Shown: positions 1 to 64,000 of the stretch, in pieces
Layout of the letters: the number at the start of each line of letters is the position of its first letter
Position numbering within the stretch: the first letter of the stretch is position 1
IMG/VR virus record: IMGVR_UViG_3300030099_006944
Span: 1 to 64,000 of that record
Source: a virus
Strand: one strand, 5' to 3'
Length of the DNA: 64,000 nucleotides
Position numbers and translations under genes: made by a program
The notes under the pieces: model-generated
Database searches by the model: none
Told to the model about the DNA's origin: nothing
What the model saw: the letters and a program-made list of their open reading frames with translations, nothing else

Positions 1-1
1 T

Positions 2-760
2 CGCCAAGGTATCTTCGAGTTGTGCGACAGCCGCAAGATCGCAGGGTATACCCTACACCCTGACACCCTTATCTTTGCTTGTGTAAACGGCGGAGAGCAC
101 GGTGCTCAGTATCAAGTCGGGGAGTTTGACCCTGCGGAACTTGACCGTTACACCTGCTTCGATGTTCAGCCTACTGTCGAAGACTGGCTCGAATGGGCAG
201 ATGGTAACGTAGTTGAGCAAGTCTGGGACTTCATCAACCAGAACCACCAACATCTTGAACACAAAGACGACTTCGAGCCTAACAAGGTTTATCCTTCTCG
301 TCGCTCTTGGGTTCGCCTTTCCGATGCTCTGCTTTCAATGGGTGGTGAAATCAAGTCAACTCCTGTGCTTTATCACCTTGCCTCTTCTTTCATTGGCTTC
401 GAAGGTGCGGTTGCTTTCAATGACTTTGTTGCAAACTACAAGAAGATTGTGACTGTCGAGAACATCTTGGATGAAGGTAAGTTGGAACTTACCAAAGAGT
501 TCAAGATCAACGACCACAACGCTCTCATCGAGAAGTTCAAGCAGTCTAAGTGCTTCGATGATAAGTTGTCTGCCAAGCAGCTAAAGAATGTAGCCGAATA
601 TATGGTCACTCTTCCTTCGGAAATCGGCATGTCCTTCTGGACTGTGATTGCCTCTGGTTCGGAAGCGAAGCATAACGCCGCTGGTGTTCATGGTATCAAT
701 CTGTCTAACGGAACTTCCGTTAAAGACTATATGATTGAAATCCTTGGTGCTAAAAAGTAG
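2..760 (+). CDS. MoxR-like AAA+ ATPase, 5'-truncated by window edge
   Basis: Frame open from base 2 (RQGIFELCDSRKIAGYTLHPDTLIFACVNGG). Motifs DPAELDRY and YPSRRSW are typical of phage MoxR-type AAA proteins; a VWA partner follows. Confidence 0.8.
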   Translation, partial: RQGIFELCDSRKIAGYTLHPDTLIFACVNGGEHGAQYQVGEFDPAELDRYTCFDVQPTVEDWLEWADGNVVEQVWDFINQNHQHLEHKDDFEPNKVYPSRRSWVRLSDALLSMGGEIKSTPVLYHLASSFIGFEGAVAFNDFVANYKKIVTVENILDEGKLELTKEFKINDHNALIEKFKQSKCFDDKLSAKQLKNVAEYMVTLPSEIGMSFWTVIASGSEAKHNAAGVHGINLSNGTSVKDYMIEILGAKK

Positions 761-785
761 TCGAGGTGCTCGAAGGGATAGGGTT

Positions 786-830
786 GAGGACAGTTTTTGT
801 CCTCGACAAATCCCCAAATCATGATACATT
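786..830 (+). promoter_or_regulatory. Early-type promoter with operator-like palindrome
   Basis: GAGGACA-gtttt-TGTCCTC (786-804) overlaps TCGACA; 16 nt spacer; tgaTACATT; then TATAACCC and GGAGG. Confidence 0.65.
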
Positions 831-862
831 TATAGTATAACCCAAAACAATGGAGGTCGTCA

Positions 863-2101
863 ATGACTACCGATGACAAAACAAAACCAAAGTTTGACTT
901 GAACAAACACACTTTCAAGTTGTTACAATCTGAACCCTTCTTCGCTGGACTATCTCGACGTATCCACAAAGTGGAAAGTTATGCCATTCCTACGGCTGGT
1001 GTGATGATTGACAAGGAAACTGCACAGTTCGTTATGATGTACAACCCTGACTTCTTTGCTGACCTTCCAGAAGAACAGCGTCTTGGTGTTCTTATGCACG
1101 AGTTCTATCATCTTATCTTTGAACATGTTACTGGTCGCCTACCCCCCGAGGGTATGAGCAAGATGTGGAATGTAGCCACAGACCTTGCGATTAACTCCTT
1201 CTTGGTTGGTAAACTTCCCGAAGGTGGCTGTATCCCGACACAAGAGCCGTTTCAAGACTATCCTCTTGAAAAGTCTGCTGAGTGGTACTTCTCGAAGTTG
1301 CAGAATGATGAGCAGTTCAAACCCAAAGATGGCGATGGTGAAGGGCAGGGCGAAGGTGGCGAAGGTCAAGGCGACCCCTCCGAAGGCAACGGCAGTGGTT
1401 CTGGTCTGCCTGACAGCCTCGACGACCACAGCGGCTGGGGTGAAGTTGACCAAGAGACTAAAGCTATGGCTGAAGAGCGTTTGAAAGACGCTATCCGCAA
1501 GGCTACCGATGAAGTCAACTCTGGCGGTCGTGGCTGGGGTTCGGTATCTCAGGGTATGAGAAAGAAGATCCAAGACATGGTTACACCGAAGGTGAACTGG
1601 CGGTCTGTGCTTCGCTACTTCGTGAAGACTTCTCAAAGAGCCAACAAACGCTCCACAGTTCGGAGGATAAACAAACGTTTTCCATATATCCACGCTGGGA
1701 AGAAGGTCAATCGAACAGCCAAGATTGCTATCTCTATCGACCAGTCGGGTTCAGTCTCTGATGAAATGCTCTCCATCTTCTTTGCTGAACTCAATGGGCT
1801 TGCAAAGTATGCAGAGTTCACCGTTGTTCCCTTCGATACTGTTGTTGCAGAAGATGAAGTCTATGTTTGGAAGAAAGGGAAACGTCGAGTATTCGAGCGT
1901 GTCTCTTGCGGTGGTACTTGCTTCAATGCTCCGACCCGCTGGGTCAATGAGCGTGGCTTCGATGGTCATATCGTCTTGACCGATATGGAAGCCCCAAAGC
2001 CGATACCCTCGAAGTGTCAGAGAATGTGGATGACTACTCCTGAGTGTGCTTCTCGTCCATACTTCACTACAAATGAGCGTGTTATAGCAGTGGATAAATA
2101 A
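863..2101 (+). CDS. HEXXH metallopeptidase-like plus C-terminal VWA domain protein (DUF2201-like)
   Basis: VLMHEFYH; WNVATDLAIN; Gly/Glu linker; MIDAS ISIDQSGSVS; GGTCF. Confidence 0.85.
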   Translation: MTTDDKTKPKFDLNKHTFKLLQSEPFFAGLSRRIHKVESYAIPTAGVMIDKETAQFVMMYNPDFFADLPEEQRLGVLMHEFYHLIFEHVTGRLPPEGMSKMWNVATDLAINSFLVGKLPEGGCIPTQEPFQDYPLEKSAEWYFSKLQNDEQFKPKDGDGEGQGEGGEGQGDPSEGNGSGSGLPDSLDDHSGWGEVDQETKAMAEERLKDAIRKATDEVNSGGRGWGSVSQGMRKKIQDMVTPKVNWRSVLRYFVKTSQRANKRSTVRRINKRFPYIHAGKKVNRTAKIAISIDQSGSVSDEMLSIFFAELNGLAKYAEFTVVPFDTVVAEDEVYVWKKGKRRVFERVSCGGTCFNAPTRWVNERGFDGHIVLTDMEAPKPIPSKCQRMWMTTPECASRPYFTTNERVIAVDK

Positions 2102-2120
2102 GCCCGTAAGGGCTTCTCTT
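2101..2120 (+). terminator. Probable intrinsic terminator
   Basis: AGCCC-GTAA-GGGCT hairpin plus TCTCTT directly after the stop codon. Confidence 0.5.
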
Positions 2121-2175
2121 CTCCTACCCTACCTACACCCCTATGAACCTTCACAAATGCCTTATAGGAGCGTTT

Positions 2176-2535
2176 ATGAGCCTTAAAATACAAACAATCT
2201 TGCTTGCTACTGGTGAGAACAGCAAACAACTGTTTACAACCCCATGTGAGTTCCTCTATCCTCTTGCTGTACATCGTACCATTGACGAGACAAGGGAAAA
2301 GGAAAGAGGTGAGCGGTTGCGGTTCTCTAAGAGAGTTGCGGTATCTCACTTGCTCACTGGTGGTCAACTTGCTTTGTGTCACAACTACGAAGATGCTTTT
2401 GCTTTTGCAAAGGCTCTACATGAAGAAGAAATCTTCCTCATGCCTACCATTGACCTACTCACCACCCACCCAGACTGGGCAAGGGTAGCCGAAAAGGTTC
2501 GAGATCTCAAACATTCCTTGTGTGCGATAACATAG
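2176..2535 (+). CDS. Hypothetical protein
   Basis: GGAG precedes ATG 2176, which is in frame with the track ORF at 2143. Confidence 0.55.
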   Translation: MSLKIQTILLATGENSKQLFTTPCEFLYPLAVHRTIDETREKERGERLRFSKRVAVSHLLTGGQLALCHNYEDAFAFAKALHEEEIFLMPTIDLLTTHPDWARVAEKVRDLKHSLCAIT

Positions 2536-2554
2536 AACTTTTTTAACTTTTTTC

Positions 2555-2583
2555 TTGACAAACTGCTCTCAATCAGATAGTAG
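2555..2583 (+). promoter_or_regulatory. Sigma70-like promoter
   Basis: TTGACA-17nt-TAGTAG, then TATAACCC and GGAGG before 2614. Confidence 0.55.
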
Positions 2584-2613
2584 TATATATAACCCAAAGC
2601 CACGGAGGAAATC

Positions 2614-2913
2614 ATGGCATACTTTACAACTAACGATGGAGTAATCGACTACTTCTTAAATCAAAAGCCTGCAAACGCTGGACGCTTAAAGACAGATGGG
2701 CAATCACTCTTCTCTTATGACTTGCGGATTGCTGAACACGTCCCACAAGATGATGGTTCTGCTATCACGATAGTCTATGACTATACAAGAGGCGGCAACG
2801 CTTATAAGTCACAGACCACTTCAAGCCACGTTGGCTTGATCAAGCGGCGAGTTCCTAGGAGAAACGTTATGTTAGTCGAGGCGGCTAAAGCTGCTGGTCT
2901 TATTGGCGGCTGA
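2614..2913 (+). CDS. Hypothetical protein
   Basis: GGAGG RBS and promoter upstream; 99 aa. Confidence 0.7.
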   Translation: MAYFTTNDGVIDYFLNQKPANAGRLKTDGQSLFSYDLRIAEHVPQDDGSAITIVYDYTRGGNAYKSQTTSSHVGLIKRRVPRRNVMLVEAAKAAGLIGG

Positions 2914-2914
2914 T

Positions 2915-3085
2915 ATGTTTCTCGTTAAACATTTTGAAAGAGGATATGGACATGCGACAAAGGATACTTCATATAACGGTGGGATTGGTTATTTTGTGCG
3001 GTTTTTCGACCGTTATGATCATCCAGTCTATTTCACGGAAACGTCCTTCACCTACAAGGTGTTAGAGTTTGTCGAGGAAGAATAA
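2915..3085 (+). CDS. Small hypothetical protein
   Basis: ATG directly after the previous stop; fills the gap to the next promoter. Confidence 0.55.
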   Translation: MFLVKHFERGYGHATKDTSYNGGIGYFVRFFDRYDHPVYFTETSFTYKVLEFVEEE

Positions 3086-3086
3086 A

Positions 3087-3143
3087 AACGGACAGTTTTT
3101 GTCCGTTCCTTCTCTTGACAAATACTTACTATCAGGATACATT
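3087..3143 (+). promoter_or_regulatory. Early-type promoter with operator-like palindrome
   Basis: AACGGACA-gtttt-TGTCCGTT (3087-3107); TTGACA (3115)-17nt-TACATT (3138). Confidence 0.75.
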
Positions 3144-3175
3144 ACTAATATAACCCGAAAAGACTAGGAGGTCTT

Positions 3176-3454
3176 ATGGAAAAATACTTCACTGTTGAGC
3201 ATTACAAATATGGTATCGGAACTGCTATTTTAATCAAGCACCGAAGGAAGAGACAAGACGACTTGTTCATGTGTTCTTTCAAAGACTTGAAGGGTCAGCG
3301 GTCATTCTACTGTCGTAAGCACTTTGATGAAGGTGATGAAGTATGGTGGAGCGATGGAACTCCTAGGAAGCGTCGCAAGACAAAATCCAGACAAGAAGAG
3401 TTGGAAGATGCAATCAGAGGCTTCTTTGTCGGCGGTCAGCCGATTAACTCTTAG
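3176..3454 (+). CDS. Hypothetical protein
   Basis: GGAGG RBS and promoter upstream. Confidence 0.65.
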   Translation: MEKYFTVEHYKYGIGTAILIKHRRKRQDDLFMCSFKDLKGQRSFYCRKHFDEGDEVWWSDGTPRKRRKTKSRQEELEDAIRGFFVGGQPINS

Positions 3455-3459
3455 GCTTA

Positions 3460-3696
3460 ATGTTTGAGGTTGGAGATCTTGTAACAGTGGACAGCGAAGC
3501 CCTTCGCCTCCATGTTCACTTAAACGTCTACAACCAGTGGAAAACTTGTGAACTCGGCATCGTCGTTGGTGTCGAGGGATACAAGAACCAAGCAACGCTT
3601 CTGGTCAAGGTCTACTTTACCAGCTTAAGCAATGCTTATTGGCTTCATGCTCATGAAGTTATTCCCGTTGTCTCCCAGATAGCGGAGGACAAATAA
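3460..3696 (+). CDS. Small SH3/KOW-like VGDLV family protein
   Basis: MFEVGDLVTV...LGIVVGV. Confidence 0.65.
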   Translation: MFEVGDLVTVDSEALRLHVHLNVYNQWKTCELGIVVGVEGYKNQATLLVKVYFTSLSNAYWLHAHEVIPVVSQIAEDK

Positions 3697-3700
3697 AAAC

Positions 3701-3743
3701 GGACACATTCTGTCCTTGACTTTTTCCCTCATCGTGATACATT
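3701..3743 (+). promoter_or_regulatory. Early-type promoter with operator-like palindrome
   Basis: GGACA-cattc-TGTCC abuts TTGACT-16nt-TACATT. Confidence 0.7.
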
Positions 3744-3774
3744 ATATATGTAACCCAAACAAATGGAGTTCACT

Positions 3775-3990
3775 ATGAACATTACAGAAGTTAAAATAGG
3801 AGACATTCTCCTCAACGAATGCAACGTAGGCAACGAAGTTCTAATTGTCACCGAAGTATCGTACAATTGCTCTCGTTATGGTGCGCCTTACATAGCAACC
3901 AAAGTAATCAAGTCTCCTGTCTATGGCAAGGACAAAGAGAAAGTGTTTACAGGGATCTCTCTACTTCAAGGCATATCAAAAATCGCATAA
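3775..3990 (+). CDS. Small VGDLV-like protein
   Basis: GGAG before ATG 3775; EVKIGDILL. Confidence 0.6.
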   Translation: MNITEVKIGDILLNECNVGNEVLIVTEVSYNCSRYGAPYIATKVIKSPVYGKDKEKVFTGISLLQGISKIA

Positions 3991-3992
3991 AC

Positions 3993-4035
3993 GGACATTT
4001 TATGTCCTTGACTTTTCCCCGAAACGTGATACATT
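3993..4035 (+). promoter_or_regulatory. Early-type promoter with operator-like palindrome
   Basis: GGACA-tttta-TGTCC abuts TTGACT-16nt-TACATT. Confidence 0.7.
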
Positions 4036-4065
4036 ACTTATATAACCCCAACAAAAGGAACTAAG

Positions 4066-4248
4066 ATGATTGACAAGATTTGGCAATACCTTAACAACAC
4101 TCCTGAACCAGACTATGACAGACTGGTTCAGATCCAGCAATGGATAGTTCACAGAACATCAACAACAACCGATCAAGACGAGGTGCATGACCTTCTCGAA
4201 CTTGATGAAGCAATCGACGAAATCATCTACGCTTTGGAGGCAAAATGA
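4066..4248 (+). CDS. Small helical hypothetical protein
   Basis: Promoter and AAGGA RBS upstream; ATGA overlap with the next gene. Confidence 0.6.
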   Translation: MIDKIWQYLNNTPEPDYDRLVQIQQWIVHRTSTTTDQDEVHDLLELDEAIDEIIYALEAK

Positions 4249-4469
4249 GATTACGACTTAAATCAGGCGATTTGGTTCGCAACCAATGGACAGGGGAACT
4301 CTTCATAGTTATATCACAAGGATACAGTTATGTCGATGCTACCGACACCAGAGGCAAAGAAGTCAAGTTGAGAACTTGGGATCTCGAACTGTTCGATGGT
4401 ATCGACAGATGGATTACTCACAAAGACCTGACCTTCTGCACTGAAACTCTTCAGCCTACTTGGGATTGA
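4245..4469 (+). CDS. VGDLV family protein
   Basis: LKSGDLVRNQWTGELFIV. Confidence 0.6.
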   Translation: MRLRLKSGDLVRNQWTGELFIVISQGYSYVDATDTRGKEVKLRTWDLELFDGIDRWITHKDLTFCTETLQPTWD

Positions 4470-4471
4470 TG

Positions 4472-4633
4472 ATGTTGCAGGTAGGTGATTTAGTCTTAGA
4501 CAAAGAACTCGGTGAACTGGCGGTAGTTATCGAGATTAGAAACGCGCTCTATGTTGTGCGCTCATTGGAAACTGGCTGTGCATATCCTGTACCGTGCGGA
4601 TTAGCAGATGAAGAATTGGAGAAGATAGCATGA
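4472..4633 (+). CDS. VGDLV family protein, 53 aa (not in ORF track)
   Basis: Hand translation: MLQVGDLVLDKELGELAVVIEI...EELEKIA. Confidence 0.6.
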   Translation: MLQVGDLVLDKELGELAVVIEIRNALYVVRSLETGCAYPVPCGLADEELEKIA

Positions 4634-4803
4634 ATATAGGTGATTTAGTAAAATGTTTAATACTCGGTGAGTTGGGAATACTCATTGATTTTCACTGGGA
4701 GGACACAGAAGATGAAGTCTACGCTGTTGTCCAACTAGCCGACAACTCAACGGTTCTATGCTCTTATGAGGATATGGAACTGATAGCATGCTCAAACCCG
4801 TGA
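4630..4803 (+). CDS. VGDLV family protein, 57 aa (not in ORF track)
   Basis: Hand translation: MNIGDLVKCLILGELGILIDF...EDMELIACSNP; ATGA overlap. Confidence 0.6.
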   Translation: MNIGDLVKCLILGELGILIDFHWEDTEDEVYAVVQLADNSTVLCSYEDMELIACSNP

Positions 4804-4810
4804 GGACAAT

Positions 4811-5101
4811 ATGACACCAACAAATAAAACTCAATACTTAGCAGTCCTTCTCGGACTAGTCGGAAAACACTTCGAGGATCTAACCAAAAACCAAGAGGTA
4901 GCAATGGTGAAGGCTTGGAACTGTCTAGCTGATAGCGGCGACCTTCCAGCATTGCAACATGCGCATGCTCTTGCTGGACATCGGATCGTCGAGATAGTTA
5001 AAAACGAAAACGATAATGATCCAGACAGTCAAATCGCTGCATCGAAGGGTCATATCGATGATATAATAAATGAACTTCATACCATCTTGGAGGCAGAATG
5101 A
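4811..5101 (+). CDS. Hypothetical protein
   Basis: GAGGA RBS; tightly packed operon. Confidence 0.6.
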   Translation: MTPTNKTQYLAVLLGLVGKHFEDLTKNQEVAMVKAWNCLADSGDLPALQHAHALAGHRIVEIVKNENDNDPDSQIAASKGHIDDIINELHTILEAE

Positions 5102-5286
5102 AGAAAAAAATACAAGTAGGCGATTTAGTAAAACACCTGAGAAGCCGAGGACAACTGACGCTTGGAGTAGTAACAGCAATAAGAGGAAACATTGTAGAAG
5201 AAGTTTATTCTTGCGATGTTCTTTGGAGTTGCGGGAGACACAGCGCACACCCAAGTCAATGGCTGTGGCTATTGGAGGCAGAATGA
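5098..5286 (+). CDS. VGDLV family protein
   Basis: IQVGDLVKHL...LGVVTAI...DVLW. Confidence 0.65.
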   Translation: MKKKIQVGDLVKHLRSRGQLTLGVVTAIRGNIVEEVYSCDVLWSCGRHSAHPSQWLWLLEAE

Positions 5287-5465
5287 AAGTAGGAGATATG
5301 GTTGTTGAAAGGAGATTAAGAGCACAGCCATTCCATCGACAACTCTCGATAGTGGTTGGCTTATCGGAATCTCCATACGCGGCGACGACAAGGAAGGTGA
5401 AAGTGCAAAACATTCGCACGGGTGGCATCTACTGGCTTAGATGGTGTGACGTGGAGAGACTATGA
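5283..5465 (+). CDS. VGDLV family protein
   Basis: GGAGG then MKVGDMVVER; true start lies inside the track ORF at 5070. Confidence 0.6.
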   Translation: MKVGDMVVERRLRAQPFHRQLSIVVGLSESPYAATTRKVKVQNIRTGGIYWLRWCDVERL

Positions 5466-5644
5466 AATCAGGAGATCTAGTGAAAAGAGCCAACTGGAAG
5501 GTCGGTGGAACTAAGGAAACAATAGGAGTGATTATCCAAGAAGGGATAGGGAATGACTGTGTTCAGGTTGTCTGGGCGCACGGAGAAATCGTCTGCATGT
5601 CAGTGCAGGACTTAATACTGATCGAAGCATCGGAGGACAAATGA
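5462..5644 (+). CDS. VGDLV family protein
   Basis: MKSGDLVKRA...IGVII...VQVVW. Confidence 0.65.
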   Translation: MKSGDLVKRANWKVGGTKETIGVIIQEGIGNDCVQVVWAHGEIVCMSVQDLILIEASEDK

Positions 5645-5835
5645 AAAATAAAATAATCTTTATACGTGATATACATAACGGTGAATATGGACATGCTTGG
5701 CTAAGAGAAGCCACAGCAAGAAAACCAGAACATTATGAAGTAAGACTACTGAATGACTACGACAATAGTTCTATCCATTCAGTACCTACGTTTTTTATAT
5801 ATTATGAGGTGTTAGAGAATGAAGAAAGAGATTAA
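5641..5835 (+). CDS. Small hypothetical protein
   Basis: GGAGG RBS; ATGA overlap. Confidence 0.55.
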   Translation: MKNKIIFIRDIHNGEYGHAWLREATARKPEHYEVRLLNDYDNSSIHSVPTFFIYYEVLENEERD

Positions 5836-5983
5836 AGCAGGAATGCTTGTTAGCCGTGGTTCACTTCTTTTGTTAGTGATAGAGATAGGGAAGAACTATT
5901 ACAACGGCTTCGCGTTATGCTGTACAGTTGATAGCGATCCCAGTGAGTTCTGGATTGATAAATGCTTGTTGCATCCCGTGTGA
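5819..5983 (+). CDS. VGDLV-like protein, 54 aa (not in ORF track)
   Basis: Hand translation: MKKEIKAGMLVSRGSLLLLVIEIG. Confidence 0.45.
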   Translation: MKKEIKAGMLVSRGSLLLLVIEIGKNYYNGFALCCTVDSDPSEFWIDKCLLHPV

Positions 5984-6041
5984 ACCGATCTTCTACCCTA
6001 GTACCCCCCTACCCGATGCCCACTCTTTTAACATTTTATAT

Positions 6042-6059
6042 TTCCTATAGCTATAGGAA
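6042..6059. repeat. Perfect 18-bp palindrome
   Basis: TTCCTATAGCTATAGGAA is its own reverse complement. Confidence 0.9.
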
Positions 6060-6297
6060 CACCCGACAGAGCGCAGGAAAGAGCAAGTGTCAGATGCGCA
6101 TTCAAGCGCGTTAAACGTGTATGTGCGCATTTAGTGTGCTGTGTGAGTGTGTTGACCTGTCCAAGTCAATAGAAGGGCTTGTAGGCGTGTTGTGCGTCTG
6201 TGTAAGCGGTGTGTGTATGTGCTAGGTATGGTGGGAACAAGAGCATTCACGTCGTGTTCACGGGGCTTATAGGCGAAACTCCCATATGTATATAGCG

Positions 6298-6313
6298 TGT
6301 TACGAGCGTAACA
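6298..6313. repeat. Inverted repeat TGTTACG-ag-CGTAACA
   Basis: Read directly; the half-site recurs at 6426, 6494, 8173 and 8263. Confidence 0.8.
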
Positions 6314-6539
6314 GCCGAAACTCCGAGGGAAATAAAGTGGAACTCTTAGGGAGACTATTGACTAACCCCCCGATTTTATTGAGGTTTTTCATTTCAACAT
6401 TTTTGCGCTGTGTATACATGAGGCGCGTAACAATGAAACAAGTTTCATTCAATGCAAGCGACGTGAATGTGAGAGTAACGAAACACCTCCCGATGTTACG
6501 GAAATCCGAGGATCTCTTGACAAGTTCTTGACAAAATAC

Positions 6540-6617
6540 TTTACATAACTATAAGGAAGGGAGTTGTCAAGCAAATGTAAAAATTTTACATAACTATACG
6601 AAATACTTTACATAACT
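6540..6617. repeat. Three direct repeats of TTTACATAACT
   Basis: Copies at 6540-6550, 6585-6595 and 6607-6617. Confidence 0.85.
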
Positions 6618-6658
6618 CATTTAAATGTCAAGAAGTTGTTAAAAGAACCCCATAAAGT

Positions 6659-6686
6659 TTGACAAACGCTTTCAACGTGATACATT
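6659..6686 (+). promoter_or_regulatory. Early-type promoter without palindrome
   Basis: TTGACA-16nt-(tga)TACATT; GGAGG before 6727. Confidence 0.7.
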
Positions 6687-6726
6687 ATATATATGAAACG
6701 CTGTTGTTTCACTTCTCGGAGGTCTT

Positions 6727-7026
6727 ATGACTACTATTCAACCTAACTTTGTTGCTCTCACTCCTTGCCGCTCTCAACTTGTCGGCTGTCATAACCACTC
6801 TTCTGCTGTCGCCTATGCTACGGGGCGTTTACCAGAGAAGGATAACACCCGTCAGCCGGTCACTGTCGAGGTCACAGCTTTTGTCTCTCCCCGTGGTCAA
6901 TACTACGTTATGCACGGTAACCAACGGATGGACGTTGCAAACGCTTCGACGGCTCGATACTACGTTAAAAATGGTGTACCTGTTTCCGTTATGCTTGATG
7001 CTTCTCTTTCAACTCTCAACCAATAA
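6727..7026 (+). CDS. Hypothetical protein (weak ParB/Srx-like YYVMHGNQR motif)
   Basis: Strong promoter and RBS; the domain guess is weak. Confidence 0.6.
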   Translation: MTTIQPNFVALTPCRSQLVGCHNHSSAVAYATGRLPEKDNTRQPVTVEVTAFVSPRGQYYVMHGNQRMDVANASTARYYVKNGVPVSVMLDASLSTLNQ

Positions 7027-7039
7027 CCCGAGGTCATAC

Positions 7040-7141
7040 ATGGATTATATTATCGTTGCTTTCCTTGCCTATCTAGCAGGTTCTTTATCTATCATCTTTT
7101 ACTTTGAGTATTTACAACTCTTAGAGGATAGACATGACTAG
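7040..7141 (+). CDS. 33-aa single-TM peptide
   Basis: GAGG RBS; MDYIIVAFLAYLAGSLSIIFYFEYLQLLEDRHD. Confidence 0.5.
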   Translation: MDYIIVAFLAYLAGSLSIIFYFEYLQLLEDRHD

Positions 7142-7251
7142 CCTGTATCTCTTCCTTCTCTTTCCTCTCTTCTATTTCATTCTGTGCCCTTATCTTATTT
7201 CCTTGGAGGCTTCATGCGACTAAGACCATATAAATAATATTTTTTTGTTCT

Positions 7252-7305
7252 CGGACATATTCTGTCCGCTCTTTGTTTGACAACCCTGTATCACCATGAT
7301 ACATT
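7252..7305 (+). promoter_or_regulatory. Early-type promoter with operator-like palindrome
   Basis: CGGACA-tattc-TGTCCG; TTGACA (7277)-17nt-TACATT (7300). Confidence 0.75.
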
Positions 7306-7356
7306 ATATATAGAGGTTGGGAATGGTTCTCTTCTCTCTTTCGCCTTGGAGGCATT

Positions 7357-8022
7357 TTGACTACTACTACTGAAAATACTAACTCTCCCGCTTTTGTTAC
7401 AACCCCGCGTGGCTCGCGCATTCCGAAGACTGGTACTCTCGCGTACCATTCATCCATCGGCTTCTGCGATGTTATCGGGCGTGTAGGTGAGCGCGTTCGT
7501 ATCCGTGTGACAGATTTCTCTGAAGCTACTGATGTTGTTCTCGCCGCTGGTACTAAGCAAGAGCGTACAATCTCGCGCTCAGACTGGTTGCTACGTGTTG
7601 CCGAGGCTTCCGATGCTGCCGCTCTTGCAGAGTGTGCTCACTACGATGCCCGTGGTCAGGACGATACCGATGCACTCTACGGTGCTTCTCCTATGATACG
7701 TCAGTTGCAAGAGAGCGTAATGTCTCGATGCCGCGCGGCTACTGAGATGCTCGTTGCTATCGATGGTGCGGAGGCTATCGGCTGGGAGTTTGACGAGTAC
7801 CTCACAGAGCGTCCAGCGTCCGAGCGTAAGCGTGGTAAAGCCCCAGCACCTCGACCGTATAAGAAGCCTGCTTCTCGTGTCGGTACTCTCGAAGATCCCA
7901 CTAAGCCTGATTGGCTCGTGGCTGAAATGAATGAATGCTTCGGTGATATGTGGACGCCTGCTAATCCCGAGCGTGACGAGGCTTTCAATGCTTATGTTAA
8001 AGAGCACAACCCTCGCGCATAG
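7357..8022 (+). CDS. Hypothetical early-type protein
   Basis: GGAGG plus TTG start; 221 aa; promoter upstream and terminator downstream. Confidence 0.7.
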   Translation: MTTTTENTNSPAFVTTPRGSRIPKTGTLAYHSSIGFCDVIGRVGERVRIRVTDFSEATDVVLAAGTKQERTISRSDWLLRVAEASDAAALAECAHYDARGQDDTDALYGASPMIRQLQESVMSRCRAATEMLVAIDGAEAIGWEFDEYLTERPASERKRGKAPAPRPYKKPASRVGTLEDPTKPDWLVAEMNECFGDMWTPANPERDEAFNAYVKEHNPRA

Positions 8023-8072
8023 CCCATAGCTATAGCTGCCTAACTCTCTCGCCCTTACTACTTACCTACCGC

Positions 8073-8093
8073 CCCCCGTACCACGGGGGTTTT
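8073..8093 (+). terminator. Intrinsic terminator
   Basis: CCCCCGT-acc-ACGGGGG followed by T-run. Confidence 0.7.
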
Positions 8094-8107
8094 ACATTGG
8101 AGGTTTT

Positions 8108-8197
8108 ATGACCCATCGCTTTGAAATGTTACTTGGTGGTTTCCTTGTTGGCATGCAACTTGGTTTGTTTGTTGTTACGTTTATTGTTTCGCTTTGA
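8108..8197 (+). CDS. 29-aa hydrophobic peptide (not in ORF track)
   Basis: GGAGG at 8099; MTHRFEMLLGGFLVGMQLGLFVVTFIVSL. Confidence 0.45.
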   Translation: MTHRFEMLLGGFLVGMQLGLFVVTFIVSL

Positions 8198-8358
8198 GCG
8201 CGTGAACCCCCTCCCCCCCGGGTGGTGGAGGTCTTGGAGATCTCTTCGAAATAAGTTCTTCATGTTACGCTTTCGCGGACGAGCGAAGCGAGATACGCCA
8301 GACCGCTCTACAAAAATTCCCAGAATCGAAAATTTCCCCCAATTAGATCACCGAGGTA

Positions 8359-8365
8359 CTATTTA
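8359..8365 (+). promoter_or_regulatory. Candidate late promoter motif CTATTTA
   Basis: Upstream of the first gene of the AT-rich zone; recurs before other genes. Confidence 0.4.
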
Positions 8366-8406
8366 AGGTAGTAAAAATATTCTCAAAAAATTTTTGGAGA
8401 TTTTGA

Positions 8407-8868
8407 ATGTCAAAAGATATGAAGCTGATAATGGAAACGTTTCGAAAAAACGTCGTACAAGAAAAAGAAGAATTGCAGACGGTTGGTGCCGTTTTAAGCA
8501 TCATACAGAAATTCCGACAAGCGAAAGCAGGTGGTGAGGCAGGCAAAAAAGCACTCGAAATGACCATTGAGCAAATTCCGATCGTTAGTAATATATGGAG
8601 CATCGTGAAGGGCGCCAAAGAAGCCAAAGATATGATCTCTACTCTATATGGGATGGATGATAAATTCCAGAGCAATACCGGACTAGACAAGCTTAACATC
8701 GATGATAATATTTCAAAGATAGTCGACGACAAAGTGGAGGCAGCGTTTTTAAATTTTTTAATTGACAAATTAGGAAAAATGAATCCAGACGCACCAATGC
8801 CAGACGCGTCGATTGAAATTCAAGATTTTTTAGCTAGCAAATTTGATCAACATACGATAAAAAAATAA
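8407..8868 (+). CDS. Putative virion-internal protein, MSKDMK-tag family
   Basis: N-terminus MSKDMKLIMETFRKNVVQE nearly matches ORF 25464. Confidence 0.65.
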   Translation: MSKDMKLIMETFRKNVVQEKEELQTVGAVLSIIQKFRQAKAGGEAGKKALEMTIEQIPIVSNIWSIVKGAKEAKDMISTLYGMDDKFQSNTGLDKLNIDDNISKIVDDKVEAAFLNFLIDKLGKMNPDAPMPDASIEIQDFLASKFDQHTIKK

Positions 8869-8880
8869 GGACAATTCCCA

Positions 8881-9153
8881 ATGAAGATAACAAAAAAACA
8901 ATTAATGGAAATCATCGAAGAAGCAATGACAGTGATGGAAGACGATGAGGCTCCGGAGCCCGGTGGCGAGACGATGTCGGATGTTGGGAGGGTCCTAACT
9001 TATATCGACAAGATAGACAACTATAAAGAATACGGACAACTATTACAAAAAATATTAGAACACGAAGTTAGAGGAAAAGATGTCGTTATGAGGAAAGTTT
9101 TAGGCAACCAAATAGCCAACGCAATCCTTAAAAAATTGGGTGGATCAAAATGA
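8881..9153 (+). CDS. Putative virion-internal protein, MKITK-tag family
   Basis: MKITKKQLMEIIEE. Confidence 0.65.
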   Translation: MKITKKQLMEIIEEAMTVMEDDEAPEPGGETMSDVGRVLTYIDKIDNYKEYGQLLQKILEHEVRGKDVVMRKVLGNQIANAILKKLGGSK

Positions 9154-9323
9154 AGTTGGAGTTATCACACATCATAGCACTATTGACCATTGGAGCAACG
9201 CTAGTGGGCTTTTATTACACTACAAATCACCGCCTAGACCATCTAGAAGATATCGTTGTAGAATTGAAAGAAAGGGATATGTTGCTTGAACAAAAGATAA
9301 ACAAAAAAGGAAAAAAGAAATGA
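9150..9323 (+). CDS. 57-aa TM plus coiled-coil protein (not in ORF track)
   Basis: MKLELSHIIALLTIGATLVGFYY...KINKKGKKK; ATGA overlaps at both ends. Confidence 0.55.
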   Translation: MKLELSHIIALLTIGATLVGFYYTTNHRLDHLEDIVVELKERDMLLEQKINKKGKKK

Positions 9324-9856
9324 GCAAAAGAAAAAGTCAATGGCCGTCACAATTTTCGCCGGTAAAACCATGGGAGTCGTTTTTGGTATATTTCGACAAA
9401 GGAGCAAAGGCTCCGCCCATTCCACCTAGGATGGTTCGAATAAAAGGAAGCATTGACGTACGTCACACTCTTAACCTTAAAAAAAATTATCAACAAAACA
9501 ACGTAATCATTGATATTCAGGTCGATAACATCACCCCTGATGGTAGACACACTCCCGTTGATATGTGGCTTAACGTTAGTGGTTACAACATAGAACCCGA
9601 CCCCGATGGGAAGTATATCGATATCGATGCATGGGTTCTCAAAAACAAAGGGATTTCCGATGACTTTGGTAATATCCTTGACCGTCAAGGAAAACTTGTT
9701 GCAACAAAGAAACAACAAAACAAATGGTCGGGCGTTCCAACGCACACTCCTAAGCCTCCGCAAAAACAAACTGATTCTAGCGGTAATATCATGGAAGGAC
9801 TTACCAAAGAGAAGTTGCACAAACTAATTGAACAGGTAATGAGAGATTTGAAATGA
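9320..9856 (+). CDS. Hypothetical protein with C-terminal tag-like helix
   Basis: Ends EGLTKEKLHKLIEQVMRDLK. Confidence 0.6.
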   Translation: MSKRKSQWPSQFSPVKPWESFLVYFDKGAKAPPIPPRMVRIKGSIDVRHTLNLKKNYQQNNVIIDIQVDNITPDGRHTPVDMWLNVSGYNIEPDPDGKYIDIDAWVLKNKGISDDFGNILDRQGKLVATKKQQNKWSGVPTHTPKPPQKQTDSSGNIMEGLTKEKLHKLIEQVMRDLK

Positions 9857-12027
9857 AGCTTAACAAAAAATATTTGTTCGGGCTGATAATGGAAGCCTTG
9901 GAAGACGATGGTTTATCAAACGAAGAGCGTCAAGATTTTTTCGCGAAAGCAATGGATCTTGCCTCTGTTGATTGGCCAAGTGTACAACAAGCATTAGAAT
10001 TAATTCAATACGTTAATTTTGACGAAAAACAAATGCAAGCTCTTAAGAGCACCATGGAAGATACAATTTTAGGCGCGAATGGGCCCGACGAACCCGGACC
10101 GGCTTTAAAAGAATTAGGCTTTGATTTTCACCAAATTTTTCAAAACGAAATGGGGTTTCGTCCTCCGGAAGGAGAGTTCGAACTAAAAAACAAAATCTTT
10201 TCTCTTCGGGCTAACCCCGGCGGTAATCGAATGGAGTTTGAATTTTATTTTGATCAACAAGGGCCGCTAGCGATAGAGCCTTTCTTTCATTTCAAAAGCC
10301 CTCTTCAACCATATGATGGCTATGTCGGAATGGACATGGACAGAGAGATCACTTTTTCTGCTGGCTCTGCTCGAACCTTTGGTGCTGATGAGATTACAAT
10401 ATCCAAGAGAGAGTTGCCCGGAAGACTTAGAAAAGCTATGGGTTTTGGTCCGGATGAGGACATCCCGGGATGGCCCGGATTACCGAAGGGATCGGCGCCA
10501 ACCATAAACGAAAACCAAGGGAATCTAGGATTCTCTACTGCTGAGGAGTTCGAAGAGTGGTTGTACTCCGAGTATATGAAGGGTGCAAAATATTTTAAAC
10601 AAGGTGCTGGGAACTTTAATCATGGTGAGTTTAAAAAGGTCATCAAAACTTTTTTAAATATCGAATGGAGACCTGCTAACAAAAGACCTTGGAAGGAACA
10701 CTCTATTCATGAACCTTTTGCGGCATATAGATTTATTGAAGAGGCTGATCACATGTTTCCTTTTATATGGCGTCTTTTAGGTCATGATAGGAGCCACAAG
10801 AGACCCGACGGGAAATCGTACGGATGGCAAGGAAGTAACTGGGAGGATAGGTATTATAGATTAAGGCATTCTTCTGAGCATCCAATAATTAAACGATTAC
10901 AAGACCTTGCAAAAAAGATGATGAATGCTCTTTCTTTTTCTAGTAGACAATTACCTACATTTAAAAAAGCGCTTGGCTTGAAAGAGTCCGGTAAACAAAA
11001 ATTAAATAAAGATTATTTGTTTCATATGATCAACGAGGTTCTTCGCGAAGACGAAGAAGAGCAAGAACCGATCGATATCTTAAAAGATAAAATTGAAAAC
11101 GTCATCAAACTAAAAGATTGGAGCTACTATGTCCAATTTTTTGAATTGATCGATACTTTCGAAGATAGCGCTTTAATAGAAAAGGAAGAGGCTAACGCAC
11201 TTCGCGAAAGGTTGTGGGGAGCCGTCTGGTTTTTAAAAGTTTATGATCGCGATAACTTGGATGAAGTTGCTGAATTATTTTTAACTCACAAAAACCTTCC
11301 GGAAGACACCAAAGAAGATATTCACTCTTCCATTTATTATTATGGTGGATATTTTAGGGATACCGAATGGACTCTCAAGTATGTGGCTAAATCGCTTGGA
11401 TTAAATTTGAAGATTGAAGCCATTGATCCTGATAATTTGTATGAACTTAGTGGCGCTGATGGAGATGATTTAGATAAGCTTAAGGATCACTTGCTTGAAT
11501 TGGGTGAAGAAGAGAAATACTTTGAGGTGTATCCTGAGACCGGAGGTCTGTTGTTTGGTGTGTTAGCAAAACCTTATGTCAACTTTGAGAAGAAAATAGA
11601 GGAAATTTTTGGCGCAACGCCGAGCGGCGATCCTATGATGTCTGGTGGTTCTATGATGACCGTCTCGATAAGGAAATCGATCGATGAACCTTTTGAGGCT
11701 CCGATGGTGAAGGGCAGTAAAGTAACAGCAGATATAATGTTTGAGTGGAGTCCGGAGACCGAGTATGGAATGGAGATCACTCTTCTTCCTGCTAAATTGG
11801 GAACTACACCACAAACATTGCTTGATGAGTATTATGGAATCTGGGTGAGTGTTGCACAAGAGGGTCCTAATATCGGAAAACTTGAAATTGGAATTCAAAA
11901 TTATGAGGATGAATTTGCGGACCACAAACAGGTTCAGAACAAAAACGGAACTTACGGATTTACTGTTGAAGAAATGAAAGACAAAATCAAAGAAATAACT
12001 GGAATTGACTTAAATGAAATTAACTAA
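9853..12027 (+). CDS. Large tagged protein with two modules
   Basis: MKLNKKYLFGLIME at the N-terminus and KLNKDYLFHMINE internally. Confidence 0.7.
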   Translation: MKLNKKYLFGLIMEALEDDGLSNEERQDFFAKAMDLASVDWPSVQQALELIQYVNFDEKQMQALKSTMEDTILGANGPDEPGPALKELGFDFHQIFQNEMGFRPPEGEFELKNKIFSLRANPGGNRMEFEFYFDQQGPLAIEPFFHFKSPLQPYDGYVGMDMDREITFSAGSARTFGADEITISKRELPGRLRKAMGFGPDEDIPGWPGLPKGSAPTINENQGNLGFSTAEEFEEWLYSEYMKGAKYFKQGAGNFNHGEFKKVIKTFLNIEWRPANKRPWKEHSIHEPFAAYRFIEEADHMFPFIWRLLGHDRSHKRPDGKSYGWQGSNWEDRYYRLRHSSEHPIIKRLQDLAKKMMNALSFSSRQLPTFKKALGLKESGKQKLNKDYLFHMINEVLREDEEEQEPIDILKDKIENVIKLKDWSYYVQFFELIDTFEDSALIEKEEANALRERLWGAVWFLKVYDRDNLDEVAELFLTHKNLPEDTKEDIHSSIYYYGGYFRDTEWTLKYVAKSLGLNLKIEAIDPDNLYELSGADGDDLDKLKDHLLELGEEEKYFEVYPETGGLLFGVLAKPYVNFEKKIEEIFGATPSGDPMMSGGSMMTVSIRKSIDEPFEAPMVKGSKVTADIMFEWSPETEYGMEITLLPAKLGTTPQTLLDEYYGIWVSVAQEGPNIGKLEIGIQNYEDEFADHKQVQNKNGTYGFTVEEMKDKIKEITGIDLNEIN

Positions 12028-12739
12028 AGAAAAATTAAAAAAACTTATTCTCGAAACAATGAGCGAATCACAATATTATTATGATGCGAGTGACTTAGAT
12101 ACTGACTTTGCTCAACAAGCTATCGAGATTGGACAATCCTTGGGGGATGAAGGAGAAAGAGATCGATCGGCGCAAGTCGACAAGTATGTTTCTCTCAAAG
12201 TAAACAAAGAACTCAAAAAAGCCATCGAAGAGCACACAAAAGAATTACTTAAAGACTTAACAAACGAAGCCGCACAAACCATGGGACTATTCGATAACGA
12301 TGACGAGGAATATTTTGAAAAAACTTGGAACGAACTCGAAGGGTTGTACACCAGAGCATTACGAAGACCTCTACAGGCTATGAAAGAATTTGACGGATCT
12401 CAGGAATCTATTGATAAATGGGTGGACACATTGAAAAGCGTTGAACGTGTTTTATATAAAGCAAAAGATCCCGGAATGTATTACCTAGGAAGACTTACAC
12501 CAGAACATCTTATTATTGGCGATACATACAACACTGGTAACACGTGGGATCTAGAAGGCTGGGATTATGAATACGATAAGATGTCAATAAAACCAGAAAC
12601 GGCAGTAAAAGAAGCAGAAGAGTTTTTCCGACCTGCTATTATGAAGACTATCATGGGCATTCAAAAACGTAAAACCGGTGTTGATGTTGGAGAAATGTTT
12701 GGCATCGATGAAGACAAAAAAAGATTAAATAAATTCTAA
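12014..12739 (+). CDS. Tagged hypothetical protein
   Basis: MKLTKEKLKKLILE. Confidence 0.7.
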   Translation: MKLTKEKLKKLILETMSESQYYYDASDLDTDFAQQAIEIGQSLGDEGERDRSAQVDKYVSLKVNKELKKAIEEHTKELLKDLTNEAAQTMGLFDNDDEEYFEKTWNELEGLYTRALRRPLQAMKEFDGSQESIDKWVDTLKSVERVLYKAKDPGMYYLGRLTPEHLIIGDTYNTGNTWDLEGWDYEYDKMSIKPETAVKEAEEFFRPAIMKTIMGIQKRKTGVDVGEMFGIDEDKKRLNKF

Positions 12740-12751
12740 ATCCTTCTATAA

Positions 12752-12777
12752 CCCCCTATTTACTTATATAAGGGGGG
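12752..12777 (+). promoter_or_regulatory. RBS-sequestering hairpin containing CTATTTA
   Basis: CCCCCT (12752-57) pairs with AGGGGG (12771-76) just before ATG 12785. Confidence 0.45.
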
Positions 12778-12784
12778 CTTATGA

Positions 12785-14368
12785 ATGTGGTTATTGGGAA
12801 TTTTATTTGCGTGTAATGACATAACACTAACAAAAGTACAGGATCCAGAGCCTGAAATTGTGGTTTTGCCGGAGATTATTGACTTTGGCAACATAAGGTC
12901 AGGAGAAGAGACTGGTGTAGAAGAATTAACTATTGTAAATGCAGGGGACGAAGTATTATTGCTTAGTCCCTTGAATCTTATTGCGGGTAATCACCGTTTC
13001 AGCATTGATCATGATGAAACAGAAGATTGGGAGTTACAACCCGGAGAAGGAATTCAAATTGATGTCTATTATGAGCCTCAAACATATGAGAGTAATGGTG
13101 GCCTCATAGAAGTCGTTTCTAACGACGATGAGAGCCCTCAGATTGAAGTTTTAGTTCTCGGCAAGGGTGATGCCCCTGTAATGACTGTCGAGCCAATCTC
13201 GTACGATTATGGGACGATTTCAATGGGCTGTGATAATGAAGAAAGAATCACTATTAGAAATGATGGCAACTTGCCTCTCACTGTTGATAGTGTATCGCAA
13301 ATGGTAACACAACCGGTTGATATCATTATGGAATTTGGTTCTCTACCTCCGCCACCTTGGGTTCTCGACCCAAATCAAGAAGTTGACTTTCTAGTTTCTT
13401 ATATTCCATCCGATGTTGGGCTGGATGAAAGTTCTATCACAGTTATTGGTGATGACCCTCAAACGCCAGAAGTAGAAGTTAGACAATTAGGTGATGGAGT
13501 AATAGAGCAATACATAATACAAACTCACGTACAAGAAGAGATTGCAATCTTAGACATTGTTTTTGTTATTGACAATTCTGGTTCGATGAATGTCTTTCAG
13601 CAACAGTTAGCTTCTCAAATGACTTCTTTCATGAATGTTTTTCTTGCCAGTGGTGCTGATTTTCATATGGGCTTCATCACAACTGATCGCGGTTTTTTAC
13701 AATGCAGTGGCGTAATTTGTTGGATTGACAATACCTCCGCTAATCCAGTCGACTGGGCTCAGGGAGTAATATCGCAAATAAATATTGGAGGGTCTGCTGT
13801 TGAGAAAGGTATTGAAATGGCCAAAAGATTTTTTGAGAATACGAATTATGATAATGGTGGTGCCCCCGGAACTTCTTTTTGGAGGAACGATTCTACTACG
13901 GTTGTAATTTATGTATCAGACGAACCTGATTTTAGTATTGGTGGCTGGTCTGCTTATACATATTTTTTCGACACACTAAAAGCTGATGTTGATATGATGA
14001 GGCATTTTGCTGTGATTGGAGATTATCCTTCCGGTTGTGGTTTTCAGTTTGGCGGTAATTTCAGAAATATTCAATTTGGATCAGGATATTGGGATATGAC
14101 TCAACGTTATAACGGAGACTGGTATTCGATTTGTGCAACAGATTGGGGTAGTCAAATGCAAGACCTAGCAAACACTGTTACTATTAGAAGCACATTTCCA
14201 TTAGACGAACCAGATCCGATCGAATCTTCTATCATAGTCAGTGTTAATGGTCAAGTGGTTACTGGTTGGCAATATGACTCCATAAGCAATTCTGTTGTCT
14301 TCAACGAAGATTCCATTCCGGAGTCTAGTCAAACCATTACGATCGAATATGGTATCTGGGGATGCTAA
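12785..14368 (+). CDS. Putative lipoprotein: two Ig-like (ASH/choice-of-anchor D-type) domains plus VWA
   Basis: MWLLGILFA-C lipobox-like; repeats PEIIDFGNI..LTIVNAG and PISYDYGTI..ITIRNDG; LDIVFVIDNSGSM MIDAS. Confidence 0.75.
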   Translation: MWLLGILFACNDITLTKVQDPEPEIVVLPEIIDFGNIRSGEETGVEELTIVNAGDEVLLLSPLNLIAGNHRFSIDHDETEDWELQPGEGIQIDVYYEPQTYESNGGLIEVVSNDDESPQIEVLVLGKGDAPVMTVEPISYDYGTISMGCDNEERITIRNDGNLPLTVDSVSQMVTQPVDIIMEFGSLPPPPWVLDPNQEVDFLVSYIPSDVGLDESSITVIGDDPQTPEVEVRQLGDGVIEQYIIQTHVQEEIAILDIVFVIDNSGSMNVFQQQLASQMTSFMNVFLASGADFHMGFITTDRGFLQCSGVICWIDNTSANPVDWAQGVISQINIGGSAVEKGIEMAKRFFENTNYDNGGAPGTSFWRNDSTTVVIYVSDEPDFSIGGWSAYTYFFDTLKADVDMMRHFAVIGDYPSGCGFQFGGNFRNIQFGSGYWDMTQRYNGDWYSICATDWGSQMQDLANTVTIRSTFPLDEPDPIESSIIVSVNGQVVTGWQYDSISNSVVFNEDSIPESSQTITIEYGIWGC

Positions 14369-14874
14369 CCCGTCATTATAGGTGGTGGCTAATTCTTTCT
14401 GGAATTGTTGGGTTTATTTTGGGGGTGACCTTGAAAATTGCTTGGGAAGAGAGTCAGTTTATCTTAGCCGAATGGGAAGAAGACCCTATCTTAGTTATAT
14501 GTCCTGATAGTCATTTGACCAATTATCGCGTTAGTAAAGCGGTTGAATGGTGGGGAATCCGCGGATATAATATTTCATATGTGCACTGGGACAGGAGCAA
14601 CGAAATATGTTCCAACACTTGGTCACAAGGAATGATTTTGGTTCGAGGCCAAGGCGAGTTACTGCCTGATACCTATGCTATCACTTCTAGATTAACAATT
14701 ATCAACAAAATGATTTCTGCTCAAATCATACTTCCAAACGATCGTAAATTTATGCCCAGATTGTTAGAACACGAACTAGGTCACGCTTTTGGTATGAAGC
14801 ATGTAGAGAAGATTGGACACATAATGCACCCAATACATGAGCAAGGCGGAGAAAAATTTTGGATTCCAGATTAA
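14362..14874 (+). CDS. Membrane-anchored matrixin-type (metzincin) protease
   Basis: N-terminal TM; HELGHAFGMKH; Met-turn HIMHP. Confidence 0.8.
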   Translation: MLTRHYRWWLILSGIVGFILGVTLKIAWEESQFILAEWEEDPILVICPDSHLTNYRVSKAVEWWGIRGYNISYVHWDRSNEICSNTWSQGMILVRGQGELLPDTYAITSRLTIINKMISAQIILPNDRKFMPRLLEHELGHAFGMKHVEKIGHIMHPIHEQGGEKFWIPD

Positions 14875-14888
14875 CATTTACCTCCAAA

Positions 14889-14904
14889 CTATTTATTGTG
14901 AGGT
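14889..14904 (+). promoter_or_regulatory. Candidate late promoter/RBS 16-mer
   Basis: CTATTTATTGTGAGGT, identical to 25210-25225. Confidence 0.55.
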
Positions 14905-14911
14905 GGAAGTA

Positions 14912-16513
14912 ATGAAGATTCGGATAATAAAAGAAGTTATAAGTAAGAGCGGTGACAAGTGGGTTGTGAAATCAAAAAAGGGAAAGACCCTAGGCACACA
15001 TGATTCTGAAACAAAAGCAAAAGCACAATTGGCAGCCATCGAGGCTAGCAAGAATGAAGAACAATTGGAAGAAATTTCTTCTGTTGGCAGTGGTGCTGTT
15101 CAAGGTTATGGAGCTCCGCTAGGTAGTAAAAAAGACAACGAAGAATTCAATGAAAGTGAAAAACAAGCCTCTAAACTCAAAGGAAAAAAATTAGCAGAAA
15201 TGTTTTCTTCCTCGACACAAACAGGTGGTTTGCGAATTAGTATCGTACGGGGAGAAAAAGAACATGCTGGTCATGTAGAAAGAGCCAGACACCAAGGTCT
15301 CAGAAACGTAATGAAAGAAGATGATGATGCTACTTTACCTATGGATGACAGCACTAGGCCTTTACCTGATGCTAAACCAATCCCTGTACCTCGTGATCCA
15401 GTGGAAGTCATGTTGGAGAAAAACGGATATAAGCTCAAAAAGAAACTAGGAGAAGGACAGTATGGAGTTGTTGTTCTTGCTACTGAGATTGACGAATATG
15501 GTGGTCACAATTTCGCTATTAAGATCTTAAAGAAGACTGGTGGAGAAGCTATAGCACGTGAAGTTAGAAACTATCGAGAGATATCTAGTGCTCGCGATAA
15601 AAACCCGGTAATTGCAAAGCATTTTCCAGAAGTCTTTAAGATATTTGAAGAAGAGGGGAACACTTTTATTGTAATGGAAGTATTGGAGCCTCTGCATGCT
15701 GAATTGAAGGGGATTTTTAGCGGAGTTGAACAGATTATGCATAAACAAAGACCTATGATGGCGCCGAATTGGCCAATCTCACAATTTGACAGCGACAAAG
15801 ATGTATCAAAAAGAGTTGAAATGATGTTGGATGACTCTAAGCAGATTGCTAATCTGATTGATGTTGTTAAAAGGAGACTACTAACGTATTCTACTGAGTA
15901 TAATAAAAAAATAGAACCACAAGTTTTAAAAGATATAGAGACCGCTATAAACCCAAGTGTATTCGCGAACTTCCGGAGTGTGTCTAGAAAAGAAGCTAGT
16001 CAAAAAGTCAATCGGTTTAACGACCAAATTTTAGATTATCTTGGCGGGGCGGCAGGAATTTACTCATCTATCATGACTGATATGAAGAATTCTCCTGCTA
16101 GTCAAGTTTTTGTCACATTGATGTGCAAAAAGATTATAGAAATAATGAAACGTTATACCCCACAAGGTGACAACGTCAAAGATTTTACTGAATTTATCGT
16201 CAAGCCCTTCTTGGAGCGGTTCCAAAAACAATATAGGATGTCAACTTCTCTCAAAGGTGGCTATTCCCAATCAGATATTGGCAAAGAAGGAGGCAGAAGA
16301 GATGATGCTGAGAGTATCTTTCAAGCAATTATGGGCCTTCAAAAAGAAACAGGGTTGTTTGCTCGCGATTTACACGACGGAAACGCAATGAGAAGGCCGG
16401 ATGGTGACATTGTAATAGTAGATGTTGGAATGTTTAAAACAGACACTGAACTAAATCAAATGAAAAAAGGAAAACTCCGGGAAAACCGGATCAGAATCAA
16501 AATAAAACGTTGA
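14912..16513 (+). CDS. Tagged protein with Ser/Thr(Tyr) protein kinase domain
   Basis: LGEGQYGVV; FAIKIL; helix-C E (AREVRN); IVMEVL; RDLHDGN; IVDVG. Start chosen after the GAGGT RBS. Confidence 0.8.
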   Translation: MKIRIIKEVISKSGDKWVVKSKKGKTLGTHDSETKAKAQLAAIEASKNEEQLEEISSVGSGAVQGYGAPLGSKKDNEEFNESEKQASKLKGKKLAEMFSSSTQTGGLRISIVRGEKEHAGHVERARHQGLRNVMKEDDDATLPMDDSTRPLPDAKPIPVPRDPVEVMLEKNGYKLKKKLGEGQYGVVVLATEIDEYGGHNFAIKILKKTGGEAIAREVRNYREISSARDKNPVIAKHFPEVFKIFEEEGNTFIVMEVLEPLHAELKGIFSGVEQIMHKQRPMMAPNWPISQFDSDKDVSKRVEMMLDDSKQIANLIDVVKRRLLTYSTEYNKKIEPQVLKDIETAINPSVFANFRSVSRKEASQKVNRFNDQILDYLGGAAGIYSSIMTDMKNSPASQVFVTLMCKKIIEIMKRYTPQGDNVKDFTEFIVKPFLERFQKQYRMSTSLKGGYSQSDIGKEGGRRDDAESIFQAIMGLQKETGLFARDLHDGNAMRRPDGDIVIVDVGMFKTDTELNQMKKGKLRENRIRIKIKR

Positions 16514-16538
16514 CAAATAGCAAAAAACGTGTTATAAT
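16510..16538 (+). promoter_or_regulatory. Consensus sigma70 promoter
   Basis: TTGACA-17nt-TATAAT with extended TG. Confidence 0.8.
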
Positions 16539-16556
16539 ATATTAAAAGGACAAGAG

Positions 16557-17780
16557 ATGAAAGAATTATTGGATAAAATGAAAAAATTAAATGAAAATAA
16601 AAATGGAAAAGTTGTTACTTTTGATTTTGATAATACAATCATAAAGTCATATGAAGATTCTAACGATGGCGAAGAGACAATTTACCAATATGGTGGTAAA
16701 AATCCACAAATTATTGCAAGAATCAAGAAATTTAAACAGGCTGGTTCGACAGTGCTGATAGTAACAGCAAGAACACATGCCCTTGAAGTACCAGAAAGCT
16801 CTGTTCAAAACATGTTGGCTAAATACGGTATCGAAGTGGACGGCATATTCTATACAAATGGAGATAAAAAGGCCAAAAAGCTTTATGAACTAGGATCTAC
16901 TCTTCATTATGACGACGACCCTGCTGAAAGAGAAGCCATTGAGGCTTATAGAAAACTGCATCCTAATGATATTGTGGTAAAAGATCCCGACAAACTAGTC
17001 AAAGATATCGATGAAATCTCCAAAGGTTTGATCATGACCACTGATGGTAAGTATATCATAGCCCAAAGGTCAGATTCATATGAATGGGATGCTCCCGGTG
17101 GACATCTTATGGAAGGAGAGGAAGCAAATTACGCTTTTTATCGTGAAGTTTTAGAAGAATTGTCTTTAAAAGTAAAGAAAGTTCAGTATATGTCATCCCT
17201 TAACACCACTTGGAAAAAGAAAAACAAGTTGGTTCATTATTTTATAGCACAAGTTCCTCACTCTTCTGATGAATTAGAGGGGATTGTACAGTTACAATGG
17301 GAAATTGCTGATTATTTTTGCGGAGATCTAGAAGAAGTGATGGAAAAGATGGGAGAAGGGGCAACACAAAACCTAAAAAACACCATAGGTTTCCTAAATG
17401 AGTCTGATTTGATGCTTGAAAGAGCATGGCCGCACTCTAATAATCATTCTACAAAGAAAAGAAGACTAGTCGGAACAGGAATCAACAAACACACAGGTGG
17501 CGGTGATGCTAAAAACGTTGAAGACCACAGTAGATCAGACAATGCACCGGTTGGATATGGTGTTTTCGAAGAATCTAACGAAAAAAAAACTAAAAAAATA
17601 AAAATTTCTATCGTTTCTGATCTCGAAGAAAGAAGAAAGAAGCGAAAAAAACGTAAAAAACGTAGAAAAAAGAGAAAATACACTAAATCCAAAGGTATCG
17701 GATGGCCATATGGTGATTGGAACATTGGAAGTTTAGGTGATAGTAGCGATGGAGGCGGCGATGGTGGCGGCGGAGAATAG
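16557..17780 (+). CDS. HAD phosphatase-Nudix hydrolase fusion with polybasic tail
   Basis: FDFDNT, VTAR, K, HYDDD (HAD motifs I-IV); Nudix box GHLMEGEEANYAFYREVLEELSL; RRKKRKKRKKRRKKRK. Confidence 0.8.
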   Translation: MKELLDKMKKLNENKNGKVVTFDFDNTIIKSYEDSNDGEETIYQYGGKNPQIIARIKKFKQAGSTVLIVTARTHALEVPESSVQNMLAKYGIEVDGIFYTNGDKKAKKLYELGSTLHYDDDPAEREAIEAYRKLHPNDIVVKDPDKLVKDIDEISKGLIMTTDGKYIIAQRSDSYEWDAPGGHLMEGEEANYAFYREVLEELSLKVKKVQYMSSLNTTWKKKNKLVHYFIAQVPHSSDELEGIVQLQWEIADYFCGDLEEVMEKMGEGATQNLKNTIGFLNESDLMLERAWPHSNNHSTKKRRLVGTGINKHTGGGDAKNVEDHSRSDNAPVGYGVFEESNEKKTKKIKISIVSDLEERRKKRKKRKKRRKKRKYTKSKGIGWPYGDWNIGSLGDSSDGGGDGGGGE

Positions 17781-18099
17781 TGGAATCAAAAATAAAGCAA
17801 AACTCAGAGAGTATTTGTACAAAAATCCAAATAAATTAGCACAAAAGCTAGCCCAATTTTTAAAATCAGACGATGGAGAGCTTCTTCAATTAGTAAATAT
17901 GAAAGGAAAGGGTATTGGATATTATTATTCCCACAATCACAAGAGGCACATACCGGTACCCAGAAGCTCAGAGTTCTATATATTGCCATGGGTTGATGAT
18001 GATAAAGAAAGATGTTATGTTTATTGCCACTACAATTGGCAAGTTGGAGTTATTTTGAAGGTTTTTAAAAGCGATATTGAATATTTGGGGTTTAATTAA
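17737..18099 (+). CDS. Hypothetical protein (start uncertain)
   Basis: Fills the gap; overlaps the Gly-rich tail of the previous gene. Confidence 0.55.
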   Translation: MIVAMEAAMVAAENSGIKNKAKLREYLYKNPNKLAQKLAQFLKSDDGELLQLVNMKGKGIGYYYSHNHKRHIPVPRSSEFYILPWVDDDKERCYVYCHYNWQVGVILKVFKSDIEYLGFN

Positions 18100-18101
18100 C
18101 G

Positions 18102-18239
18102 ATGGCGATGGAAGAAAAGATTGAAAAGTATATAAAAATAGCTTTTTTATTCCTAATTATGTTATTAGGTATATCATTAACGTCAAAAGAATCAGCCGTG
18201 ATCTTTTTTCTGTTCTATATCGCATTCGTAAAGGATTAA
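18102..18239 (+). CDS. 45-aa two-TM peptide (not in ORF track)
   Basis: MAMEEKIEKYIKIAFLFLIMLLGISLTSKESAVIFFLFYIAFVKD. Confidence 0.4.
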   Translation: MAMEEKIEKYIKIAFLFLIMLLGISLTSKESAVIFFLFYIAFVKD

Positions 18240-18243
18240 AAAA

Positions 18244-18621
18244 ATGAAAATTAGTAAAAAAAGACTCATAGAAATCATCACAGAAGAGTGTGAGATGATG
18301 AATGAGCCCGAAATGTCTCATGAGATCGACAAAGAAGGTGCCATGGCGAAGAGACAACTACATGATATGGAAAAATATTCACGTGAATTAAGCCAAATGC
18401 TCACAGACACAACACAATTGGAGTCTTGGGTACAAGCAAAGCTAACAAAAGCAGCAGATTACCTCAAAACTGTTAAACATTATGTTGAATATGGCATGGA
18501 AGAGGGTGCTTATGATCAAGTTATGCCTGAAATGGAGCCAATCGAGCCAGATTATGAGCAAATGTACGACATGGGTGGAGAAGAAATTAAAAAAATGCTT
18601 GAAAAGTTAGGTGAATCGTGA
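18244..18621 (+). CDS. Tagged putative head-associated protein
   Basis: MKISKKRLIEIITEE; EGAMAKRQL..LESWVQAKLTKAADYL motif familiar from phage proteins. Confidence 0.7.
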   Translation: MKISKKRLIEIITEECEMMNEPEMSHEIDKEGAMAKRQLHDMEKYSRELSQMLTDTTQLESWVQAKLTKAADYLKTVKHYVEYGMEEGAYDQVMPEMEPIEPDYEQMYDMGGEEIKKMLEKLGES

Positions 18622-18932
18622 AAATTGATCACATTGCACTACAAGTTGGGGATATTTATGAAGCATGTGAGTGGTATCACGTGCGTTTTGGTGCAAATGT
18701 ACTCTATTTTGACCAAACTTGGGCTCTTTTGGAGTTCGATAACATAAAAATGGCGTTAGTTCTCCCAAATCAGCACCAAAATCACGTTGCAATAGAGGTA
18801 AACCCTGAAAAGTGGCCAAATTTGGAGTTCAAACAACACCGAGACGGCTCAAATTACCATTATTTGACTGATCCTTGGGGAAATTGCGTGGAATTGATCA
18901 ATTATGGATGCAATTCAAGCAAGAATTCTTAA
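18618..18932 (+). CDS. VOC/glyoxalase-family protein
   Basis: IDHIALQV..EACEWY; NHVAIEV; YLTDPWGNCVEL. Confidence 0.8.
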   Translation: MKIDHIALQVGDIYEACEWYHVRFGANVLYFDQTWALLEFDNIKMALVLPNQHQNHVAIEVNPEKWPNLEFKQHRDGSNYHYLTDPWGNCVELINYGCNSSKNS

Positions 18933-19206
18933 ATTGAGCAAAGAAATGCTCGATAAACTCAAAAATAAGGTTTTGGGAGACTCTCAAACGGAAAAATTCG
19001 AGATCGGAGAGATAGTTAGGTGGCCCGGATGGCATCATACACCCGAAAACGTGACCAGAAACTACAAATATGGCGTTTTATTGTCTATTTATACTGGAAT
19101 ATTAGACAAAAGAGACATAAAAATAGCCGAAATATTGCCTTTTGGGGCCTCAAAACCCATAAAAATAAGCCTTATTTTAGTTAAAAAATCAGATTTAGAG
19201 GACTAA
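18904..19206 (+). CDS. VGDLV-like protein
   Basis: KFEIGEIVRW..YGVLL. Confidence 0.55.
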   Translation: MDAIQARILKLSKEMLDKLKNKVLGDSQTEKFEIGEIVRWPGWHHTPENVTRNYKYGVLLSIYTGILDKRDIKIAEILPFGASKPIKISLILVKKSDLED

Positions 19207-19213
19207 TTAAGGT

Positions 19214-20239
19214 ATGCCCTGTGATATAAAAAACCCTGCTAGCATTGATTTGAGTGACTTAGAACCTCATATCCAAGGAATGTATGACTATTTTGATCAA
19301 AAAATAGGTTTCAAGAAACCACCAACAATGGTTTTCGACTCAGATTCAAAGAATCAGAGCGATGTTCTTGGAAAAACAGCTTATTATGACCCTCAGACCC
19401 TAGAAATACATATTTATAGTGATGGTAGACACCCAAAAGATATGCTACGCTCTATCGCACATGAATTGATCCACCACAAGCAAAATATGGACGGTAGATT
19501 AGATACAGGTGGTTACAATGGTCCGGGATACTATTTAGAGAACGATAAACTACGTAAAATTGAGCACGAAGCCATGTTAAAAGGCAATGCTTTAATGCGT
19601 GAATACGAAGACACGATTAAAAAGGAGAATAATCAAATGTCATTAAAAGAATGGAAAAACAACGAGTTAAACAAGCTTCTTCTGAAGAAATTTGGTATTC
19701 TCAAAGAAGAAAAAGAAATAACCCACATGTGTGCTCTCGAAGTGACTCACAAAGCATCTGGTAAGAAAGGTCACCCGATCAAACACACCCTAACAGAGTC
19801 TGGTGATATTTCTCACTACACTGTTGAGTTTGAAGATGTAATTGTTGAGAATATTGCTGTTGAAAACTTGGAAATCGTTGTACAAGAGATGCATAGTCAC
19901 AAAAGAGACGACGAAAAACAACATAATAAAGACAAAGACGTTGTTAAAGAAGAAGAATTGGAAGAAGCAAAGGATAAAAAGCCAGATGAGGATGGAGATG
20001 GTGTACCTGATTGGGCTGACAAGAAATCTGGTGATGATAACGAGAAAGACGATGAAGAGAGTTCTGACAAAAAGGAAGATGACGAGAAAGAAGACAAAGA
20101 TATGTCAAAAGTACCTCCCCAACTCCGTGATCACGTTAAAAGTAAAATGAAGGAAAATAGAAAAGTAAACATTAAAGAAGTTGTACGCAGAGTTCTTGAA
20201 AACAATAAAAGAGTTATGCAAAAATTGAAGGATAAATAA
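19214..20239 (+). CDS. HEXXH zinc peptidase-like multi-module virion-type protein
   Basis: SIAHELIHHKQ; His-rich THMC..HTL..HY module; acidic DEDGDGVPD region. Confidence 0.7.
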   Translation: MPCDIKNPASIDLSDLEPHIQGMYDYFDQKIGFKKPPTMVFDSDSKNQSDVLGKTAYYDPQTLEIHIYSDGRHPKDMLRSIAHELIHHKQNMDGRLDTGGYNGPGYYLENDKLRKIEHEAMLKGNALMREYEDTIKKENNQMSLKEWKNNELNKLLLKKFGILKEEKEITHMCALEVTHKASGKKGHPIKHTLTESGDISHYTVEFEDVIVENIAVENLEIVVQEMHSHKRDDEKQHNKDKDVVKEEELEEAKDKKPDEDGDGVPDWADKKSGDDNEKDDEESSDKKEDDEKEDKDMSKVPPQLRDHVKSKMKENRKVNIKEVVRRVLENNKRVMQKLKDK

Positions 20240-20989
20240 ATGAATTCTAAAGAAGAAAAAATAATTCGAAAATATGTTCGCAAGAAGATAAATGAATCTT
20301 TGCAAAAACAAAAGAATAGTCAAAAAGAAAGGATGAATGAAGAAATACGTCTTCGAAAATTAGTTCGAGAGCTTCTCAAAGAAGGAGATATCTCGGATAT
20401 GCACCCGCATCGTTCTACTGGTATTAATGTTCTAGAAGATGTTCTTAAAAAGATGATAACAACTCTCAGAACAGATTATAAACGCATGACTACCAACAAG
20501 AATCAAAGAGATTCCTTTCGTGCCCACATGATCTCTGCTGTGAAAGGAGCATTGGCTCCATCATTAGTAAATGACACATATTTACAAGGCACTGATGTTA
20601 TGTTAGCAGAGCCGGCGCCTGAATTGGGTGATGATAGTGATGATTTAGATATTCAATTGGAAGAAATCGATATTGAAATCGAGGATGATGAAGAAGAAGC
20701 TAAAAAAATTCCTGTGGAGGATGATGATCAACCTGATGAAAAGGAAGAATTTGGTGGCGGTCTAGAAGGTCTAGATGAAACTGGACGTAATATGGCCTTT
20801 ACAACATTCAAAAAAGTCTCCCAATATATTTTGGATGCATACGATATGTTAGCTAACGTTGAAGATAAAAAAATCTTTGTGGATTATCTGATTACAAATA
20901 TGAAACTATATTTTGACAAATTTGAACAAGAAATACAAAAAGAAGTTGAAGAGCCAACAACTCAACAATACGATTCGATGCAAAAATAA
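20240..20989 (+). CDS. Tagged acidic hypothetical protein
   Basis: IRKYVRKKINE and LRKLVRELLKE repeats; acidic linker. Confidence 0.7.
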   Translation: MNSKEEKIIRKYVRKKINESLQKQKNSQKERMNEEIRLRKLVRELLKEGDISDMHPHRSTGINVLEDVLKKMITTLRTDYKRMTTNKNQRDSFRAHMISAVKGALAPSLVNDTYLQGTDVMLAEPAPELGDDSDDLDIQLEEIDIEIEDDEEEAKKIPVEDDDQPDEKEEFGGGLEGLDETGRNMAFTTFKKVSQYILDAYDMLANVEDKKIFVDYLITNMKLYFDKFEQEIQKEVEEPTTQQYDSMQK

Positions 20990-21026
20990 TTACTACACTC
21001 TTTTAATATAACATATTAAGGTTCTG

Positions 21027-21362
21027 ATGTCAAATAAAAAAAATAAAAATTATTCGTTTATACATGTTCTGAGACAGAACAAAAGGATAAACGAAAGTTT
21101 TCTGAACACCTTGTCCTCGTTGTCACTGGAAGAAGTCATAGCTTTGAAGTTGGAATTGTCGATAAAAATGATAAACAACAAGCTTTATAACTTTCCATTG
21201 TGGTCCGCTATGCCTAATATTACTAGAGATGCATTATTGAGATATGCCATGTCAGCATGTCAATCCAAAAGAGACATGGCTAGGTTTTTAGGTATACCTA
21301 CTAATAAAATTAATGAATTATTAAGAAAATATAATACTGAGAAGTTATTTAATAATGAATAA
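21027..21362 (+). CDS. Fis-like HTH protein
   Basis: C-terminal ALLRYAMSACQSKRDMARFLGI resembles HTH_8. Confidence 0.55.
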   Translation: MSNKKNKNYSFIHVLRQNKRINESFLNTLSSLSLEEVIALKLELSIKMINNKLYNFPLWSAMPNITRDALLRYAMSACQSKRDMARFLGIPTNKINELLRKYNTEKLFNNE

Positions 21363-21415
21363 TAGTATTATAATATACATGTATATAAAAAAAGAAAATA
21401 TATAAAAGAAAAAGC

Positions 21416-21444
21416 TTGACAACCAAGTGGTAACAGGATATAAT
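21416..21444 (+). promoter_or_regulatory. Consensus sigma70 promoter
   Basis: TTGACA-17nt-TATAAT with A-rich upstream element. Confidence 0.75.
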
Positions 21445-21640
21445 GGATGTAGGTGATCTTGTCAGAATCAAATATAGTCACTACTCTCCTTTTTACATCA
21501 GACCAGATGTAGGAGAAATAGGTATTATAGTAGAAGTCAGCAAGAGTTCTTCCCTAGGAGTCATATATTTTGTACAAACATCAGATGGAATTTGGAAATT
21601 CTCAGATTATGAAGTGGAGCCTTTTGATGGAGGTAGGTGA
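21443..21640 (+). CDS. VGDLV family protein
   Basis: MDVGDLVRI..IGIIVEV. Confidence 0.65.
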   Translation: MDVGDLVRIKYSHYSPFYIRPDVGEIGIIVEVSKSSSLGVIYFVQTSDGIWKFSDYEVEPFDGGR

Positions 21641-21824
21641 TCTGGTTAGAGTGACTTGTACCAACGAACCTTTTCGGTTCAGGCCGGACAAAGGTAGTGT
21701 TGGTATAATAGTAGAAATTAAATATTATAACTGGGCAGGGACTTGTTATTTCGTATTGATAGATGACATTGGTTGGAGATATTTAGAAACGGAATTGGAG
21801 TTAATTAGCAGTGGAAGTAGGTGA
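21627..21824 (+). CDS. VGDLV family protein
   Basis: MEVGDLVRV..VGIIVEI; paralog of 21443. Confidence 0.65.
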   Translation: MEVGDLVRVTCTNEPFRFRPDKGSVGIIVEIKYYNWAGTCYFVLIDDIGWRYLETELELISSGSR

Positions 21825-22047
21825 TTTAGTAAGACAAAGGTCGGTTGGAGTTGCGATCATATCAGAATATATAAGAAGCAGTTTGCATCTAGGTTTAATT
21901 GGTGTCATAAAAGAAGTGCACGATAAAACTAATTTTTCATATGATGGAAGGAACCGAGGAGATATTACAGTTGTGTGGTCCAATGGAAAAGAGGAAACAC
22001 TACCAGAGATTTATTTAGAAAAGGTGGAAGATGAGCAAAGAACTTGA
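21811..22047 (+). CDS. VGDLV family protein
   Basis: MEVGDLVRQ..IGVIKEV..ITVVW (GTG start). Confidence 0.65.
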   Translation: MEVGDLVRQRSVGVAIISEYIRSSLHLGLIGVIKEVHDKTNFSYDGRNRGDITVVWSNGKEETLPEIYLEKVEDEQRT

Positions 22048-22225
22048 TACAAAAATATGGCTAACATTAGACAAAGTGGAACATCAAATCAGGAGAGCGG
22101 CATACCTCGCCACAGCGGAGGAATATCAAAAAAAGATATACGATGCTCTCGACATTATAAAAGAAGTTAAAGAAGAAGTGGAAAAAAAACTTGACAAACC
22201 CAAGCCAAAAGGCTATAATATATAA
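22031..22225 (+). CDS. Small hypothetical protein
   Basis: Operon packing. Confidence 0.55.
   Translation: MSKELDTKIWLTLDKVEHQIRRAAYLATAEEYQKKIYDALDIIKEVKEEVEKKLDKPKPKGYNI
22191..22219 (+). promoter_or_regulatory. Consensus sigma70 promoter
   Basis: TTGACA-17nt-TATAAT. Confidence 0.75.
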
Positions 22226-22259
22226 TACTACACACATAATATAACCAAAGGAGAAAAGT

Positions 22260-22475
22260 ATGAGTGAAAACACGACGATTACTAGTAAGAGGCTCCCAAA
22301 CCCTCAGAAAGTAAGATGGTATAACGTTGCTTATTATGATAACTTTCAGCAAGCAGACGAACATAGAAAAAATTTAGATGGCCTCACAAAGGTTAGAAGA
22401 TGTGGCCCAGATAAAACAATGTTTGTTGTAAAGTCAGGTACACCAATCCCAACCAAGGAGTCAAAAAATGAATAA
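22260..22475 (+). CDS. Small hypothetical protein
   Basis: AAGGAG RBS and promoter upstream. Confidence 0.6.
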   Translation: MSENTTITSKRLPNPQKVRWYNVAYYDNFQQADEHRKNLDGLTKVRRCGPDKTMFVVKSGTPIPTKESKNE

Positions 22476-23265
22476 TACAATAGTTCTTTTTGACATGGAT
22501 GGGACATTGACCGAACCTCGCGAAAGTTTTAATAGCGAAGATCTTTCAAGGGCTTTGTACAAACTGACCAATGGTGGCGCTCATGTTGGGATCATTACTG
22601 GTTCCGACGAGGATTATTTAAGAGAACAGATGGGAACTTTTTTAAGAAGCAGTTCTTCTCGTTACAAAACTCATCTTTTGCCTTGTAATGGCACAAAGTA
22701 TTTGAAACCACCAGAATTTGCAAATCAAGATTTTAAATTAATACACGAGGTTTCCATGGAAGAAGCTTTAACATCTAAAAAATATAGAGAATTGATTTGC
22801 GAATTGATATACTCACAGGTTGATATATGTCATCTTGGTGCACCGTTGACCGGTCACTTTATAAATTGTAGAGGTTCTATGATAAATTGGAGTCCAATCG
22901 GACGCAATGCTACAAAAACCCAACGTGAAGAGTTTATAGAGTTAGACAAAGAGAAAAACGTTAGAGACCGTGTAATTAATGAACTCAGGGCAATTTTAGA
23001 ACTGAAACATATGAACAAAGAGGTGACTATTAAATTAGGTGGTGATACATCTTTTGATATATACCCAACCGGTTGGGATAAAACTTATGGATTAAAACAC
23101 TTTCAAGGTTGGGATGTTTGGTTTGTCGGCGATCGCTGTGGTGAGAATGGTAATGACTATGAGATTTACCAAGCCTGTCTGGGTCAATCTTACGTCTCAT
23201 CAGGACCAGAAAGCACGGTTGAGATAATTGAGTGCATAATAAGTAATTTGCGAGGTGAAAAATGA
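22468..23265 (+). CDS. Eukaryote-type phosphomannomutase (HAD IIB)
   Basis: LFDMDGTLTEPR; CRGSMINWSPIGRNA; GGDTSFDIYPTGWDKTY; FVGD..GNDYEI. Confidence 0.85.
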   Translation: MNNTIVLFDMDGTLTEPRESFNSEDLSRALYKLTNGGAHVGIITGSDEDYLREQMGTFLRSSSSRYKTHLLPCNGTKYLKPPEFANQDFKLIHEVSMEEALTSKKYRELICELIYSQVDICHLGAPLTGHFINCRGSMINWSPIGRNATKTQREEFIELDKEKNVRDRVINELRAILELKHMNKEVTIKLGGDTSFDIYPTGWDKTYGLKHFQGWDVWFVGDRCGENGNDYEIYQACLGQSYVSSGPESTVEIIECIISNLRGEK

Positions 23266-23693
23266 GCGATGATTTTAGATCTAATGGTATCAAGGGTATT
23301 TTAGATTATGGCATAGATTTAAAGCTCGAATCGGAAGAGGAAGAAATATACTATACCGCCCGAATGTGCGAATATTTTAACGAAGAATCCGAATTTAAAG
23401 CCTATTTAAGTGGAGAGAAAAGTTTCGAGGTGGAACTTGACAGAACCTCTCCAATCATGGAAGTTACAATTATGAGTTCGATGCTAACAATACTACCATA
23501 TTCAGATGATATATTTGAGGCCTTCGCAGTAATGCTAGCGTTTATTGCAAAGAAGCACCAAGAAATTATAATAGAACTTAGAGGAGAAGAAGAATCCATA
23601 ATTCAATCATTAAACGAGGTTAATAAAATTGAAAATGAAAAAGAAGAAATTGAAGAAGACTCCAGTGGCGATGATGATTATGAATGGATCTAG
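23262..23693 (+). CDS. Acidic hypothetical protein
   Basis: 143 aa; ATGA overlap. Confidence 0.6.
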   Translation: MSDDFRSNGIKGILDYGIDLKLESEEEEIYYTARMCEYFNEESEFKAYLSGEKSFEVELDRTSPIMEVTIMSSMLTILPYSDDIFEAFAVMLAFIAKKHQEIIIELRGEEESIIQSLNEVNKIENEKEEIEEDSSGDDDYEWI

Positions 23694-23706
23694 GAGAACC
23701 AATACT

Positions 23707-24030
23707 ATGAAAATATTTTATTTAAACAGAACAGAAGATGAAAGCGGAATAAGCGGAACAGGCAGAGTGGCGCAAGGCTTTGTGTTTGATAATGGCAAAG
23801 TTGCTGTTACTTGGCTTTCAGAACATCCAAGCGTTACCGTGTATGATTCAATCGGAGAAGTTCATGCAATTCATGGTCACGGCGGCAAGACAGAAGTTGT
23901 AATGGAGCCGGATTACAAGAAGGCATTTGGAGAATTGAAATCCTTTGTTGATAATTTTAATATGTCAGAAGTGGTTAATTCTAAATTAACTCCCGATGGT
24001 CCGGCGTCAAAACTGATGGCAAAGGCCTAA
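23707..24030 (+). CDS. Conserved phage hypothetical protein
   Basis: RTEDESGISGTGRVAQG..HGHGGKT motif familiar from phage proteins. Confidence 0.65.
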   Translation: MKIFYLNRTEDESGISGTGRVAQGFVFDNGKVAVTWLSEHPSVTVYDSIGEVHAIHGHGGKTEVVMEPDYKKAFGELKSFVDNFNMSEVVNSKLTPDGPASKLMAKA

Positions 24031-24049
24031 TTACTATGTGGAGAATTTA

Positions 24050-24538
24050 ATGACGCTAAAATTGGACGCTTCATGGCGACCTATAGAAATCATACCAGCC
24101 GAGAAAGCTTTCTCAATGGTTTATACTGGACGGGCACAACCTGTTGAGAATTATACTCACGGGCCATGTGCCCGTTTTCTGTTTCCATCCGTGATCGTTC
24201 TTAAAAACTACATCCAAAAAAGAAGAATAACAATGGCACCCACAAGAAAAAATATATATTGGAGAGACAAATACATCTGCCAATATTGCGCCGAGCCATT
24301 TAAATACAAACAGTTGTCTTTGGACCACGTCATTCCAAAGTCAAGAGGGGGTGATAGAGGTTGGTTAAACCTTGTGACCTGTTGTCACCGCTGCAATCAA
24401 AAGAAAGGTAACAAAACGCCTTCTGAGGCCTCTATGATACTAATTAGAGAGCCATCAATACCACAGGTATCTATAATAGACTTTTATCATCATATTGATG
24501 TGCCAAAAAATTGGCTAAATTTTATTGTGAGGAAATAA
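24050..24538 (+). CDS. HNH endonuclease (McrA-like)
   Basis: RDKYICQYC; DHVIPKSRGG; NLVTCCHRCNQKKG. Confidence 0.9.
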   Translation: MTLKLDASWRPIEIIPAEKAFSMVYTGRAQPVENYTHGPCARFLFPSVIVLKNYIQKRRITMAPTRKNIYWRDKYICQYCAEPFKYKQLSLDHVIPKSRGGDRGWLNLVTCCHRCNQKKGNKTPSEASMILIREPSIPQVSIIDFYHHIDVPKNWLNFIVRK

Positions 24539-24972
24539 TGAAAATAAAAAGAATAATGGTTAGCGGAGGTTTCGACCCCGTGCATATAGGTCATATTCAA
24601 ATGATCGAAAAAGCATCAGAATGGGGCGAAGTGATTGTCGTAATAAATTCTGATGATTGGCTAATGAGAAAAAAAGGTTATGTCTTTATGCCATGGAAAG
24701 AAAGAGCCTATATAATGGGTAACATCAAAGGAGTATCTTTGGTATCAGGAGTAAACGATGAAGACGGAACAGTTTGTCAAGCCATCGGAATTCACAGACC
24801 AGATGCGTTTGCAAACGGTGGAGATAGAAAAAAAGATAATACTCCGGAAATGGAGTTGTGCGATGAACTTGGCATTCAAATGATGTGGGGCGTCGGAGGA
24901 AAAGATAAACCACAATCATCATCGTGGTTAGTAAATAAAGCAATGGAGCAATTAAATGGAACTAGGAAATAA
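24538..24972 (+). CDS. Cytidylyltransferase-like nucleotidyltransferase (TagD/RfaE family)
   Basis: SGGFDPVHIGH (HIGH motif); FANGGDR; SSSW. Confidence 0.85.
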   Translation: MKIKRIMVSGGFDPVHIGHIQMIEKASEWGEVIVVINSDDWLMRKKGYVFMPWKERAYIMGNIKGVSLVSGVNDEDGTVCQAIGIHRPDAFANGGDRKKDNTPEMELCDELGIQMMWGVGGKDKPQSSSWLVNKAMEQLNGTRK

Positions 24973-25198
24973 AAATTTAGAGAATTTTCTCAAAAAAGCG
25001 GAAGAAGATCCGGAGTTGATGGAGATACTGAAAGGTATAGTTTATTACTGTCAAGCCGCTTCGGAAAAGGGTATACCCCTCGAAGAGGTAGCATCTGCCG
25101 GTACCGTTGGGTGGACAATTGGACAAGACCCTAGGTTGAAAGAAATGTTGAAACACCTAATTAAGATTAGTGAAATGGGTTTAGGAACAGAACATTAA
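24956..25198 (+). CDS. Hypothetical protein
   Basis: Operon packing; GGAG upstream. Confidence 0.55.
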   Translation: MELGNKNLENFLKKAEEDPELMEILKGIVYYCQAASEKGIPLEEVASAGTVGWTIGQDPRLKEMLKHLIKISEMGLGTEH

Positions 25199-25209
25199 TC
25201 CTTTACAAT

Positions 25210-25225
25210 CTATTTATTGTGAGGT
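25210..25225 (+). promoter_or_regulatory. Candidate late promoter/RBS 16-mer
   Basis: CTATTTATTGTGAGGT, identical to 14889-14904. Confidence 0.55.
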
Positions 25226-25233
25226 AATCTATT

Positions 25234-25464
25234 ATGTTTTTGATGTTAATTATGAATTTGGCCTTCGCCCAAGACGAAGGACGTACTGTCACGTACAAGA
25301 AAAAGACAGAAATCGACTTCGAAGGAGTTGATGTTTCTGGTGAACTCGTAAAGCCCCAAGGTGCACTTTTGCTTGATCGTAAAAGAGCCTCTTTCAATCC
25401 GTTGATTAAATTACGTTCAGACTTTAATCCGGAAATGTCCTCATCGGTGTCGGAGATTAAATAA
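25234..25464 (+). CDS. cglF: Homolog of myxobacterial gliding protein CglF/GltF
   Basis: Signal peptide ..LAFA-QD; KKKTEIDF..V.V.GEL.KP.G..R..F..LIKLRSDFNPE..SV pattern recalled from the CglF family. Confidence 0.75.
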   Translation: MFLMLIMNLAFAQDEGRTVTYKKKTEIDFEGVDVSGELVKPQGALLLDRKRASFNPLIKLRSDFNPEMSSSVSEIK

Positions 25465-26828
25465 TGTCGAAAGATATGAAAAAGATAATGGAAGCGTATC
25501 GTAAGGGTATTTTGTTGAACGAGAAACGTTATTCCATCGGTGATATTAGATACAGAAAAGACAAAAAACCTAGTGCCGACGTCAAAGGATCTGATTTTGA
25601 TAAAGACGGCGTAGAGAACCAATTTGATGATGTTCCTTTTGACGCAAATTTTCACGATATAGATGGAGTAGATCAGGAAAAATTTGCGGACGCAGTCGGA
25701 GTAGATCCGAATGTTATAGGGAGAGGAATAACCGATACCCTATCAGATAAATTTAAAGATTATTATAAGAGTCAAGGTGTTGAAAACCCGCGAGATATAA
25801 CAGAGCCAATACCCGCTGGTCCAGATCCAGATCAAGAAAAATCAGCAGACGGAGATCAAGAACCATCTACTGACCTAGACCAAGAAGAGATAGCTGCCGC
25901 GTTAACGACACTGGATCCGTCCAACTTCGGAAAAGGGGCCAAAGCAGTTTACAATGATGGAGAAGTTACTGTTTTTGAGTTTATGGAGTGGATGTCGGGC
26001 CGTGAGTTATTGAAGAGTAATTTTGAAAGGTTCAAAGAAAACCTTCAAACATTTGCCCAAAATTTTGCAGAAAAAAACCCTAAGATAGTAAAAATGCTCC
26101 CGGGCGATGCCACACTAAGAGGTTTGATTGGACAAACTATAACTTTTTTCGAGGAGCAAGGTTATGCATTATTAAAGGGCGGCGCCAAAGGAGGCCTCTT
26201 GGATGTGATAGCAGGGATTCTTGATCAAGCCGGTGTACCTAACACATTAGGATTCCGAAGAATGCTAGCCAGAGTGATAAGCGCAGCCATAATCCAAACA
26301 GCAACAGATAAGGCAGAAGATATTGTTGATGGTGTAATTAAAAAATTAACAGATTCATCTAATTCGTTAAAGAGAAAATCTATGAAGATCATGACCGTCG
26401 GTGACGACGGCAAACCAGTGTTAAAATACAACCAAGACATCCAAGAAATGTTTGACGTGCCGGAGGAGATTGTGAAAATGTTCCAAGGGAAATTACAAGA
26501 CAACGGACAAAGACTAATCAGTAAGTTTTTTAATGAATATAGAACAAATCTAGTTAAAATATTCGAAATGGCAAAAGAGGCAACTAGCGATCCGAAGAAG
26601 TATCAGAACATCATTAATCAAGATCTAACAGAATTTCTAAAAGATCAAGACACAAGCACCAATGCTGCCAAAGACGCGTTGGAATATATAAGAAATGCTT
26701 ACAATTTAAAAGGAATAAAGGTCACAACGAAAGCCAATGATGAGAAAGGAACGTCTTCTCGTACTGTCACTGCTGGTACTGTGAATGAATCCAAGCGTCG
26801 TCGCATAGTATACCGAGGAAAGAAATGA
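25464..26828 (+). CDS. MSKDMK-tagged protein with Ca-binding-like motif
   Basis: MSKDMKKIMEAYRKGILLNE; DFDKDGVENQFDDVP (TSP3-like). Confidence 0.7.
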   Translation: MSKDMKKIMEAYRKGILLNEKRYSIGDIRYRKDKKPSADVKGSDFDKDGVENQFDDVPFDANFHDIDGVDQEKFADAVGVDPNVIGRGITDTLSDKFKDYYKSQGVENPRDITEPIPAGPDPDQEKSADGDQEPSTDLDQEEIAAALTTLDPSNFGKGAKAVYNDGEVTVFEFMEWMSGRELLKSNFERFKENLQTFAQNFAEKNPKIVKMLPGDATLRGLIGQTITFFEEQGYALLKGGAKGGLLDVIAGILDQAGVPNTLGFRRMLARVISAAIIQTATDKAEDIVDGVIKKLTDSSNSLKRKSMKIMTVGDDGKPVLKYNQDIQEMFDVPEEIVKMFQGKLQDNGQRLISKFFNEYRTNLVKIFEMAKEATSDPKKYQNIINQDLTEFLKDQDTSTNAAKDALEYIRNAYNLKGIKVTTKANDEKGTSSRTVTAGTVNESKRRRIVYRGKK

Positions 26829-29800
26829 ACAATAAAGAACTTTTAATCGAGTTATACAGCCACCCATTAGTCCAACGAATGCTTATCAAGGAACTTTTGA
26901 CCAAGCGTCAATTAGTAGAATTGGTTTTGTTGGAGAAGAAAAAATGGTATCACGGCCCATGGTACAAAGAAAAAGAAGAAACAACCTTAGACCGAAGAGA
27001 CAAAGCAGATAGAAACACATCTAAGATAGCTTCAACAGTAAAATCAAAAATAGATTCATGGACGAAGCCTCTCGGGGGCAAAGCCGATGAATTAATAGAC
27101 CCAGAAAAAAAAATAAGCAAAAAGACTTACGATGGCGCTTTTAAAAAGACAAAGAGAGAAATTGCCGCCAAGCTAGACGAAAAATCGAAATCCAAACAAA
27201 AGGTTTATTCCAAAACAGGGACAGATGCGACGGGGTCTAAATATACAAAAGAAGGTGGTATCTATTACACAAAACAAGATAAAAGTAAAGGGTCGGATCT
27301 CGCAAATATCTTTAAAGACCTTTCAAGTTCCCTAGGGAAACCGAAATTTCAGGGTAACACAATAAACAGACCAACAGTGACATTCTTGTTGTGGTTCAAA
27401 AAAGTTTCCGAGCTAGATTGGAACAATTTCAAGACAGAAACGGAAGCATCAGTCATACAAGAATCAAAAAATCCGAAAAAGTTTTTAGAGAGAACTCAGA
27501 AAAATCTTGAACAAATTGCCCTTGAAATTGGATTAAAAATAGTAAAGCAAGCTATGGATGATTTAATAAACGACAAAGACCTATCGGAAGAAGTGAGAGA
27601 ATACGCTGAAAAAAATATTCCGAAGTATATGAAAGCTCGAAAGGATGCTTCTAATAACTGGACAGACCCAAACCACCAGTTTAGATCTTTGCTTCTGGCG
27701 TTAGGAGAATCATCGCAAGATTTTTATGAAAAATACCTAAAATTAAACGACACTAGATGGCTTGATAAATTGGAGAAAGAAGAACGGGCAGCTATCAAGA
27801 GATTTATAAAGCTTTATAAAGCAGAGTTTTTAGCTAAAAAATGGCAAAACACACAAGAAATCAATGAACAGGACGAGGGAGAAAACGATGGGTTGCAAAC
27901 TTTTTTGGGCTTAGAGGTCTTCGCGAAAGAGTTATCAAAGTCACAAGCAACAGAGATCTGGAACAAACTTGATGATGCAGAGAAACAAATCATAGTTAAT
28001 TTGGTGAAAGAATATCCAGAGGGTTTTAACAAATACCTTTATGGAAGAGCAGATACTCATGGGGATATTTGGGGCCTCGAAGATGAAATGAGTAACAGAC
28101 TTATTAGAGCCTCAGAAGAAGAAATAGAAAAAGCCAAAGAGCGTCTCGAAATGGAAAAGAGACAAAAGAAAGAAAAAGAAGAAAAATATGAAAAAACCCG
28201 AGGATCCTTGAAGAAGATCCTTCCTTTTGCAATAAACAAATCTGCGCGATTAATCAAGGCTTTGGAAAAGATGGTGTCTTTCTTAGACAAAGATACGTTA
28301 AAAGATCCCGGAGGACCAGAGCTTGGAAAAAGAGAGTTCGTATCAGAAGATATGAATCCTCCAATGAAAAGTAGACAACAAATCAAAGATCAACTAGAAA
28401 AAGAATTAAAATATCAAAAAGAATTAATGAAGTTGTTGGAGTTTTATTTCAAAGTATTTGTACAAGAGAAAGACAAGCTCCAAGATGCTAATTTTCTAGA
28501 TCAAATGATATTGAAGGCAAAAAATATCGTAAGAATGATGAAAGAGATTCTAGCAGATGCATCTGATTCCATAAAGACAAAGTTCGTTGGTGGTGATGAA
28601 GAAGGTACCCAAGAACAAGCGGAAGAGGTCTTGGAGACAGAACCAGAGCAAGCAGTTAACGAGCAACAATCCGGCACTTCTGCAATCGATAATGCAAACG
28701 AGTGGATACAGGCAATAGAATCTTTAATAAGAGACAATTATACTCGCTTAGAGAGAGTTTATGGCGAAACCAAGAAGGTACTATCTGATCTCAAAAAGGG
28801 TCAATTTGAACTGTCCTCTGAGTTACAAGATATCTTGAATAGAACCCTAGGTAGCAAAGTCATTGATTTGTTTGACAAGGCCTTGTCGGACCTCAAAAAC
28901 AATTTACCGATGGAAGATTATAAAACTAAACTTAAAAACATATCCGATCTAGAAAACCGCGACTTAGTGGGCTTAAAACCTGACGTCGAACCGGTAACAG
29001 AAGCTCCCGAAGATCAAGAAACCCAGCCTGCTAACAAAGAACAAGCCCAAAGAGAATTCATCCGTACGTACGATACTTTTGAATCCCATAAAAATGTAAC
29101 ATTAAAAGCTTTGGAGGGCCTTCGAAGGAGTCTCGATTCTGTCGATCAAGAAAAATACTTTGCATTCTTTCAATTAGCCGGTAAGACAGCAGAGAAGATT
29201 ACAGAATATGATAATTCGCTAAACGAGATAAAGAAGTTTCTGGCAAACCCGACAAACGTACCGGACTATATTAAAATAGGAGAAAAAGTCAGAAAGAAAG
29301 AAGAATTGATCCCTAAGCAAGGAAAACAACTTATACCAGCAAAATATGCCGAACAAATTAAGAATTCCATTGGTCAACAAGATGAGTTGAAGAGACTCTA
29401 CGATGATCAACAAGGACAAGGTGGTTTGTCAATGGAAAAAGTAGAAGAATATATGTCTGACGTCTCGCTGGTTATCGATGTTTTATCCGCTGCTTCCGCC
29501 GCAACCGGTGTAGGCCTTCCAGCAGCCGCTGCTCTCCAAGCCTTAGGTAAAGCTTTGACGGTAGGAGAGATAGCAAAGAAACTAGCAGATGGTGACTTTG
29601 CAGGAGCCGGTACCAAAGCAGTACTGATGCTGATGCCCGGAGAAAAAATAGCTAAATATTTAGGCGGAGCCGCTGGGAAGGTTGCCGCAAACTCATTTGG
29701 AAAATTCCTCAAACCGCTATCGGATTTTATGATAAAAAATCCAGACAAAGCTGGCGGTGTTATTGATTTATTAATAACGGGAGTTGGGCAAAAATTAGAC

Positions 29801-30166
29801 AACGACGACACACCTGAGGAGACAACAGGAACACCTGCCGGAAAGATAGAGAAAGCCAAAACTGAACTAGAAGAATTAAAAGAAGCCATAGGCAAAACCA
29901 ACGCAGCTGATGATCAAAAGAAAAAATGGATTGCATTTATTAACGATGCAGTGAATAGAACGGTTGCTATGGGCGAAGAAGATCTAACCGATGAACAATA
30001 TTTGAAAATATTGCTCGATGCAAAGCAAACTATAACCAACCAGATCAAGCAATTTCAGAACAATCAGGGAAACGAACCCAAACAAGAACACATAGAGCGA
30101 GCATTAAAGCCGATAATAGAACAACTACTAAGAGGTAAACATGGCGAAAAAGAACTTTATTATTGA
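26825..30166 (+). CDS. 1113-aa helical protein, candidate internal/ejection protein
   Basis: Repeated hydrophobic-x-E junctions; Gly/Ala-rich hydrophobic segment near the C-terminus. Confidence 0.65.
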   Translation: MNNKELLIELYSHPLVQRMLIKELLTKRQLVELVLLEKKKWYHGPWYKEKEETTLDRRDKADRNTSKIASTVKSKIDSWTKPLGGKADELIDPEKKISKKTYDGAFKKTKREIAAKLDEKSKSKQKVYSKTGTDATGSKYTKEGGIYYTKQDKSKGSDLANIFKDLSSSLGKPKFQGNTINRPTVTFLLWFKKVSELDWNNFKTETEASVIQESKNPKKFLERTQKNLEQIALEIGLKIVKQAMDDLINDKDLSEEVREYAEKNIPKYMKARKDASNNWTDPNHQFRSLLLALGESSQDFYEKYLKLNDTRWLDKLEKEERAAIKRFIKLYKAEFLAKKWQNTQEINEQDEGENDGLQTFLGLEVFAKELSKSQATEIWNKLDDAEKQIIVNLVKEYPEGFNKYLYGRADTHGDIWGLEDEMSNRLIRASEEEIEKAKERLEMEKRQKKEKEEKYEKTRGSLKKILPFAINKSARLIKALEKMVSFLDKDTLKDPGGPELGKREFVSEDMNPPMKSRQQIKDQLEKELKYQKELMKLLEFYFKVFVQEKDKLQDANFLDQMILKAKNIVRMMKEILADASDSIKTKFVGGDEEGTQEQAEEVLETEPEQAVNEQQSGTSAIDNANEWIQAIESLIRDNYTRLERVYGETKKVLSDLKKGQFELSSELQDILNRTLGSKVIDLFDKALSDLKNNLPMEDYKTKLKNISDLENRDLVGLKPDVEPVTEAPEDQETQPANKEQAQREFIRTYDTFESHKNVTLKALEGLRRSLDSVDQEKYFAFFQLAGKTAEKITEYDNSLNEIKKFLANPTNVPDYIKIGEKVRKKEELIPKQGKQLIPAKYAEQIKNSIGQQDELKRLYDDQQGQGGLSMEKVEEYMSDVSLVIDVLSAASAATGVGLPAAAALQALGKALTVGEIAKKLADGDFAGAGTKAVLMLMPGEKIAKYLGGAAGKVAANSFGKFLKPLSDFMIKNPDKAGGVIDLLITGVGQKLDNDDTPEETTGTPAGKIEKAKTELEELKEAIGKTNAADDQKKKWIAFINDAVNRTVAMGEEDLTDEQYLKILLDAKQTITNQIKQFQNNQGNEPKQEHIERALKPIIEQLLRGKHGEKELYY

Positions 30167-31484
30167 TACGAGCGTATTCCTATCAGACTCAAACTGCTTT
30201 TACAAGTTTCAAAACAACGATATATTTGTACCCCTTAAAGTATTAGAAGAAATTGACAAACACAAAAAGCGCCAAGACACCGTTGGCCATCATGCAAGGC
30301 AGGCAATAAGAACATTTGACGTTCTAAGGGGCGCTGGTAGCCTTTCTAAGGGCGTACGCATCGCCAAAGGGTTAGGGGTGCTTCGTGTAATCAAAGCGTC
30401 TGAAATATGCCTCAATGAGCTTCCTAGGGACCTTACGCACCAAATGTCCGATCACCTCATTTTAGCAACAGCGTTGACCATCAAAAAAGATCAACCGAAA
30501 AGAAAGACAGTTGTTGTGTCACGTGATATTAACATGAGAGTGATAGCAGACGCGTTAAGTCTGTTAACAGAAGATTACAGTAACTCTCAGGTTGTTGAGA
30601 ACACTGATAAAATATATGAGGGGTTTACAAAACTTTTGGTAGATGAAGAATCAATCAATCAATTTTATCTCGGAGATGATGTATATTTAGATGAGGATGT
30701 TGTAACAGAACAAAAAATTAAGCTATATCCGAATGAGTTTGTTATGTTAGTGTCATCTAGTAACGAAAAAAAAACGGCACTTTCCAGATTTACTGATTAT
30801 TCCAAACCACTACGTCACATTCGAGATTTAAAAAATGAATTAATGTGGGGTATCCATCCTCGAAACAAAGAACAATCCTTTGCGTTTGATTTGCTATTTG
30901 ATGATGAAATACCATTGGTATCTCTCATAGGTAAAGCCGGCTCTGGGAAGACCTTGATGGCCATTGCAGCCGCTTTGGAACAAGGGCTAGGGGGAAAGGG
31001 TGACCAATACCGTAGGATCATTATATCGCGCCCTGTACAGCCTCTGGGGAAAGACATTGGTTTCCTTCCGGGAACGATGGAAGAGAAAATGCTACCTTGG
31101 CTCAAACCAATTCAGGATAACATTCGTCACCTCATGGGAGACGATCGTACTATGCTCGAAGCCTATGTTGAGAAAGGAAAAATCGAAGTTGAGGCATTAA
31201 CTTACATAAGAGGACGGTCAATTTCTAATGCGTTTGTAATTATAGATGAGGCACAAAATCTCACAGCACATGAAGTCAAGACGATTATCACTCGGATTGG
31301 CGAGAACACAAAAATTGTTTTAACTGGTGACATTGAGCAAATTGACAATGTATATACTAATGAAACAAGCAATGGTTTGACGTATGCTGTTGAGAAGTTT
31401 AAAGAAAGTGAACTTGCCGGCCATATTACATTTAGAAAAGGAGAGCGGAGTAAACTCGCAACAGCAGCCGCAAAATTGTTATGA
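30141..31484 (+). CDS. phoH: PIN-domain plus PhoH ATPase
   Basis: FIIDTSVF..LEEIDKHK (PIN); GKAGSGKT; YIRGRS; IIDEAQN. Confidence 0.9.
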   Translation: MAKKNFIIDTSVFLSDSNCFYKFQNNDIFVPLKVLEEIDKHKKRQDTVGHHARQAIRTFDVLRGAGSLSKGVRIAKGLGVLRVIKASEICLNELPRDLTHQMSDHLILATALTIKKDQPKRKTVVVSRDINMRVIADALSLLTEDYSNSQVVENTDKIYEGFTKLLVDEESINQFYLGDDVYLDEDVVTEQKIKLYPNEFVMLVSSSNEKKTALSRFTDYSKPLRHIRDLKNELMWGIHPRNKEQSFAFDLLFDDEIPLVSLIGKAGSGKTLMAIAAALEQGLGGKGDQYRRIIISRPVQPLGKDIGFLPGTMEEKMLPWLKPIQDNIRHLMGDDRTMLEAYVEKGKIEVEALTYIRGRSISNAFVIIDEAQNLTAHEVKTIITRIGENTKIVLTGDIEQIDNVYTNETSNGLTYAVEKFKESELAGHITFRKGERSKLATAAAKLL

Positions 31485-31846
31485 AACTTACAAAAGAAAA
31501 ACTTAAACATATTATTTTAGAAGAACTCAACCAAATGATCACAGAGCAGGACGGCGTCGATTTTCAGGGCATGTTAGCCAGTGAAACAGACGATGAAGAT
31601 CTCTATCAGAGGATGGTACTAGCAGCAGACTCTGGGATTTTAAACTTCGAGGAAGAGGAAATCGAAAAATTTTTAGATGGATATAGAAAATCTATGGATG
31701 CAATGGATTCTATCGGAGGCCTCCAAAACAAAGATAATTGGTCTGATGAACAATCGACAATTGCATACAACCAATCAGATGATCTGAATTTTTACAGAAA
31801 TACTTCTAGAAGTATATTAAAACAAGCCGGCTTACTAAAACAATGA
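31481..31846 (+). CDS. Tagged hypothetical protein
   Basis: MKLTKEKLKHIILEE. Confidence 0.7.
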   Translation: MKLTKEKLKHIILEELNQMITEQDGVDFQGMLASETDDEDLYQRMVLAADSGILNFEEEEIEKFLDGYRKSMDAMDSIGGLQNKDNWSDEQSTIAYNQSDDLNFYRNTSRSILKQAGLLKQ

Positions 31847-32262
31847 TAGGATTTATTTTAGGAACGATTTATGCAAGTTTTTTGGAATGGTGGATACACA
31901 AGTATCTATTTCATGTAAGAGGAAAGAAAAAAGATAGCCTCTTTGCATATCACCTGAGAGATCACCATGTCGTTGCTAAAAAGAACAATTTCGTTGATAT
32001 TAGAATGTCTATCATCGAGACGTTTGGTTTACTATTCCTTGCTATTATCCATCTCCCTATTTTTTATATTAGCTGTATGTTCTATTTCGCTACGGTTGTT
32101 TATGCTATAGCTTTCTTTGTTTTGCACAACTACGGCCACAGAAATCCTTGTTGGGCTCAAAATTATCAACCTTGGCACTGGAAGCATCATATGAAAAACC
32201 CAAATTCAAACTGGAATGTCGTCCTTCCAATTGCTGACTGGATTATGAAGACAAATAAATAA
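31843..32262 (+). CDS. Fatty-acid hydroxylase/sterol desaturase superfamily membrane enzyme
   Basis: His boxes EWWIHKYLFH, HLRDHH, HNYGH, HWKHH; TM segments. Confidence 0.8.
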   Translation: MIGFILGTIYASFLEWWIHKYLFHVRGKKKDSLFAYHLRDHHVVAKKNNFVDIRMSIIETFGLLFLAIIHLPIFYISCMFYFATVVYAIAFFVLHNYGHRNPCWAQNYQPWHWKHHMKNPNSNWNVVLPIADWIMKTNK

Positions 32263-32263
32263 T

Positions 32264-32292
32264 TTGACAAACTCATTCCTTTGTGTTATATT
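32264..32292 (+). promoter_or_regulatory. Sigma70 promoter
   Basis: TTGACA-17nt-TATATT with extended TG. Confidence 0.7.
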
Positions 32293-32318
32293 AATAATAA
32301 TTAACAAGGAAAACAATT

Positions 32319-32984
32319 ATGTGGATAACAGAATCAGCCAACAAAGGAAGGAAGATGAACGACATGTATAGAGTTAGTGGCATCGATGTTTATATTAAAG
32401 ACAGGTTACCTGAAAATGTAGATCCGGGTTTTGTTTTCAAATATATAAACGCTAGGATACCTTTTCATCTTACGACCGGCATAGATATAATTTATATAGG
32501 ACAATTCCCGGAAATGGCAGAGAGAGAAATCAATGCCTATTATGAGGATGGTGCAATATATGTTACGAACGATCAGGATGAAGAAATGGATATGATAGAT
32601 GATATAATTCATGAATTAGCACATGCCGTAGAAAGAAACAATGATGAACTGATTTACGGATCAGGCGCACTACAAAGTGAATTTACAGCAAAAAGAAAGA
32701 ATTTGACAACTCGCCTCAAAGAAATGTACGATGTTCCTAGGGATTTCAATGTTAATATAGAATTTGATCAAGATATTGATGATTTTTTGTACAAGGTCGT
32801 CGGGTATGATATATTAAACCAACTAGTTGTTAATATATTTGTATCAGGCTATGCCGCTACATCAGTTAGTGAATATTTTGCCCGAGGATTTGAAGAATAC
32901 TTTATTGGGGACAAAGATACCCTAAAACAATTAAGCCCTGTATTATACAGGATAATTGACGAACTTGTTCATTTGGAGGACTAA
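32319..32984 (+). CDS. Zincin-like (lethal-factor-type) metallopeptidase
   Basis: IIHELAH; YAATSVSEYFARGFE. Confidence 0.65.
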   Translation: MWITESANKGRKMNDMYRVSGIDVYIKDRLPENVDPGFVFKYINARIPFHLTTGIDIIYIGQFPEMAEREINAYYEDGAIYVTNDQDEEMDMIDDIIHELAHAVERNNDELIYGSGALQSEFTAKRKNLTTRLKEMYDVPRDFNVNIEFDQDIDDFLYKVVGYDILNQLVVNIFVSGYAATSVSEYFARGFEEYFIGDKDTLKQLSPVLYRIIDELVHLED

Positions 32985-33757
32985 TGACAAAACAACACAT
33001 TTCGTTTTCAGAACTGAAAACTTGGGCGGAATGCCCTTACAAACACAGATTAAAATATATCGATGGCATTAACGGATTTACCGGTAATGCTTTCACTGCA
33101 TTTGGCACCGCAATACATAGTGTTTGCGAGTTTATAGCCAAAGGTGAATTGGATCCGATAGATTATGATGAACACTTTGATTTAGCATTTCTTGTTGAAC
33201 TAAAGAAACTGGAAGAAAAACCTGATAACCAATTGATCACAGACATGCGACGGCAGGGGAAAGAGATTTCCCCTTCTGTTTTTCCTCAACTAAAAGAGCA
33301 CTTTGGTGCGTACGAAGTTTTTTCTACCGAGGAAAGATTATATCAAACAATAAGTGAGTTAACGTACAAATGGCACCTTAAAGGTTTCATAGACTTAGTT
33401 ATCAAAACCGAAGACGGTAAATATCATATCTTAGATTGGAAATCATGTAGTTGGGGCTGGGACGCAAAGAAACGTTCTGAAAAATTAGTAACATATCAAT
33501 TGACATTGTATAAGAAGTTTTTCTGTGAAAAGCATAATATTGACCCTGAATTGGTGGAGACTCATTTTGGCCTTCTTAAAAGAACTGCGAAAGACAATAA
33601 AGTTGAAATATTTAGAGTAACGTCCGGTAGTAGAAAAACAGCGAATGCTACTAAATTATTGACTGATGGTTGCCGCACGATAAAAGCGGCAAATTATGTT
33701 AAAAACAGAAACTCTTGTACCGGTTGTGAATTCTACAAAACAGAACATTGCAAATAA
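32984..33757 (+). CDS. PD-(D/E)XK exonuclease, Cas4/RecB-like
   Basis: ECPYK; GFIDLV; ILDWKS; QLTLY; C-terminal CTGCEF..C (Fe-S-like). Confidence 0.85.
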   Translation: MTKQHISFSELKTWAECPYKHRLKYIDGINGFTGNAFTAFGTAIHSVCEFIAKGELDPIDYDEHFDLAFLVELKKLEEKPDNQLITDMRRQGKEISPSVFPQLKEHFGAYEVFSTEERLYQTISELTYKWHLKGFIDLVIKTEDGKYHILDWKSCSWGWDAKKRSEKLVTYQLTLYKKFFCEKHNIDPELVETHFGLLKRTAKDNKVEIFRVTSGSRKTANATKLLTDGCRTIKAANYVKNRNSCTGCEFYKTEHCK

Positions 33758-33771
33758 TTTTTATTTTTTTC

Positions 33772-33800
33772 TTGACAATGTCTTTTCTCTATGTTATATT
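33772..33800 (+). promoter_or_regulatory. Sigma70 promoter heading the glycan locus
   Basis: TTGACA-17nt-TATATT with extended TG. Confidence 0.7.
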
Positions 33801-33829
33801 AGGTTTATATAATATTGTTGAGGAGACAT

Positions 33830-35095
33830 ATGTCTAAAAAAATAAAAGTACTAACATTTGGTGACCATCCTCTTTCCCCATCTGGGGTTGGATCACAAAC
33901 GAAATATATATGTGAGGCTTTGCTTAAATCTGGTAAGTTTGAAATCCTATCATTAGGCGGAGCCATGAAGCATCAGAATTATAACCCCATCACCGTAGAA
34001 CCATATGGTCACGATTGGAGAATTATACCAGTTGATGGTTACGGAACTCAGGAAATGATTCGTTCAATTCTTAGAAACGAGAAGCCTGATATTTTATGGA
34101 TGATGACGGATCCTAGATTTTACGAATGGCTTTGGGCAATGGAAAACGAAATTAGACCATTGTGCCCTATCGTTTATTATCATGTTTGGGACAACTATCC
34201 TTTTCCGATGTTTAACAGAAAGTACTATTTGTCAAATGATTACATCGCCTGTATTTCCAAATTGACTCATGATATAATTAAGAATGTAGTACCAGAAGTC
34301 AATTCGAGCTATCTTCCTCATGCTATTGACTCTAATATTTTTGCCCCTAGGACGAAAGAAGAACGCTTGACTATTCGCGAAAGAAATGTTGATCAACGAG
34401 ATAAGGATAAATTTATTTTGTTTTGGAACAACAGGAACGCTCGTAGAAAGCAGTCCGGAACTTTAATCTGGTGGTTTAAAGAGTGGCTTGATGAAAGAGA
34501 TCTTCATGATAAGGCACAATTGATTATGCATACAGATCCCTATGATGTTCATGGGCAAGACTTGGGCCATATTGTCAAGCGTTTGGATTTAGAAAACAGA
34601 CAGGTTCTCTTTTCCACTAGTAAAATAGCACCAGAGCAACTTGCTGTTTTATATAATATGGCGGACGTAACTGTAAACATCTCAGATGCCGAAGGTTTTG
34701 GACTAGCTACACTAGAATCTTTATCTTGCGGTACGCCAATCATTGCTAACATGACAGGTGGGTTACAAGAACAAGTTGTTGGTGATGGAGACGTATATGG
34801 TGTGCCTATTTTTCCTTCTTCAAAGGCTATAATTGGTTCTCAACAAGTCCCCTATATTTACGAAGACAGAATTAGTAAAAAAGATTTTTTGAAAGCACTG
34901 AGTAAAATGTACGATATAGGGCTGGACGCTCGTTTGGAAATGGGAATGCGCGGTCATGAGTATGTTAAGAGAAATTATAATTTTTCTACCTTTAATAAAT
35001 CTTGGGTCGATCTTATGACTCGAATCCACGAAACAGAAGGTTCTTGGGAAACTAGAAAAAACTATAACGGCGTAAGATTCAAGGAGGTCGCGTGA
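33830..35095 (+). CDS. GT4 glycosyltransferase
   Basis: AEGFGLATLESLSCGTPII; start chosen after AGGAG. Confidence 0.85.
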   Translation: MSKKIKVLTFGDHPLSPSGVGSQTKYICEALLKSGKFEILSLGGAMKHQNYNPITVEPYGHDWRIIPVDGYGTQEMIRSILRNEKPDILWMMTDPRFYEWLWAMENEIRPLCPIVYYHVWDNYPFPMFNRKYYLSNDYIACISKLTHDIIKNVVPEVNSSYLPHAIDSNIFAPRTKEERLTIRERNVDQRDKDKFILFWNNRNARRKQSGTLIWWFKEWLDERDLHDKAQLIMHTDPYDVHGQDLGHIVKRLDLENRQVLFSTSKIAPEQLAVLYNMADVTVNISDAEGFGLATLESLSCGTPIIANMTGGLQEQVVGDGDVYGVPIFPSSKAIIGSQQVPYIYEDRISKKDFLKALSKMYDIGLDARLEMGMRGHEYVKRNYNFSTFNKSWVDLMTRIHETEGSWETRKNYNGVRFKEVA

Positions 35096-36339
35096 GAAAA
35101 AAAATATTTGTAAGAGCACCATGTCTAAGTCAATCCGGATACGGTGAGCAATCTCGGTATGCTTTGAGAGCACTTCGTTCACGTGAAGACTTGTTCGACA
35201 TATACATACAACCTATTCCATGGGGAAAAACTGGTTGGGTCTGGCAAGATAACGAATTCAGAAGATGGATGGATGAAAAGATAACACAAACACAACTTCT
35301 TCTTCAAGAGAAAAAACTACACCCAGATATTAGTTTGCAGATCACTATACCAAATGAATTTGAGAAACTGTGTCCGATCAATATTGGGTACACGGCTGGT
35401 ATAGAAACAACCAAAGTCGCCCCGCAATGGTTACAAAAAGGAAACGATATGGACAAGATATTAGTTGTATCCAATCATTCTAAGGTCACCTACGAGGGTA
35501 CAAAAGCCCAAGCTCAAAATCAACAAACTGGTGAGGTCTTTATGTATGAACTCAAAACACCGATTGAGGTAGTTTGGGAAAACACTCCGAGAGCAGAAGC
35601 CACACACATATCTGGTTTTGAATTGCCATATGATTTCAATTTTCTTATGGTCTCTCAGATGGGAGGTAGAAAGAATTTTGACAATGCTATTAAATGGTGG
35701 GTCGAAGAATTTGTCGATCAAAAAGTTGGATTAGTTATCAAAACAAATATGATAGGTAATTCAATTATGGACTTTGAACATGTTGAGGGTCACCTTCAAA
35801 ATATATTAAAAGAATACCCAGAAAGAAAATGCAAAGTACATTTGCTCCATGGAGATTTAACCGCTGGTCAGATGACCGGTCTTTATACCAATGAAAAAAT
35901 TAAAGCCATCGTGAATATTGCACATGGTGAAGGTTTTGGTCTACCATTGTTTGAAGCAGCCAGAGAAGGTCTACCAGTAATAACAGTAGGTTGGAGCGGC
36001 CAAATGGACTTCCTGAGACATGATGGGAAAAACTACTTCCAGAACGTCAAATACAGCTTGCAGCCTGTACAGGAGTCATCTAGATGGGAAGGTGTGATAG
36101 AGGCGGATTCTCAATGGGCTTTTGCCGATCAGGGTTCTTATAAAATGACTCTACGTAAAACAAAAAAGAACTGGAAAAAAGTCAAAAAGACAGCAGAAGA
36201 TCTCAAGAAAATAATAGAACAAAAGTTCTCAGATGAAGTACTACATGCTTTATTCGTTTCAAATATAATTGACGAACCAGAAACAATTGATTGGATGAAT
36301 TGGCAAGAAGATCAACAGGAAGCGCAAGATTTTGACTAA
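35092..36339 (+). CDS. GT4 glycosyltransferase
   Basis: HGEGFGLPLFEAAREGLPVI. Confidence 0.85.
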   Translation: MRKKIFVRAPCLSQSGYGEQSRYALRALRSREDLFDIYIQPIPWGKTGWVWQDNEFRRWMDEKITQTQLLLQEKKLHPDISLQITIPNEFEKLCPINIGYTAGIETTKVAPQWLQKGNDMDKILVVSNHSKVTYEGTKAQAQNQQTGEVFMYELKTPIEVVWENTPRAEATHISGFELPYDFNFLMVSQMGGRKNFDNAIKWWVEEFVDQKVGLVIKTNMIGNSIMDFEHVEGHLQNILKEYPERKCKVHLLHGDLTAGQMTGLYTNEKIKAIVNIAHGEGFGLPLFEAAREGLPVITVGWSGQMDFLRHDGKNYFQNVKYSLQPVQESSRWEGVIEADSQWAFADQGSYKMTLRKTKKNWKKVKKTAEDLKKIIEQKFSDEVLHALFVSNIIDEPETIDWMNWQEDQQEAQDFD

Positions 36340-37969
36340 ACTAATAGTATTTATAGCAGATTTCTTTTTGGAACAGGGTATCAACGGTGGAGCAGAAGCT
36401 TTTAATGACGAATTAATCAATATGCTAAAACTCAAAGGATATGATGTTCGAAAAATAAACTCAAACAAATTCCAGCCATCGATGGTGTCTGATGACCACT
36501 TTTATATCGTGTCTAATTTTATGAATTTAAGAGAGGAGAGCAAATCAGCACTAGTCTCTAAAAGTTATGTAATCTTGGAACATGATCACAAATACGTTTC
36601 CACAAATGATCCTTCTAAGTTTGTGAACATGATAGCTCCTTTCAAAGAAATAATAAACAAAAGTTTCTTTGAGGGAGCTATTTGTGTTTTTTGCCAAAGC
36701 AAAATACATGCGGAAGTATTACAAAAAAATCTTTTGCTGGATAATATTGTTAATATTGGCTGCAATTTATGGTCAGAAGAGAGACTAGATTTTCTAGAAA
36801 CCTTAGTTGGAACAGAGAAAACTAAAAAAAATGTCATACTTTATTCTGATAATAAAAACAAAGGTATGCCATATGCAGTTCAATATTGTGAGAGCAATGG
36901 TATTGAATATGAGTTTATAATGCCTTGTGAATATCAAGAGTTTATCAAACAACTGGCACAATCTGAGAGAGTGTTCTTTTTTCCTCAGTGGCTTGAATCT
37001 TTTAACCGTGTCATAATAGAGGCTAGAATTCTGGGCTGCAAGGTTACATCCAATAAACTAATCGGAGCAACATCAGAGCCTTGGTTTCGCAACTACAAGG
37101 GGCTGGAACTAGCCCACTTCCTCAGAGAAAAGAGAGAAGAGATTTGTGAAAAATTTATAAATGTAATTGAGTCACGACCTTTGCAATTTATTCCGCCACT
37201 AGTGGTACCTAAGATTTCAATCATTACGTCCTTGTATAAGGGAGGTAAATATATCGAACACTTTATGAATGAAGTTACCAACCAAACCGTATTTAAGAAT
37301 TGCGAATTTATAATACTGGACGCTAACTCACCTGACGGTGAATATGAAATAATAAAAAAATATATAGAAGAGCACGACAATATTATATATGAACGCTTAG
37401 AAACCACTCCAACTGTACAAGAGACTATGAATATGGCCATAAAGAAGTGTACCGGTGAATTTATTACATTATGGAACCTTGACGACACCAGAGCCTATGA
37501 AGGACTGGAAGTGTTGTCTAAAATATTGATGGTCGATCCGTCCATTAGCTTGGTGTATGGTGAATCTCTCCAAACTACAAAAGAAAATGAAACATTGGGT
37601 TTGAACAGTTCAGGTGGTGTCTTATACCAACATTCTAGAATGGAGTTTTCAAAAGAAAACATGATAAAGTGCCTACCGGGCCCAATGCCTCTTTGGAGAA
37701 AGTCTATGACAGATGAGGTTGGTCTGTTTGACGAGACATTAAAATATGCTGGTGACTGGGATATGTGGCTTCGTTGCGTTGAAGCGGGTCATAAATTCAA
37801 GAGAGTTCCATATGTTCTAGGTTTGTACTATATGAACCCAGATGGTCTATCAACATCAACTAAAAATGCCAAAGAAAGATTTATAGAAGAAAAAAGCATA
37901 TTCAACAAATACAAACACGTGTTCGGAGAAAAAATGTACAATCGATTCAAAGGATATTTTAATGGATAA
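36332..37969 (+). CDS. Bifunctional GT-B-like plus GT2 glycosyltransferase
   Basis: ESFNRVIIEARILG (GT-B); KISIITSLY..IILDANSPD..NLDD..DWDMWLR (GT2). Confidence 0.8.
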   Translation: MTKLIVFIADFFLEQGINGGAEAFNDELINMLKLKGYDVRKINSNKFQPSMVSDDHFYIVSNFMNLREESKSALVSKSYVILEHDHKYVSTNDPSKFVNMIAPFKEIINKSFFEGAICVFCQSKIHAEVLQKNLLLDNIVNIGCNLWSEERLDFLETLVGTEKTKKNVILYSDNKNKGMPYAVQYCESNGIEYEFIMPCEYQEFIKQLAQSERVFFFPQWLESFNRVIIEARILGCKVTSNKLIGATSEPWFRNYKGLELAHFLREKREEICEKFINVIESRPLQFIPPLVVPKISIITSLYKGGKYIEHFMNEVTNQTVFKNCEFIILDANSPDGEYEIIKKYIEEHDNIIYERLETTPTVQETMNMAIKKCTGEFITLWNLDDTRAYEGLEVLSKILMVDPSISLVYGESLQTTKENETLGLNSSGGVLYQHSRMEFSKENMIKCLPGPMPLWRKSMTDEVGLFDETLKYAGDWDMWLRCVEAGHKFKRVPYVLGLYYMNPDGLSTSTKNAKERFIEEKSIFNKYKHVFGEKMYNRFKGYFNG

Positions 37970-39002
37970 GAAAAATTTAATTATAGACTCACGACCATAT
38001 GGATTTTTTTCCATATTTTTGCACACAATTGATAATTTAAAGTGGGCTGACGACAATGGCTACGAACCGCATATCCGCTGGGGTCCGGGCAGAGTCGATG
38101 TCAACGACGGCAGACCGGGAGCCAAAGAAGCTTCTAGGAAGGGGCACCCATCTTTTGTAGGGAATAGTCCTAATTTTTTTGAAGATAGTCATGCTGGGGA
38201 AGTAAAGAAGAGTCTTTATTATTCTCCATCGGGCTATAATGGATCCGATAATGTATGGGAATATTACTTTGAACCAGTAGGAACTTCGGAAACCAAAGAA
38301 CATAAGGTATCAGACATATTTCAGGTAGGTTTCCACGATCTTAAATTGGACAGTTTAAATGACAAATTTTTGATTTACAATTTACACAGTTATACACCGC
38401 TGACAACTTGGTTATATTTTAGAACAGACCCAGAAGCCGAATCGACATGTCCAAGTGAAGAAAGTACTTTTTTGAAACATAGAAGAAACGTTAATCAATA
38501 TATTAAAAAATATGTAAAACTCAGATCTAACATCGAGAATAAAGTAAAAGAGTATACTGATAGGTATTTTGACGGACCAGTCATTGGTGTACACGTAAGA
38601 GGGACAGATAAGAAGTCTGAAAGCAAAATTGGTCAACGACCGTTTGTTACTATTGATGACTATTTGAGAGTCTTAGAAGATACTCTGGGTAAGTTTCCGG
38701 ATGCGTCTATCTTTGTTGCTTCGGACAACAATGAGGCTATTGCAAAAATATTTAAAAAATTTGTAAATAATAAAATAATAGTGTATAATTGCACTAGGAT
38801 GAAAAGCTATGACAGCATCATCCCAGTGCACCTCTCATCACAGTCCGGACCAAAAGCAGGTGAAGAGGCTTTGATCGATTGTCTACTATTATCAGAATGC
38901 AATCACATCATTTGTACAGATTCAAACCTATCAGCGGCAGCCTTGTATTTCAATCCTGCCGCAACTTGCACATATATTAACAAACATTTGGAGAAAAAAT
39001 GA
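37962..39002 (+). CDS. NodZ/FUT8-like (GT23) fucosyltransferase
   Basis: IGVHVRGTDK; IFVASDN; EEALIDCLLLSECNHII..SN. Confidence 0.75.
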   Translation: MDKKNLIIDSRPYGFFSIFLHTIDNLKWADDNGYEPHIRWGPGRVDVNDGRPGAKEASRKGHPSFVGNSPNFFEDSHAGEVKKSLYYSPSGYNGSDNVWEYYFEPVGTSETKEHKVSDIFQVGFHDLKLDSLNDKFLIYNLHSYTPLTTWLYFRTDPEAESTCPSEESTFLKHRRNVNQYIKKYVKLRSNIENKVKEYTDRYFDGPVIGVHVRGTDKKSESKIGQRPFVTIDDYLRVLEDTLGKFPDASIFVASDNNEAIAKIFKKFVNNKIIVYNCTRMKSYDSIIPVHLSSQSGPKAGEEALIDCLLLSECNHIICTDSNLSAAALYFNPAATCTYINKHLEKK

Positions 39003-40018
39003 GTAAGAAATTTTTAATCATAGATTCAAGACCATATGGTTTGTATTCTATATTTTTGCATACAGTCGACAATATTAAGTGGGCGCTTGATAACAACTAC
39101 ATCCCAGTAGTACGTTGGGGCCCGGGCAGAAGAGACCCCAATCGAGGCCGTGCCGGTGCAATTGAAGCTACCCGAGCAAAAAATGCGAGTCTAGTTAAGG
39201 ATAAAAACAATTTCTTAACCAACGATACACCTCCATCTAGGAATAACACTCCCGGATTAAAACACTGTCAGTGTTTATACTGGTCTGATTCTGGCTGGAA
39301 TGGGAGTCATAATATATGGGAATACTACTATGAACCACTCAATGAACACACAGTAGAAGAAGCTGAGAGATCTGAACATGATGTATCGGATATCTTTATG
39401 GTAGGTGAATTAGATGACGATCCATCCAATAAATTTCTTATAGCCGACATACATCGATATGAACCGTTGGCTTTGTGGAATTTACTTGGTACCGATGCAG
39501 AAAAGCAGCACCGCCAAAATGTTTATGAGGTTATAGAAAAAAATATAAAAGTAAAACAAACAATCTTAGACAAAGTAAATGATTTTTACGACAAGCATTT
39601 TGATGATGACGTGTTGGCCGTGCACGTAAGAGGAACAGATAAGAAACTTGAATATCCACACAAAGCATTACCACTAGAAGCCTACCTCAGTGCTATTGAA
39701 GAGAGATTGGCCATTAAGGACACCAAGATATTTGTTGCTTCGGATAACAATGAAGCAATTATGGAGATGGTCAAAAGGTTTGGTAAGAAAAGAATGATCG
39801 CAATGCCGGCAGTTAGAATGAATAAATATTTCTCTCCTGATCCAATTTGTCTGACATCAGCAACTGGGCCAAAACACGGAGAGGAATGTTTAATGGAATC
39901 ATTATTGCTAGCAAGATGCAACCACATTATATGTACAGATTCAAATGTAGCTGCTGGTGCACTATATATGAATCCAAACTCAACCGTAACTTATTTAAAT
40001 CGAATATATGGAAAATAA
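38999..40018 (+). CDS. NodZ/FUT8-like fucosyltransferase, tandem paralog
   Basis: LAVHVRGTDK; IFVASDN; EECLMESLLLARCNHII. Confidence 0.75.
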   Translation: MSKKFLIIDSRPYGLYSIFLHTVDNIKWALDNNYIPVVRWGPGRRDPNRGRAGAIEATRAKNASLVKDKNNFLTNDTPPSRNNTPGLKHCQCLYWSDSGWNGSHNIWEYYYEPLNEHTVEEAERSEHDVSDIFMVGELDDDPSNKFLIADIHRYEPLALWNLLGTDAEKQHRQNVYEVIEKNIKVKQTILDKVNDFYDKHFDDDVLAVHVRGTDKKLEYPHKALPLEAYLSAIEERLAIKDTKIFVASDNNEAIMEMVKRFGKKRMIAMPAVRMNKYFSPDPICLTSATGPKHGEECLMESLLLARCNHIICTDSNVAAGALYMNPNSTVTYLNRIYGK

Positions 40019-40778
40019 ATTGACTATCACAAATAAATTAAGAAAAAATATTTTACAAGCATCTTTTAAAGCCCAAGCCGGCCATATCCCCAGTGCTTTC
40101 TCAATATTAGAAATTATATATGTCTTATATAAATACCACTTGACTAATGATGAAGTGTTTGTATTGAGCAAAGGGCATGGTTGTTTGGCTTTGTACGCTG
40201 TGTTTTTAGAAATGGGATTTATAACGGAGGAAGAATTTTATTCTTTTTCAGAATATGACAGTATTCTAGGTGGACATCCCCATCGAGGAAAGCACGAGAA
40301 GATTTATGCATCAACAGGGTCTTTGGGTCACGGTTTGCCTATTTGTGTAGGTTCCGCATTAGCAAAAAAACTAAATGGTTCAAAAGAGAAAGTATATTGT
40401 CTATTGGGCGATGGAGAATGCAACGAAGGATCGGTGTGGGAATCCGTGATGCTAGCTGATAATTTGAGATTAAATAATTTAATTTGTATTGTAGACAACA
40501 ACCGTTCGCAAACAAGGTCTATGCCAACCAGAGATTTAGAACTTAAATTCCAATCATTTGGGTGGATGGTTATATCAGTTGCCGATGGTAATGATTTGGA
40601 CTCTGTCTGTCGTGCTATTGTAGCAGCGAAACAGCAGGTAGCGACACCGGTATGTATTGTTTGTAATACTGTAAAGGGAAAGGGAATTGCGGATATGGAA
40701 AACAATATGTTCGCATGGCACCATGGTCCGCCTAACGAGGAACAGTTTAAAAAGTTTTGTGAGGAATTAGATGCGTAA
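40008..40778 (+). CDS. Transketolase-like N-terminal (TPP-binding) subunit
   Basis: LSKGH; LGGHP; GSLGHG; LGDGECNEG..DNN. Confidence 0.9.
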   Translation: MENKLTITNKLRKNILQASFKAQAGHIPSAFSILEIIYVLYKYHLTNDEVFVLSKGHGCLALYAVFLEMGFITEEEFYSFSEYDSILGGHPHRGKHEKIYASTGSLGHGLPICVGSALAKKLNGSKEKVYCLLGDGECNEGSVWESVMLADNLRLNNLICIVDNNRSQTRSMPTRDLELKFQSFGWMVISVADGNDLDSVCRAIVAAKQQVATPVCIVCNTVKGKGIADMENNMFAWHHGPPNEEQFKKFCEELDA

Positions 40779-41661
40779 AGCTTTTGCAAAAAAAATGATT
40801 GAGATGGCTGAGAAAGATGACAAGCTAGTTGTCTTGATAGGAGACATAAGTCACTATTTGTTAAAAGAATTTGAGGAGAAATTCCCAGATCGTTTTTATA
40901 ATGTGGGCATATGTGAACAATCAATGGTAGGTATGGCAGCAGGGTTAGCTATGGAAGGGTATAGGCCCGTTATACACACGATTGCGCCATTCTGTGTGGA
41001 AAGAGCCTATGAACAAATCAAAGTGGATTTATGCTACCAAAACGTGGACGTAACGATAGTGTCTGTTGGTGGTTCCTTTGACTATGCTCACTTGGGGTGT
41101 ACCCATCATTGTTATTCTGATATCGCAATTTTACGACCTTTGCCCAATATTGAAATATTTTGTCCGGGCAATTCAAAAGAATTTGGAACTTTGTTTGAGG
41201 ACTCATGGTCTAACGGAAAACCGAAGTATTTTAAATTAATTAAGGATGAACACAAAAAAGAACTTGACATCCTTCCTTATGAGTGTTATATTATGAATAG
41301 TGGAAATTTACAAAATCCAATAATCTTCACATCTGGACATTTATTGGATCTAGCCACAGAGGTAATAAACCATACAGTTGTTTATTGTCCAACAATAGAA
41401 CCTATGTCATTAGCTGCAAAGATGAAAATACAGAACTTATTAAGAATACAAAACAAATGTGTAACGCTAGAAGAGAACTCTTCTATTGGATGCCTAGCAG
41501 ATAAAATTTTTGATATAGCTTCTGATGGCAGTTGCCCCATTACTATGAAGAAAGTCGGCATACCTAGAAAATTTTGCACGAGTTACGGAAAAGCTTCCGA
41601 TCACAGAAAGGAAGTTGGAATTACACTCGAAAAACTATTGGAGTCTGTACGTGCACTATAA
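40771..41661 (+). CDS. Transketolase-like C-terminal subunit
   Basis: NVGICEQSMVGMAAGLA; ERAYEQIK; GCTHH. Confidence 0.9.
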   Translation: MRKAFAKKMIEMAEKDDKLVVLIGDISHYLLKEFEEKFPDRFYNVGICEQSMVGMAAGLAMEGYRPVIHTIAPFCVERAYEQIKVDLCYQNVDVTIVSVGGSFDYAHLGCTHHCYSDIAILRPLPNIEIFCPGNSKEFGTLFEDSWSNGKPKYFKLIKDEHKKELDILPYECYIMNSGNLQNPIIFTSGHLLDLATEVINHTVVYCPTIEPMSLAAKMKIQNLLRIQNKCVTLEENSSIGCLADKIFDIASDGSCPITMKKVGIPRKFCTSYGKASDHRKEVGITLEKLLESVRAL

Positions 41662-42709
41662 CTTATCAGTAATAACAGAAGAATGTCGCGAATTGACTAA
41701 AAGAGTTGATTACAAGAAATTTCGAAAGAGAACTATATTGATTACCGGCGCTAATGGTTTAATTGGTGGTTTTCTAGCGGATTTTTTCTGTTATTTAAAT
41801 GATAAACATGATTTGGGTATAAAGATACATTTGACTTCTTACAGTAACTTAACCAACGTTATCAGAATAAGACACCTTCTACACAGAAGTGATCTGGAAT
41901 ATTTTTCATGGGATTGTTCCAATTCTGTTAGCCCATTTGTTCTACCAAAGAAAATTGACTATTGTTTCTTTTGCTCAGGCTACGGACAGCCGTCTAAATT
42001 TTTGAAGAACAATATAAAGACTAGTCTGATAAATGTCGTTGGGGTAGATTCTTTATTGAGTTGGATGTTGCAACATGGCGGCGGTAATTTTCTGTTTCTG
42101 AGTACTAGTGAAATATACGGCAATCCTCCGGAGACCATGATACCCACACCAGAAACATATGGTGGCTTATATGACCTAAGTAACAATAGAGCCGCGTACA
42201 AGGTTTCTAAGTGCCTAGGTGAGGTTATATGTAAAGAATATAATCGCGATGAAACCATGAATGTTAAAATAGCTCGCGTTGCTTTGACCTATGGCCCGGG
42301 AACACTGCTAAATGATAACCGTGTTTTGCAAGAATTTATTTTTAAAGCCCGAAAGGGGATGGTAAGAATGCTGGATGGCGGAGAGTCATTGAGAAATTAT
42401 TTATATTTGACAGACTCGGCTGAGTTGTTGATCAATATATTGTTTGGAAAAGAGATGGTATACAATGTTGGGGGAGATACGGAAGAAATATCTATCCTTA
42501 ATTTAGCCAATATGATATCGAAAAATTTCGGAGCCAAGGTCGTTCCGGGCAAGTCAAAACTGGATTCTGTAAAATCAGCACCGAAAGGCGTTAGTTTAGA
42601 TATGACAAGAGCCCGAAAAGAATTTAAGACTTTCGGACATAATTTGACCGGATTAGATAAGGGAATAAAGCAAGTTATACGATGGTATAATTTCGAGGAT
42701 AAAGAATGA
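41651..42709 (+). CDS. NAD-dependent NDP-sugar epimerase/dehydratase (UDP-GlcA decarboxylase-like SDR)
   Basis: ITGANGLIG; STSEIYG; YKVSK (YxxxK); start uncertain (GTG 41651). Confidence 0.85.
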   Translation: MHYNLSVITEECRELTKRVDYKKFRKRTILITGANGLIGGFLADFFCYLNDKHDLGIKIHLTSYSNLTNVIRIRHLLHRSDLEYFSWDCSNSVSPFVLPKKIDYCFFCSGYGQPSKFLKNNIKTSLINVVGVDSLLSWMLQHGGGNFLFLSTSEIYGNPPETMIPTPETYGGLYDLSNNRAAYKVSKCLGEVICKEYNRDETMNVKIARVALTYGPGTLLNDNRVLQEFIFKARKGMVRMLDGGESLRNYLYLTDSAELLINILFGKEMVYNVGGDTEEISILNLANMISKNFGAKVVPGKSKLDSVKSAPKGVSLDMTRARKEFKTFGHNLTGLDKGIKQVIRWYNFEDKE

Positions 42710-43632
42710 AAAAAACTATCACAATAAAAGACTTTACAGACGCAATCGGAGAAGACCTCACCGAGTTGGTCAAAGAGAAGATAAACGAATGTCAATTTAC
42801 TTATAATGAATTATCTAAAAACGAAAGAGATAGCTTGATACTGTTGATAGTCGATTTTCTTCTAGAAGATATGTTCGTAAAGAAAGCAGGTCCCCACAGG
42901 ATTAATGATTGGATAAAAGGCTGGGGAGAAAACTGCACAGAGTTTTCAGATACAGGAGATTTCAATTCTCTTGTTCCAAAATATTTTGGAAAACACCCTT
43001 ATGTAAGATGGCAAGGTCAATGGTTAAAGCCGGTTGATAATGATTTTGAATACAATATGGTTCGAATATTGCAATATTGGTTGTTTGAAAAATTCTTTGC
43101 CTCATGTGATAATATCTATGAGTTCGGCTGCGGCACTGGTCATAACCTATTTCGTGCACAAGAAGTCAATCCATCAGCCAGTGTTACAGGTTTAGATTGG
43201 GCATCGAGTTCCCAGAATACTTTGGAGCAAATTAATAAGATTTATGGTTTTAATTTTTCCGGTCATAATTTTGATTTTTACAACGTCGACAACGATTTTG
43301 TATTGGGAGATAATTCCGGAGTATACACCTTCGCTGCACTGGAACAGATTGGAAACAAGTATGAAGATTTCGTGCAATATTTGATTCGGAATAACCCGCG
43401 GGTGTGTATACATATCGAACCGATAGCGGAGTGTCTAGACAAGAGTGAATTGTGCGATTACCTCAGTATAAAGTACTTTGAGAAAAGAAAGTATCTAAGT
43501 GGGTTTGCAGATTATTTAACCGGTTTAGCATCGGAAAATAAGATAGAGATTTTATATGAAAAAAGAAGTTTTGTGGGTAGCGTTTTTATTAATGGATATT
43601 CTATAATTGCATGGAGAGTTAAAAATGCCTGA
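42706..43632 (+). CDS. SAM-dependent methyltransferase
   Basis: IYEFGCGTGHN; VTGLDW. Confidence 0.8.
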   Translation: MKKTITIKDFTDAIGEDLTELVKEKINECQFTYNELSKNERDSLILLIVDFLLEDMFVKKAGPHRINDWIKGWGENCTEFSDTGDFNSLVPKYFGKHPYVRWQGQWLKPVDNDFEYNMVRILQYWLFEKFFASCDNIYEFGCGTGHNLFRAQEVNPSASVTGLDWASSSQNTLEQINKIYGFNFSGHNFDFYNVDNDFVLGDNSGVYTFAALEQIGNKYEDFVQYLIRNNPRVCIHIEPIAECLDKSELCDYLSIKYFEKRKYLSGFADYLTGLASENKIEILYEKRSFVGSVFINGYSIIAWRVKNA

Positions 43633-44044
43633 GAAAATTTATTCCAAAGTAAAAGATGGCTTGTTGTTATTGGCAATTAACAGGAGATCCGAAATATGCA
43701 CAGACAGGATTGATCTGTGTCCAGAAGACCAGTTGTTACAAATTTCCACAAAAGCCCTTTCAAAGGATACGACGTTTCGTCCGCATAAACATAATGTTCT
43801 GCGACGCGAGACGTTTACAACAAATGAAGCTTGGATAATCCTCAAAGGATCTGTAGAAGCAAAGTTTTGGGATGTCGATGACAATTTGATACTTAAAACT
43901 GTTTTGGAAGAGGGGGATTGCGCTGTTGTGTTCCACGCCGGTCATGGTTTCAGCGTACTAGAAGAAGGAACAATATTATACGAAGTAAAAAATGGCCCAT
44001 ATTACGGTCAATTAAAAGATAAAACATTCATTGAAGGAGAATAG
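43625..44044 (+). CDS. WbuC-like cupin
   Basis: PHKH..E; GHGF..EVKNGPY. Confidence 0.75.
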   Translation: MPEKIYSKVKDGLLLLAINRRSEICTDRIDLCPEDQLLQISTKALSKDTTFRPHKHNVLRRETFTTNEAWIILKGSVEAKFWDVDDNLILKTVLEEGDCAVVFHAGHGFSVLEEGTILYEVKNGPYYGQLKDKTFIEGE

Positions 44045-44046
44045 TA

Positions 44047-45015
44047 ATGAAGAAAAGAGCATTGATTACCGGTATTGGAGGTCAAGACGGCAGCTACCTA
44101 TCAGAACATCTTCTGGACTTGGGATACGAAGTCCATGGAGTTATTCGTAGGCACTCGGTAGCGGAAAACCAAGACTCGCGGATTAATAAAATTACAGGAG
44201 ATATCAATACATATTACGGTGATCTTTTGGATTACCCATCACTACAGAGAATAGTTTCACATGTAAATCCAGATGAGATTTATAATCTTGCAGCTATGTC
44301 TCATGTTAGAATTAGTTTCGACGTTCCATCGTTCACGATTCAAACAAACGCATTGGGTGTGCTCAACATGTTGGAGGTGTATCGTAACACCTGTCCAAGG
44401 GCCAAATTTTACCAAGCTTCTTCATCAGAAATGTTTGGAAATTCAGTGGATGAAGACGGGTCTCAGAGATTAACAACACCAATGAACCCTGTTAGTCCAT
44501 ATGGATGTGCAAAGGTTATGGGTTACAATCTTGTACGACATTATAGAAACGCCTATAAACTACATGCATGTAACGGAATCTTGTTTAATCACGAGTCTCC
44601 CCGTCGCGGTTCAAACTTTGTTACTAACAAGGTTGTCAAAACAGCAGTAGAGATCAAAAAAGGCTTAAAGAATCAATTGGAACTTGGAAACTTGGACTCA
44701 TCACGTGACTGGGGTCATTCGTATGACTATGTTCGAGCAATGCATATGATCGTGAATCACCACGAACCAGATGAATTTATTGTAGCTACTGGTCGTACCC
44801 ATACTGTTAGAGATCTGTGTCGATACACCTTTAATGCATTGGGTATGAACTATGAAGACTACGTCGTACAGAACCCTAAGTTTATGCGACCGGAAGAATT
44901 AAAATATCTCCGCGGAGATTCTACTAAGGTTAGAGAAGTATTAGGTTGGCAACCAAAGTACACTTTTGAATCCATGATTGATGAAATGATTGCAACTTGG
45001 ATGGAGAGAATTTAA
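44047..45015 (+). CDS. gmd: GDP-mannose 4,6-dehydratase
   Basis: ALITGIGGQDGSYL; YQASSSEMFG; SPYGCAK; FNHESPRRG; GNLDSSRDWGH. Confidence 0.95.
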   Translation: MKKRALITGIGGQDGSYLSEHLLDLGYEVHGVIRRHSVAENQDSRINKITGDINTYYGDLLDYPSLQRIVSHVNPDEIYNLAAMSHVRISFDVPSFTIQTNALGVLNMLEVYRNTCPRAKFYQASSSEMFGNSVDEDGSQRLTTPMNPVSPYGCAKVMGYNLVRHYRNAYKLHACNGILFNHESPRRGSNFVTNKVVKTAVEIKKGLKNQLELGNLDSSRDWGHSYDYVRAMHMIVNHHEPDEFIVATGRTHTVRDLCRYTFNALGMNYEDYVVQNPKFMRPEELKYLRGDSTKVREVLGWQPKYTFESMIDEMIATWMERI

Positions 45016-45230
45016 TGTTTGAAGTTGGTGATCTAGTGAAGTGGTATGAAATGTATGGAGACATACATATCGTAAAAGATTCCGGAATGGGAATCATTAT
45101 TTCTGCAACGGAGATCTCATACTTAGAACATTGTCAAGTTTTATATACAGTCTTCACTGCCAAGGCTGGATCCACGCTCATATTAGAAGAGCATTGTCTA
45201 GAAAAATTAAATGAGGAAACATTATTATGA
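45015..45230 (+). CDS. VGDLV family protein
   Basis: MFEVGDLVKW..MGIII. Confidence 0.65.
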   Translation: MFEVGDLVKWYEMYGDIHIVKDSGMGIIISATEISYLEHCQVLYTVFTAKAGSTLILEEHCLEKLNEETLL

Positions 45231-45430
45231 ACTATAAATTATCAAACCAAGCCGTTGGAGCAATTATGATGGCGCTCCAAAAATCATTAATGGAACAAAC
45301 TGATATAGTACCAGTAATCAAAGGGTTCGATATACAGATCGATGATTCTGGTCAACTACTGGTCGTGAACCCTCCTGTTGTCGAAACCAGTGACACAGAC
45401 AAAGTAGATATTGAAACGAGCGTTCAATAA
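45227..45430 (+). CDS. Small hypothetical protein
   Basis: Operon packing. Confidence 0.6.
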   Translation: MNYKLSNQAVGAIMMALQKSLMEQTDIVPVIKGFDIQIDDSGQLLVVNPPVVETSDTDKVDIETSVQ

Positions 45431-45693
45431 TGCCGAAATATATTTACCAATGTGAAACTTGCTCCGGTCATTTTGAAATCTATCATGGTATGACCGAGAG
45501 TGAAGATTACTGTCCCCAGTGCGAATCAGAACACTTTCATAGAGTGCCGCAAATGCCCTTTATTAAGCGTTCTGAGGAGCCAAAGGGTGGTAAGGTAGGT
45601 GAAGAAACAAAAGCTGCTATCGAGGCAAATAGAGAGCTTCTAAAAGATATGAAAAAAGAAGTTCTGAGGGATTATTATAGAGATGACAATTGA
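45430..45693 (+). CDS. FmdB-family zinc-ribbon protein
   Basis: MPKYIYQCETC..CPQC. Confidence 0.8.
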   Translation: MPKYIYQCETCSGHFEIYHGMTESEDYCPQCESEHFHRVPQMPFIKRSEEPKGGKVGEETKAAIEANRELLKDMKKEVLRDYYRDDN

Positions 45694-46063
45694 AACATGG
45701 CTCATAATCGCTCTGGTGTTTTCAGTGGCGACCAATATATTTTTAGTCTGGTTTTCTCGTTTGCAAAGCGTAAAGTTAACGTACGTCGCGACAAACATTG
45801 GAGATCTAATAGATATGTTGGTTGGCTATCGAGAACATTTGAGAAAAGTATATGGAATGGAAATGTTTTATGGAGACGAAACATTAGGTAACCTAATGGA
45901 TCATACACGTGCGCTCATAGAAATAATCGATCAAGAATATCAAGATATAACAGTAATATCTGAACCAATAGAATTACAAGAGACAGAAGAATATGAAGAA
46001 AACGAAGAAGAAGTCGAAGTCAAAGATGTACTTTACGCAGGAACACGAAGACGCGATTCTTAA
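45683..46063 (+). CDS. Single-TM coiled-coil protein
   Basis: N-terminal TM; acidic tail. Confidence 0.65.
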   Translation: MTIETWLIIALVFSVATNIFLVWFSRLQSVKLTYVATNIGDLIDMLVGYREHLRKVYGMEMFYGDETLGNLMDHTRALIEIIDQEYQDITVISEPIELQETEEYEENEEEVEVKDVLYAGTRRRDS

Positions 46064-46685
46064 ATATTGTACAACAGATGACAGAGCAGAGAAAGAAAGA
46101 CTTTACGAAAACTTAATACAACCAGCCTTTAATCAGATGGTCGACAAGATTGTGTTTTCATATAAGTTCACTTCTTTACCAAACATTGATGAATTACGAA
46201 TGGAATGTAAGGTGTGGTTAACAACGATCTTGGATAAGTACGATCCAAATCGCGGTTCAAAAGCTTTTTCGTATTTTAGCGTCATCACTAAGAACTGGTT
46301 TATACACAAAGTGAAAAGGAACACCAAGAGGCTTCAACGTGAAGTGCCTTATGAAGACGCCGAACTGGAAGTTGAATCTACATTTGTGGATCCCGGAGAC
46401 CAATATTACCAAGAGCGCGTCAAGAAAGAATTTTGGCAAAATCTTTGGGGAGAAATAGAATCTTGGGAAGTTGATTACGAGAAGGAATCCGAGAAGAAAG
46501 TATACGAGGCTGTTAAGATAATTTTGTCTTCTGTTGATGAGATAGAGATTTTTAATAAAAAAGCTGTTTATTTATATCTCCGAGAAATAACCGGTATGAA
46601 CACAAAACAAATAGTGACCCAACTAAACAAGATGAGAACCAGATATCGCGATTTTAAAAAAGACTGGGACGATGGGAAAATTTAA
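45993..46685 (+). CDS. Phage sigma factor (gp55-like, sigma70 family)
   Basis: Region 2-like LDKYDPNRGSKAFSYFSVITKNWF; C-terminal HTH-like EITGMNTKQI; sits before structural genes. Confidence 0.65.
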   Translation: MKKTKKKSKSKMYFTQEHEDAILKYCTTDDRAEKERLYENLIQPAFNQMVDKIVFSYKFTSLPNIDELRMECKVWLTTILDKYDPNRGSKAFSYFSVITKNWFIHKVKRNTKRLQREVPYEDAELEVESTFVDPGDQYYQERVKKEFWQNLWGEIESWEVDYEKESEKKVYEAVKIILSSVDEIEIFNKKAVYLYLREITGMNTKQIVTQLNKMRTRYRDFKKDWDDGKI

Positions 46686-46704
46686 GTAATTTCTAATTAT
46701 TCAT

Positions 46705-46992
46705 ATGAAGAGTAAAAAACACATAGAAAAGGCGATTAAAAATATAGAGGACGACCGAGAAATAACTCGCGAGTTGTTAGATGATGCGATTAAATGGCTA
46801 GCTGTTGACGATGCAAGGCACAAAGAGATAGGATTGACTCTTGCGAAATATGTGGAAACATTACAAAGATCAAACGAACAGTTGGTTAAGTTATGTGGCT
46901 TAATGTCAAAGCAGGAATCATCTGATGAACTCACTGATAAAGATTTCGCTCAAATCTTTGATCAAATTCAAAAATCGGAGGAGGACGAGTAG
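46705..46992 (+). CDS. Helical hypothetical protein
   Basis: CTAATTA 12 nt upstream. Confidence 0.65.
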   Translation: MKSKKHIEKAIKNIEDDREITRELLDDAIKWLAVDDARHKEIGLTLAKYVETLQRSNEQLVKLCGLMSKQESSDELTDKDFAQIFDQIQKSEEDE

Positions 46993-48269
46993 TGCCAAAA
47001 GTAGGTAAATCATTTGTTAACACCAACTTTCATAGTTTATTCAATAATTCAGATTCTGATTATTTTGATTATACTATGGCTAATATCCAAGATGCTTTTT
47101 TCAAAACATCGATGAACACCGCAACAGAGGGAAAGTTTAGAGCTATCGTTCTGTCTGGTCTTTTTAGCCCGGGAGAGAATACTGGGTTTTCTCATGAGTG
47201 GACAGATGCTAGAAAAGTTGTAAGAACAGATGGTCAATTTTTTCAATGCATTGTTAGGCCTTTGGGGGTGACTGATGGGGTTATATTGCCTGACCCATGT
47301 GCTCCCAATCTAGACATACAGACTAGGAGAAAATTGATAGAGATGCACCCGTGGGCCACATCAGAATGGTCCATCGAAGCAACCGGTCAAGAATTTCCAC
47401 AATTGTATCCGGGCCAAGTTATAACTTGTTATTATGAAACTGGTACAATTGGAGATTCAACATATTCAGAATTAAAATTTGAGAACCCTACCATCGGAGG
47501 CAGTTCGAGTCCAATTAATGGACTGTGCTTGGCGGCGTTTCAGATAGACGCCTCCGCCTTTACAGGAGAAGATTATCAAGGTATTTTTTCTGGTACTAAT
47601 GCTCCAACATTAAATGACATTGGATCTGACATGGGTGACTACGAATCGGATATAGGCGCGAGTGATCTTACCGGTACAGACGATGAACACAAAAACAACG
47701 AAGTGTGGCCTCTTTATGATAGTGATTCAACGATAAAAAACAAGGCGCAACATGCTCAATATTTTGCTACTATGCATCCCACTTTTGTGAAATTTTGTAA
47801 AGCCATAATATATGATATACATAAAGTTTTAGGCGGCTGGGTTAATATTAATTCTGGTTTTCGCACAATAGCAGAGCAAGACGCAATGCGCGCAAAGTGG
47901 GACAAATGGAATGCTGAAGGAAGAGTGGGTCCCAAACCGTATGTTGTAAGACCAGTCGCAGGAGGCGATAGCAAACACAACTATGCAACTGCTATGGATT
48001 TCAATGTTTGGATTGGGTCCAAGATGTATAGAGGCGCAACATCGAAAGAAGAATGGATAAATAGCGGGGTTCCTACAATTATAGAGCATTATGGAATGCA
48101 ATGGGGCGGTCACTTCAAAAGTGGTTATGATCCCATCCATCTTCACATGGAAATAAAGAAATCATCCAAAGACGCAATCAAAGCAGCCACCGGAGACATA
48201 GTTTCTCGTACAGAGGCAATCGAGAAAATAAAAGACATCGCATTAGAGTGGAAAGCAACGGGTTATTGA
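46992..48269 (+). CDS. Baseplate hub-associated protein with C-terminal M15 peptidoglycan peptidase
   Basis: SGFRTIAEQ; SKHNYATAMDF; WGGHF..DPIHLH; position in the baseplate cluster. Confidence 0.75.
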   Translation: MPKVGKSFVNTNFHSLFNNSDSDYFDYTMANIQDAFFKTSMNTATEGKFRAIVLSGLFSPGENTGFSHEWTDARKVVRTDGQFFQCIVRPLGVTDGVILPDPCAPNLDIQTRRKLIEMHPWATSEWSIEATGQEFPQLYPGQVITCYYETGTIGDSTYSELKFENPTIGGSSSPINGLCLAAFQIDASAFTGEDYQGIFSGTNAPTLNDIGSDMGDYESDIGASDLTGTDDEHKNNEVWPLYDSDSTIKNKAQHAQYFATMHPTFVKFCKAIIYDIHKVLGGWVNINSGFRTIAEQDAMRAKWDKWNAEGRVGPKPYVVRPVAGGDSKHNYATAMDFNVWIGSKMYRGATSKEEWINSGVPTIIEHYGMQWGGHFKSGYDPIHLHMEIKKSSKDAIKAATGDIVSRTEAIEKIKDIALEWKATGY

Positions 48270-48270
48270 A

Positions 48271-49281
48271 ATGGCTAAGATTAAGAATGTTAACAAAAAA
48301 AATGTGGTCTCAAACCAACCCCTAGGGGAATATGCCCGAAGTGGAATTAGACATGGTATTGCGGGAACCGAAATAGATGAAGCGATCCCAACATACGAGA
48401 GTGCCCCTTCTGAAAAGATAATATCCGGAAAAAGCAACTCTATGATTGTTTTTGGTCGTGACAGACCGTCTGTACGAATGTCTGGCTATGGTGGTCGAGG
48501 AGGTACCCAATGTGCCAAGATTGATCTAGTTTGTGGTCTGGCATCTTCAATGACAGAAGACGGACCTCCCGGATCAGATACGGTTGTTAGTCCTAATTTT
48601 GCTCTCGACGCTAGCAGAATATATATATCACAAAGGTCGGATATAGATGCCTACATGGGTATTGCGTCCACTATGGATAGAGACGACAGTAAAGCATCCT
48701 CTGCTGTTGGTATCAAAGCTGATTGTGTTAGGATTTTTGGACGAAAGAATATAAAAATAGTAACCGGACACTCTAAGATGGAAGGTTTCGGGCCCGATGG
48801 TGAACTTACCGCCGCCGGCGGAATAAATGAGGTGCCGGGTACCATAACTTTTATAGCAGGAAACTCCGCCGAACCAGAGATGAAAGAAATGTTTTTGTAC
48901 GGTACAGACCCACGAAAACAAAAAGTACCTTTCGCTGTTAAAAAAATAAACCCTTTGGTCCGCGGAGATATGTTGCGAAAAGCCATTGAGGAACTTATGG
49001 ATGTGATGAGCGAACACTTGCAGTATACAAATCAATTGGCCCAAGAATTAGCATTCTTAGGAACAGCATATGCTGCTGGTCAACCAATCCTGCCCGGCGC
49101 GCCACCCATACCATTGCCTCCCTTGACAACAGCACCAGTTGGCCAAAAAGTAGCAGGAAAATGTACAGCCATGATAGGTGCTCTACCAATGTTAGATGTA
49201 AAAATGAATTGGTTTCGGCAAAATTTTCTTACAAAAACATCTCCACTCTATATTAATAGTAAGCATGTATTTACAACGTGA
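48271..49281 (+). CDS. Putative gp5-like baseplate spike/hub protein
   Basis: IVFGRDRP..IDLVCG..DASRIYISQ beta-rich segments; position. Confidence 0.5.
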   Translation: MAKIKNVNKKNVVSNQPLGEYARSGIRHGIAGTEIDEAIPTYESAPSEKIISGKSNSMIVFGRDRPSVRMSGYGGRGGTQCAKIDLVCGLASSMTEDGPPGSDTVVSPNFALDASRIYISQRSDIDAYMGIASTMDRDDSKASSAVGIKADCVRIFGRKNIKIVTGHSKMEGFGPDGELTAAGGINEVPGTITFIAGNSAEPEMKEMFLYGTDPRKQKVPFAVKKINPLVRGDMLRKAIEELMDVMSEHLQYTNQLAQELAFLGTAYAAGQPILPGAPPIPLPPLTTAPVGQKVAGKCTAMIGALPMLDVKMNWFRQNFLTKTSPLYINSKHVFTT

Positions 49282-49289
49282 GGTAAACA

Positions 49290-52200
49290 ATGGATAAAAA
49301 GTTCTCAGATTTTCAAGAAAACTCTTGTGACGAACGTCAAACAATAACATTTAAGAAAAAAGTAAACCCTTGTCCTCCGTGTACACCGAATCCGGACTAT
49401 TTTCTAGAAAAAAATTGGTTTGAAATGGAAGAACCATGGTTAGATCAATCCACATGTAGATACAACATTCGAATTAGAAAAAGTGATCTGGAACGCGATT
49501 TGAGCCAAAGAGGCGATTTCAACGGTACCCCAACTGATCAGCAAAAGATACGTTTCGGAATTAGGGCTTTATTGGCACACCATAATCGACTAATAGCGGA
49601 TGAGACTGTGTGTGGTATTGGTGGTTGCATGACTAGCATCGATGACATAAAAGAATTCAGGGAGTCAATAAGAGAATATCAAACAGCCCTAGGGCAGTAT
49701 GAAGCAACAGAATCTACGCAGGAATTATCTGTCGCTGGCGCAGCCGGTGCTGGTCTCCTTGCTGCTTTTGGTGTTGGTGGCGGTTGGGCTGTTTTTGGAA
49801 CAGCAGCCCTAGCCGGAATCTTAATAGACAGTCTCCATGCAGCTAGAATGATGACAGCGAGAAATGAAAACTTCTCAGAATCTGAACTTGAAGATTTAGG
49901 TTTATTTTTGAGGAGTTATTTAGGCACAGATTTGTCATATAGACTGGACAAGTTATCTGCTCTTTATCCTCAAATACACCCTTTTGCCTTAGAGTGGCAT
50001 GCCAAACTTGAAGCACAACACATGACAGAAGCAGGTCTAGTTTACTACAAGATATCCGTACCTGCCTTAGATTTTCATCGGATACCAGAAAATCCAATTA
50101 CAGACACCACCGAAGAGACGGCTACAAATGCTATTCAACTTAACGATATCATCATCGATGGCCCCGATTTCATTGAAGATATGATCAAGTTGAAATTTGC
50201 CCTGCAAGCATATGAATTTTATTATACGGCATTTCAACATGTTGAAAAGATACAGATAGTACAACAGGAAGACATAACAAAAAGATTGAGCTACAACGCA
50301 GCAATAATGACCTTGGGATCCTTCAAAAACACCCTTAACAGAGTGTTGAGAAAAAACGGCTATCAATCATTGAACAGCCTAGCGGATTTCTTCACGGGAA
50401 AACCTTTTGCCAATAAGATAAAATTTAGGTTCAACATAGAAGACGATAGACCTTTTAATCTAGCTAAAAACGAGAATGGACAATTTGAGGTTTATGTTCT
50501 GGGAGGTGATTGTCCGGATTTTGTATTGTTAGAGGGTACCCAAGAATTAAATAATCCTAGATATATAGAGGCATATGGTTTTCTGAGTAGAATAGATGAT
50601 ATAATGTCCGATTTAACCGCTGAAAATACTCGACCATGGCTTGAATTTACATTAGAGTATTTTTATCCAAAATATGTTGTTGACTATGGTTTGAATTCCG
50701 GAGAAGCTGATGAAGAACAACAAAATGCTTTGCTTTGTTTTTTAGAGAAACAATTGGGCTTTGGCGACGGCGCCTTTATAAACAGTTTAAGTCAATCAAT
50801 CCTATCAGCATTTGATATTATGAGGGACGATTTTGTAAAAAAATCATGCAAAAAAGAAGACGAAGTTTCAGAACACACGTGGTGGTTCAAGAAATCAGAA
50901 GAACAAAAAGAGGAAGAAGAAAGAAGAAAAGACGCCGAACGCCGCGCAGAGATGATATCTAGACTGGAAGAGAGAGAATATAAAAAATTAATTAATGAAG
51001 AGATAAGAAAAATAGAACAAACACAAGAGTGGCTAGCAACACCAGAGGCTGCTTCCGGCCAGCGACCTACTGAGTCCACCGTGGAATCTTTTACCGGTGT
51101 TTCTTTGGGTGTTTATCGCGAAAGAGCAAACATCGCAGCCAACAAGGCGTATGATGATCCGCAATCTTGGGCCGATAATAAGCCATGGGTTCATGACGCC
51201 AATATGGCTGCTATGGAAACTATTGAAAAAGATCTCTTGCTAATAAATGAAGTAAAAAAATACTTTGATCCGGCTCCTAGCAAAGATGATTTGTTGGATT
51301 TGGTTATTTCGATCGGAATTTGTGGTAACTCAAAATTAGTGGATAAAGCCATAAAATGTTTAACAAGTGGTTTGACAATTGAGGATATATTAGAAATAAT
51401 GGTTGAAAAACTGTTCTCCTCTATGAATCTCCGTTTTGTGCCTAGGTTCCTAAATGGTCTACCTTTGCAAATAAGAGATGATCTGAATGATATTTTGTTG
51501 CAAGAGTTTGGAGTAGAAGACATAGTACAGTTGTTGATGGCAAAAGTAGAATCTGGTAATTTAACTGTCGGCGATGTGATGGGCGGAGACAATAATAAAG
51601 TCAAACAAATATACGACAAATTCCTAAACACACCAGCCCCAGATATAGAAGAGTGGGATCAAGTATCTTTCGCATCAGAATTAGTAGGGGTGTCCAGAGC
51701 AGAGTGGCACTCTGATTTAACAACACTGCTGATCAATGTAGATCGCGATACAGAAACGGGGGTCATAGTTGTACTACCAAAAGAAGATCCGGGATACAAA
51801 GAGCAGAGAAAGCAACTTAAAATATTAAAAAGAAAAATTCGTCGATTATTAACGAAGAGCGAAATGCGTTTTATAGAAGGAGCAAAAAACAGGTATAATA
51901 ATGTTAAAGACTCTATAAACGAAGGAATTCAAAATTTCAAGACGACACAAGAAGAGCGTGAACAAATGAGGCAATTGGTCAAAGAAATGACTTGGCATTT
52001 TGGCTCTGATTCTAATGGAGATTTTGTCTATCTCAAATCTGGTCCCTCGGAAGAGTGGACGAACAAAGAATACTATAATAGCCCGTCTTATGTTCAGCCT
52101 ATGGCAGAAGTCAGAATTCTAGAAGATAATGGCGGTTGGGTCTATGAACAAGACATAGATAGCAGTATAACCTTCATCGAGGTGCCTTCTGGTAACCTTT

Positions 52201-55200
52201 TAAACACAACACTGACAGCAGACGATCCTCGGGTTCAACCAATCATTGCAAAATTTGGTATGCACCCGGGACCACCGCCCCTGCCGGAACGCACTAGGGA
52301 GTTTTACGAAGAACAAAACAAAATGATAGAAAAACAGGGGTCTTTTTTAAATATAATGGTAAGCACTAGTGACTTTTTGATAACAGCCGGAGAAGCAGAA
52401 GCAGACCCTGTATTGATTAATCAGAGACTATCTAGAACTACTGTCGGAATAAAAATTGATAAACTGATAAGTCACATCCTTTTAACGACGTATGAATTTA
52501 TAGAAACAGAACTGGGCATCGATGAGTTTTTAAAAAGAATTAAAGATCATCCTGTAACTGGTTTTATATGGGATATTGGAGAAAAAATAATACAAGACTG
52601 CCCAACTCAACCATTGTTCCATCCACCAGTGAAGGACTTTCTAAGATCTTATTCAGTAGATTATCTTTGTGATACAACTGAAAGCCCAACGTTTCCAAAA
52701 TGTGTCGTGCCATCTATAAACCCTAGATATGTAATAAAAGAGTCTTTCCTGAAAGCGTTTCAAGAGGCGTTGGAAAAAATATTAACTGATTTGCTGACAA
52801 AGTTGTTCTTAAAAGTGTTAAACATGCTAGAAGGTGCTCTATGTAAGGCATTGGGGATAGCCGGCTCTTTGGTCGTTGATGCTCTGCAAGGAAACCTAGG
52901 AAACAATTCGTGGCTCAACGCTCTCGATCAGGCTTTTTGCGGAACAGGCGATGAAGATAAAACCAGAGACCTTGCCAATAATTTGCTAGGGATAAGCGGC
53001 GACCCTTCTCAGATCAATCCGGAATTAAAAGACCAAGCTAGTCTAGTTGTGGATATAATGGGTAGAGTTGGAACGACAGAACAGTTCCTAGGCAATCTTA
53101 TAAATGCAGCAGAAGATCAAGACACAAGATTTAATACTGTTCTAGCAGAAGCTATTACTTATGTCTCTCCTAATTTTGCGCAATTGCTCGGTGATCCCGC
53201 TCAGGTTGCTGCATTCTTTGAAAATGTAGGAAGCTATTTGCCTTTACAAGAGAAACAAAGTATTCAAGATCTTCTAGATGCTGGTTTACCTTCAATGCCG
53301 GTTAGTGATAGTATCTGTCTAACAAATGAACAATTGGCGGACTGGAACGAATCCAGAATTAGAAATTTAATTAACAATGGGTTTAGTCCTGCTGAGGCCG
53401 AAAACCAAATCAACCAGCTAAACTCTTCTGCTTTAAATGCATTAGGGGATCTTATGGATCTAGCTAGGCAACTACAATCCCCGGGAGGATTAGCAGCAGG
53501 GGAGCTTGGAAGACTTACTGACGCGTCCCAAAACCCTTCAAATCCAGCTCCAAGATCTGTACCGGCAGATCCCGCTGACCCCGGCGGCTTAGATTCAGTT
53601 CTCGGGCCACCAAGAGAGGAAGACCCTAGTTGCGCAGACAGACCAATCAATCCTTTTGCAAACTATATGGCACCAGAAACTATTGAAATCATGAACTCTG
53701 TACAGGATATGCAGTATGAGTTAATAGAGGATCTGTTGGTTGATGATACGCTAGACAAAAAAGGTGTTCTAGGGCAGGCACTAGCAGACACTAATGGTTT
53801 GAATTTTAGAAAACATTCTAGAAGAACAAAGTGGAGATATCTGTATCCGGATTACGCAAACACAGAAGATGAGTTTGACGAAAAGAAAGATAGCAAAGAT
53901 CCTTTGTTGAAACTTCTTATGGGCAATAGCGCAATGGCTGTCTTTCCGGAAACTGTTTCAAAGCATCTTAAAGACAGACTGACTACGCATTTGGAGGACA
54001 TTAATCTTTCAAATATATATACGAGAGATTCTTCTCCCGAAGTTGAAGAATTTAATGCCCCGGGCTTATCACCAAACATAGAGTGGCTACCAAAGACCAA
54101 TGATTTGCCTTTGGGTAACATGCAAATGATATATGAAGAGGGTGATCTTAAAGAATCAACATATTACAGGTTTCAATTGAACAATGTCTTCCGCGGGAAA
54201 TCATTTAGACACTTGGATTATAAAATTGGAATTTGGGATGAATTTTCTGTTAAAAAAGACGAAACCACCGGACAAGTTCAGGTATATTCTAAAGATTACG
54301 AGATGAAATTTAACGAAGATGAGTTAGAATGGTATTTGAAAAATGATATATATATCCCAAATGAAACAGAAAATTTAGACGTATCATTGGATTATAGAGA
54401 GTACGCTTTCACTGAATATTTCAAAAAGAGGCAGTCCAATGCTTTTCTAAATAATACTTTATTAACAGAAGATGTTCTGACTGAGACTTATGAGTTGATT
54501 AGTAATCAAGTGTTTAAGGGAGTGGTAGAAGAGATATTGACAGACCCAGATGATGAAAATGGAGGTGACCCTTTGGGTTTTGTTTTCGGGTATCAAAGTG
54601 ATGTTCTTCCGGAAGATGCTTTCGAATATGAAGTGTCACCAGATGCCAACGAAACAAAGACGCTAGGTTCCTACCCAAATTCAAATGGAAGGGTTGTACC
54701 GTTAAGTCCTGATACGTATCCGGGATTAGGGATATCGTATTTAAATCCTCCTTTCACTATCTTACCAATTCAGCACACTGGGTGGGTTGATATAGCCTCT
54801 GCAATTCTTCCCGGTGCAGAAGGGTGCGACCCAAAGACTCCTTCGGTATTGAAACTTGATGACATCAGAGAAAGGGTGAAAACTTTGTCAAAAGATTTAC
54901 CTTTGGACCCTAGGTTATCAAAAGATGCGGATTGTGTTGATGAAATCCCTTTCAATATAATAATGGACAAGACAGCAAAAGCAGCACTAGATGGCACTGT
55001 GCGTACAACAATTAGGCTTTACGCAACAGAATATTTTCTTAGGGCAATGGGGCCATTATCAAATTTGCAATTCAACTCTGAGAACTACGATCATCATTTG
55101 AGTGATTATATATTGGAAGAAATGAAGAGGACTATGCTTGAATCCGGATCACGCTCCGGAGCTAGAAGAATCAGGATAAAAAGACAAAATTATTGGTATA

Positions 55201-57077
55201 CTTTTTTAGAACAATCCGTTGAAGCATATCAAAGAATGATAGATATGGACAAAATAACACCTCCGGATTATTTAGCACAACATTTAGAAAATATACAAAA
55301 GTGTCGCGACAACTACATTTATCCTACTAGAAAATTAAGATTAGAGTTTTTTAATAACCCACCACACAGATTGTTTAATCTACCCGGTAGGGAACTGACA
55401 GTGGATGATCTGGGAAATACAAACTTTATGAATTGGGCCATAGCTTATCGTTTGTATGAAGAAAGAATGTTCTCATCCAGTTCAGAAATAGATATGAACT
55501 TTAAGTATTTGGTAAGGCTCAAAAAAATAAGATTCTTTTCTAAAATATTGGCTATCCGAACCGTAGAGGAATCAGCCAAGGCTATCTTAGCAGAACTAAT
55601 TCGATCGGAACTAAGAACAGTAGTTAAGAAATTTGACCAAAAGACAATGTTTTCTCCAAAGATTGAAGATTTAAAAAGATATTTTTTGGGAATGGATAAG
55701 ATATTCAACAACACTAGTTTGAGAATAGGTCTTAAATCATATTACAACGATAAAGCAAATAGTGATTTTGTTGATACTGGTGATGTTGATAATGTAAACT
55801 CAGACGTTTCCACTTTTAAATACGACCATGGAGATCAAGATTTCTTGTTGGTTCTAGAAAAATATATAAAACTAGAAGACAAGGCAATGGATGATCTTCC
55901 TATTCCGTCCGGAGAACTAACAGAGGAAGAACAAACGCTCATAATGAGAGAATTCACTGAAAGGGATCCCAACTTGAAGGGAGTAATCTCTATGGACCAA
56001 GTACCAGATGTGATGGCTACTATTCAAGCAGAGTATGCACAAGGAAAACATTTATCTGATTTTTTTGGAAACCTTAAATTTACTTACAAGGTCAACATAA
56101 AGGATGTGTTTGATAATTTACTTAACATCTCCACATCCAGAGGCAACATGGCACTGATAAATAAGTTGGTAGCGATAAATCCAGAAGAGGCAACCAAAAT
56201 AAGGACAGCATTCCAATCATATGGATTAAATCAAGATTATGAGTTTTTTGAAGTTTTCGTATCCGAAGAGTTTTATGATGTATCTAATTTGGAGCCTTCT
56301 GGTGTAACAGGCACCACCGGCGTTTCTTATGGATTACGTGCATGCATAACTCCAAACCCAGAATCTGATTTGTACGAAATGCTTAACACTCGATTACTAG
56401 AATTAATCGACGCCGCCAGAGAAGCAGCCGACGATGCAGAAGAGGAATTTAATCTGAATGATTTTATTAACAATAGTGTCTCAAATACCAATAAGGCTTT
56501 TATATTTAACGTTGGAGACGAGGATAATCCGGAGTTTCAATATTTGATCCCAATAATATCTAAGGAACTAGAAGTTAAAGATTCCCTATTGAGCACTTTC
56601 GATCCATATTCTGGTCCGGACTCGTATGATATGGAGTGCATGGTAGATCTTATGGTTTCAGACGCACAATATTCCATATTGTTTGATAAGATTTTCCCAT
56701 TAAAAGTTATCTCTTCAATGACATCAGTGTTTTGTTGTTATGGCTTCCCTTACTCTTTGGGGCAATATGAAGGTGAGAGAGAAGAAGACTATGACGAAGA
56801 TGCAGATTGGGATCGAACGTTTTATAAGAAAAGTAGAAATTTTTTAAGAAGAGAGTTTCAGGGGCATTATTTATCTAGATATTTAGAAAATGAAGTCGAC
56901 GATAGGACAGATGATGAGCGACGAGATAGATTTAAGTTAAGAAATCCGTTTGCTGATATACATTTTAGTACTAATTGGCTCAAAGGACTCAATTGGTTTC
57001 AAAGGAGAAGACTGGTCTCGGCGCCCTATGATGCAAACGGAAACGAATGTGCTGATCCTGTAAAAGATTTGTTTTAA
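49290..57077 (+). CDS. 2595-aa putative tail/baseplate protein
   Basis: Uninterrupted ORF between hub-like and gp25-like genes; Gly/Ala TM-like segment near the N-terminus. Confidence 0.7.
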   Translation: MDKKFSDFQENSCDERQTITFKKKVNPCPPCTPNPDYFLEKNWFEMEEPWLDQSTCRYNIRIRKSDLERDLSQRGDFNGTPTDQQKIRFGIRALLAHHNRLIADETVCGIGGCMTSIDDIKEFRESIREYQTALGQYEATESTQELSVAGAAGAGLLAAFGVGGGWAVFGTAALAGILIDSLHAARMMTARNENFSESELEDLGLFLRSYLGTDLSYRLDKLSALYPQIHPFALEWHAKLEAQHMTEAGLVYYKISVPALDFHRIPENPITDTTEETATNAIQLNDIIIDGPDFIEDMIKLKFALQAYEFYYTAFQHVEKIQIVQQEDITKRLSYNAAIMTLGSFKNTLNRVLRKNGYQSLNSLADFFTGKPFANKIKFRFNIEDDRPFNLAKNENGQFEVYVLGGDCPDFVLLEGTQELNNPRYIEAYGFLSRIDDIMSDLTAENTRPWLEFTLEYFYPKYVVDYGLNSGEADEEQQNALLCFLEKQLGFGDGAFINSLSQSILSAFDIMRDDFVKKSCKKEDEVSEHTWWFKKSEEQKEEEERRKDAERRAEMISRLEEREYKKLINEEIRKIEQTQEWLATPEAASGQRPTESTVESFTGVSLGVYRERANIAANKAYDDPQSWADNKPWVHDANMAAMETIEKDLLLINEVKKYFDPAPSKDDLLDLVISIGICGNSKLVDKAIKCLTSGLTIEDILEIMVEKLFSSMNLRFVPRFLNGLPLQIRDDLNDILLQEFGVEDIVQLLMAKVESGNLTVGDVMGGDNNKVKQIYDKFLNTPAPDIEEWDQVSFASELVGVSRAEWHSDLTTLLINVDRDTETGVIVVLPKEDPGYKEQRKQLKILKRKIRRLLTKSEMRFIEGAKNRYNNVKDSINEGIQNFKTTQEEREQMRQLVKEMTWHFGSDSNGDFVYLKSGPSEEWTNKEYYNSPSYVQPMAEVRILEDNGGWVYEQDIDSSITFIEVPSGNLLNTTLTADDPRVQPIIAKFGMHPGPPPLPERTREFYEEQNKMIEKQGSFLNIMVSTSDFLITAGEAEADPVLINQRLSRTTVGIKIDKLISHILLTTYEFIETELGIDEFLKRIKDHPVTGFIWDIGEKIIQDCPTQPLFHPPVKDFLRSYSVDYLCDTTESPTFPKCVVPSINPRYVIKESFLKAFQEALEKILTDLLTKLFLKVLNMLEGALCKALGIAGSLVVDALQGNLGNNSWLNALDQAFCGTGDEDKTRDLANNLLGISGDPSQINPELKDQASLVVDIMGRVGTTEQFLGNLINAAEDQDTRFNTVLAEAITYVSPNFAQLLGDPAQVAAFFENVGSYLPLQEKQSIQDLLDAGLPSMPVSDSICLTNEQLADWNESRIRNLINNGFSPAEAENQINQLNSSALNALGDLMDLARQLQSPGGLAAGELGRLTDASQNPSNPAPRSVPADPADPGGLDSVLGPPREEDPSCADRPINPFANYMAPETIEIMNSVQDMQYELIEDLLVDDTLDKKGVLGQALADTNGLNFRKHSRRTKWRYLYPDYANTEDEFDEKKDSKDPLLKLLMGNSAMAVFPETVSKHLKDRLTTHLEDINLSNIYTRDSSPEVEEFNAPGLSPNIEWLPKTNDLPLGNMQMIYEEGDLKESTYYRFQLNNVFRGKSFRHLDYKIGIWDEFSVKKDETTGQVQVYSKDYEMKFNEDELEWYLKNDIYIPNETENLDVSLDYREYAFTEYFKKRQSNAFLNNTLLTEDVLTETYELISNQVFKGVVEEILTDPDDENGGDPLGFVFGYQSDVLPEDAFEYEVSPDANETKTLGSYPNSNGRVVPLSPDTYPGLGISYLNPPFTILPIQHTGWVDIASAILPGAEGCDPKTPSVLKLDDIRERVKTLSKDLPLDPRLSKDADCVDEIPFNIIMDKTAKAALDGTVRTTIRLYATEYFLRAMGPLSNLQFNSENYDHHLSDYILEEMKRTMLESGSRSGARRIRIKRQNYWYTFLEQSVEAYQRMIDMDKITPPDYLAQHLENIQKCRDNYIYPTRKLRLEFFNNPPHRLFNLPGRELTVDDLGNTNFMNWAIAYRLYEERMFSSSSEIDMNFKYLVRLKKIRFFSKILAIRTVEESAKAILAELIRSELRTVVKKFDQKTMFSPKIEDLKRYFLGMDKIFNNTSLRIGLKSYYNDKANSDFVDTGDVDNVNSDVSTFKYDHGDQDFLLVLEKYIKLEDKAMDDLPIPSGELTEEEQTLIMREFTERDPNLKGVISMDQVPDVMATIQAEYAQGKHLSDFFGNLKFTYKVNIKDVFDNLLNISTSRGNMALINKLVAINPEEATKIRTAFQSYGLNQDYEFFEVFVSEEFYDVSNLEPSGVTGTTGVSYGLRACITPNPESDLYEMLNTRLLELIDAAREAADDAEEEFNLNDFINNSVSNTNKAFIFNVGDEDNPEFQYLIPIISKELEVKDSLLSTFDPYSGPDSYDMECMVDLMVSDAQYSILFDKIFPLKVISSMTSVFCCYGFPYSLGQYEGEREEDYDEDADWDRTFYKKSRNFLRREFQGHYLSRYLENEVDDRTDDERRDRFKLRNPFADIHFSTNWLKGLNWFQRRRLVSAPYDANGNECADPVKDLF

Positions 57078-57081
57078 GTGT

Positions 57082-57088
57082 CTATTTA
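57082..57088 (+). promoter_or_regulatory. Candidate late promoter motif CTATTTA
   Basis: In a 29-nt gap before the gp25-like gene. Confidence 0.45.
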
Positions 57089-57106
57089 GGTTGATAGGAG
57101 ATTGTA

Positions 57107-57502
57107 ATGCCGTTATATGGACCCAAATGGCCTTTAAAATCAGGCAAAGAAGATACATACGAATTGAACACGAACCTCAGAGATCAGGTTAATTATAATT
57201 TGAAATGTATACTTTTAACATCCCCGGGAGAGAATATAAGCAGTCCCGGTTACGGCGTTGGACTGCGGTTTTATTTGTTTGAATCAAACAATGTATATAC
57301 GAGAAACCAAATTGTAAAAAGAATAAGAAATCAAGTATCAACATACGTTCCAGACATTAATCTGATTGATGTCGTGATAGAATCAGATGCCGCAGATATT
57401 GATCAAAATAGTTTATCGATAAAGATATATTATCGCTTAAATGATGAAAAGGTGGAGTTTGAGTTGACCATGGCAAATACCACCCAGACAGGATACAGTT
57501 AA
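57107..57502 (+). CDS. Baseplate wedge protein, gp25-like
   Basis: NLKCILLTSPGE..PGYGVGL..YLFE..YVPDI. Confidence 0.85.
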   Translation: MPLYGPKWPLKSGKEDTYELNTNLRDQVNYNLKCILLTSPGENISSPGYGVGLRFYLFESNNVYTRNQIVKRIRNQVSTYVPDINLIDVVIESDAADIDQNSLSIKIYYRLNDEKVEFELTMANTTQTGYS

Positions 57503-57504
57503 AT

Positions 57505-59301
57505 ATGAAAAACAAAAAACGAGCAATTAATTACACAAATAGAAGCTTTAATACTATCAAAAGAGATTTGGAGAATATGGCAAAAGTCCACTATCCAGAT
57601 ACTTATAAGGACTTTTCCGAGAACTCGTTTGGGTCTTTTATACTAGATGCTGTTTCTTATGTGGGAGACCAACTCTCATTTTATTTAGATTATCAAGTTA
57701 ACGAAACTTTCTTGGAAACCGCTATTGAATACGATAACATCAAGAGGATGGCCGAAAACTATGGCTACACTTATGCTCCTCGCCCGGCTGCATTTGGTAT
57801 GGCTGTGTTTTATGTACTAGTACCAGCGTCATCTACTGGTCTTGGTCCTGACCCTAGGTATATACCTGTTTTAAGAACAGGAACCGAAGTTCAGTCCCAA
57901 ACGAACATAAATTTTGTTCTCACTGAGGATGTTGATTTCAATCACCCCAAAAACTCTGTTGTTGCCGCTCGATTTAGCGCCTCCTCTGGTAAACCTACTC
58001 AGTATGCCATTCGAGCATTCGGTCAAATAAAATCGTCTCTAAGATACAGAACAACAGTTCCAGTAGGAGACTTCACTAAATTTCGAAGAGTACGCGTCGG
58101 CCCGGGTTCTATTATTGATGTTGTATCTGTTTTTGATTCGGAAGGTCATGAATATTTCAAAGTCGAGAACCTGACACAAGACATCATACACGAAGAGACC
58201 GTTAATCCAAATGTAAAATCTGATGGTGTTCGTTCTATTTTGAAACCAAAAGCAGTCAAAAGAAGATTTGTCGTCGTACAAGATTCATCAGGGACTTATT
58301 TACAGTTTGGTTCTGGTTCTGATGAGGAAGTGACAACAGTAGATCATTTAGACCCATCACAGGTTGCTCTACAAATGTCCGGAAGAGACTATATATCTGA
58401 CGATCAATTTGATCCAACAAAACTTTTATATAGTGATTCTTTGGGGATATGCCCATCTAACACAACGCTGACTGTTATATATGAGAAAAATGCAGCAGAT
58501 TCAATAAATCTATCCTCTAATTCAATCACTAGAATGGCCAATAGGATTTTGACATTCCCAAACAGAACCGCGACCAGCGACATTACAGTGGAAAATGCAG
58601 TAACCAATTCGTTGGAAGTATCTAACGAGAAACCCATCGTTGGAAACACCAGTATCCCAACAGCAGAAGAAGTAAAGATACGATCGTACAGTGCTTTTGC
58701 TTCTCAATCTAGAATAGTTACTAAGAATGATTATGAAACGTATTGTTATCACATGCCGGCAAAATTTGGATCCGTTAAGAGAGCCAATGTTGTGTCAGAC
58801 CCTTCTTTTACCGATAAAGTGATAGACATATATGTCATAAGTACAGATGGTGCCAACAACCTAGTGACGACGAATGACACCATAAAGGTTAATTTAAAAA
58901 CTTGGCTTAACAGAAATTGTTCTATTAATGATAGAATTAATATAAAAAACGCAATCATATGTAATATAGGCTTTGAATACGTTATAACCGTTGATCCAAA
59001 GCGTAACAAGACTTCTGTGATCAATGCTGTTAATAGCAAACTTAGAGAGCACTTGGCTGATAAGTTTTATATTGGAGAATCTTTTTATATATCGAATCTG
59101 TATTATACTATCAATAAAGTATCCGGAGTTGTTGATGTCAAAGATGTTACAATGAAACTACCTAGTAGCAATTCGTTGACACAACCAAATGTCACAATAG
59201 ACCAAATGATGTCCAAAGACGGCACTAGACTGGACCCTCCAAAGAACGTCATATTTGAACTTAAAGAATTTAACAATGTTGTTACAGGAATTGCCCTATG
59301 A
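57505..59301 (+). CDS. Baseplate wedge protein, gp6/baseplate-J-like
   Basis: NYTNRSFNTIK..DF..S..LDAVSYVGDQLSFYLD..E.FL.TA; RIVTKNDY. Confidence 0.85.
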   Translation: MKNKKRAINYTNRSFNTIKRDLENMAKVHYPDTYKDFSENSFGSFILDAVSYVGDQLSFYLDYQVNETFLETAIEYDNIKRMAENYGYTYAPRPAAFGMAVFYVLVPASSTGLGPDPRYIPVLRTGTEVQSQTNINFVLTEDVDFNHPKNSVVAARFSASSGKPTQYAIRAFGQIKSSLRYRTTVPVGDFTKFRRVRVGPGSIIDVVSVFDSEGHEYFKVENLTQDIIHEETVNPNVKSDGVRSILKPKAVKRRFVVVQDSSGTYLQFGSGSDEEVTTVDHLDPSQVALQMSGRDYISDDQFDPTKLLYSDSLGICPSNTTLTVIYEKNAADSINLSSNSITRMANRILTFPNRTATSDITVENAVTNSLEVSNEKPIVGNTSIPTAEEVKIRSYSAFASQSRIVTKNDYETYCYHMPAKFGSVKRANVVSDPSFTDKVIDIYVISTDGANNLVTTNDTIKVNLKTWLNRNCSINDRINIKNAIICNIGFEYVITVDPKRNKTSVINAVNSKLREHLADKFYIGESFYISNLYYTINKVSGVVDVKDVTMKLPSSNSLTQPNVTIDQMMSKDGTRLDPPKNVIFELKEFNNVVTGIAL

Positions 59302-61247
59302 TAAAAAGATATTTTGCCACAAAAGATAACACAATAACAAACGCTTTTAAAGAGGATCTAACAACCAGAGGTACTGGTTCGAACATGGGAGCCTCAGATG
59401 TCGTAGAGGTGTTTTCTATATATGGCCAAGCAGCTTCTGGCTCTGCTGAACTTTCCAGAGTGCTACTACAATTTGATATGTCTCATTTATCAACAGACCG
59501 TTCAGCGACAACCATACCGGGCAGTGGATCTGTTTCTTGGTTTCTTAAAATGTATGATGCTCCGCACTCCAAAACAGTTCCGCGAGATTATACATTGGTT
59601 GTTTCACAAGTATCATCGTCTTGGCAAGAAGGTTATGGTTTGGATATGGAGAACTATGAGGACATAACACGAGACAACATTGGATCAAGTTGGGTTAATG
59701 CGAACAATAGTTTTGCTAGCGCGAGTGCCACAATCACAGCGTTAAGTAAGACTGCCGGACAAGCAAACACGCGAGTTTTATCTGTTGCAGATTCAGCAGG
59801 AAACTCTGTTAGTTTCGCGATCGATAATAGTCTCTCTACCTCGACTGCCACCAAAATAGCCTTTGCGAACGCAAACAGTAACGCAAATCAGTTCGCAACC
59901 AATATAGCGGCAGCAGTAAATGCTGCCATGGCGGCATCGACTTTAAATGTCTCCGCTAGTTCATCCGACGCCACTGTGACCCTGACTCAAACTGCGAAAG
60001 GTATTGCTGGTAATTCTGCTGCGACCATCGTCGGTACTGCCGTCAGTGATAGTGTTTTGACTGTTGCAAGCCAATTTAGTGGTGGCGACGGTGAGTGGGC
60101 TACTCCCGGCGGTGATTTTAGAAGCACTGGTATGAAAGAACAGTCTTTCACAACAGGATTAGAAGACCTAGATTTAGATGTCACACATATCGTAGAGAAT
60201 TGGTTAGATGGAGGGGCTGCTGGTACCACTAATTACGGTTTTGGTATCTATCTGACAAGTTCTTTGGAAGCATATCATTCAAACTCTTCCGGAACAACAA
60301 GCGGCTCAGTCTTGCATAATGTCTCAGGTTCAACAAAATCATATTATACAAAAAGGTTTTTTGGTCGAGAAAGCGAGTTTTTCTTCAAAAGACCAGTGTT
60401 GGAAGCAAGATGGGATGATTCCCGTCGCGATGATCGCGGAAACTTTTATTTCTCTTCATCTCTGGCACCTGCAGGTGATAACTTAAACACAATATATTTA
60501 TACAACTATGTTCGTGGTAGACTAAGAGATATTCCATCCATTGGCACTAATCCAATCCATGTCAGTTTATTTTCAGGATCTTCCGATAATACCTCTCCTT
60601 CCGGAAGCGCTTTGGCACTTTCACTAGATATTGGAGGCAACGTTGGGTCAAACAACGTATATGTTGTTACTGGTAGTCGCGTTGCAACGGGTATATATGC
60701 TGCTACGTTTGCTATGACAGGCTCTTCTTCTTTATCCAAGGTATTCGATGTATGGTTTAGCGGAAGCACATCGATTCAGACCGCTGCTGGTGCTGCTATA
60801 CAGTTTTCTACGGGCTCTATATCCCCTAATTCTTTTAATGGAATGGGCGCCACGGAAAGTCAAAATTATGTATTGTCTATGCCAAATCTTAGAAATCAAT
60901 ATAGATACGGCGAGACTCCGAAAATGAGGTTGTATGTTAGAGAAAAGAATTGGTCTCCCAACATTTACACTGTTGCTAACCAAACATCTATACCGAGTTT
61001 GCTTATCGAGAGCGCTTCGTATCAAATAAAAAGAGCGATTGATGATGAAATAGTTGTTCCATACGGAACAGGATCTTTGTATCATACCGGATTATCGTAT
61101 GATGTGACAGGAAATTACTTTAAATTGGACACTAGGATGTTTGAACAAGGATATCAGTATGAAATTTATTATGCTTTCTATAATGAAGATACGGCTAATT
61201 ATGTAGAACAACCTTATAAGTTTAAATTTAGAGTGAGCGAAGAATGA
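59298..61247 (+). CDS. Putative baseplate/tail structural protein
   Basis: Follows the gp6-like gene; Ala/Ser/Thr-rich inserted domain; many (S/T)GS motifs. Confidence 0.7.
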   Translation: MIKRYFATKDNTITNAFKEDLTTRGTGSNMGASDVVEVFSIYGQAASGSAELSRVLLQFDMSHLSTDRSATTIPGSGSVSWFLKMYDAPHSKTVPRDYTLVVSQVSSSWQEGYGLDMENYEDITRDNIGSSWVNANNSFASASATITALSKTAGQANTRVLSVADSAGNSVSFAIDNSLSTSTATKIAFANANSNANQFATNIAAAVNAAMAASTLNVSASSSDATVTLTQTAKGIAGNSAATIVGTAVSDSVLTVASQFSGGDGEWATPGGDFRSTGMKEQSFTTGLEDLDLDVTHIVENWLDGGAAGTTNYGFGIYLTSSLEAYHSNSSGTTSGSVLHNVSGSTKSYYTKRFFGRESEFFFKRPVLEARWDDSRRDDRGNFYFSSSLAPAGDNLNTIYLYNYVRGRLRDIPSIGTNPIHVSLFSGSSDNTSPSGSALALSLDIGGNVGSNNVYVVTGSRVATGIYAATFAMTGSSSLSKVFDVWFSGSTSIQTAAGAAIQFSTGSISPNSFNGMGATESQNYVLSMPNLRNQYRYGETPKMRLYVREKNWSPNIYTVANQTSIPSLLIESASYQIKRAIDDEIVVPYGTGSLYHTGLSYDVTGNYFKLDTRMFEQGYQYEIYYAFYNEDTANYVEQPYKFKFRVSEE

Positions 61248-64000
61248 GTATAAAGGATCTATTCAGTAATTATCACAACAAACAGCATACTAAACCAGAG
61301 ACAGTAGCCTCATCATCTGTGCTGTTGGAATCTCCGGAATATATTGCCGCGAAACAAGAAGAGTTTGATCGGTTTATACCGGATATTGACTTCTCCTCTG
61401 CTAGTAATTTTGCAAAATTCGGCTCTGCTGAATTATATTATGATACTGCTTTTAAGAGGATTTATCAAGAATACCCTTATGATGGTACACTAGCTGAAAA
61501 GCAGGAATTTGAAAATCAATCAAGTTATCTAGATCGTTACGTATTTGATAATCTCTACCCTAGGACCAACGGCTATGTTGTGTTTTCTAACCAAGGAACC
61601 GCAAAAGCTGATGCCAATCCTGCCGGAGGAAACTATACAAATCCAACTGTAAAAGAGTATATCTTGATTCATGGTGGTCCTCACACGGCTTCTGCTGGTA
61701 TGATCGGGTCGACCCTTCACTCTAAGTTTGAAGATTCAGGTATATATGATGTATCTAGTCGACGTGGGTCTAGTTTAGAAGTGACAATGGCTTCCGGAAG
61801 CACCATAGAATTTTGGATGAAGAAGCCTACCGCTATGGATATCCAAAGGGAAGATATTTTTGACCTTCATAACGGCGAGGCCTCAGGAAGTGCATATGGA
61901 AGAATGAAATTGTATGTAACAAGTTCAGATCAATCTTTATATATGACTTTGATTTCCGGTTCAGATGGATTCCAAGATGTAAGATTAATGACTGGAATGT
62001 TTGACGGAAACTGGAATCATCATGCGGTCACATTGATTACCTCCTCTGTCGGTACACAAGTAAAAGTATATAAAAATAATAAGCTTATAAATTCTTTTGT
62101 CTCCGGAGGAGTATCTGATATAGCACCAGTCAATAAAGGATTGATAGCCACCATCGGTGCAGCCTCACGTGATGATCATGTCGGCCATGGAGACATCGGC
62201 TTTAATAAACTATCAGCATCATTAGATGAGTTTAGGTTCTGGAAGACCGAACGATCTCACAAAGAAATTGACAATTGCTGGTTCAGGCCAATAGGCGGCG
62301 GCTCGAACGAGCATGATTCAAATGTTGATTTGGGAGTATACTATAAATTTAACGAAGGAACAACGTCCAACTCAGTTTACGACGCTACTGTGCTGGACTA
62401 TTCTGGCCGTATGGCTGATGGAATGTGGGTTGGATATGCCTCTGGTGCACGTAGTAGTGGCTCCGCCATGGTCGAATCAGGAGTCACAGTTAGAGAATTC
62501 CAAGATCCAATAATATATTCTTCACACCCAGAAGTGTCTTCTTCCATTGCTCGATATAAAACTTCCGGAAGTTTATCGGATATTGAGAATCCATCTATGT
62601 TTTATCGTCTTTTTCCTTCTTGGATGCAAGAAGAGGACACAGAGCAATCCGGACAATTAAAGACTTTGTCTCATATGATTGGTAGCTACTTTGACACGAT
62701 ATGGCACCAAACTAATGAAATAAATAAAATAAAGCACCATCGATACCTTAGTGGATCCAACAAGGCGTATCCCTTTGCTAGTAATATTCTTTATTCACGT
62801 GGTTTTGTTTTTCCGGAACTTTTTTCTAGTGCAAAAAATGTAGAACTCTTTTTAAACAGAGACAACAATGAAATATATGAAAAGAACATTGAGGAAGTAA
62901 AGAATTCCTTGTATCACAATATAAACCTAGGTCTTGTCTCTATGTACAAGTCCAAAGGGACAATGAAATCGTTCAGAAACTTTTTCAGATCGTTGGGGTT
63001 AAATAAAGAAATTGTTACCCTAAACATGTATGCCGATGAATCTACGCACATATTAAAGGACAATTATTATAACGACACGGTTACAAAGAAATATTTAAAT
63101 TTCTATTCTGAGAATAACATGTCCGCGACAGTATATGGGATGTCTAGTTCCACTAACAGCAATACTTATGTCGCTGCTCCCCAAAACTATTCTTCTATAA
63201 CATTGGAGACGAATCTTTTATTGCCAAAGAAGCGACACCCAAGTGATATCAATTTTTTGGAAACAAACTTTTTAACTTCATCAATAGCCGGGTTTCATAC
63301 CGCTGATACAAATTTAATCTCTTTTCCGGAAACGGATTACGAGATGGGTATATACATATACAAAGAAAAACAAGACAGTTTGTTATTTGAAAAGGAAAAG
63401 CCAAGAATAAAATTTGCTTTGAGTTCTTCCGCCTTGCCTTTTGTATTAACCAGTTCTTATATCGGGGCTCAGTATGACAACAACAAATGGAATCTGGCAG
63501 TCAAAGTAAAACACGACAGTTACCCTTATGGTAATTTTGTTACCGGAGCCACAGGTACCGGTTACACTGTGGAATTTTACGGTGTTGAAGCAGAGGGAAG
63601 AACAAAGCGCAATTCCTTTTCTCTGACTGGATCTGTCACCGGCCATAACTTAGTAGCCTCTGCGAAAAGGTTTTACGTTGGGGCACATCGACAAAACTTC
63701 ACAGGCTCTGTGTTGTGTCAAACAGATATCAAGATAGGGTCTTTACTACACTGGAACAGTTATATTCCAGATCATGTTATCGATGAACACTGCTATGATC
63801 AAGAAAATTATGGATTGAATGATAGCTACACCACAGATGTGATAAGCAACACTGGCATAAAAATACCAAGATCTGATACGTTGGCTTTGCATTGGTCTTT
63901 TGATACCATAACCGGCTCGAACGCAGCAGGTAATATGAGGGTCTATGACTACTCTTCCGGAAGTTCTGATGCAAAGTATGGAGATGTATCTAATGTAATA
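61244..64000 (+). CDS. LamG/concanavalin-domain baseplate or tail protein, 3'-truncated (absent from ORF track)
   Basis: ATG 61244 overlaps the previous TGA; in-frame spot checks TIEFWMK, LDEFRFW and NKWNLAV up to the window end. Confidence 0.8.
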   Translation, partial: MSIKDLFSNYHNKQHTKPETVASSSVLLESPEYIAAKQEEFDRFIPDIDFSSASNFAKFGSAELYYDTAFKRIYQEYPYDGTLAEKQEFENQSSYLDRYVFDNLYPRTNGYVVFSNQGTAKADANPAGGNYTNPTVKEYILIHGGPHTASAGMIGSTLHSKFEDSGIYDVSSRRGSSLEVTMASGSTIEFWMKKPTAMDIQREDIFDLHNGEASGSAYGRMKLYVTSSDQSLYMTLISGSDGFQDVRLMTGMFDGNWNHHAVTLITSSVGTQVKVYKNNKLINSFVSGGVSDIAPVNKGLIATIGAASRDDHVGHGDIGFNKLSASLDEFRFWKTERSHKEIDNCWFRPIGGGSNEHDSNVDLGVYYKFNEGTTSNSVYDATVLDYSGRMADGMWVGYASGARSSGSAMVESGVTVREFQDPIIYSSHPEVSSSIARYKTSGSLSDIENPSMFYRLFPSWMQEEDTEQSGQLKTLSHMIGSYFDTIWHQTNEINKIKHHRYLSGSNKAYPFASNILYSRGFVFPELFSSAKNVELFLNRDNNEIYEKNIEEVKNSLYHNINLGLVSMYKSKGTMKSFRNFFRSLGLNKEIVTLNMYADESTHILKDNYYNDTVTKKYLNFYSENNMSATVYGMSSSTNSNTYVAAPQNYSSITLETNLLLPKKRHPSDINFLETNFLTSSIAGFHTADTNLISFPETDYEMGIYIYKEKQDSLLFEKEKPRIKFALSSSALPFVLTSSYIGAQYDNNKWNLAVKVKHDSYPYGNFVTGATGTGYTVEFYGVEAEGRTKRNSFSLTGSVTGHNLVASAKRFYVGAHRQNFTGSVLCQTDIKIGSLLHWNSYIPDHVIDEHCYDQENYGLNDSYTTDVISNTGIKIPRSDTLALHWSFDTITGSNAAGNMRVYDYSSGSSDAKYGDVSNVI

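Follow-up and report, generated by a model that had tools for sequence, protein, structure and literature searches.

Why is one block of early genes in an uncultured marine T4-type phage, with a genome of 187 kb, nearly devoid of restriction-type palindromes? The window analysed here comprises the 64,000 nucleotides at positions 1 to 64,000 of IMG/VR record IMGVR_UViG_3300030099_006944. A preliminary description had reported that CCGG and GGCC are almost missing from its first 8,400 nucleotides, and had proposed that this part enters the cell first and evades host type II restriction.

A palindrome-poor block with sharp edges

Our recount agrees with the earlier figures: window positions 1–8400 contain two CCGG (6856 and 8218), no GGCC and no GGNCC, and positions 8400–10500 contain 12 CCGG and 5 GGCC. 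The early region is also GC-richer, as had been stated (around 45% versus 39–40%). The extent had been understated. The site-poor zone runs past the record start into genome 175.6–187.3 kb and spans the record junction (genome ~175,564 to 187,313, then on to window 8,235), for a length of ~20.0 kb and a GC content of 44.1% versus 39.1% elsewhere in the genome. Within it are 17 sites of CCGG, GGCC, GGNCC, AATT or GANTC, compared with ~357 predicted from the density outside. The left edge falls between genome 175,094 and 175,563 and the right edge between window 8,218 and 8,315, so both are sharp, to 100–450 bp; the 17 remaining sites do not become denser or sparser from one end of the zone to the other. 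Some 3,000 sites lie outside the block, without depletion.

Depletion was significant under both models used to correct for composition. Under a maximal-order Markov model, the whole 20-kb zone has 0 GGCC (36 expected), 3 CCGG (32), 12 AATT (62), 24 AGCT (91), 1 GAATC (30) and 1 GACTC (30). A synonymous-codon shuffle that preserves the proteins and the codon usage of the zone itself (300 replicates) gave means of 26.7 for CCGG (observed 3), 24.4 for GGCC (0), 19.8 for GGNCC (0), 70.1 for AATT (12), 70.4 for AGCT (24) and 45.0 for GANTC (2), and none of the 300 replicates reached the observed values. The shuffle also answers the earlier caveat that Ser/Thr/Pro-Gly codon pairs inflate the later CCGG counts: the depletion stands. 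GGNNCC is absent from the zone, against 44 expected. AATT, GANTC, GGNNCC and AGCT were not among the words listed in the preliminary description, which also lacked the avoidance of CCWGG and CTNNAG over the whole genome.

When the same shuffle was applied to 8.3–28.3 kb, only CCWGG and AGCT were depleted, and both are low genome-wide. Outside the block neither CCGG (47 observed, 32.7 in the shuffle) nor AATT (206 and 198) is depleted, so sites there are effectively neutral. The loss is limited to restriction-type palindromes: TCGA, CATG, GCGC, TGCA and GTAC are at normal levels in the zone by both models, and Markov word counts in the block revealed no missing non-palindromic word that could serve as a modification target. 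Two classes of avoidance coexist. CCWGG (6 versus ~113), CTNNAG (104 versus ~460) and, in part, AGCT are avoided throughout the genome; avoidance of GGCC, CCGG, GGNCC, GGNNCC, AATT and GANTC ends at the two sharp edges and leaves the remaining 89% of the genome unaffected.

Anatomy of the block

The features in and around the zone are as follows (window coordinates).

1..8235, no strand: window part of the site-poor zone, which continues leftwards to genome 175,564–187,313
2..760, + strand: MoxR-like AAA ATPase, C-terminal two thirds (phrog_1297, E 9e-25)
786..7305, + strand: early promoters with a GGACA-N5-TGTCC operator; 10 of the 11 genome copies are in the zone
863..2101, + strand: DUF2201 metallopeptidase-like and VWA protein (PF13203, PF09967)
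6539..6620, + strand: three copies of an A5-CTTTACATAAC-TAT repeat, one of them the spacer of a TTGACA-N17-TATAAG promoter
8073..8097, + strand: intrinsic-terminator-like hairpin (7 pairs, 6 of them G-C, then a T-run; -16.7 kcal/mol)
8180..8406, no strand: conserved non-coding junction of 225 bp, within which the avoided words resume, from 8,315
8407..8868, + strand: first gene past the boundary, at normal site density (14 AATT in 460 bp)
21570..22047, + strand: two GDLV-type mini-genes outside the zone, paralogues of zone genes, jointly carrying 12 avoided-word sites

The record start splits the ATPase gene, which begins at genome 187,012. This gene, present in 8/8 relatives, and the DUF2201/VWA gene are core zone genes; with the latter as anchor, 173 relatives were found in IMG/VR. 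Around these genes, the block is hyperplastic, rich in repeats and prone to shuffling. A promoter cluster marks its left edge, where six further copies of the A5-CTTTACATAAC-TAT repeat occur (genome 175,627–175,870). This two-cluster layout recurs in the related genome G001, and G002, which is without the left edge, retains the right-hand cluster. Sigma70-like promoter matches are mostly outside the block (24/31, including 8/8 of the ACTTGACAAAC class). Roughly 91% of crude ORF calls point in the direction that leads from promoter cluster to terminator. The hairpin, the strongest terminator-like one in positions 1–12,000, ends the last zone gene (7357–8022). Beyond it, the junction is 78–81% identical in G001 and G002 even though the downstream gene differs, and its own hairpins are no more stable than those of shuffled sequence. 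The gene at 8407..8868 begins a block of virion-type genes. Together, the left promoter cluster, the operator promoters and the right terminator with its conserved junction fit a discrete unit.

Position rather than gene class governs the depletion, as the preliminary description had argued from a mini-gene at 21.6 kb that contains both sites (GGCCGG at 21,682–21,687). Small ORFs carry 1.2 sites/kb in the zone and 20.0/kb outside, and the 17 GDLV mini-genes in the zone have 4 sites in total whereas the 6 outside have 29. The purge covers all ~55 zone genes, including variable, dispensable mini-genes, as well as intergenic DNA. An HMM search found no Ocr- or ArdA-like protein. A conserved acidic protein of 123 amino acids gave a model with a pLDDT of 84.6, no PDB match at E<=0.001 and no informative structural match.

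Relatives keep the block and change the words

We scanned all 4–5-bp palindromes for their maximum gaps, without prior selection of words, in nine genomes (G000–G008) rotated to a common origin. Every long gap (6–28 kb) at p<1e-4 falls at 20.7–50.8 kb, the position of the syntenic block; elsewhere the scan gave just two exceptions, gaps of 2–3 kb in AT-only words (ATNAT and TATA). This phage and its relatives thus share a near-palindrome-free early block of 12–28 kb, with the rest of the genome at normal density. The words missing from the block differ between genomes and fall into no fewer than seven families.

G000: GGCC, CCGG, GGNCC, GANTC, AATT
G001: GANTC, AATT, GCWGC, GGNCC, AGCT
G003: AATT
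G004 and G008: CTAG
G005: GGNCC, CTAG, GATC
G006: GATC, CTAG
G007: GATC

On a DUF2201 tree of 81 taxa, avoidance changed state 15 times for AATT, 11 times each for CTAG and GGCC, and 14 times for CCWGG. The DUF2201 orthologue itself holds 0.06 AATT per gene in avoider lineages versus 3.3 in the others, and 0 versus 6.7 GATC, so the purge occurred in place. Two T4-type controls of similar size have no regional gaps: RB49, with its blocks of small early genes, has none for any 4–5-bp palindrome, all of these being at ordinary, evenly spread densities, and Mel-JY01, a distant relative, shows none and avoids GATC and CTAG genome-wide. Switching of words within a fixed block indicates ongoing, host-specific selection on the block alone. 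From the footprint, its edges, its position and its recurrence, all of which are observed, we infer that restriction enzymes are the selective agent.

Packaging and genome ends

A long terminal repeat of the T5 type would raise the depth of the zone. In Logan contigs lying wholly in the zone or outside it, k-mer depth (measured at contig level rather than from raw reads) was 12.0 versus 12.2 in run X3 and 5.1–6.9 versus 5.2–6.3 in run X8; depth is therefore equal (1x), and the zone is not such a repeat. The genome encodes a gp17-like large terminase and T4-like, myovirus-like virion genes. The terminase groups with the T4 type (identity is 48% with that of Flavobacterium phage immuto and 33% with cyanomyovirus gp17); with the NCBIfam T7 terminase model it reaches 26 bits, where the cut-off is 150. 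Large terminases of the T4 type usually go with headful packaging and permuted ends. Assemblies close into circles, through an overlap of 42 bp in this phage and 127 bp in G004, which is compatible with permuted ends and with short terminal repeats alike. A tblastn search of 15 T5 first-step-transfer proteins, A1, A2 and dmp included, against the nine genomes returned nothing below E 0.3. T7-type RNA polymerase (PF00940) had no match, but the control genomes gave no signal for it either. Thus one part of the earlier proposal holds, in that the palindrome loss is real and positional and recurs in the syntenic block of relatives with other words; its other part, first entry of the segment, draws no support from the depth, the terminase or the search for T5 pre-early homologues.

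A proposed restriction-exposed compartment

We hypothesize, with a probability of roughly 55%, that the ~20-kb block is a restriction-exposed pre-early compartment, the sole stretch open to host type II enzymes before phage protection is in place. Selection would then strip it of the target palindromes of the enzymes of each lineage's host. The other ~167 kb holds these words at or above the expected density and so would have to be fully shielded. The physical basis may be staged, polar DNA entry, with the block first and led by its host-type promoter cluster. Entry or exposure would halt at the terminator and conserved junction (8.07–8.3 kb), and the remainder would follow only after block-encoded products have disabled restriction. 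Enzymes beyond the reach of that protection could account for the words avoided genome-wide (CCWGG, CTNNAG and, partly, AGCT). First entry appears to be the most economical reading of the zone.

Whether the block must enter first is where an alternative, which we consider unlikely but far from negligible, parts from this reading. The whole permuted genome could enter at once, cuts outside the block being tolerated or re-ligated after restriction is off; a cut in the block would stop the anti-restriction and takeover genes, and selection would act only there. Such a race is compatible with a T4-type terminase and circular assemblies, both of which suit headful packaging, and with the operator-controlled earliest promoters in the block and the lack of a gradient among residual sites. 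Yet the purge, with its sharp edges, extends to every gene, mini-gene and intergenic stretch of the zone rather than to a few critical genes, the ~3,000 undepleted sites outside are hard to square with simultaneous exposure, and RB49, a true T4-type phage with small early-gene blocks, lacks a regional footprint.

Protection of the bulk genome by modification, with the block left unmodified (for example, for reading by host RNA polymerase) and reliant on site avoidance, seems improbable. Immuto, the closest cultured relative by terminase, has a 7-deazaguanine derivative in place of all G (PMC10516641), and a CcrM-like N6/N4 methylase is encoded in G000 and G001, the two genomes with GANTC avoidance confined to the block. 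However, no gene for DpdA/TGT, QueC, a C5-methylase, a Dam-type enzyme or the ThyA family was found in any genome tested, the block misses no non-palindromic word as a possible modification target, and AATT contains neither G nor C. The genome-wide avoidance of CCWGG, CTNNAG and AGCT further shows that bulk DNA is not generally refractory. We know of no mechanism that spares a contiguous 20 kb from modification. Blanket modification of the DNA is unlikely too: modification genes were not found, and the words avoided genome-wide include all four bases.

That the block is an imported, GC-richer module with word usage set by its donor or by its codon and amino-acid content is very improbable. Its GC content (44% versus 39%) and its hyperplastic, repeat-rich character would suit this origin. 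But the block is GC-richer in 9/9 genomes, including G004, whose sole block footprint is one CTAG-free gap, so avoidance is uncoupled from GC content. Even with codon usage preserved, the shuffle expects 20–70 sites per word, the vertically inherited DUF2201 and ATPase genes were purged in place, and avoidance flips repeatedly on the tree. Genome-wide avoidance of AATT, GGCC or CCGG is seen in 0/9 genomes, so none of these could be the donor. The uncoupling from GC, the codon shuffle, the purge in place and the lack of a donor largely refute a foreign or compositional origin.

Returning to the exposed compartment, we offer only tentatively its fullest version, which we would not bet on at even odds. 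Here, a widespread clade of marine T4-type myoviruses would deliver a pre-early segment of ~12–28 kb first, with the rest held back, even though the terminase is of the headful type and the segment is not terminally duplicated. Two-step entry would have evolved independently of T5 and with unrelated genes, the 225-bp junction would be the stop signal, and proteins of the block would both permit the second step and inactivate type II restriction. The universal MoxR-ATPase/VWA pair and a double zinc-knuckle protein are candidates for these roles.

Restriction of only part of the genome is established in T5-like and T7-like phages, which have fixed ends and staged entry. Here, the strongest such footprint among those compared belongs to a whole clade of marine phages, abundant and uncultured, whose packaging and virion genes are of the T4 type. 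One possibility is that their genomes have defined ends and enter in stages, which would alter the picture of T4-type infection; the other is that some mechanism shields ~90% of the incoming genome from type II enzymes. If the two-step reading is true, the footprint is an in silico reporter of the first-entering DNA and of the restriction repertoire of uncultured hosts. The set of words missing from the block would read out the restriction enzymes met by each uncultured phage, and host repertoires and a fast-turning arms race (15 AATT switches among 81 relatives) would become measurable from sequence alone.

Comparison with known systems

Classical restriction-site avoidance in phages is genome-wide (PMC6286503). 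The block shares with it both the type of word and the presumed selective agent, and CCWGG, CTNNAG and partly AGCT follow that pattern here; unlike it, GGCC, CCGG, GGNCC, GGNNCC, AATT and GANTC are depleted in the block only. The many small, shuffling early genes behind repeated promoter/operator cassettes resemble the hyperplastic early regions of T4-type phages in which promoter-early stem-loop (PeSL) cassettes occur. RB49 has no regional palindrome gap, so the restriction footprint is not general to such regions.

In murciaviruses, restriction works solely by way of motifs in the first-injected region, and these are type I motifs; an effect of the region injected early is argued not to exist in headful phages (PMC12455610). 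The marine block differs in missing many type II palindromes of 4–5 bp rather than a single type I motif. With the leading early region of T7-like phages (Autographiviridae) it shares co-oriented genes, host-type promoters clustered at one edge, an early-block terminator, hypervariability and restriction selection at sub-genome scale, but the marine phage is a 187-kb, myovirus-type phage in which no Ocr-like protein was recognised.

In T5-like phages, restriction acts only at sites of the first-step-transfer repeat (PMC10644984). As in the first-step-transfer DNA of T5/Tequintavirus (PMC10644984; NC_005859 annotation), sensitivity or avoidance is limited to one block of ~10–20 kb of small takeover genes, served by a promoter class of its own and with a non-coding junction at the distal edge, and the rest of the genome carries sites that are not selected against. 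Unlike that of T5, the marine block does not form a duplicated terminal repeat (depth 1x), is without A1, A2 and dmp homologues, and sits in a phage with a T4-type terminase and myovirus-like virion genes, for which two-step entry is a proposal. Its footprint is far stronger than that of T5, in which only CCWGG (2 versus 11) and GGNCC (1 versus 6.6) stand out.

A contiguous block depleted of restriction-type palindromes

The 187,355-bp record is a single virus contig, of which the window is the first 64 kb. Its ends overlap by 42 bp (window 1–42 and genome 187,314–187,355), so the assembly closes into a 187,313-bp circle. The preliminary description reported two CCGG sites (6856 and 8218) and no GGCC or GGNCC in positions 1–8400, followed by 12 CCGG and 5 GGCC in the next 2.1 kb, and all of these counts are correct. 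In the whole-genome table, bins from 176 kb to the record end are as empty as the start of the window, and AATT is nearly absent as well. Because the site-poor region runs on across the record start, it constitutes a single contiguous zone of ~20.0 kb, with a GC content of 44.1% versus 39.1% elsewhere. The end overlap contains one mismatch (CCGC at window position 31, CCGG at 187,344), so that one of the few CCGG sites of the zone is a strain variant or an assembly-end error.

Zone extent and edges
Genome ~175,564 through 187,313 to window ~8,235: zone, ~20.0 kb
Genome 175,094 to 175,563: interval containing the left edge
Window 8,218 to 8,315: interval containing the right edge

Expected counts were derived from a maximal-order Markov model built inside the zone and from 300 shuffles in which synonymous codons were swapped among the zone's own genes; the shuffle is conservative because every protein and the zone codon usage are preserved. 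The depletion proposed from inspection survives both corrections; counts as low as those observed arose in none of the 300 shuffles. When 8.3–28.3 kb was shuffled in this way, only CCWGG and AGCT came out depleted.

Site counts in the zone (word: observed; Markov expectation; codon-shuffle mean; n/a, no value)
GGCC: 0; 36; 24.4
CCGG: 3; 32; 26.7
AATT: 12; 62; 70.1
AGCT: 24; 91; 70.4
GGNCC: 0; n/a; 19.8
GANTC: 2; ~60 (GAATC 30 + GACTC 30); 45.0
GGACC: 0; 23; n/a
CCAGG: 0; 21; n/a

Pooled, CCGG, GGCC, GGNCC, AATT and GANTC occur 17 times in the zone versus ~357 predicted from the outside density (one per 56 bp), and the residual sites form no detectable gradient along it. The loss is confined to a subset of restriction-type palindromes: counts of TCGA, CATG, GCGC, TGCA and GTAC in the zone are normal. 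GGNNCC is also absent (0 versus 44 expected; outside, 297 versus 268). GGCC, GGNCC and GGNNCC are all at zero in the zone, and longer spacings recover progressively (GGNNNCC, 24 versus 44; GGNNNNCC, 32 versus 44), a series that implies three distinct enzymes or a single factor that responds to GG–CC spacing. CCNNGG lies outside the set of avoided interrupted palindromes (ratio >0.78).

Other words are avoided across the whole genome: CCWGG (6 versus ~113), AGCT in part, and CTNNAG in all ten word classes (104 versus ~460 by the Markov model and 657 by composition). In G001, the relative whose DUF2201 protein is 93% identical, CTNNAG is found 626 times versus 659 expected, and its avoidance in the studied genome seems to reflect recent selection by an enzyme whose target is an interrupted palindrome.

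Genes and borders of the zone

Some 55 genes, most of them tiny, lie on the + strand of the zone. Many belong to a GDLV (SH3-like) mini-gene family; also present are a DUF2201 metallopeptidase/VWA protein and a MoxR-like AAA ATPase whose gene is interrupted by the record start, and these two were the sole matches when 20 zone proteins were searched with HMMs. Ten of the 11 genome copies of the operator GGACA-N5-TGTCC are in the zone, and a weak host-type promoter adjoins each of them. Non-coding DNA of 480 bp forms the left edge and contains TTGACA-N17-TATAC promoters, the spacer of which is the repeat A5-CTTTACATAAC-TAT. Arrays of this repeat are confined to the two zone ends, with some copies serving as promoter spacers; both clusters are kept in G001, and the right-hand one in G002, a fragment without the left edge. 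The repeat probably serves as a regulator binding site, tagging the first and the last of the early units.

Features of the zone
Genome 175,627–175,870, +: left-edge direct repeat A5-CTTTACATAAC-TAT, 17–20 bp, 6 copies
Window 6,539–6,620, +: right-end direct repeat A5-CTTTACATAAC-TAT, 17–20 bp, 3 copies
Window 8,073–8,097: terminator-like hairpin, the strongest in the first 12 kb; the right edge comes after it
Genome 182,161–183,093 (sequence L001, 14162–15091): basic 310-aa protein (alignment A1), conserved in 7 of the 8 relatives, within the zone
Genome 178,167–178,538 (L001, 10168–10536): conserved acidic 123-aa early protein (alignment A2) with 33 Asp/Glu

A 225-bp non-coding junction, 78–81% identical in G001 and G002 despite a different downstream gene, contains the right edge. 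Its C-run and G-run were considered as a stable hairpin, an idea that was rejected as folding was no better than for shuffled sequence. Virion-type genes, including a baseplate wedge gene and PhoH, follow past the junction. CTATTTA, tried as a late-promoter marker, is strand-biased (26 versus 4), with too few copies to define a late region.

The 310-aa protein has two invariant CX2CX4HX4C zinc knuckles, of a kind usually seen in retroviral nucleocapsid proteins, and has no Pfam or PHROG match. The 123-aa protein retains the invariant motifs MGYRS, KWY and RxGE, and its structure is confidently predicted as an alpha/beta fold (pLDDT 84.6). When this protein was evaluated as a possible DNA mimic, the best PDB matches were weak ferredoxin-like or PII-like folds (E ~0.01), and no solved structure stood out as a relative. 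Candidates for an anti-restriction or second-step function among the core zone genes are the ATPase/VWA pair, the 310-aa zinc-knuckle protein, and proteins of 99 and 123 aa.

As had been proposed, avoidance follows position and not gene class. Open reading frames of up to 100 amino acids carry 1.2 sites per kb inside the zone versus 20.0 outside; the 17 GDLV mini-genes inside have 4 sites in total and the 6 outside have 29, including the GGCCGG at 21,682 that had been singled out earlier. Host-type promoters are also found outside the zone (24 of 31 matches, including all 8 of the strong ACTTGACAAAC...TATATTATA class), so reading by the host polymerase alone does not explain the pattern.

Turnover of avoided words among relatives

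A search of IMG/VR with the DUF2201 protein found 173 relatives, many of them on contigs of 185–195 kb; neither megablast of the zone nor tblastn of a 724-aa late protein found a match among cultured phages. We retrieved eight more genomes (seven complete, one partial), rotated all to a common origin, and scored every 4-bp and 5-bp palindrome for the improbability of its longest site-free gap (p<1e-4). With two exceptions, which are 2–3-kb gaps in AT-only words elsewhere, every such gap in the nine genomes falls at 20.7–50.8 kb of the common map, the block syntenic with the zone.

Words with long site-free gaps in the block (G000, the studied genome; G001–G008, relatives)
G000: GGCC, CCGG, GGNCC, GANTC, AATT
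G001: GANTC, AATT, GCWGC, GGNCC, AGCT; GGCC unavoided
G002: the G000 set plus CCWGG
G003: AATT only
G004 and G008: CTAG
G005: GGNCC, CTAG, GATC, CGSCG
G006: GATC, CTAG
G007: GATC

Across 80 loci with 10-kb flanks the avoided sets are very different, with AATT the commonest and 16 of the 80 showing no avoidance. On an 81-taxon DUF2201 tree, the state changed 15 times for AATT, 11 each for CTAG and GGCC, and 14 for CCWGG. In avoiders even the orthologous DUF2201 gene is free or almost free of the words (AATT, 0.06 versus 3.3 per gene; GATC, 0 versus 6.7; AGCT, 0 versus 4.1), and the purge therefore happens in place and repeatedly.

Contig ends are concentrated in the zone: of the 8 complete records, 4 begin in it, and for half of the 80 loci the contig breaks off no more than 8 kb upstream of DUF2201, a sample that is biased because all were found through that gene. 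Physical ends were rejected as an explanation, given that positions differ between records; the mini-gene arrays, with their repeats and their strain diversity, are the probable cause.

Control genomes

The control genomes indicate that the method makes no zones in comparable genomes. In RB49, a true T4-type phage with small early-gene blocks, the same palindromes have ordinary, evenly spread densities, and the scan found no regional gaps. None were found either in the Microcystis phage Mel-JY01 (PP395634.1; L161–L164), a distant cultured relative and an extreme case of classical genome-wide avoidance: GATC and CTAG are both absent over 190 kb (~590 each expected), and AGCT, TCGA, GGCC, GCGC and CATG are strongly reduced throughout. 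The first-step-transfer repeat of T5 has a faint footprint (CCWGG, 2 versus 11; GGNCC, 1 versus 6.6; almost none for 4-mers), which makes T5 a weak yardstick as a positive control and the signal in the studied genome stronger than the textbook case.

Mechanism and alternatives

Some 340 sites are gone from 20 kb and ~3,000 sites of the same words persist elsewhere at or above expectation; sites outside the block are therefore effectively harmless. The counts imply full protection of the remaining genome against enzymes to which the block is accessible. Restriction-driven selection limited to one compartment is thus very probable, in keeping with the evasion of host type II restriction that was first suggested. 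Exposure of one segment is known from staged entry in T5-like (PMC10644984) and T7-like phages (PMC12455610), and polar, staged entry may be the physical basis here, a proposal that we hold tentatively. The anatomy of the block agrees with such a unit: a cluster of promoters marks one edge, the genes are co-oriented, the block has an operator class of its own, and the terminator and conserved junction form the other edge. We place the combined statement, a restriction-exposed pre-early compartment with staged polar entry as its most economical basis, at a probability of roughly 0.55.

The main rival, a race model in a permuted genome, is unlikely: it accounts for the T4-type terminase (48% identity to that of Flavobacterium phage immuto, 44% to Mel-JY01 and 33% to cyanomyovirus gp17), but leaves two things unexplained: that the purge, up to its sharp edges, takes in intergenic DNA and dispensable mini-genes, and that the remainder of the genome shows zero depletion. 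Exclusion of the block from modification is weaker still and improbable. Phage immuto replaces all G (PMC10516641); here, a search for C5 methylase, DpdA/TGT, QueC, Dam-type and ThyA-family genes found none, and all four bases occur in the words avoided across the genome, both of which make blanket base modification unlikely. A CcrM-like N6/N4 DNA methylase, extended by 130 residues at the N terminus (genome 152,490–153,572; locus L120, 1057–2139), is present only in G000 and G001 among the nine genomes, both of them members of the subclade in which GANTC is avoided in the zone. It was rejected as the cause, as it cannot account for AATT, GGCC and CCGG and would not spare the block.

Foreign origin of the block, also weaker than the race model, is very improbable. 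The block is 4–9 points GC-richer than the remainder in all nine genomes, avoiding or not, and composition and avoidance are separate properties because the GC-richer block of G004 has a single CTAG-free gap as its only footprint. Codon adaptation of early genes to a GC-richer host is a possible source of the composition.

Comparison with known systems

We found no paper that describes T4-type or marine myoviruses avoiding restriction sites in one region of the genome, and one study predicts that such an effect is irrelevant for headful phages (PMC12455610). Contig depth, a contig-level measure that is uninformative on termini, is flat, with equal values in the zone and beyond it, and the block is therefore no terminal repeat. 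Searches for homologues of A1, A2 and dmp found none, and PF00940 (T7-type RNA polymerase) gave no match, with an uninformative control. Three features of the T5 archetype are missing: the terminal repeat, the A1/A2/dmp homologues and a terminase of other than T4 type. In its working the block would resemble T5 first-step-transfer DNA or the leading region of T7-type phages, but it lacks defining features of each.

Follow-up and report, generated by a model that had tools for sequence, protein, structure and literature searches.

The window analysed here, a stretch of 64,000 nucleotides, is part of the complete 187-kb genome of an uncultured, abundant marine phage of the T4 type, with a T4-type gene order across the genome; it is no jumbo phage of the phiKZ type. 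Within the window lies a series of plus-strand genes whose products carry one of two short leader sequences, which we refer to as class A and class B (Table 1).

Table 1. Leader genes, CTATTTA motifs and neighbouring features, by position in the genome (the window covers positions 1 to 64,000)
Feature	Position	Strand	Description
CTATTTA	8359..8365	+	Lies 48 nt before 8407, at the head of the tightly spaced genes 8407-12739
Class B protein	8407..8868	+	153 aa; starts MSKDMKLIMETFRK; I-M-E at residues 8-10; 29.7 bits
Class A protein	8881..9153	+	90 aa; 28.4 bits; acidic body, pI 5.3
Leader-like stretch LTKEKLHKLIEQVMR	9800..9844	+	C-terminal end of the 9320-9856 protein, immediately ahead of the next gene; 8.1 bits
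Two-module protein	9853..12027	+	724 aa; leaders at residues 1-18 (26.1 bits) and 383-399 (16.2 bits; DNA 10999-11049)
Class A protein	12014..12739	+	241 aa; 22.3 bits; acidic body, pI 4.7
Protein adjoining the peptidase	12785		Lipoprotein-type signal
HEXXH peptidase	14362		N-terminal transmembrane helix
Kinase-slot gene	14889..16513	+	CTATTTA at 14889; start 14912; MKIRIIKE...; Ser/Thr protein-kinase domain
HAD-Nudix protein	16557		Unrelated 17-residue extension only
Class A protein	18244..18621	+	125 aa; widespread, highly conserved family
CTATTTA	25210..25216	+	Ahead of 25234 by 24 nt; 25234 immediately precedes class B gene 25464
Class B protein	25464..26828	+	454 aa; starts MSKDMKKIMEAYRK; 28.1 bits
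Class A protein	31481..31846	+	121 aa; 31.9 bits; very acidic body, pI 4.06
Class A N-terminal copies beyond the window	84889, 85306 (weak), 91285, 91894, 93439, 94696, 102031, 144242 (weak)
gp21-type serine protease gene	101418-102026

Class A leaders have the consensus MK[IL]TKxxLxx[IL]IxE, and a profile built from 11 of them scored 21-32 bits at the start codons of the genes at 8881, 9853, 12014, 18244 and 31481 and 16 bits within a gene, at 10999 (residue 383 in the product of 9853), bearing out the occurrences predicted at these places. The minus strand gave no profile match of 9 bits or more, and 20 residue-shuffled proteomes reached a maximum of 8.5 bits, with none at or above 16 bits, compared with 11 real matches at that level. 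At least six further class A gene starts are found elsewhere in the 187-kb genome, and 11 of the 12 strong matches in the genome begin at a start codon; copies in other positions are two internal ones (10999 and 86227) and, at 9800, a C-terminal remnant. The last of these is the variant that had been proposed for the C-terminus of the 9320 protein; the match could be located, but at only 8 bits it is weak. It agrees with the 12014 leader in 10 of 14 residues and 28 of 45 bases, and it is probably an old leader remnant left after gene fusion. Further variants proposed in the 19214 and 20240 proteins gave no profile score and are at chance level. The N-terminal register is also seen in public viral contigs, where KQIIKEEL lay at ORF residues 9-16 in 126 of 151 sampled matches and about 15 more were shorter N-terminal forms, an N-terminal total of about 140. 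Sampling by leader first recovered Peptidase_S77 in 15 of 18 long records, including all three of the complete ones.

Class B leaders, with the family consensus MxK[LI]IME[NS]W[RK]xFLxE, carry both an I-M-E and an F-L-x-E. The 8407 and 25464 proteins have only their first ~16 residues in common, and the class B leader described for them is real, both being diverged members of a larger N-terminal family; a loose class B pattern gave 42 matches in relatives and this genome, of which 40 were on the coding strand and nearly all N-terminal. The class B profile had no match in the cyanophage S-SM2. Leader families related to those described here are present in Flavobacterium phage vB_FspM_immuto. 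The 8407 protein fell into no Pfam or PHROG family (one sub-threshold Pfam match, to HEAT_EF3_GNC1, scored 17 bits with a cut-off of 27), family searches with the 25464 protein gave nothing, and neither protein has a counterpart in a collinear relative of this phage, G001. Enzyme-like bodies do occur behind class B leaders outside the window, namely a GNAT fold at 100286 and, in a relative, a complete AAA_33 kinase domain starting at residue 23.

A third class, of basic strands, was dropped after the pattern [KR][IV][KR][IV].. turned out to be at chance level, with 21 occurrences in plus-strand frames and 17 in minus-strand frames. Of this class a relative keeps only MK[IV]RI[IL]KE, the N-terminus encoded in the kinase slot. 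The kinase-slot gene most likely starts at 14912 rather than at 14837, with CTATTTA 23 nt upstream of 14912. The short N-terminus of the 14912 protein ends in I-K-E and belongs to neither class A nor class B, and its Pkinase match, at 30.4 bits, is slightly below the Pfam cut-off. In the same slot G001 encodes a 139-aa protein whose N-terminus is MKVRILKE and which lacks a kinase, with the same CTATTTA motif ahead. The kinase, the HAD-Nudix protein and the HEXXH peptidase had been presented as tagged bodies and are without a class A or class B leader. An arsenal of enzymes within the window is accordingly not retained, as these enzymes were linked to the leaders via the chance-level class C, and two of the neighbours are exported or membrane proteins.

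The claim that the bodies behind the leaders are unrelated was borne out. A set of 118 leader proteins fell into 87 BLAST clusters, and comparison of the bodies of this genome's own leader proteins with each other gave no BLASTP match below E = 0.009. No recognisable domain was found in any class A body. In G001, leader genes occupy the same slots with non-homologous bodies, between flanking genes that are 70-90% identical; homologs of the 8881 and 12014 proteins are absent from that genome, as is the 31481 gene from its slot between a PhoH gene and a fatty-acid hydroxylase gene, both of which are conserved. A homolog of the 9853 protein (P0002) keeps both leaders and the C-terminal module (76% identity) and has a different N-terminal module, while the slot of 9853 in G001 holds a 1483-aa protein in which residues 585 and 1357 mark related internal leader copies. 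In three genomes the joints between modules retain internal leaders, with flanking modules that are swapped or only 24-30% identical, and no known effector domains were detected in the modules of these long proteins. Among relatives, cassettes are exchanged at leader boundaries.

The leaders themselves are strongly conserved. Among 115 unique class A leaders from 80 relatives, E14 is present in all 115, I12 in 114 and L8 in 108, and at position 11 the residue counts are 96 I, 13 L and 5 M, making L8, I11, I12 and E14 the best-conserved positions; a second [LM]xE, ending at residue 22, occurs in 64 of the 115. AlphaFold2 models of class A and class B leaders place them as detached helices before a flexible linker, the class A model being of low confidence. 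This class A model is that of the 18244 protein (leader helix 5-19, disordered linker 20-28, long helix 30-86), whose helix and linker boundaries are tentative because of its mean pLDDT of 60.6 and pTM of 0.26. The 18244 family comprises 564 protein clusters, with a body that is nearly invariant over hundreds of phages. Its leader is kept in 52 of 52 aligned sequences, all of which have L8-x-E10, and E14 is replaced by Q in 17 of them.

The genome also encodes the components expected of T4-type head maturation. The Pfam profile for Peptidase_S77 matched positions 101514-101945 with 118.8 bits, above the curated cut-off, and the protease matched the structure of T4 gp21 (5JBL) with E = 7e-21. 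Its His and Ser fall at positions that are Ala in the crystal chain, which we take to be the mutated catalytic residues of T4 gp21. A gp23 capsid protein is encoded, in which L-R-E|A aligns with the gp23 maturation cut L-T-E|A of T4 and does not vary among 8 relatives. A 17-kb stretch adjoining the terminase, portal and protease genes holds 7 of the 13 class A genes (p = 6e-5), one of them directly 3' of the protease gene, and five class A genes lie far from the head module. A T4-calibrated pattern of hydrophobic-x-x-hydrophobic-(I/L)-x-E spacing, which as a positive control picks T4 IPII, IPIII, gp24, Alt and gp68 and also matches about 14 T4 proteins not recognised as gp21 substrates, was found in this genome in 19 of 208 N-termini versus 6 of 208 at residues 30-56. 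The (I/L)xE motif is frequent in helices rich in Lys, Glu, Ile and Leu. The window further contains glycosyltransferase genes clustered at 33.8-40 kb, and the genome also encodes GNAT-like proteins.

Some of the leader genes are preceded by the motif CTATTTA, which has 26 copies on the plus strand versus 4 on the minus strand. Of the plus-strand copies, 14 have a start codon 20-65 nt downstream (binomial p = 4e-12). Sheath, tube, scaffold-like and baseplate genes are preceded by the motif. The motif also precedes 8407, 14912, 25234, 102031 and 145999, and the copy before 8407 is found at the orthologous slot in G001. We consider it a candidate late (structural-gene) promoter. Most class A genes of a cluster at 85-95 kb are without a well-placed CTATTTA.

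We think it probable, though far from certain, that both leader classes serve as N-terminal propeptides for capsid targeting, in a new, expanded form of T4-type head assembly. The original modular-tag reading is favoured by the T4-type protease, the strictly N-terminal leaders with their conserved I12 and E14 and T4-like spacing, the clustering of leader genes by the head genes, the CTATTTA motif ahead of 8407, 14912 and 25234, the replaceable bodies and the leaders kept at protein joints; it loses the enzyme arsenal in the window. Judged by their sequences, two conserved leaders that resemble longer versions of the load-and-cut tags of T4 probably equip the head with a fast-changing set of proteins. 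The late timing, targeting, cutting and injection that we infer would proceed as follows. The genes behind CTATTTA, at least, would be expressed late with the structural proteins, and the amphipathic leader helix would attach the protein that bears it to the prohead's scaffolding core. The gp21-type protease would then cut after the Glu of (I/L)-x-E, in class A at I12-x-E14 and often at a second site, [L/M]-x-E at residues 20-22; for the 18244 family a cut at L8-x-E10 is invoked because of the Gln at position 14 in a third of its aligned members. Cutting would free the body inside the head, and the leader copies within fused multi-module proteins would be the joints at which these are cut. Some of the cargo would probably be injected with the DNA, like the T4 internal proteins and Alt, and other leader proteins may belong to the core and be degraded when the head matures.

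Several features of the set would also suit proteins that are targeted to the prohead and not injected, that is, accessory scaffold or core proteins like T4 gp22, gp67 and gp68, which are degraded and expelled at maturation. Class A bodies are small, largely helical or disordered and acidic (pI 4.0-5.9 in 11 of 13), as scaffold and core proteins are; several of the genes lie from the portal to just past the protease, the position of gp67 and gp68 in T4; the near-invariant 18244 body fits a structural partner better than an arms-race effector; and a scaffold-like protein at 111049 contains 20 (I/L)xE sites versus ~11 expected. We nevertheless regard this as unlikely, since the wholesale replacement of bodies between collinear relatives, and the number of clusters among the leader proteins, are unexpected for a conserved assembly machine, and the GNAT and AAA_33 kinase folds behind class B leaders are hard to fit. 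It is likewise improbable that the leader is a cytoplasmic interaction helix of a single, fast-diverging family of acidic host-takeover or anti-defence proteins, neither targeted to the head nor cleaved. The lack of recognisable domains in class A bodies leaves room for common descent with rapid divergence, small size and acidity are typical features of DNA mimics and of early takeover proteins, and of the five class A genes remote from the head module some have no CTATTTA ahead. A plain interaction helix, however, needs neither the strict register from residue 1 nor the invariance of exactly the T4-type processing positions, and this explanation is further opposed by the leaders kept at the joints of fused proteins, the clustering beside terminase, portal and protease genes, and the like behaviour of a second leader class on known enzyme folds.

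The many transferases encoded, glycosyltransferases and GNAT-like proteins among them, could speak for a leader peptide that a phage-encoded modifying enzyme recognises, in the manner of RiPPs. This is very unlikely, as the radical-SAM domain PF04055 had zero matches in the complete 187-kb genome and was found in 14 of 14 control genomes, co-occurrence with the leader was shown for one enzyme only, the S77 protease, and the GNAT-like proteins carry a leader themselves. A constraint acting on DNA or mRNA, either a translation-initiation enhancer or a recombination cassette, could account for the abundance of AAA and GAA codons right after the start codon and for the exchange of cassettes at leader boundaries, but this explanation is largely refuted and retains hardly any probability. 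The DNA upstream of class A leaders is unrelated (30% identity), mean nucleotide identity of the leaders is only 62%, with even the closest pair sharing only 28 of 45 bases, and at identical leader residues the codons vary almost as codon usage predicts (50% identity versus 43% expected). Conservation moreover reaches residue 16-22 with helical periodicity. These comparisons indicate that selection is on the leader peptide, not on the DNA, and the capsid-targeting propeptide remains our preferred explanation.

Several known systems share parts of this arrangement. In phiKZ, 201phi2-1 and SPN3US, head and ejection propeptides are processed by gp175/gp245-type proteases (PMC5694885, PMC9026906). 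The predicted marine cut would likewise follow Glu at a short motif, and several redundant propeptide sites and the processing of many internal head proteins are predicted here as well. Those phages, however, use S/A-x-E motifs, propeptides often of more than 100 residues, diverged proteases and an inner body, whereas the marine phage has (I/L)-x-E, short leaders and a canonical S77 protease in a 187-kb T4-type genome. The canonical S77, the T4-type gene order and the (I/L)-x-E motif do not fit processing of the phiKZ type. As long proteins of exchangeable modules, the 9853 protein (724 aa) and its 1483-aa counterpart in G001 recall the polyvalent proteins of phages and conjugative elements, in the outline given by Iyer et al. 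2017 (PMC5512222); no known effector domains were detected in the marine modules, which are separated by copies of an N-terminal leader.

Closer parallels are found in the T-even phages, where Ip1, Ip2 and Ip3 have only the leader in common and block different GmrSD type IV restriction enzymes, one each (PMC3012670, PMC12373910); the hypervariable ip loci were described by Repoila et al. 1994, as reported in the same two papers. In both cases, fixed slots with conserved neighbours hold genes whose leader is conserved and whose counterparts in related genomes are otherwise non-homologous. The marine slots differ in lying mostly beside the terminase-portal-protease module and in the block at 8-32 kb, and some of their members, as in the 18244 family, are strongly conserved and not variable.

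The capsid-targeting sequence of T4 itself, MKTYQEFIAE (PMC8442874), is attributed to Mullaney and Black 1996 in a review (PMC9026906). It is carried by IPI, IPII, IPIII and Alt and removed by the prohead protease gp21 (PMC9026906; PMC3012670; PMC8442874), residues 4 and 7 directing targeting and residues 8 and 10 processing (PMC9026906). The marine leaders are likewise N-terminal, end in (I/L)-x-E and have the same hydrophobic spacing, L8, I11, I12 and E14 being placed as Y4, F7, I8 and E10 are in T4; a gp21-family protease and an L-x-E cut site in the capsid protein are also present in both, and in both the tag is the sole common part of otherwise unrelated proteins. On T4 ORFs the class A and class B profiles gave best scores of 5-7 bits and did not find IPII or IPIII, and the likeness is therefore one of pattern, with homology not demonstrated. 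The T4 tag has 10 residues, the marine leader 14-22 with an added MK(I/L)TK head, and two distinct leader classes occur in one marine genome. T4 has 4-5 tagged genes and the marine genome ~16-18, with mostly acidic bodies (pI 4-5) whereas the T4 internal proteins are basic, and the marine leaders are found in addition inside fused multi-module proteins and at one C-terminus, that of the 9320 protein.

The virus record is complete according to CheckV, at 187,355 bp, of which the window is the first 64 kb. Nearly all of its genes lie on the plus strand and, from its gene content (see table), the genome is that of a T4-type myovirus. Cultured phages are only distant relatives: the counterparts of its prohead protease in Microcystis phage Mel-JY01 and Flavobacterium phage vB_FspM_immuto show 49% and 44% identity, respectively. 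Related stretches in IMG/VR number at least 596, and the family of a single leader protein, that encoded at 18244, accounts for 564 clusters in public metagenomes, Tara Oceans included, from which we conclude that the lineage is abundant in the sea.

Coordinates of the main features, in genome numbering unless an accession is given
Feature	Position	Remark
Class A leader starts in the window	8881, 9853, 12014, 18244, 31481	21-32 bits
CTATTTA sites	8359, 12756, 14889, 25210, 57082 in the window; further sites genome-wide	
gp55-like late sigma factor	45993-46685	
Baseplate wedge proteins	57-59 kb	
Portal protein	96979-98913	
100286 class B protein	100286-100996 (outside the window)	between the portal and protease genes
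Peptidase_S77 (gp21) prohead protease	101418-102026	118.8 bits
Scaffold-like protein	111049	
gp23 major capsid protein	112359-114221	
Proteins of Synechococcus phage S-SM2 (a cyanophage) with T4-like N-termini	GU071095 49522-50103, 91376-91804, 130761-131987	one between the small and large terminase genes

Two families of N-terminal leader, class A and class B, recur in this genome. The class A leader, MK[IL]TKxxLxx[IL]IxE, was scored across the whole genome with a profile of its first 18 residues and reaches 21-32 bits at eleven start codons, among them all of the window starts at which the original prediction had placed it; the internal copy predicted at 10999, inside the 9853 protein, is likewise upheld at 16 bits. 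The score never exceeded 8.5 bits in 20 shuffled proteomes, and no match on the minus strand reached 9 bits. Sites that score weakly are 144239, 85306, 86227 (internal) and the C-terminus of the 9320 protein, so that the variant proposed for this last position does score, but only weakly. The further variants proposed in 19214 and 20240 received no profile score at all and were discarded. It is the peptide that is conserved and not the DNA: the 40 nt upstream of the leader starts are 30% identical, and the same codon is used at identical residues in 50% of cases against 43% expected from codon usage. A DNA-level repeat or a translation or mRNA signal, either of which might have produced such a recurrent start, was rejected on the basis of these two comparisons.

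The same constraint is seen in the relatives, sampled as 80 loci around their protease gene. Here 129 of 130 leader matches lie on the protease strand, and in the 115 unique sequences the residues most conserved after Met1 are E14 (115/115), I12 (114/115) and L8 (108/115), with I in 96, L in 13 and M in 5 at position 11, and a second [L/M]-x-E ending at residue 22 in 64. A second, leader-first sample was drawn from IMG/VR DNA encoding KQIIKEEL; in 126 of its 151 matches this string forms residues 9-16 of an ORF starting MK(I/L)T, about 15 others are N-terminal but shorter, and just a handful resemble chance occurrences. Peptidase_S77 is encoded in 15 of 18 long records chosen solely by the leader; all three complete records have the protease, and the three records without it are fragments rated 43-62% complete. 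A tblastn search of cultured phages with a 24-residue leader gave no match, the class A and B profiles found only chance-level matches in the PDB, and no paper came up in literature searches on the motif strings or on capsid-targeting leaders in marine phages.

The class B copies predicted at 8407 and 25464 have about 16 residues in common and no more, and proved to be diverged members of a larger N-terminal family with the consensus MxK[LI]IME[NS]W[RK]xFLxE. A loose pattern for this family has 42 matches in the relatives and this genome, of which 40 are on the coding strand and nearly all are N-terminal. The 100286 class B protein was modelled by AlphaFold2 with a GNAT acetyltransferase-like fold (pLDDT 86.7), its top PDB matches all being GNATs at a borderline E of about 1e-3, and with its leader as a detached helix of low confidence. 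In relatives this family is present as one to three copies in tandem, every one with a class B leader; at three loci an extra 225-residue module stands between leader and GNAT domain, and in another relative the class B leader is followed from residue 23 by a complete AAA_33 kinase domain, the sole enzyme-domain match to Pfam or PHROGs among leader proteins.

Two parts of the original prediction found no support. Class C, a basic beta-strand motif proposed as a third common tag, was dropped, as non-coding frames are about as rich in it (17 in minus-strand frames) as coding ones (21 in plus-strand frames). Nor is the supposed arsenal of tagged enzymes in the window supported, since its HAD-Nudix protein, kinase and peptidase carry neither a class A nor a class B leader: the HAD-Nudix protein has a 17-residue extension unrelated to the leaders, the most probable start of the kinase is 14912, giving the N-terminus MKIRIIKE, and the peptidase at 14362 has a membrane helix as its N-terminus, next to a neighbour (12785) with a lipoprotein-type signal.

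The predicted unrelatedness of the bodies behind the leaders is confirmed. This genome's 13 class A bodies, 79 to 724 residues long and with a pI of 4-5.9 in 11 cases, have no mutual similarity by BLASTP (best E = 0.009), and when its leader proteins are pooled with those of the relatives, the 118 sequences form 87 clusters. Pfam and PHROG gave no family above threshold for class A bodies or the class B bodies of the window, 18244 having one weak match to a PHROG family without an assigned function (E = 0.0014). ESM Atlas yielded no usable match for the 25464 protein, a word-based search of viral contigs for the 9853 protein and kinase relatives found none, and a protein-cluster search with the 9853 protein returned one partial homolog only.

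Comparison with G001, a collinear relative genome of 191.7 kb, is the most informative and reveals how these bodies are exchanged. Flanking genes are 70-90% identical, and homologs of 8407, 8881, 9320, 12014, 25464 and 31481, as well as of 91285, 91894, 93439, 94696 and 102031, are absent, the same slots holding G001's own leader genes with different bodies. The slot 8407-12739 contains six genes here versus a single 1483-residue ORF in G001, which has the N-terminus MKVTSKLLMEMVQE and repeats the leader internally at residues 585 and 1357, in copies similar to the two of the 9853 protein. A homolog of the latter, P0002, keeps both leaders and a C-terminal module that is 76% identical, and has a different N-terminal module. 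Together these comparisons indicate that modules occur either as separate leader-started genes or as in-frame fusions with a leader at the joint, where it is the best-conserved element. Classes A and B are genuine, strongly constrained N-terminal leaders on unrelated, exchangeable proteins. The leader-bearing run 8407-12739 also includes a 57-aa protein with one membrane helix (9150-9323). Further on, 26825-30166 encodes a 1113-aa protein without a family match, whose slot in G001 holds a 1361-aa protein with only the first ~30 residues in common (MNNKE.. HPL[VI]Q..), a further case of an N-terminus kept and a body replaced.

Not every leader protein varies. Over 60 residues the 18244 family hardly varies, and AlphaFold2 modelled it, with low confidence overall (mean pLDDT 60.6, pTM 0.26), as a leader helix (5-19) and a long helix joined by a disordered linker (20-28). 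Glu14 is replaced by Gln in a third of its members, so any cut there would use L8-x-E10. The conserved helix (..ESWVQAKLTKAADYL..) is also found inside a 708-aa core protein of phage S-SM2 (T4-GC 119; GU071095 91801-93927), the gene for which lies between the two terminase genes, and within an 841-aa immuto phage protein.

In position, 7 of the 13 class A genes fall in the 17 kb adjoining the terminase, portal and protease genes (p = 6e-5). From the portal to just past the protease, the proteins at 98903, 100286, 102031 (the gene immediately after the protease) and 102263 all have hydrophobic-x-x-hydrophobic-(I/L)-x-E near the N-terminus; in T4 the portal-to-protease interval encodes the core proteins gp67 and gp68. 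The capsid protein contains L-R-E↓A, invariant in eight relatives, which aligns with L-T-E↓A of T4 gp23, identified as the maturation cut from the 65-residue offset between mature and precursor PDB chains. At its own N-terminus the protease has MSKTLLRE, similar to the LIE-9 site noted near the N-terminus of T4 gp21 (PMC9026906).

CTATTTA, a motif upstream of structural genes, has 26 copies on the plus strand versus 4 on the minus strand, and 14 of the 26 plus-strand copies lie 20-65 nt 5' of a start codon (p = 4e-12). It precedes sheath, tube, scaffold-like and baseplate genes and also 8407, 12785, 14912, 25234, 102031 and 145999; several class A genes have no well-placed copy. Orthologous slots in G001 retain it, with 40 copies on the gene strand versus 8 on the other. 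Judged from position alone, CTATTTA probably serves this lineage as its late promoter, a candidate unlike T4's TATAAATA, which has just 8 plus-strand copies here, mostly intragenic, and was set aside in its favour. Downstream of the copy at 12756, 12785-14874 encodes two proteins in succession. The first has a lipoprotein signal, Ig-like (HYDIN/ASH/DUF1573) domains and a VWA match below threshold; the second is a matrixin-like HExxH peptidase anchored in the membrane. Each shares 75-78% identity with its G001 counterpart, and they look like an exported pair that the phage probably makes late. Outside the window, 165347-165904, again downstream of CTATTTA, encodes an extremely acidic 185-aa protein with the N-terminal motif MAKKLLSEAQVRRFAKLANL, which recurs in G001 and, in two copies, in the immuto phage. 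The protein may be of scaffold type or stand for a third family of leaders.

The best-supported reading, which on these sequences we hold to be moderately likely, is that the leader would target its protein to the prohead and that the gp21-type protease would then cut after Glu, which would make the system a new, expanded variant of T4 capsid targeting. Injection of the cargo is less certain. A weakness of the reading as a whole is that (I/L)xE is common in helices of the leader kind. Instead of being cargo, the leader proteins could belong to the scaffold or core and be degraded, a role that their acidic, helical bodies and the conservation of the 18244 family would suit. The leader could also be no more than an interaction helix in a family that evolves fast, a view with which its strict N-terminal register and its presence at fusion joints are hard to reconcile, or a recognition tag for a modifying enzyme; of the latter, the radical-SAM version was discarded, as the genome has no radical-SAM domain. 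Rather doubtful is the most far-reaching proposal, a two-class plug-and-play N-terminal code (A on small acidic proteins, B on enzymes such as GNATs and P-loop kinases) by which 15-20 rapidly exchanged proteins, together with leader-jointed polyproteins, would be capsid-loaded, protease-cut and injected with the DNA. T4 injects three internal proteins plus Alt, and were the two-class code true, the injected arsenal here would be far larger and more modular, and a ready tag would be at hand to find injected effectors in marine viromes.

If the leaders do act as tags for head loading, a plain rule based on sequence would point to the proteins that a highly abundant group of ocean phages delivers at the onset of infection; those injected by T4 have anti-restriction and host-takeover functions. 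The injected proteins of marine phages are almost wholly 'hypothetical', and the rule spans hundreds of gene families that could not otherwise be annotated. It would also explain the hypervariable slots beside the head genes and make the multi-module proteins predicted cleavage products. Should the head-loading reading be wrong, the leaders would still be among the most position-constrained peptide motifs of marine viromes and would need another explanation.

The T4 tag is MKTYQEFIAE (PMC8442874), in which suppressor analysis assigned targeting mainly to residues 4 and 7 and processing to residues 8 and 10 (PMC9026906). The spacing of Y4, F7, I8 and E10 is also that of class A L8, I11, I12 and E14, and of class B W, F, L and E (e.g. 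W10, F13, L14, E16). As a control, hydrophobic-x-x-hydrophobic-(L/I)-x-E was sought within residues 1-26 of every T4 ORF; it matched 20 of 270, including IPII, IPIII, gp24, Alt and gp68, and thus recovers known substrates yet is not very specific. In the present genome it is found at 19 of 208 N-termini versus 6 of 208 at residues 30-56, and it starts at residue 8 in 13 of 20 matches over all ORFs. The class A and B profiles detected nothing in T4 ORFs, nor did the class B profile in S-SM2, so the likeness to the T4 tag is one of layout only and homology is not established.

Closer copies of the T4 tag exist elsewhere. T4 gp61.1, a hypothetical 54-aa protein (NC_000866 18966-19130, minus strand), starts MKTFKEFIKE, a near copy of MKTYQEFIAE. 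Three S-SM2 proteins (see table) start MKTLGQFLAE, MKTLKQFLKE and MKSFFQFLSE, close to the T4 tag in sequence and register. The cultured Flavobacterium phage vB_FspM_immuto_3-5A (MW353176), whose host is Flavobacterium sp. LMO8, has the pattern at 19 of 215 N-termini and about three recurring leader families, MKKSxLxxxIKE.., MENFDLKKFLVENKL and MKKQILSEQFxRMQxLAGIITE; its N-termini related to the leaders include, besides the second of these, MKKSQLRQIIKEAL and MKKSELVKLIKEEL. The concept of leader-tagged internal proteins is already established for T-even phages, in which the leader is all that these proteins have in common; they differ from phage to phage and inhibit type IV restriction enzymes (PMC3012670, PMC12373910). 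Against a T4-style reading of the present system stand its mostly acidic bodies, whereas T4 internal proteins are basic, and its internal and C-terminal leader copies, which are atypical for the T4 tag.

Follow-up and report, generated by a model that had tools for sequence, protein, structure and literature searches.

The window, that is, the whole stretch of 64,000 nt analysed here, comes from an uncultured 187-kb marine T4-like phage, and on its plus strand a kinase gene closes a unit of three genes (12785-16513; Table 1). In about 20 related contigs, a homologue of the first gene in the unit lies directly 5' of the kinase or of an alternative cargo gene, while the matrixin-like gene between them is conserved in close relatives only (L053), where the flanking HAD-Nudix gene is conserved too. 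As for the start of the kinase, an alternative longer frame from 14837 runs into the upstream gene, and an N-terminus beginning at 14912 is common to the homologues. The perfect promoter overlapping the stop codon is, by its sequence, assigned to the HAD-Nudix gene that follows and delimits the kinase transcription unit at its 3' end; a sigma-70-like site at 14543-14571 was set aside as weak and without the extended form of the phage's sigma-70-type promoters. A second copy of the kinase or of its module was not found in the phage genome, and likewise no ART homologue. Fold, catalytic-residue conservation, family-wide architecture, motifs, and synteny, as described below, were all computed.

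Table 1. Features of the kinase locus, in window coordinates
Feature	Positions	Strand	Remarks
CTATTTA motif	12756..12762	+	22 nt 5' of the unit's opening gene
Lipoprotein-like protein with Ig-like (HYDIN/ASH) and VWA domains	12785..14368	+	upstream syntenic gene
Small membrane-anchored matrixin-like protein (HExxHxxGxxH)	14362..14874	+	overlaps preceding gene
CTATTTA, structural-gene-associated motif	14889..14895	+	candidate late promoter element, 16 nt before ATG
Shine-Dalgarno GAGGTGG	14900..14906	+	precedes ATG at 14912
Kinase gene	14912..16513	+	533 aa plus stop
Leader, aa 1-8 (M-K-I-R-I-I-K-E)	14912..14935	+	ends in IxE site (aa 6-8)
Small beta-beta-beta-alpha domain, aa 9-50	14936..15061	+	phrog_3684, DUF2188-like
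LxE site, then stretch like the maturation site predicted for this phage's major capsid protein, aa 52-66	15065..15109	+
Conserved module, aa 55-145	15074..15346	+	second conserved LxE (aa 94-96), conserved helix (aa 114-135)
Kinase N-lobe, aa 163-258	15398..15685	+	glycine loop 180-185, K204, alphaC E217, hinge 255-258
Helical bundle of nine helices, aa 261-463	15692..16300	+	between alphaD and alphaE equivalents; family-wide
AlphaE equivalent, catalytic loop (D486, H488, N491), Mg loop (D504-V-G506)	16301..16441	+
Last helix, LxE site (aa 522-524), 9-aa basic alternating tail (aa 525-533)	16442..16510	+	candidate C-terminal propeptide
Perfect sigma-70-type promoter (TTGACA, 17 nt, TATAAT)	16510..16538	+	overlaps kinase stop codon

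The motif upstream of the kinase is of the kind found before structural genes, and not of the sigma-70 type. In fact, half of the CTAWTTA copies on the plus strand (27 of 54) fall within 60 nt upstream of a start codon, versus 6.3% of positions, and the genes they precede include the tail sheath, tube, and adaptor-like genes along with the kinase. Among other phages, CTAWTTA stands before 20 of 27 homologous genes, and before both of the alternative cargo genes as well, though certain genes that lie apart from the structural block have it upstream too. Before the kinase it stands just 16 nt from the ATG, so that transcription initiating about 6 nt past the motif would begin inside the ribosome-binding site, and CTAWTTA may therefore not be a promoter. 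The T4 late promoter TATAAATA was considered and rejected, as it is not enriched (8 copies on the plus strand and 14 on the minus strand) and does not precede the structural genes, and CTAAATA showed no enrichment in the genome. Moreover, a conserved ACAWTTACC element lies upstream of many kinase homologues, with three copies in the phage genome, so it does not mark this genome in general and may merely reflect the kinship of the contigs.

By profile and by structure model, the protein is a member of the protein-kinase-like superfamily with a bilobal kinase fold. A sequence-only reading had described a kinase with all catalytic motifs, which the conservation of those motifs, the profile matches, and the fold all bear out, and its placing of the hinge (M-E-V-L, aa 255-258, nt 15674-15685) and of the catalytic loop (R-D-L-H-D-G-N, aa 485-491, nt 16364-16384) holds. 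The glycine-loop residues G180, G182, and G185, beta3 K204, alphaC E217, D486, N491, and D504-V-G506 are all present, and each is either invariant or conserved to at least 90% among 75 relatives sharing about 25% identity; D486, N491, D504, and G506 are invariant in the family, and K204, E256, D486, and D504 are retained in 75 of 75 members. The Mg-loop motif in the family reads D-V-G or D-L-G. The HRD His is an Ala in the kinase protein (P0001), and the Lys of Ser/Thr kinases is replaced by an invariant His488. The N-lobe matches positions 1-81 of Pfam Pkinase (PF00069), and matches to this profile at E below 0.01 occur in 62 of the 75 members, every one of them over the N-lobe, while the family profile matches solved kinases down to E 2e-13. 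In the AlphaFold2 model, pLDDT is above 90 over most of aa 155-520, and single rigid superpositions on known kinases cover both lobes (Z 11-13, 140-175 aa, rmsd 3.0-4.8). The superposition on ULK4 gave Z 12.9 (146 aa, rmsd 3.6) and that on PknB gave Z 10.9 (145 aa, rmsd 3.0, model residues 164-511).

More conspicuously, 227 residues separate the hinge from the catalytic loop, as compared with about 45 in canonical kinases, and a long hinge-to-Asp spacing is found in all 75 aligned relatives (median 232 aa). At the other end, only 29 residues follow the DFG-equivalent Asp (family median 30, minimum 7; 75 members), for which reason an activation segment, an APE motif, and the alphaF-alphaI subdomains are absent from the kinase, in whose model a single helix follows the DFG equivalent. 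This near-total loss of the post-DFG part applies to all but about nine of the 75 relatives. As the bundle is present in all of them and the post-DFG part is lost, the bundle is the C-lobe of this family, and alignment and model together indicate that the helical region is the C-lobe body, being neither an add-on nor lineage-specific. The spacing that had been read as a kinase split by a large insertion is thus real, while the insertion itself does not stand, given a bundle in all 75 relatives and no post-DFG C-lobe. Modelled by itself, the C-lobe gave a pLDDT of 90.7 and a pTM of 0.87. A search with the bundle alone against 48,161 solved chains returned designed or generic helical bundles (best Z 6.0), with no kinase C-lobe or other family prominent, an outcome that says little where the domain is helical. 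Because of the bundle, Foldseek on the full model finds kinases at low TM scores. A circular permutation of the C-lobe (alphaF-alphaI moved before alphaE) was also considered, and gained no support from a sequential aligner. That the helical region recruits substrates, as had been suggested, is pure conjecture.

In front of the kinase lies an N-terminal cassette, whose leader has counterparts opening all 27 homologous loci; the family consensus is a leader of 11-13 aa with an LxE at its end. The small module noted in the sequence-only reading proved real (aa 9-50), matching phrog_3684 at E 4.9e-14, while Pfam DUF2188 reaches only 12.2 bits versus a threshold of 22. This small domain sits inside the leader in the kinase's own clade only, and in cultured Salmonella and Vibrio phages it forms a small ORF by itself. 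As for the several LxE sites claimed for the first 170 aa, we located five of the (L/I/V/M)xE form, at aa 6-8, 52-54, 94-96, 134-136, and 167-169. Such a site lies within 6-13 aa of the N-terminus in 28 of 29 members, is conserved in the same proportion at aa 52-54 (28/29) and at aa 94-96 (28/29), and recurs 9-22 aa from the C-terminus, again in 28 of 29. The conserved Glu residues could serve other roles. Several (L/I/V/M)xE sites are also found inside the folded kinase.

The phage encodes a gp21-type prohead protease (Peptidase_S77, E 2e-35; 101418-102026 of G000), and Peptidase_S77 is found in five of five related records tested. When a profile of the site segment was run against the phage's own proteome, the major capsid protein was the best match, at E 0.041, a likeness that is short, marginally significant, and first spotted by eye. 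Across the five capsid proteins tested, the profile matches residues 59-74 in every one, at best with 6e-5. The capsid protein was not among the matches of a blastp-short search of aa 45-75 against the own proteome, a mode with PAM30 as its default matrix. The interval homologous to the T4 gp23 cut after Glu65 contains a single LxE, at the position of the capsid match (PMC9026906).

The kinase family is known from uncultured phages only. Among cultured phages, tblastn gave 64 records that match just the small N-terminal domain (aa 6-63), and no kinase homologue. The conserved module, in turn, is found alone and also fused to other cargo domains, and the contexts of the metagenomic proteins bearing it were taken from IMG/VR scans. 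Here, the cassette of leader and module is fused to three types of cargo, namely the kinase, an ART-like domain, and an unknown 170-aa domain, and all three share one syntenic slot downstream of the VWA gene. The label 'ART-like' rests solely on the order of R, S-T-S, and E-x-E motifs, as Pfam, PHROGs, and PDB sequence searches with this cargo gave no match.

We propose that the gene encodes an active and constitutively 'open' atypical kinase that would be carried as head cargo, trimmed by the gp21-type protease, and ejected with the DNA, a reading built on sequence, model, and analogy that we find about as easy to believe as to doubt. The enzyme would combine a normal N-lobe and a normal catalytic and Mg-binding core with the nine-helix bundle as C-lobe body. 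It would be synthesized together with the structural proteins under the CTAWTTA motif, and its cassette (leader, capsid-maturation-site look-alike, and module) would bring it into the assembling prohead. The gp21-type protease would then trim it after Glu54, probably after Glu96, and after Glu524, in parallel with T4 Alt, which is trimmed at both termini. Upon ejection with the DNA, host proteins would be phosphorylated before any phage gene is expressed, which would serve to take over the host or to counter its defences, a function like that of T4 Alt and T7 gp0.7. Sequence patterns and analogy suggest the timing of expression, the packaging, the cleavage, the injection, and the class of substrate in this scheme, and several independent lines of sequence evidence lend indirect support to the earlier description of the kinase as protease-matured and injected, namely the gp21-type protease, the motif shared with structural genes, the (L/I/V/M)xE sites near both termini, the likeness to the capsid site, and the exchange of cargo in one syntenic slot. 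More broadly, and with doubt slightly ahead of belief, we suggest that marine T4-like phages may possess a modular head-delivery cassette, comprising the leader, the capsid-maturation-site look-alike, a module of about 90 aa, and often a basic C-terminal tail, that would load interchangeable enzymes (the kinase, the ART-like domain, and the unknown domain) into the capsid from one polymorphic slot behind a structural-gene-type motif, with the prohead protease freeing the cargo at both ends.

Alternatively, the kinase might stay unpackaged and act late in the cytoplasm of the producing cell, for instance on assembly, lysis timing, or host metabolism, its leader and LxE sites then having other roles. 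We consider this rather unlikely. It would fit with the kinase leader being unlike the one common to at least 10 other proteins of the same phage, and with the marginal significance of the capsid-site likeness, though homologue L030 does bear the phage's common leader type, and the conservation of (L/I/V/M)xE at both termini, the sharing of the cassette with other cargo in one polymorphic slot, and a gp21-type protease in all tested carriers speak against it.

A further possibility, packaged or not, is a substrate that is a small molecule, lipid, sugar, or nucleic acid, with APH, choline-kinase, ABC1, or PI3K-type enzymes as the models. A catalytic-loop His in place of Lys occurs in small-molecule and lipid kinases, and with the invariant His488 in its D-x-H-x-x-N loop the substrate of the phage enzyme may therefore not be protein; the absence of an activation segment and of the peptide-binding alphaF-alphaG platform points the same way, as do weak ABC1 matches in 18 of 75 members. 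In the kinase itself, however, ABC1/UbiB (PF03109) reaches 15.1 bits versus a threshold of 22.9, over aa 466-510 only, the APH profile matches none of the 75 members, and protein kinases head both the profile and the fold matches. Moreover, D-x-H-x-x-N is also used by PIKK-type protein kinases. We regard a substrate other than protein as distinctly improbable.

It is very hard to credit that the protein is a pseudokinase or a purely structural internal head protein, even with its highly unusual C-lobe and with P0001 missing the gathering threshold of Pfam Pkinase (30.9 bits versus 31.7), when its ATP-binding and catalytic residues are all invariant or nearly so across 75 members at about 25% identity. 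The idea that the roughly 200-aa region is a recent mobile insertion (intein or inserted domain) in a canonical kinase deserves practically no credence, having only the unusual spacing behind it and being already contradicted by a region of similar length in all 75 relatives, which is wholly helical, is modelled confidently as one unit with the catalytic core, and could not be excised to leave a complete kinase because the canonical post-DFG part is missing.

If the proposal of an injected kinase is true, the principle of T4 Alt, whereby injected enzymes act before the phage genes are read, would extend to protein phosphorylation, and no protein kinase of a phage would have been seen before to travel with the virion. 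The enzyme would then stand as founder of a kinase family with a helical-bundle C-lobe ahead of the catalytic loop. Abundant marine phages that are still uncultured would be shown to have a delivery cassette with swappable cargo, one that could predict other injected effectors from sequence alone and that might, as the T4 targeting leader does, bring foreign proteins into capsids. As judged from the model, the family suggests that the catalytic core of protein kinases is compatible with a wholly different C-lobe topology, which bears on constitutive kinase activity without an activation loop.

Among known systems, T4 offers a precedent in which cargo loading is directed by a leader and Alt is cut at both ends (PMC3012670, PMC9026906). 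Likenesses to T4 Alt and to IPI-IPIII include a T4-type prohead protease encoded by this phage, a short N-terminal kinase leader ending in (L/I)xE, and a polymorphic locus in which cargo varies behind a constant front end (PMC3012670, PMC9026906, PMC5512222); with Alt, the kinase further shares candidate cuts at both termini, and it would likewise be an enzyme that presumably acts as infection begins. In contrast, the proposed cargo here is a kinase rather than an ADP-ribosyltransferase or a restriction inhibitor, the leaders bear no sequence relation to that of T4, and the cassette is far longer (about 145 aa) and includes the look-alike of a capsid-maturation site.

T7 gp0.7 (T7K) is similar in being a phage protein-kinase-like enzyme without classical regulation and plausibly engaged in host takeover or anti-defence. 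T7K is made early and has about 242 aa followed by a shut-off domain, and in it DPV replaces DFG (PMC13645617). The phage kinase instead has D-V/L-G and no shut-off domain, carries a 200-aa helical bundle before its catalytic loop, and has a structural-gene-type upstream motif. The T7K profile (phrog_15752) gave a weak match of 49 residues over the catalytic and Mg loops (aa 470-518 only, E 1.6e-5), and homology to the T7K family over the whole kinase domain was not found. The relation to T7 gp0.7, which the sequence-only reading had brought up, is only distant by these profiles. A further comparison is with the kinase domains of polyvalent proteins, borne by phages and plasmids (Iyer, Burroughs, Aravind et al. 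2017, PMC5512222). They belong to giant proteins of many domains in (pro)phages of Verrucomicrobia, Chlamydia, and Bacteroidetes, and were described as having an insert that separates the catalytic His from the Asp, a Glu ahead of strand 2, and a Gln in the final strand of the N-lobe. Both are phage-borne, have lost the C-terminal subdomain while keeping the active-site residues, are predicted to be delivered with DNA, and exist in stand-alone versions; compared by description only, these signatures, among them the catalytic-loop insert and a conserved beta5 Gln, are not seen in the phage kinase.

The minimal kinases Shigella OspG, Rio, Bud32, and archaeal ArkI likewise have no activation loop and little past the Mg loop, and ArkI (7vnx) matches the model at Z 11.0, while OspG (4q5h) matches the alphaE-to-DFG piece. 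These, however, are domains of 200-280 aa without a large bundle between hinge and catalytic loop. As in the receptor kinases PDGFR, KIT, and VEGFR, whose kinase insert is located between alphaD and alphaE as in the phage enzyme, and in SRPK/Sky1p with its spacer, a large segment interrupts the kinase domain, and the longest structural alignments were in fact with SRPK, CLK, and DYRK kinases (about 170 aa, Z 11-12). Yet in those split kinases the post-DFG C-lobe is complete, and the fold does not need the inserts, which are flexible, whereas the helical region of the phage kinase is ordered, conserved, and substitutes for the absent C-lobe.

The kinase carries a glycine loop, Lys204, Glu217, Asp486, Asn491, and Asp504-x-Gly506, with the hinge at residues 255–258 and the catalytic loop at residues 485–491, placed just as the sequence-only reading had them, and with 227 residues between the two. 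Its match to Pfam Pkinase takes in the N-lobe only (residues 173–259) and, at 30.9 bits, falls slightly below the threshold of 31.7, and those to ABC1 and the T7 gp0.7 PHROG are confined to the catalytic and Mg loops. Metagenomic databases contain 65 near-length relatives, and among 50%-identity representatives an E cutoff of 1e-3 gives 261 matches and one of 1e-10 gives 86. The ESM Atlas neighbours are viral without exception, BFVD gives a single unnamed entry (E 1.8e-19), and our search of cultured phages found no homologue. The residues for ATP binding and catalysis vary little or not at all among 75 aligned members of about 25% identity, which argues that the enzyme is active. Moreover, the family profile matches solved protein kinases, and Pkinase is matched by 62 of the 75 members, ABC1 by 18, and APH by none (0/75). 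On its sequence, this is very probably an active atypical kinase of a distinct family; its substrate class is not fixed, given that His488 occupies the position of the catalytic-loop lysine.

The AlphaFold2 model (mean pLDDT 85.8, and above 90 across most of residues 155–520) places a canonical N-lobe first, followed by nine helices (residues 263–443), an αE-like helix, and the catalytic loop, after which come two short strands, the Mg loop, and one final helix. Rigid superposition on kinases takes in both the N-lobe and the catalytic core (Z 12.9 with ULK4; Z 10.9 and rmsd 3.0 with PknB, model residues 164–511 onto chain residues 3–163), and the modelled lobes therefore assemble as they do in kinases. 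A long spacing between hinge and catalytic loop recurs in all 75 members (median 232, range 160–267), and the DFG Asp is followed by a median of 30 residues, with as few as 7–11 in some. From this long spacing and short rear part, it follows that the activation segment, APE motif, and αF–αI are absent and that the family's ancestor already had the helical bundle. Modelled separately, the C-lobe gave a pLDDT of 90.7 and a pTM of 0.87; here, the bundle matches generic helical proteins only (Z up to 6), and kinase matches are limited to a stretch of about 50 residues from αE to DFG. The large spacing noted earlier stands, but since the bundle is family-wide and αF–αI are missing, we read the helical region as a replacement C-lobe rather than a bolt-on insertion, and the suggested substrate-recruiting role for it is conjecture.

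The window takes up the first 64 kb of an IMG/VR record (187,355 bp, rated complete) that carries nearly all its genes on the plus strand. The phage occurs in marine metagenomes of several studies, and a search of RNA runs found none with it. An alternative longer kinase frame from 14837 runs into the upstream gene, and it is the N-terminus from 14912 that is common to homologues. The genome of this T4-type phage also encodes a gp23-type capsid protein and a prohead protease of gp21 type (Peptidase_S77, E 2e-35), the latter found in all five related records tested.

Coordinates of the kinase gene, its surroundings, and related motifs (window positions unless marked G000, the whole record)
Feature	Position	Strand	Remarks
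Kinase gene	14912–16513	+	533 aa
GAGGTGG	14900–14906	+	3' end 5 nt before kinase ATG
VWA gene	12785–14368		Lipoprotein-like; Ig-like (HYDIN/ASH/DUF1573) and VWA domains
Small protein	14362–14874		N-terminal membrane helix; matrixin-type HExxHxxGxxH zinc site (Peptidase_M10, E 2.4e-4)
CTAWTTA, examples	25210, 57082, 24027, 46693		16–40 nt upstream of genes for tail sheath, tail tube, adaptor-like protein, many more
Perfect sigma-70 promoter	16510–16538		TTGACA, 17 nt, TATAAT, TG before −10; serves next gene (HAD-Nudix)
GATACAT-n-TATAACCC(A)AA	836, 2588, 3149, 4041; G000 175980–186970		
ACAWTTACC	14874–14882		Also ~50 nt upstream of kinase homologues in related contigs L013–L029
ORFs with common leader	8881, 9853, 12014, 18244, 31481; G000 85306, 91285, 91894, 94696, 102031		
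724-aa ORF	9853–12027		Leader repeated at aa 383 (nt ~10999)
DUF2188-like domain	14936–15061		Kinase aa 9–50; phrog_3684
HAD-Nudix basic stretch	17590–17650		aa ~347

Two classes of upstream motif are present. Those of sigma-70 type (TTGACA, 16–18 nt, TAnnnT) stand mostly before DNA-metabolism genes. The second, CTAWTTA, is strand-biased (54 plus, 13 minus), and 27 of the 54 plus-strand copies have a start codon within the next 60 nt, compared with 6.3% of positions, the distance being mostly 16–24 nt. The genome as a whole makes no use of the canonical T4 late promoter TATAAATA, and CTAWTTA is a candidate late-promoter element of this phage group, though its place very near the ribosome-binding site means that it may be something other than a classical −10 element. 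One copy lies 16 nt before the kinase ATG, and among 27 homologous kinase genes from further phage contigs, with only about 30% protein identity, 20 have the motif upstream. Co-regulation of the kinase with structural genes is thereby made fairly likely. Downstream, the kinase stop codon lies inside the −35 hexamer of the sigma-70 promoter that drives the HAD-Nudix gene, so the two regulatory classes adjoin within 30 nt. A third motif, of GATACAT type, precedes small genes at the two record ends, 17–20 nt from their start codons, and is probably the earliest promoter class. In front of the window's kinase and many of its homologues, CTATTTA is preceded at 6–11 nt by an ACAWTTACC element, of which the whole genome has only three copies; this element may be a regulatory site specific to the gene or a mere sign of shared ancestry.

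At least 10 unrelated proteins of the phage start with a near-identical leader of about 16 residues ending in I-x-E (common type M-K-L/I-T-K-x-x-L-x-x-I-I-x-E-E-L), and one such ORF is directly 3' of the prohead protease gene. The kinase leader is unlike this type, which a homologue (contig L030) does have, and it contains the DUF2188-like domain as a clade-specific insertion. Elsewhere, this domain is found in metagenomic proteins (P0158, P0177), with three tandem copies in P0158 (489 aa) and a C-terminal copy in a coiled-coil protein, and as separate small ORFs beside tRNA genes in Salmonella and Vibrio phages. A looser second leader, M-K-L-I/L-x-E-x-F/W-R-K, is found on the ORF at 8419 and, elsewhere, on several homologues of the kinase. 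The halves of the 724-aa ORF align over 51 residues (37% identity, E 8e-4), and this ORF has the look of a tandem duplication, or else of a polyprotein made of two tagged cargo parts.

Candidate cut sites, (L/I/V/M)xE, are kept at residues 52–54 in 28 of 29 family members and at 94–96 in 28/29, with a further one 9–22 residues from the C-terminus, again in 28/29, followed by a basic alternating tail similar to the N-terminal leader. Kinase residues 52–66 resemble residues 57–71 of the phage's own capsid protein, and their composite pattern is met in these two proteins only, of 207 predicted. In an unbiased test using a 20-position profile of the kinase-family segment, the capsid protein ranks first in the phage's own proteome, though at an E of only 0.041, and each of five capsid proteins tested is matched by this profile at the same residues, 59–74 (best E 6e-5). 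The capsid site is the sole LxE in the region that corresponds by homology to the part of T4 gp23 containing the cut, known to fall after Glu65 (PMC9026906). Within the HAD-Nudix protein, a basic stretch that alternates in the K-I-K-I manner is followed by LEE and a polybasic run, recalling the kinase's own termini.

The segment of residues 47–140, with the basic tail, also exists by itself as a 111-aa protein, and the segment is found after an ART-like domain, in ART-like–module–kinase fusions, and before an unrelated 170-aa domain. For the ART-like domain, no profile match was found, and the label rests on motif order only. The kinase gene is directly 3' of the VWA gene, the conserved left flank of this cargo slot, in about 20 related contigs, with the HAD-Nudix gene downstream in most. 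Between these flanks, contig L053 has the 170-aa-domain gene, and in L054 an ART-like gene is directly 3' of the VWA gene, each with CTATTTA upstream; the slot thus resembles the internal-protein loci of T-even phages, which are likewise polymorphic. The small gene overlapping the end of the VWA gene, just before the kinase, is kept only in L053, the closest relative.

Taken from regulation, cut sites, capsid-site mimicry, modularity, synteny, and the protease, the sequence-level case leans somewhat toward a kinase that would be packaged in the head and protease-trimmed, and we consider its injection and action on host proteins possible, but more tentatively. The earlier observation is accordingly confirmed, and its interpretation partly supported. 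T4 brings Alt and its internal proteins into the prohead by means of a 10-residue targeting leader that gp21 removes, and Alt itself is cleaved at its two ends (PMC3012670, PMC9026906). By analogy, the proposed delivery would be most like that of T4 Alt, and the chemistry like that of T7 gp0.7, though the kinase does not belong to the gp0.7 family: it lacks the DPV motif and the shut-off domain, and its match is local only (PMC13645617). The nearest published idea is that of Iyer et al. (PMC5512222), who predicted phage kinases co-delivered with DNA and having lost the C-terminal subdomain; compared by description, the signature features of those kinases are not evident here. Receptor-kinase insert domains share the αD–αE position, but those kinases have not lost the rear C-lobe. 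From these likenesses and differences, we therefore class the protein as an atypical kinase and putative T4-style head cargo.

Follow-up and report, generated by a model that had tools for sequence, protein, structure and literature searches.

GltF of Myxococcus xanthus (MXAN_4868) consists of 89 amino acids and has a signal peptide but lacks a membrane span, and its gene is one of those confined to Myxococcales and Bdellovibrionales (PMC3169522). It is the same protein as CglF (PMC4488436). Individual glt mutations abolish gliding, GltD clusters are lost without gltF, and a functional GltF-mCherry fusion is found at the focal adhesion clusters in an AglQ-dependent manner (PMC3169522). In an AlphaFold-based model GltF is largely disordered, its C-terminal helix being placed in a crevice of GltC while one strand runs alongside, and parallel to, a strand in GltG's TonB-like C-terminal domain (PMC11761067). 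According to this model GltF bridges the outer-membrane platform and the periplasmic/inner-membrane part of the machine, yet its authors themselves point to the lack of biochemical evidence for such a periplasmic complex (PMC11761067); the published contacts of GltF are predictions.

Two further systems bear on the virus-borne relative of GltF described here. Host-derived auxiliary genes of T4-like marine phages, as exemplified by cyanophage psbA, replace a component of the host during infection. The TonB box, in turn, pairs as a strand with the C-terminal domain of TonB, an interaction which is exploited by colicins and phages.

The gene is located in a window of 64,000 nucleotides, which constitutes the first 64 kb of a 187,355 bp IMG/VR virus record (IMGVR_UViG_3300030099_006944) rated 100% complete by CheckV. 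This genome, whose GC content amounts to 39.6% (about 39% for its gltF copy), encodes the T4 Gp23 capsid protein (PF07068, E 2.1e-61, genome positions 113385-114173), a PhoH-like gene, glycosyltransferases, one tRNA and a tmRNA. About 95% of it is covered by ORFs on one strand, and psbA, which was looked for in the whole genome, is absent. These observations support a T4-like virus of Straboviridae type as the source of the record and gltF as a phage-borne gene, in agreement with the claim of the initial annotation, made from the sequence of the window, that the protein is phage-encoded. A DNA-level search of deposited phages (megablast) returned no resembling genome; in the gp23 region a stretch of only about 130 nt aligns with Flavobacterium phages, at about 71% identity, and gives no clue to the host. 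None of 50,697 deposited phage records encodes a relative of the 76 amino acid protein (tblastn), nor did we find a publication on phage-borne GltF or CglF, in support of the initial annotation, to which no described phage example was known. A preprint on myxophage auxiliary genes, which is not among the GltF/CglF papers found, names gliding motility twice, in passing.

The gltF/cglF-like gene occupies 25234..25464 of the window on the + strand, stop codon included. It runs from an ATG at 25234 to a TAA at 25462-25464, encodes 76 amino acids, is preceded by a Shine-Dalgarno-like GAGG (25221..25224, + strand, 9 nt 5' of the ATG, as read from the sequence) and overlaps with its stop codon the ATG of the following gene (25464). 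In a profile search its product matches NF033764, the NCBIfam family of CglF (= GltF), with an E value of 3.9e-14 and 52.4 bits, residues 11-75 aligning to positions 16-88 of the 88 profile positions. The initial annotation had described a CglF pattern over the mature part of a secreted 76 amino acid protein and had proposed a profile comparison with GltF; this comparison turned out to be significant, though its score lies below the curated equivalog cut-off of the family (52.4 versus 90 bits). A six-frame search of the whole phage genome with NF033764 returned gltF as the sole match (E 1.1e-14), none of 14 unrelated genomes used as controls contained a match at E <= 0.001, and searches of Pfam and PHROGs with the 76 amino acid protein gave zero matches. 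Since most positional orthologues from Myxococcota also score below 90 bits, the sub-threshold score reflects distance from Myxococcus and not a different family: of 201 genomes sampled from that phylum, 151 yield at least one match to the family, in many cases two or three, but only 3 of the 201 rise above 90 bits, and none of 21 relatives exceeds this cut-off. The six members with the highest scores in this sample (87-101 bits; three exceed the cut-off) are 36-48% identical to the phage protein. On the basis of its sequence, membership of the phage protein in the CglF/GltF family is supported.

As judged by inspection and by alignment with cellular homologues, residues 1-12 (25234..25269, + strand) form a predicted Sec signal peptide, whose mean Kyte-Doolittle value is 2.27 versus -0.66 for the remainder of the protein. 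The leader ends with AFA, Q13 being the first residue of the predicted mature part, and an AFA-Q(D/E) junction is common to the phage protein and its cellular homologues. The 64 residues of the mature part (13-76) are hydrophilic and balanced in charge. The signal peptide is of predicted type I, has no lipobox and is short, and its n-region contains neither lysine nor arginine; both are absent from the first eight residues in 37% of the phage copies versus 1% of the cellular ones. Like GltF of M. xanthus, the phage protein is small (inspection and alignment place it with proteins of about 80-90 amino acids which have a type I signal peptide and no membrane span) and shares the same core and C-terminal motifs. 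Unlike its M. xanthus counterpart, it has a shorter leader devoid of a basic n-region, and its gene stands alone instead of being part of a gltD-E-F-G-H operon.

Among one-per-species genomes 138 stretches encode a GltF relative, the best 80 of which are 59-83% identical to the phage protein. In all of these best 80 loci glt genes adjoin the match, namely those of GltG (74 of 80), GltH (66 of 80), GltE (65 of 80), GltD (62 of 80) and GltC (52 of 80), individual neighbours being missing in some loci because the contigs are short. One of them (L005) encodes, in this order, a GltC-like protein, a TPR protein at the position of GltD, a GltE-like protein, the CglF-like protein, a GltG-like protein with an AgmX/PglI C-terminal domain, a CglE/GltH-like protein and a choice-of-anchor-D protein, which, to judge from the sequences, is the gltD-E-F-G-H order of M. 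xanthus with gltC joined on. Its GltF (L005:7965-8225), a positional orthologue, is 76% identical to the phage protein and attains practically the score of the latter on NF033764 (53.1 bits), and the GltC, GltE and GltG proteins of L005 likewise fall below their own equivalog cut-offs. The phage protein resembles GltF from aquatic Myxococcota MAGs (L004, L005, L018) in its sequence (59-83% identity), in its mature length, in the AFA-Q junction and in the invariant residues. Unlike the MAG genes, which are flanked by gltE and gltG and belong to genomes with a GC content of 45-73%, the phage copy is of about 39% GC and shows near-saturated synonymous divergence. A CglF match is not lacking, nor do the homologues reside mostly in unrelated taxa; the initial annotation had named the lack of a match, or homologues mostly in non-gliding taxa, as speaking against its reading.

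The MAG records are labelled inconsistently, 22 as Myxococcota, 15 as Deltaproteobacteria, 16 as “Enterobacterales” and the remainder otherwise, and many records with a full glt cluster and 56-73% GC carry wrong-looking labels such as Enterobacterales, Klebsiella pneumoniae, Rhodobacterales or Cognaticolwellia. The differently labelled MAGs G002 and G004 are near relatives of G001. Since glt genes are present at all loci and the recovered cellular GltG C-terminal domains are 79-100% identical, we treated these MAGs as one lineage. In a quick tree the small clade of the studied phage is placed within the branch which holds all cellular sequences, beside two MAG loci of 45% GC, and the remaining 74 viral copies are found outside this branch. 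A tree constrained to unite all viral copies reaches a higher likelihood than the free tree (p-AU 0.795, 81 usable columns). A single capture and several captures of gltF are both compatible with these 81 alignment columns.

The survey of phage databases suggested by the initial annotation yielded, next to the deposited records without any relative, 100 stretches in IMG/VR which encode one, the best 80 being 46-82% identical to the phage protein. A word-indexed search returned 1489 clusters of homologues at 90% identity, mostly of 76 amino acids and many of them from Tara or other marine samples, and an exhaustive search of 50%-identity representatives returned 669 homologues at E <= 0.001. 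Nearly all of these 669 proteins comprise 70-105 amino acids and contain a signal peptide and both motifs; in a few cases the homologous part is embedded in a protein of 500-1350 amino acids. No other glt gene occurs within 6 kb in 80 viral loci or anywhere in the whole genome of the studied phage, and the position between gltE and gltG, which is that of the nearest cellular homologues, is not the one of phage gltF. Three viral gltF loci which we inspected are situated on contigs of 185-203 kb, on one of which gltF adjoins the genes of the T4 portal protein, the terminase and the prohead protease, and most viral loci have further genes in common with the studied phage.

The neighbourhoods of gltF differ between phage lineages and for this reason give no functional hint. 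Within the clade of the studied phage, the order is fixed and comprises a phosphomannomutase-like hydrolase, an Acb5-like protein, sometimes an HNH endonuclease, a cytidylyltransferase, an ORF of 80 amino acids, gltF, a variable insert and PhoH. The part of it which extends from the CTP-transferase via the 80 amino acid ORF, gltF and the variable insert to PhoH is kept in five independent assemblies. The 80 amino acid ORF (24956..25198, + strand), which always precedes gltF in this clade (L167, L168, L169, L084, L086), has a sub-threshold Nif11 match only. The insert (25464-30166, + strand) contains two large genes of 454 and 1113 amino acids without a family match, the first of which is listed at 25464..26828 (+ strand); in relatives the same slot accommodates genes of 305 and 577 amino acids, or of 128, 62, 652 and 621 amino acids, or no genes. 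Three genes 5' of gltF, the product of 23629-24030 (+ strand) matches phrog_7499, and its counterpart in close relatives has PF26761 (Acb5).

The late-promoter context which the initial annotation had assigned to the gene is not supported. The T4-type late-promoter motif TATAAATA is absent near gltF, the nearest + strand copies being located at 7229 and 40128, and the 35-nt gap upstream of gltF contains no sigma-70-like site of 9/12 or better. What precedes the ATG is similar to the ribosome-binding region of the capsid gene rather than to a promoter. The nearest strong promoter-like site, at the same time the only perfect sigma-70 consensus (TTGACA-17-TATAAT at 22191..22219, + strand; a consensus match only), is found 3 kb upstream of an unbroken run of same-strand genes which includes gltF. 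Enrichment of upstream k-mers revealed sigma-70-like early motifs only. Three short contigs from one marine RNA run fall at 23578-23886 and 26319-26463, none of them over gltF.

Column conservation delineates two parts of the protein, a core formed by residues 21-45 (Y-K-x-x-T-E-I-D-F-E ... G-E-L-V-K-P-Q-G; 25294..25368, + strand) and a C-terminal part formed by residues 54-76 (F-N-P-L-I-K-L-R-x-D-F ... S-V-x-E-I-K; 25393..25461, + strand). By alignment, the core would correspond to the GltF strand modelled on the TonB-like C-terminal domain of GltG, and the C-terminal part to the predicted helix in the crevice of GltC. Comparing 79 distinct cellular with 66 distinct phage sequences, we found columns Y21, T25-E30, G36, L38, K40 and P41 to be invariant in both sets. 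All orthologue-invariant residues are kept in the studied protein (Y21, T25, E26, D28, F29, E30, G36, E37, K40, P41, R49, F54, P56, I58, R61, E67 and S71), and the 66 phage sequences retain nearly all cell-invariant columns, the few changes being conservative (V34I, D48E and E37 to T or Q). Pairs of phage gltF genes with 80-85% DNA identity exhibit dS values of 0.95-1.4 and dN values of 0.04-0.09 (dN/dS 0.04-0.07); in more distant pairs the synonymous sites are saturated, the proteins still being 70-80% identical. Phage gltF is under strong purifying selection. The AlphaFold2 model of the monomer is coil except for a helix at residues 65-72 (pLDDT 66, pTM 0.19), which would fit an adaptor that folds on binding. 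A complex prediction for the GltG C-terminal domain of L005 and the mature phage protein (residues 13-76) attained a median score of 0.27, the mark being 0.32, a value which speaks neither for nor against binding.

With regard to the host, the gene points to aquatic Myxococcota, and we consider a host from this phylum fairly probable. The Myxococcota-like host proposed in the initial annotation is in line with the glt clusters in which the nearest relatives are found. In addition, the phage tmRNA (genome positions 149954-150363, outside the window), which is followed by tRNA-Gly(GCC), encodes the tag ANNNLYFEEALAA, and four of the MAGs with the closest GltF have resembling tags of the form ANNN(K/Q/A)HFA(L/V)AA. 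Independently of GltF, the common ANNN start weakly backs such a host. The GC content of the phage compared with that of the MAG loci (39.6% versus 45-73%) mildly speaks against it, a gap of a kind which T4-like cyanophages likewise show to their hosts.

We slightly favour the view that phage gltF is a host-derived auxiliary gene whose mature product enters a Glt-type machine at the place of GltF, as a working substitute. The 76 amino acid precursor would be exported via Sec in the infected cell and cleaved after AFA, and the mature chain of 64 residues would replace host GltF. Of its two contact elements, the core strand would bind to GltG, at the TonB-like C-terminal domain, and the C-terminal helix to GltC, a docking which would couple the inner-membrane motor side to the outer-membrane platform. 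In this manner the phage copy may keep or raise the supply of adaptor while gene expression in the host fails, leaving the machine coupled until lysis. This role is favoured because both contact elements and all invariant residues are kept under purifying selection. The shortness of the signal peptide, with no positive charge in its n-region, counts against this view, as does the GC gap to the putative hosts. Like cyanophage psbA, gltF is a lone subunit of a multi-protein host machine, is carried by a T4-like phage, is under purifying selection and is widespread in marine viromes; unlike psbA, it would encode a structural adaptor of an envelope motility-type machine and not a metabolic or photosynthetic component. 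We know of no rapid turnover of GltF.

A two-ended adaptor in excess can uncouple its partners, for which reason conservation of both ends does not separate a protein which sustains the machine from one which jams it. Excess phage GltF might saturate GltG and GltC separately or act as a soluble decoy resembling a TonB box; as a consequence, motility would be frozen or the energised envelope route of competing phages would be shut (superinfection exclusion). Such interference strikes us as unlikely, albeit deserving serious attention. It would be in keeping with the presence of the host protein's conserved binding elements in the phage protein, with gltF being a singleton without a partner gene, with the shortened leaders which the phage copies have of their own, and with the known inhibition of TonB-dependent uptake by free TonB-box peptides. 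A blocker, however, would need one contact element only, while both are kept at a dN/dS of about 0.05, and the phage copy matches the cellular consensus at every invariant position. We thus judge a working substitute somewhat more likely than a blocker. Of the effects suggested in the initial annotation, an altered gliding of infected cells and a blocked Glt receptor are conceivable; a transfer of the protein to neighbouring cells finds no support, and the protein lacks a lipobox. As to the likeness to the TonB box itself, GltF is modelled as a short unfolded segment which pairs as a beta strand with a TonB-like domain (PMC11761067); unlike the TonB box of a receptor plug or a toxin, it is free in the periplasm and has GltC as a further partner.

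A CglF-like motif is also embedded in the large metagenomic proteins P0188, P0159, P0172, P0207 and P0154, the last of which adjoins PSCyt2/PSD2/DUF1501 genes; this neighbourhood indicates use of the motif outside Myxococcota, too. P0188 combines a VWA region and the CglF motif with a C-terminal AgmX/PglI domain in one polypeptide, and other large proteins join VIT-VWA regions to a CglF-like motif. Fusions of this kind, represented by few sequences, would be expected if the CglF motif and the AgmX/PglI domain work together.

The motif might accordingly be regarded as a general docking peptide for AgmX/PglI/TonB-like domains, in which case the phage could have a non-myxobacterial host or address another TonB/Tol-like system, unrelated to gliding. 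The occurrence of CglF-like motifs within large VIT-VWA “sortase target” relatives and within a 971 amino acid protein from a PSCyt2/PSD2/DUF1501 neighbourhood argues for this explanation, as does the GC content of the phage, which is far below that of Myxococcota MAGs. We nevertheless deem it improbable: the closest free-standing small homologues (up to 83% identity) are all situated in glt clusters, the motifs within large proteins are less closely related (27-42 bits on NF033764), the phage and four MAGs share the start of the tmRNA tag, and the GC gap has its parallel in the T4-like cyanophages mentioned above. A mis-assembled bacterial fragment or a dead passenger, i.e. a recent functionless capture, can practically be dismissed, since the phage-like GC content (0.32-0.45 for the gltF copies in loci of 0.33-0.45; 39.6% for the phage genome) and the selection on amino acids exclude both, in addition to which the synteny is repeated in independent assemblies from different samples, there are 100 confirmed viral loci and 1489 protein clusters, and synonymous sites are near saturation with the amino acids kept.

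Beyond the role of a working substitute for GltF, a second gene of the window merits consideration. It encodes a predicted lipoprotein of 527 amino acids (MWLLGILFAC..., lipobox L-F-A-C; 12785..14368, + strand) with two ASH/choice-of-anchor-D Ig-like domains and a VWA-like region which contains a D-x-S-x-S motif (D-N-S-G-S) and has a VWA_2 score of 23.0, below the cut-off of 27. Weak matches to CglD and to a Bdellovibrio MIDAS adhesin were obtained, and the gliding adhesins CglB and CglD possess a domain of the VWA/MIDAS type. At E <= 1e-5 the lipoprotein has 503 relatives; identity reaches 52% or more over nearly the full length in at least 120 of these, and part of them are encoded on contigs that also bear gltF. 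In six other viral loci a full-length relative is encoded at a distance of 1-3 kb from gltF; eight further loci contain partial matches within about 6 kb of it. All five other large gltF-bearing phage records tested contain the lipoprotein, which makes six genomes together with the studied phage. In cells, a choice-of-anchor-D gene is located 3' of gltH; the likeness of the phage lipoprotein to its product is restricted to the domain level (22-27% identity, BLASTP E 0.001 to L005), and orthology is not claimed. Directly 3' of the lipoprotein gene, an ORF of 170 amino acids (14362-14874, + strand) matches a zinc-metalloprotease motif below the threshold, with E values of 2.4e-4 for Matrixin and 0.0085 for the family of myxosortase-dependent metalloproteases, and phage L186 harbours a Trypsin_2 protease in the corresponding place between lipoprotein and gltF.

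A functional link between this lipoprotein and gltF is put forward purely as a hypothesis. In such a case, the phage would supply two parts, namely GltF and a surface lipoprotein of its own with Ig-like and VWA regions, the latter being displayed as an adhesin through the re-coupled Glt machine. This idea, which we rate as a long shot, is prompted by the co-occurrence of both genes in six genomes, their proximity of 1-3 kb in six other loci and the VWA-GltF-AgmX/PglI fusions. If it were true, the adhesion or movement of infected cells or their contact with neighbours would be altered.

The auxiliary genes of phages are known mostly for metabolism; a structural adaptor for an envelope-spanning machine of the motility type, supplied by a phage, would represent a new target class. 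In addition, gltF would be a specific host marker for very abundant uncultured large T4-like phages of marine and freshwater habitats, pointing to Myxococcota, a phylum whose aquatic viruses are, to our knowledge, almost unknown. Finally, the GltG-GltF-GltC bridge has so far been a prediction, of which phage GltF would constitute a natural test.
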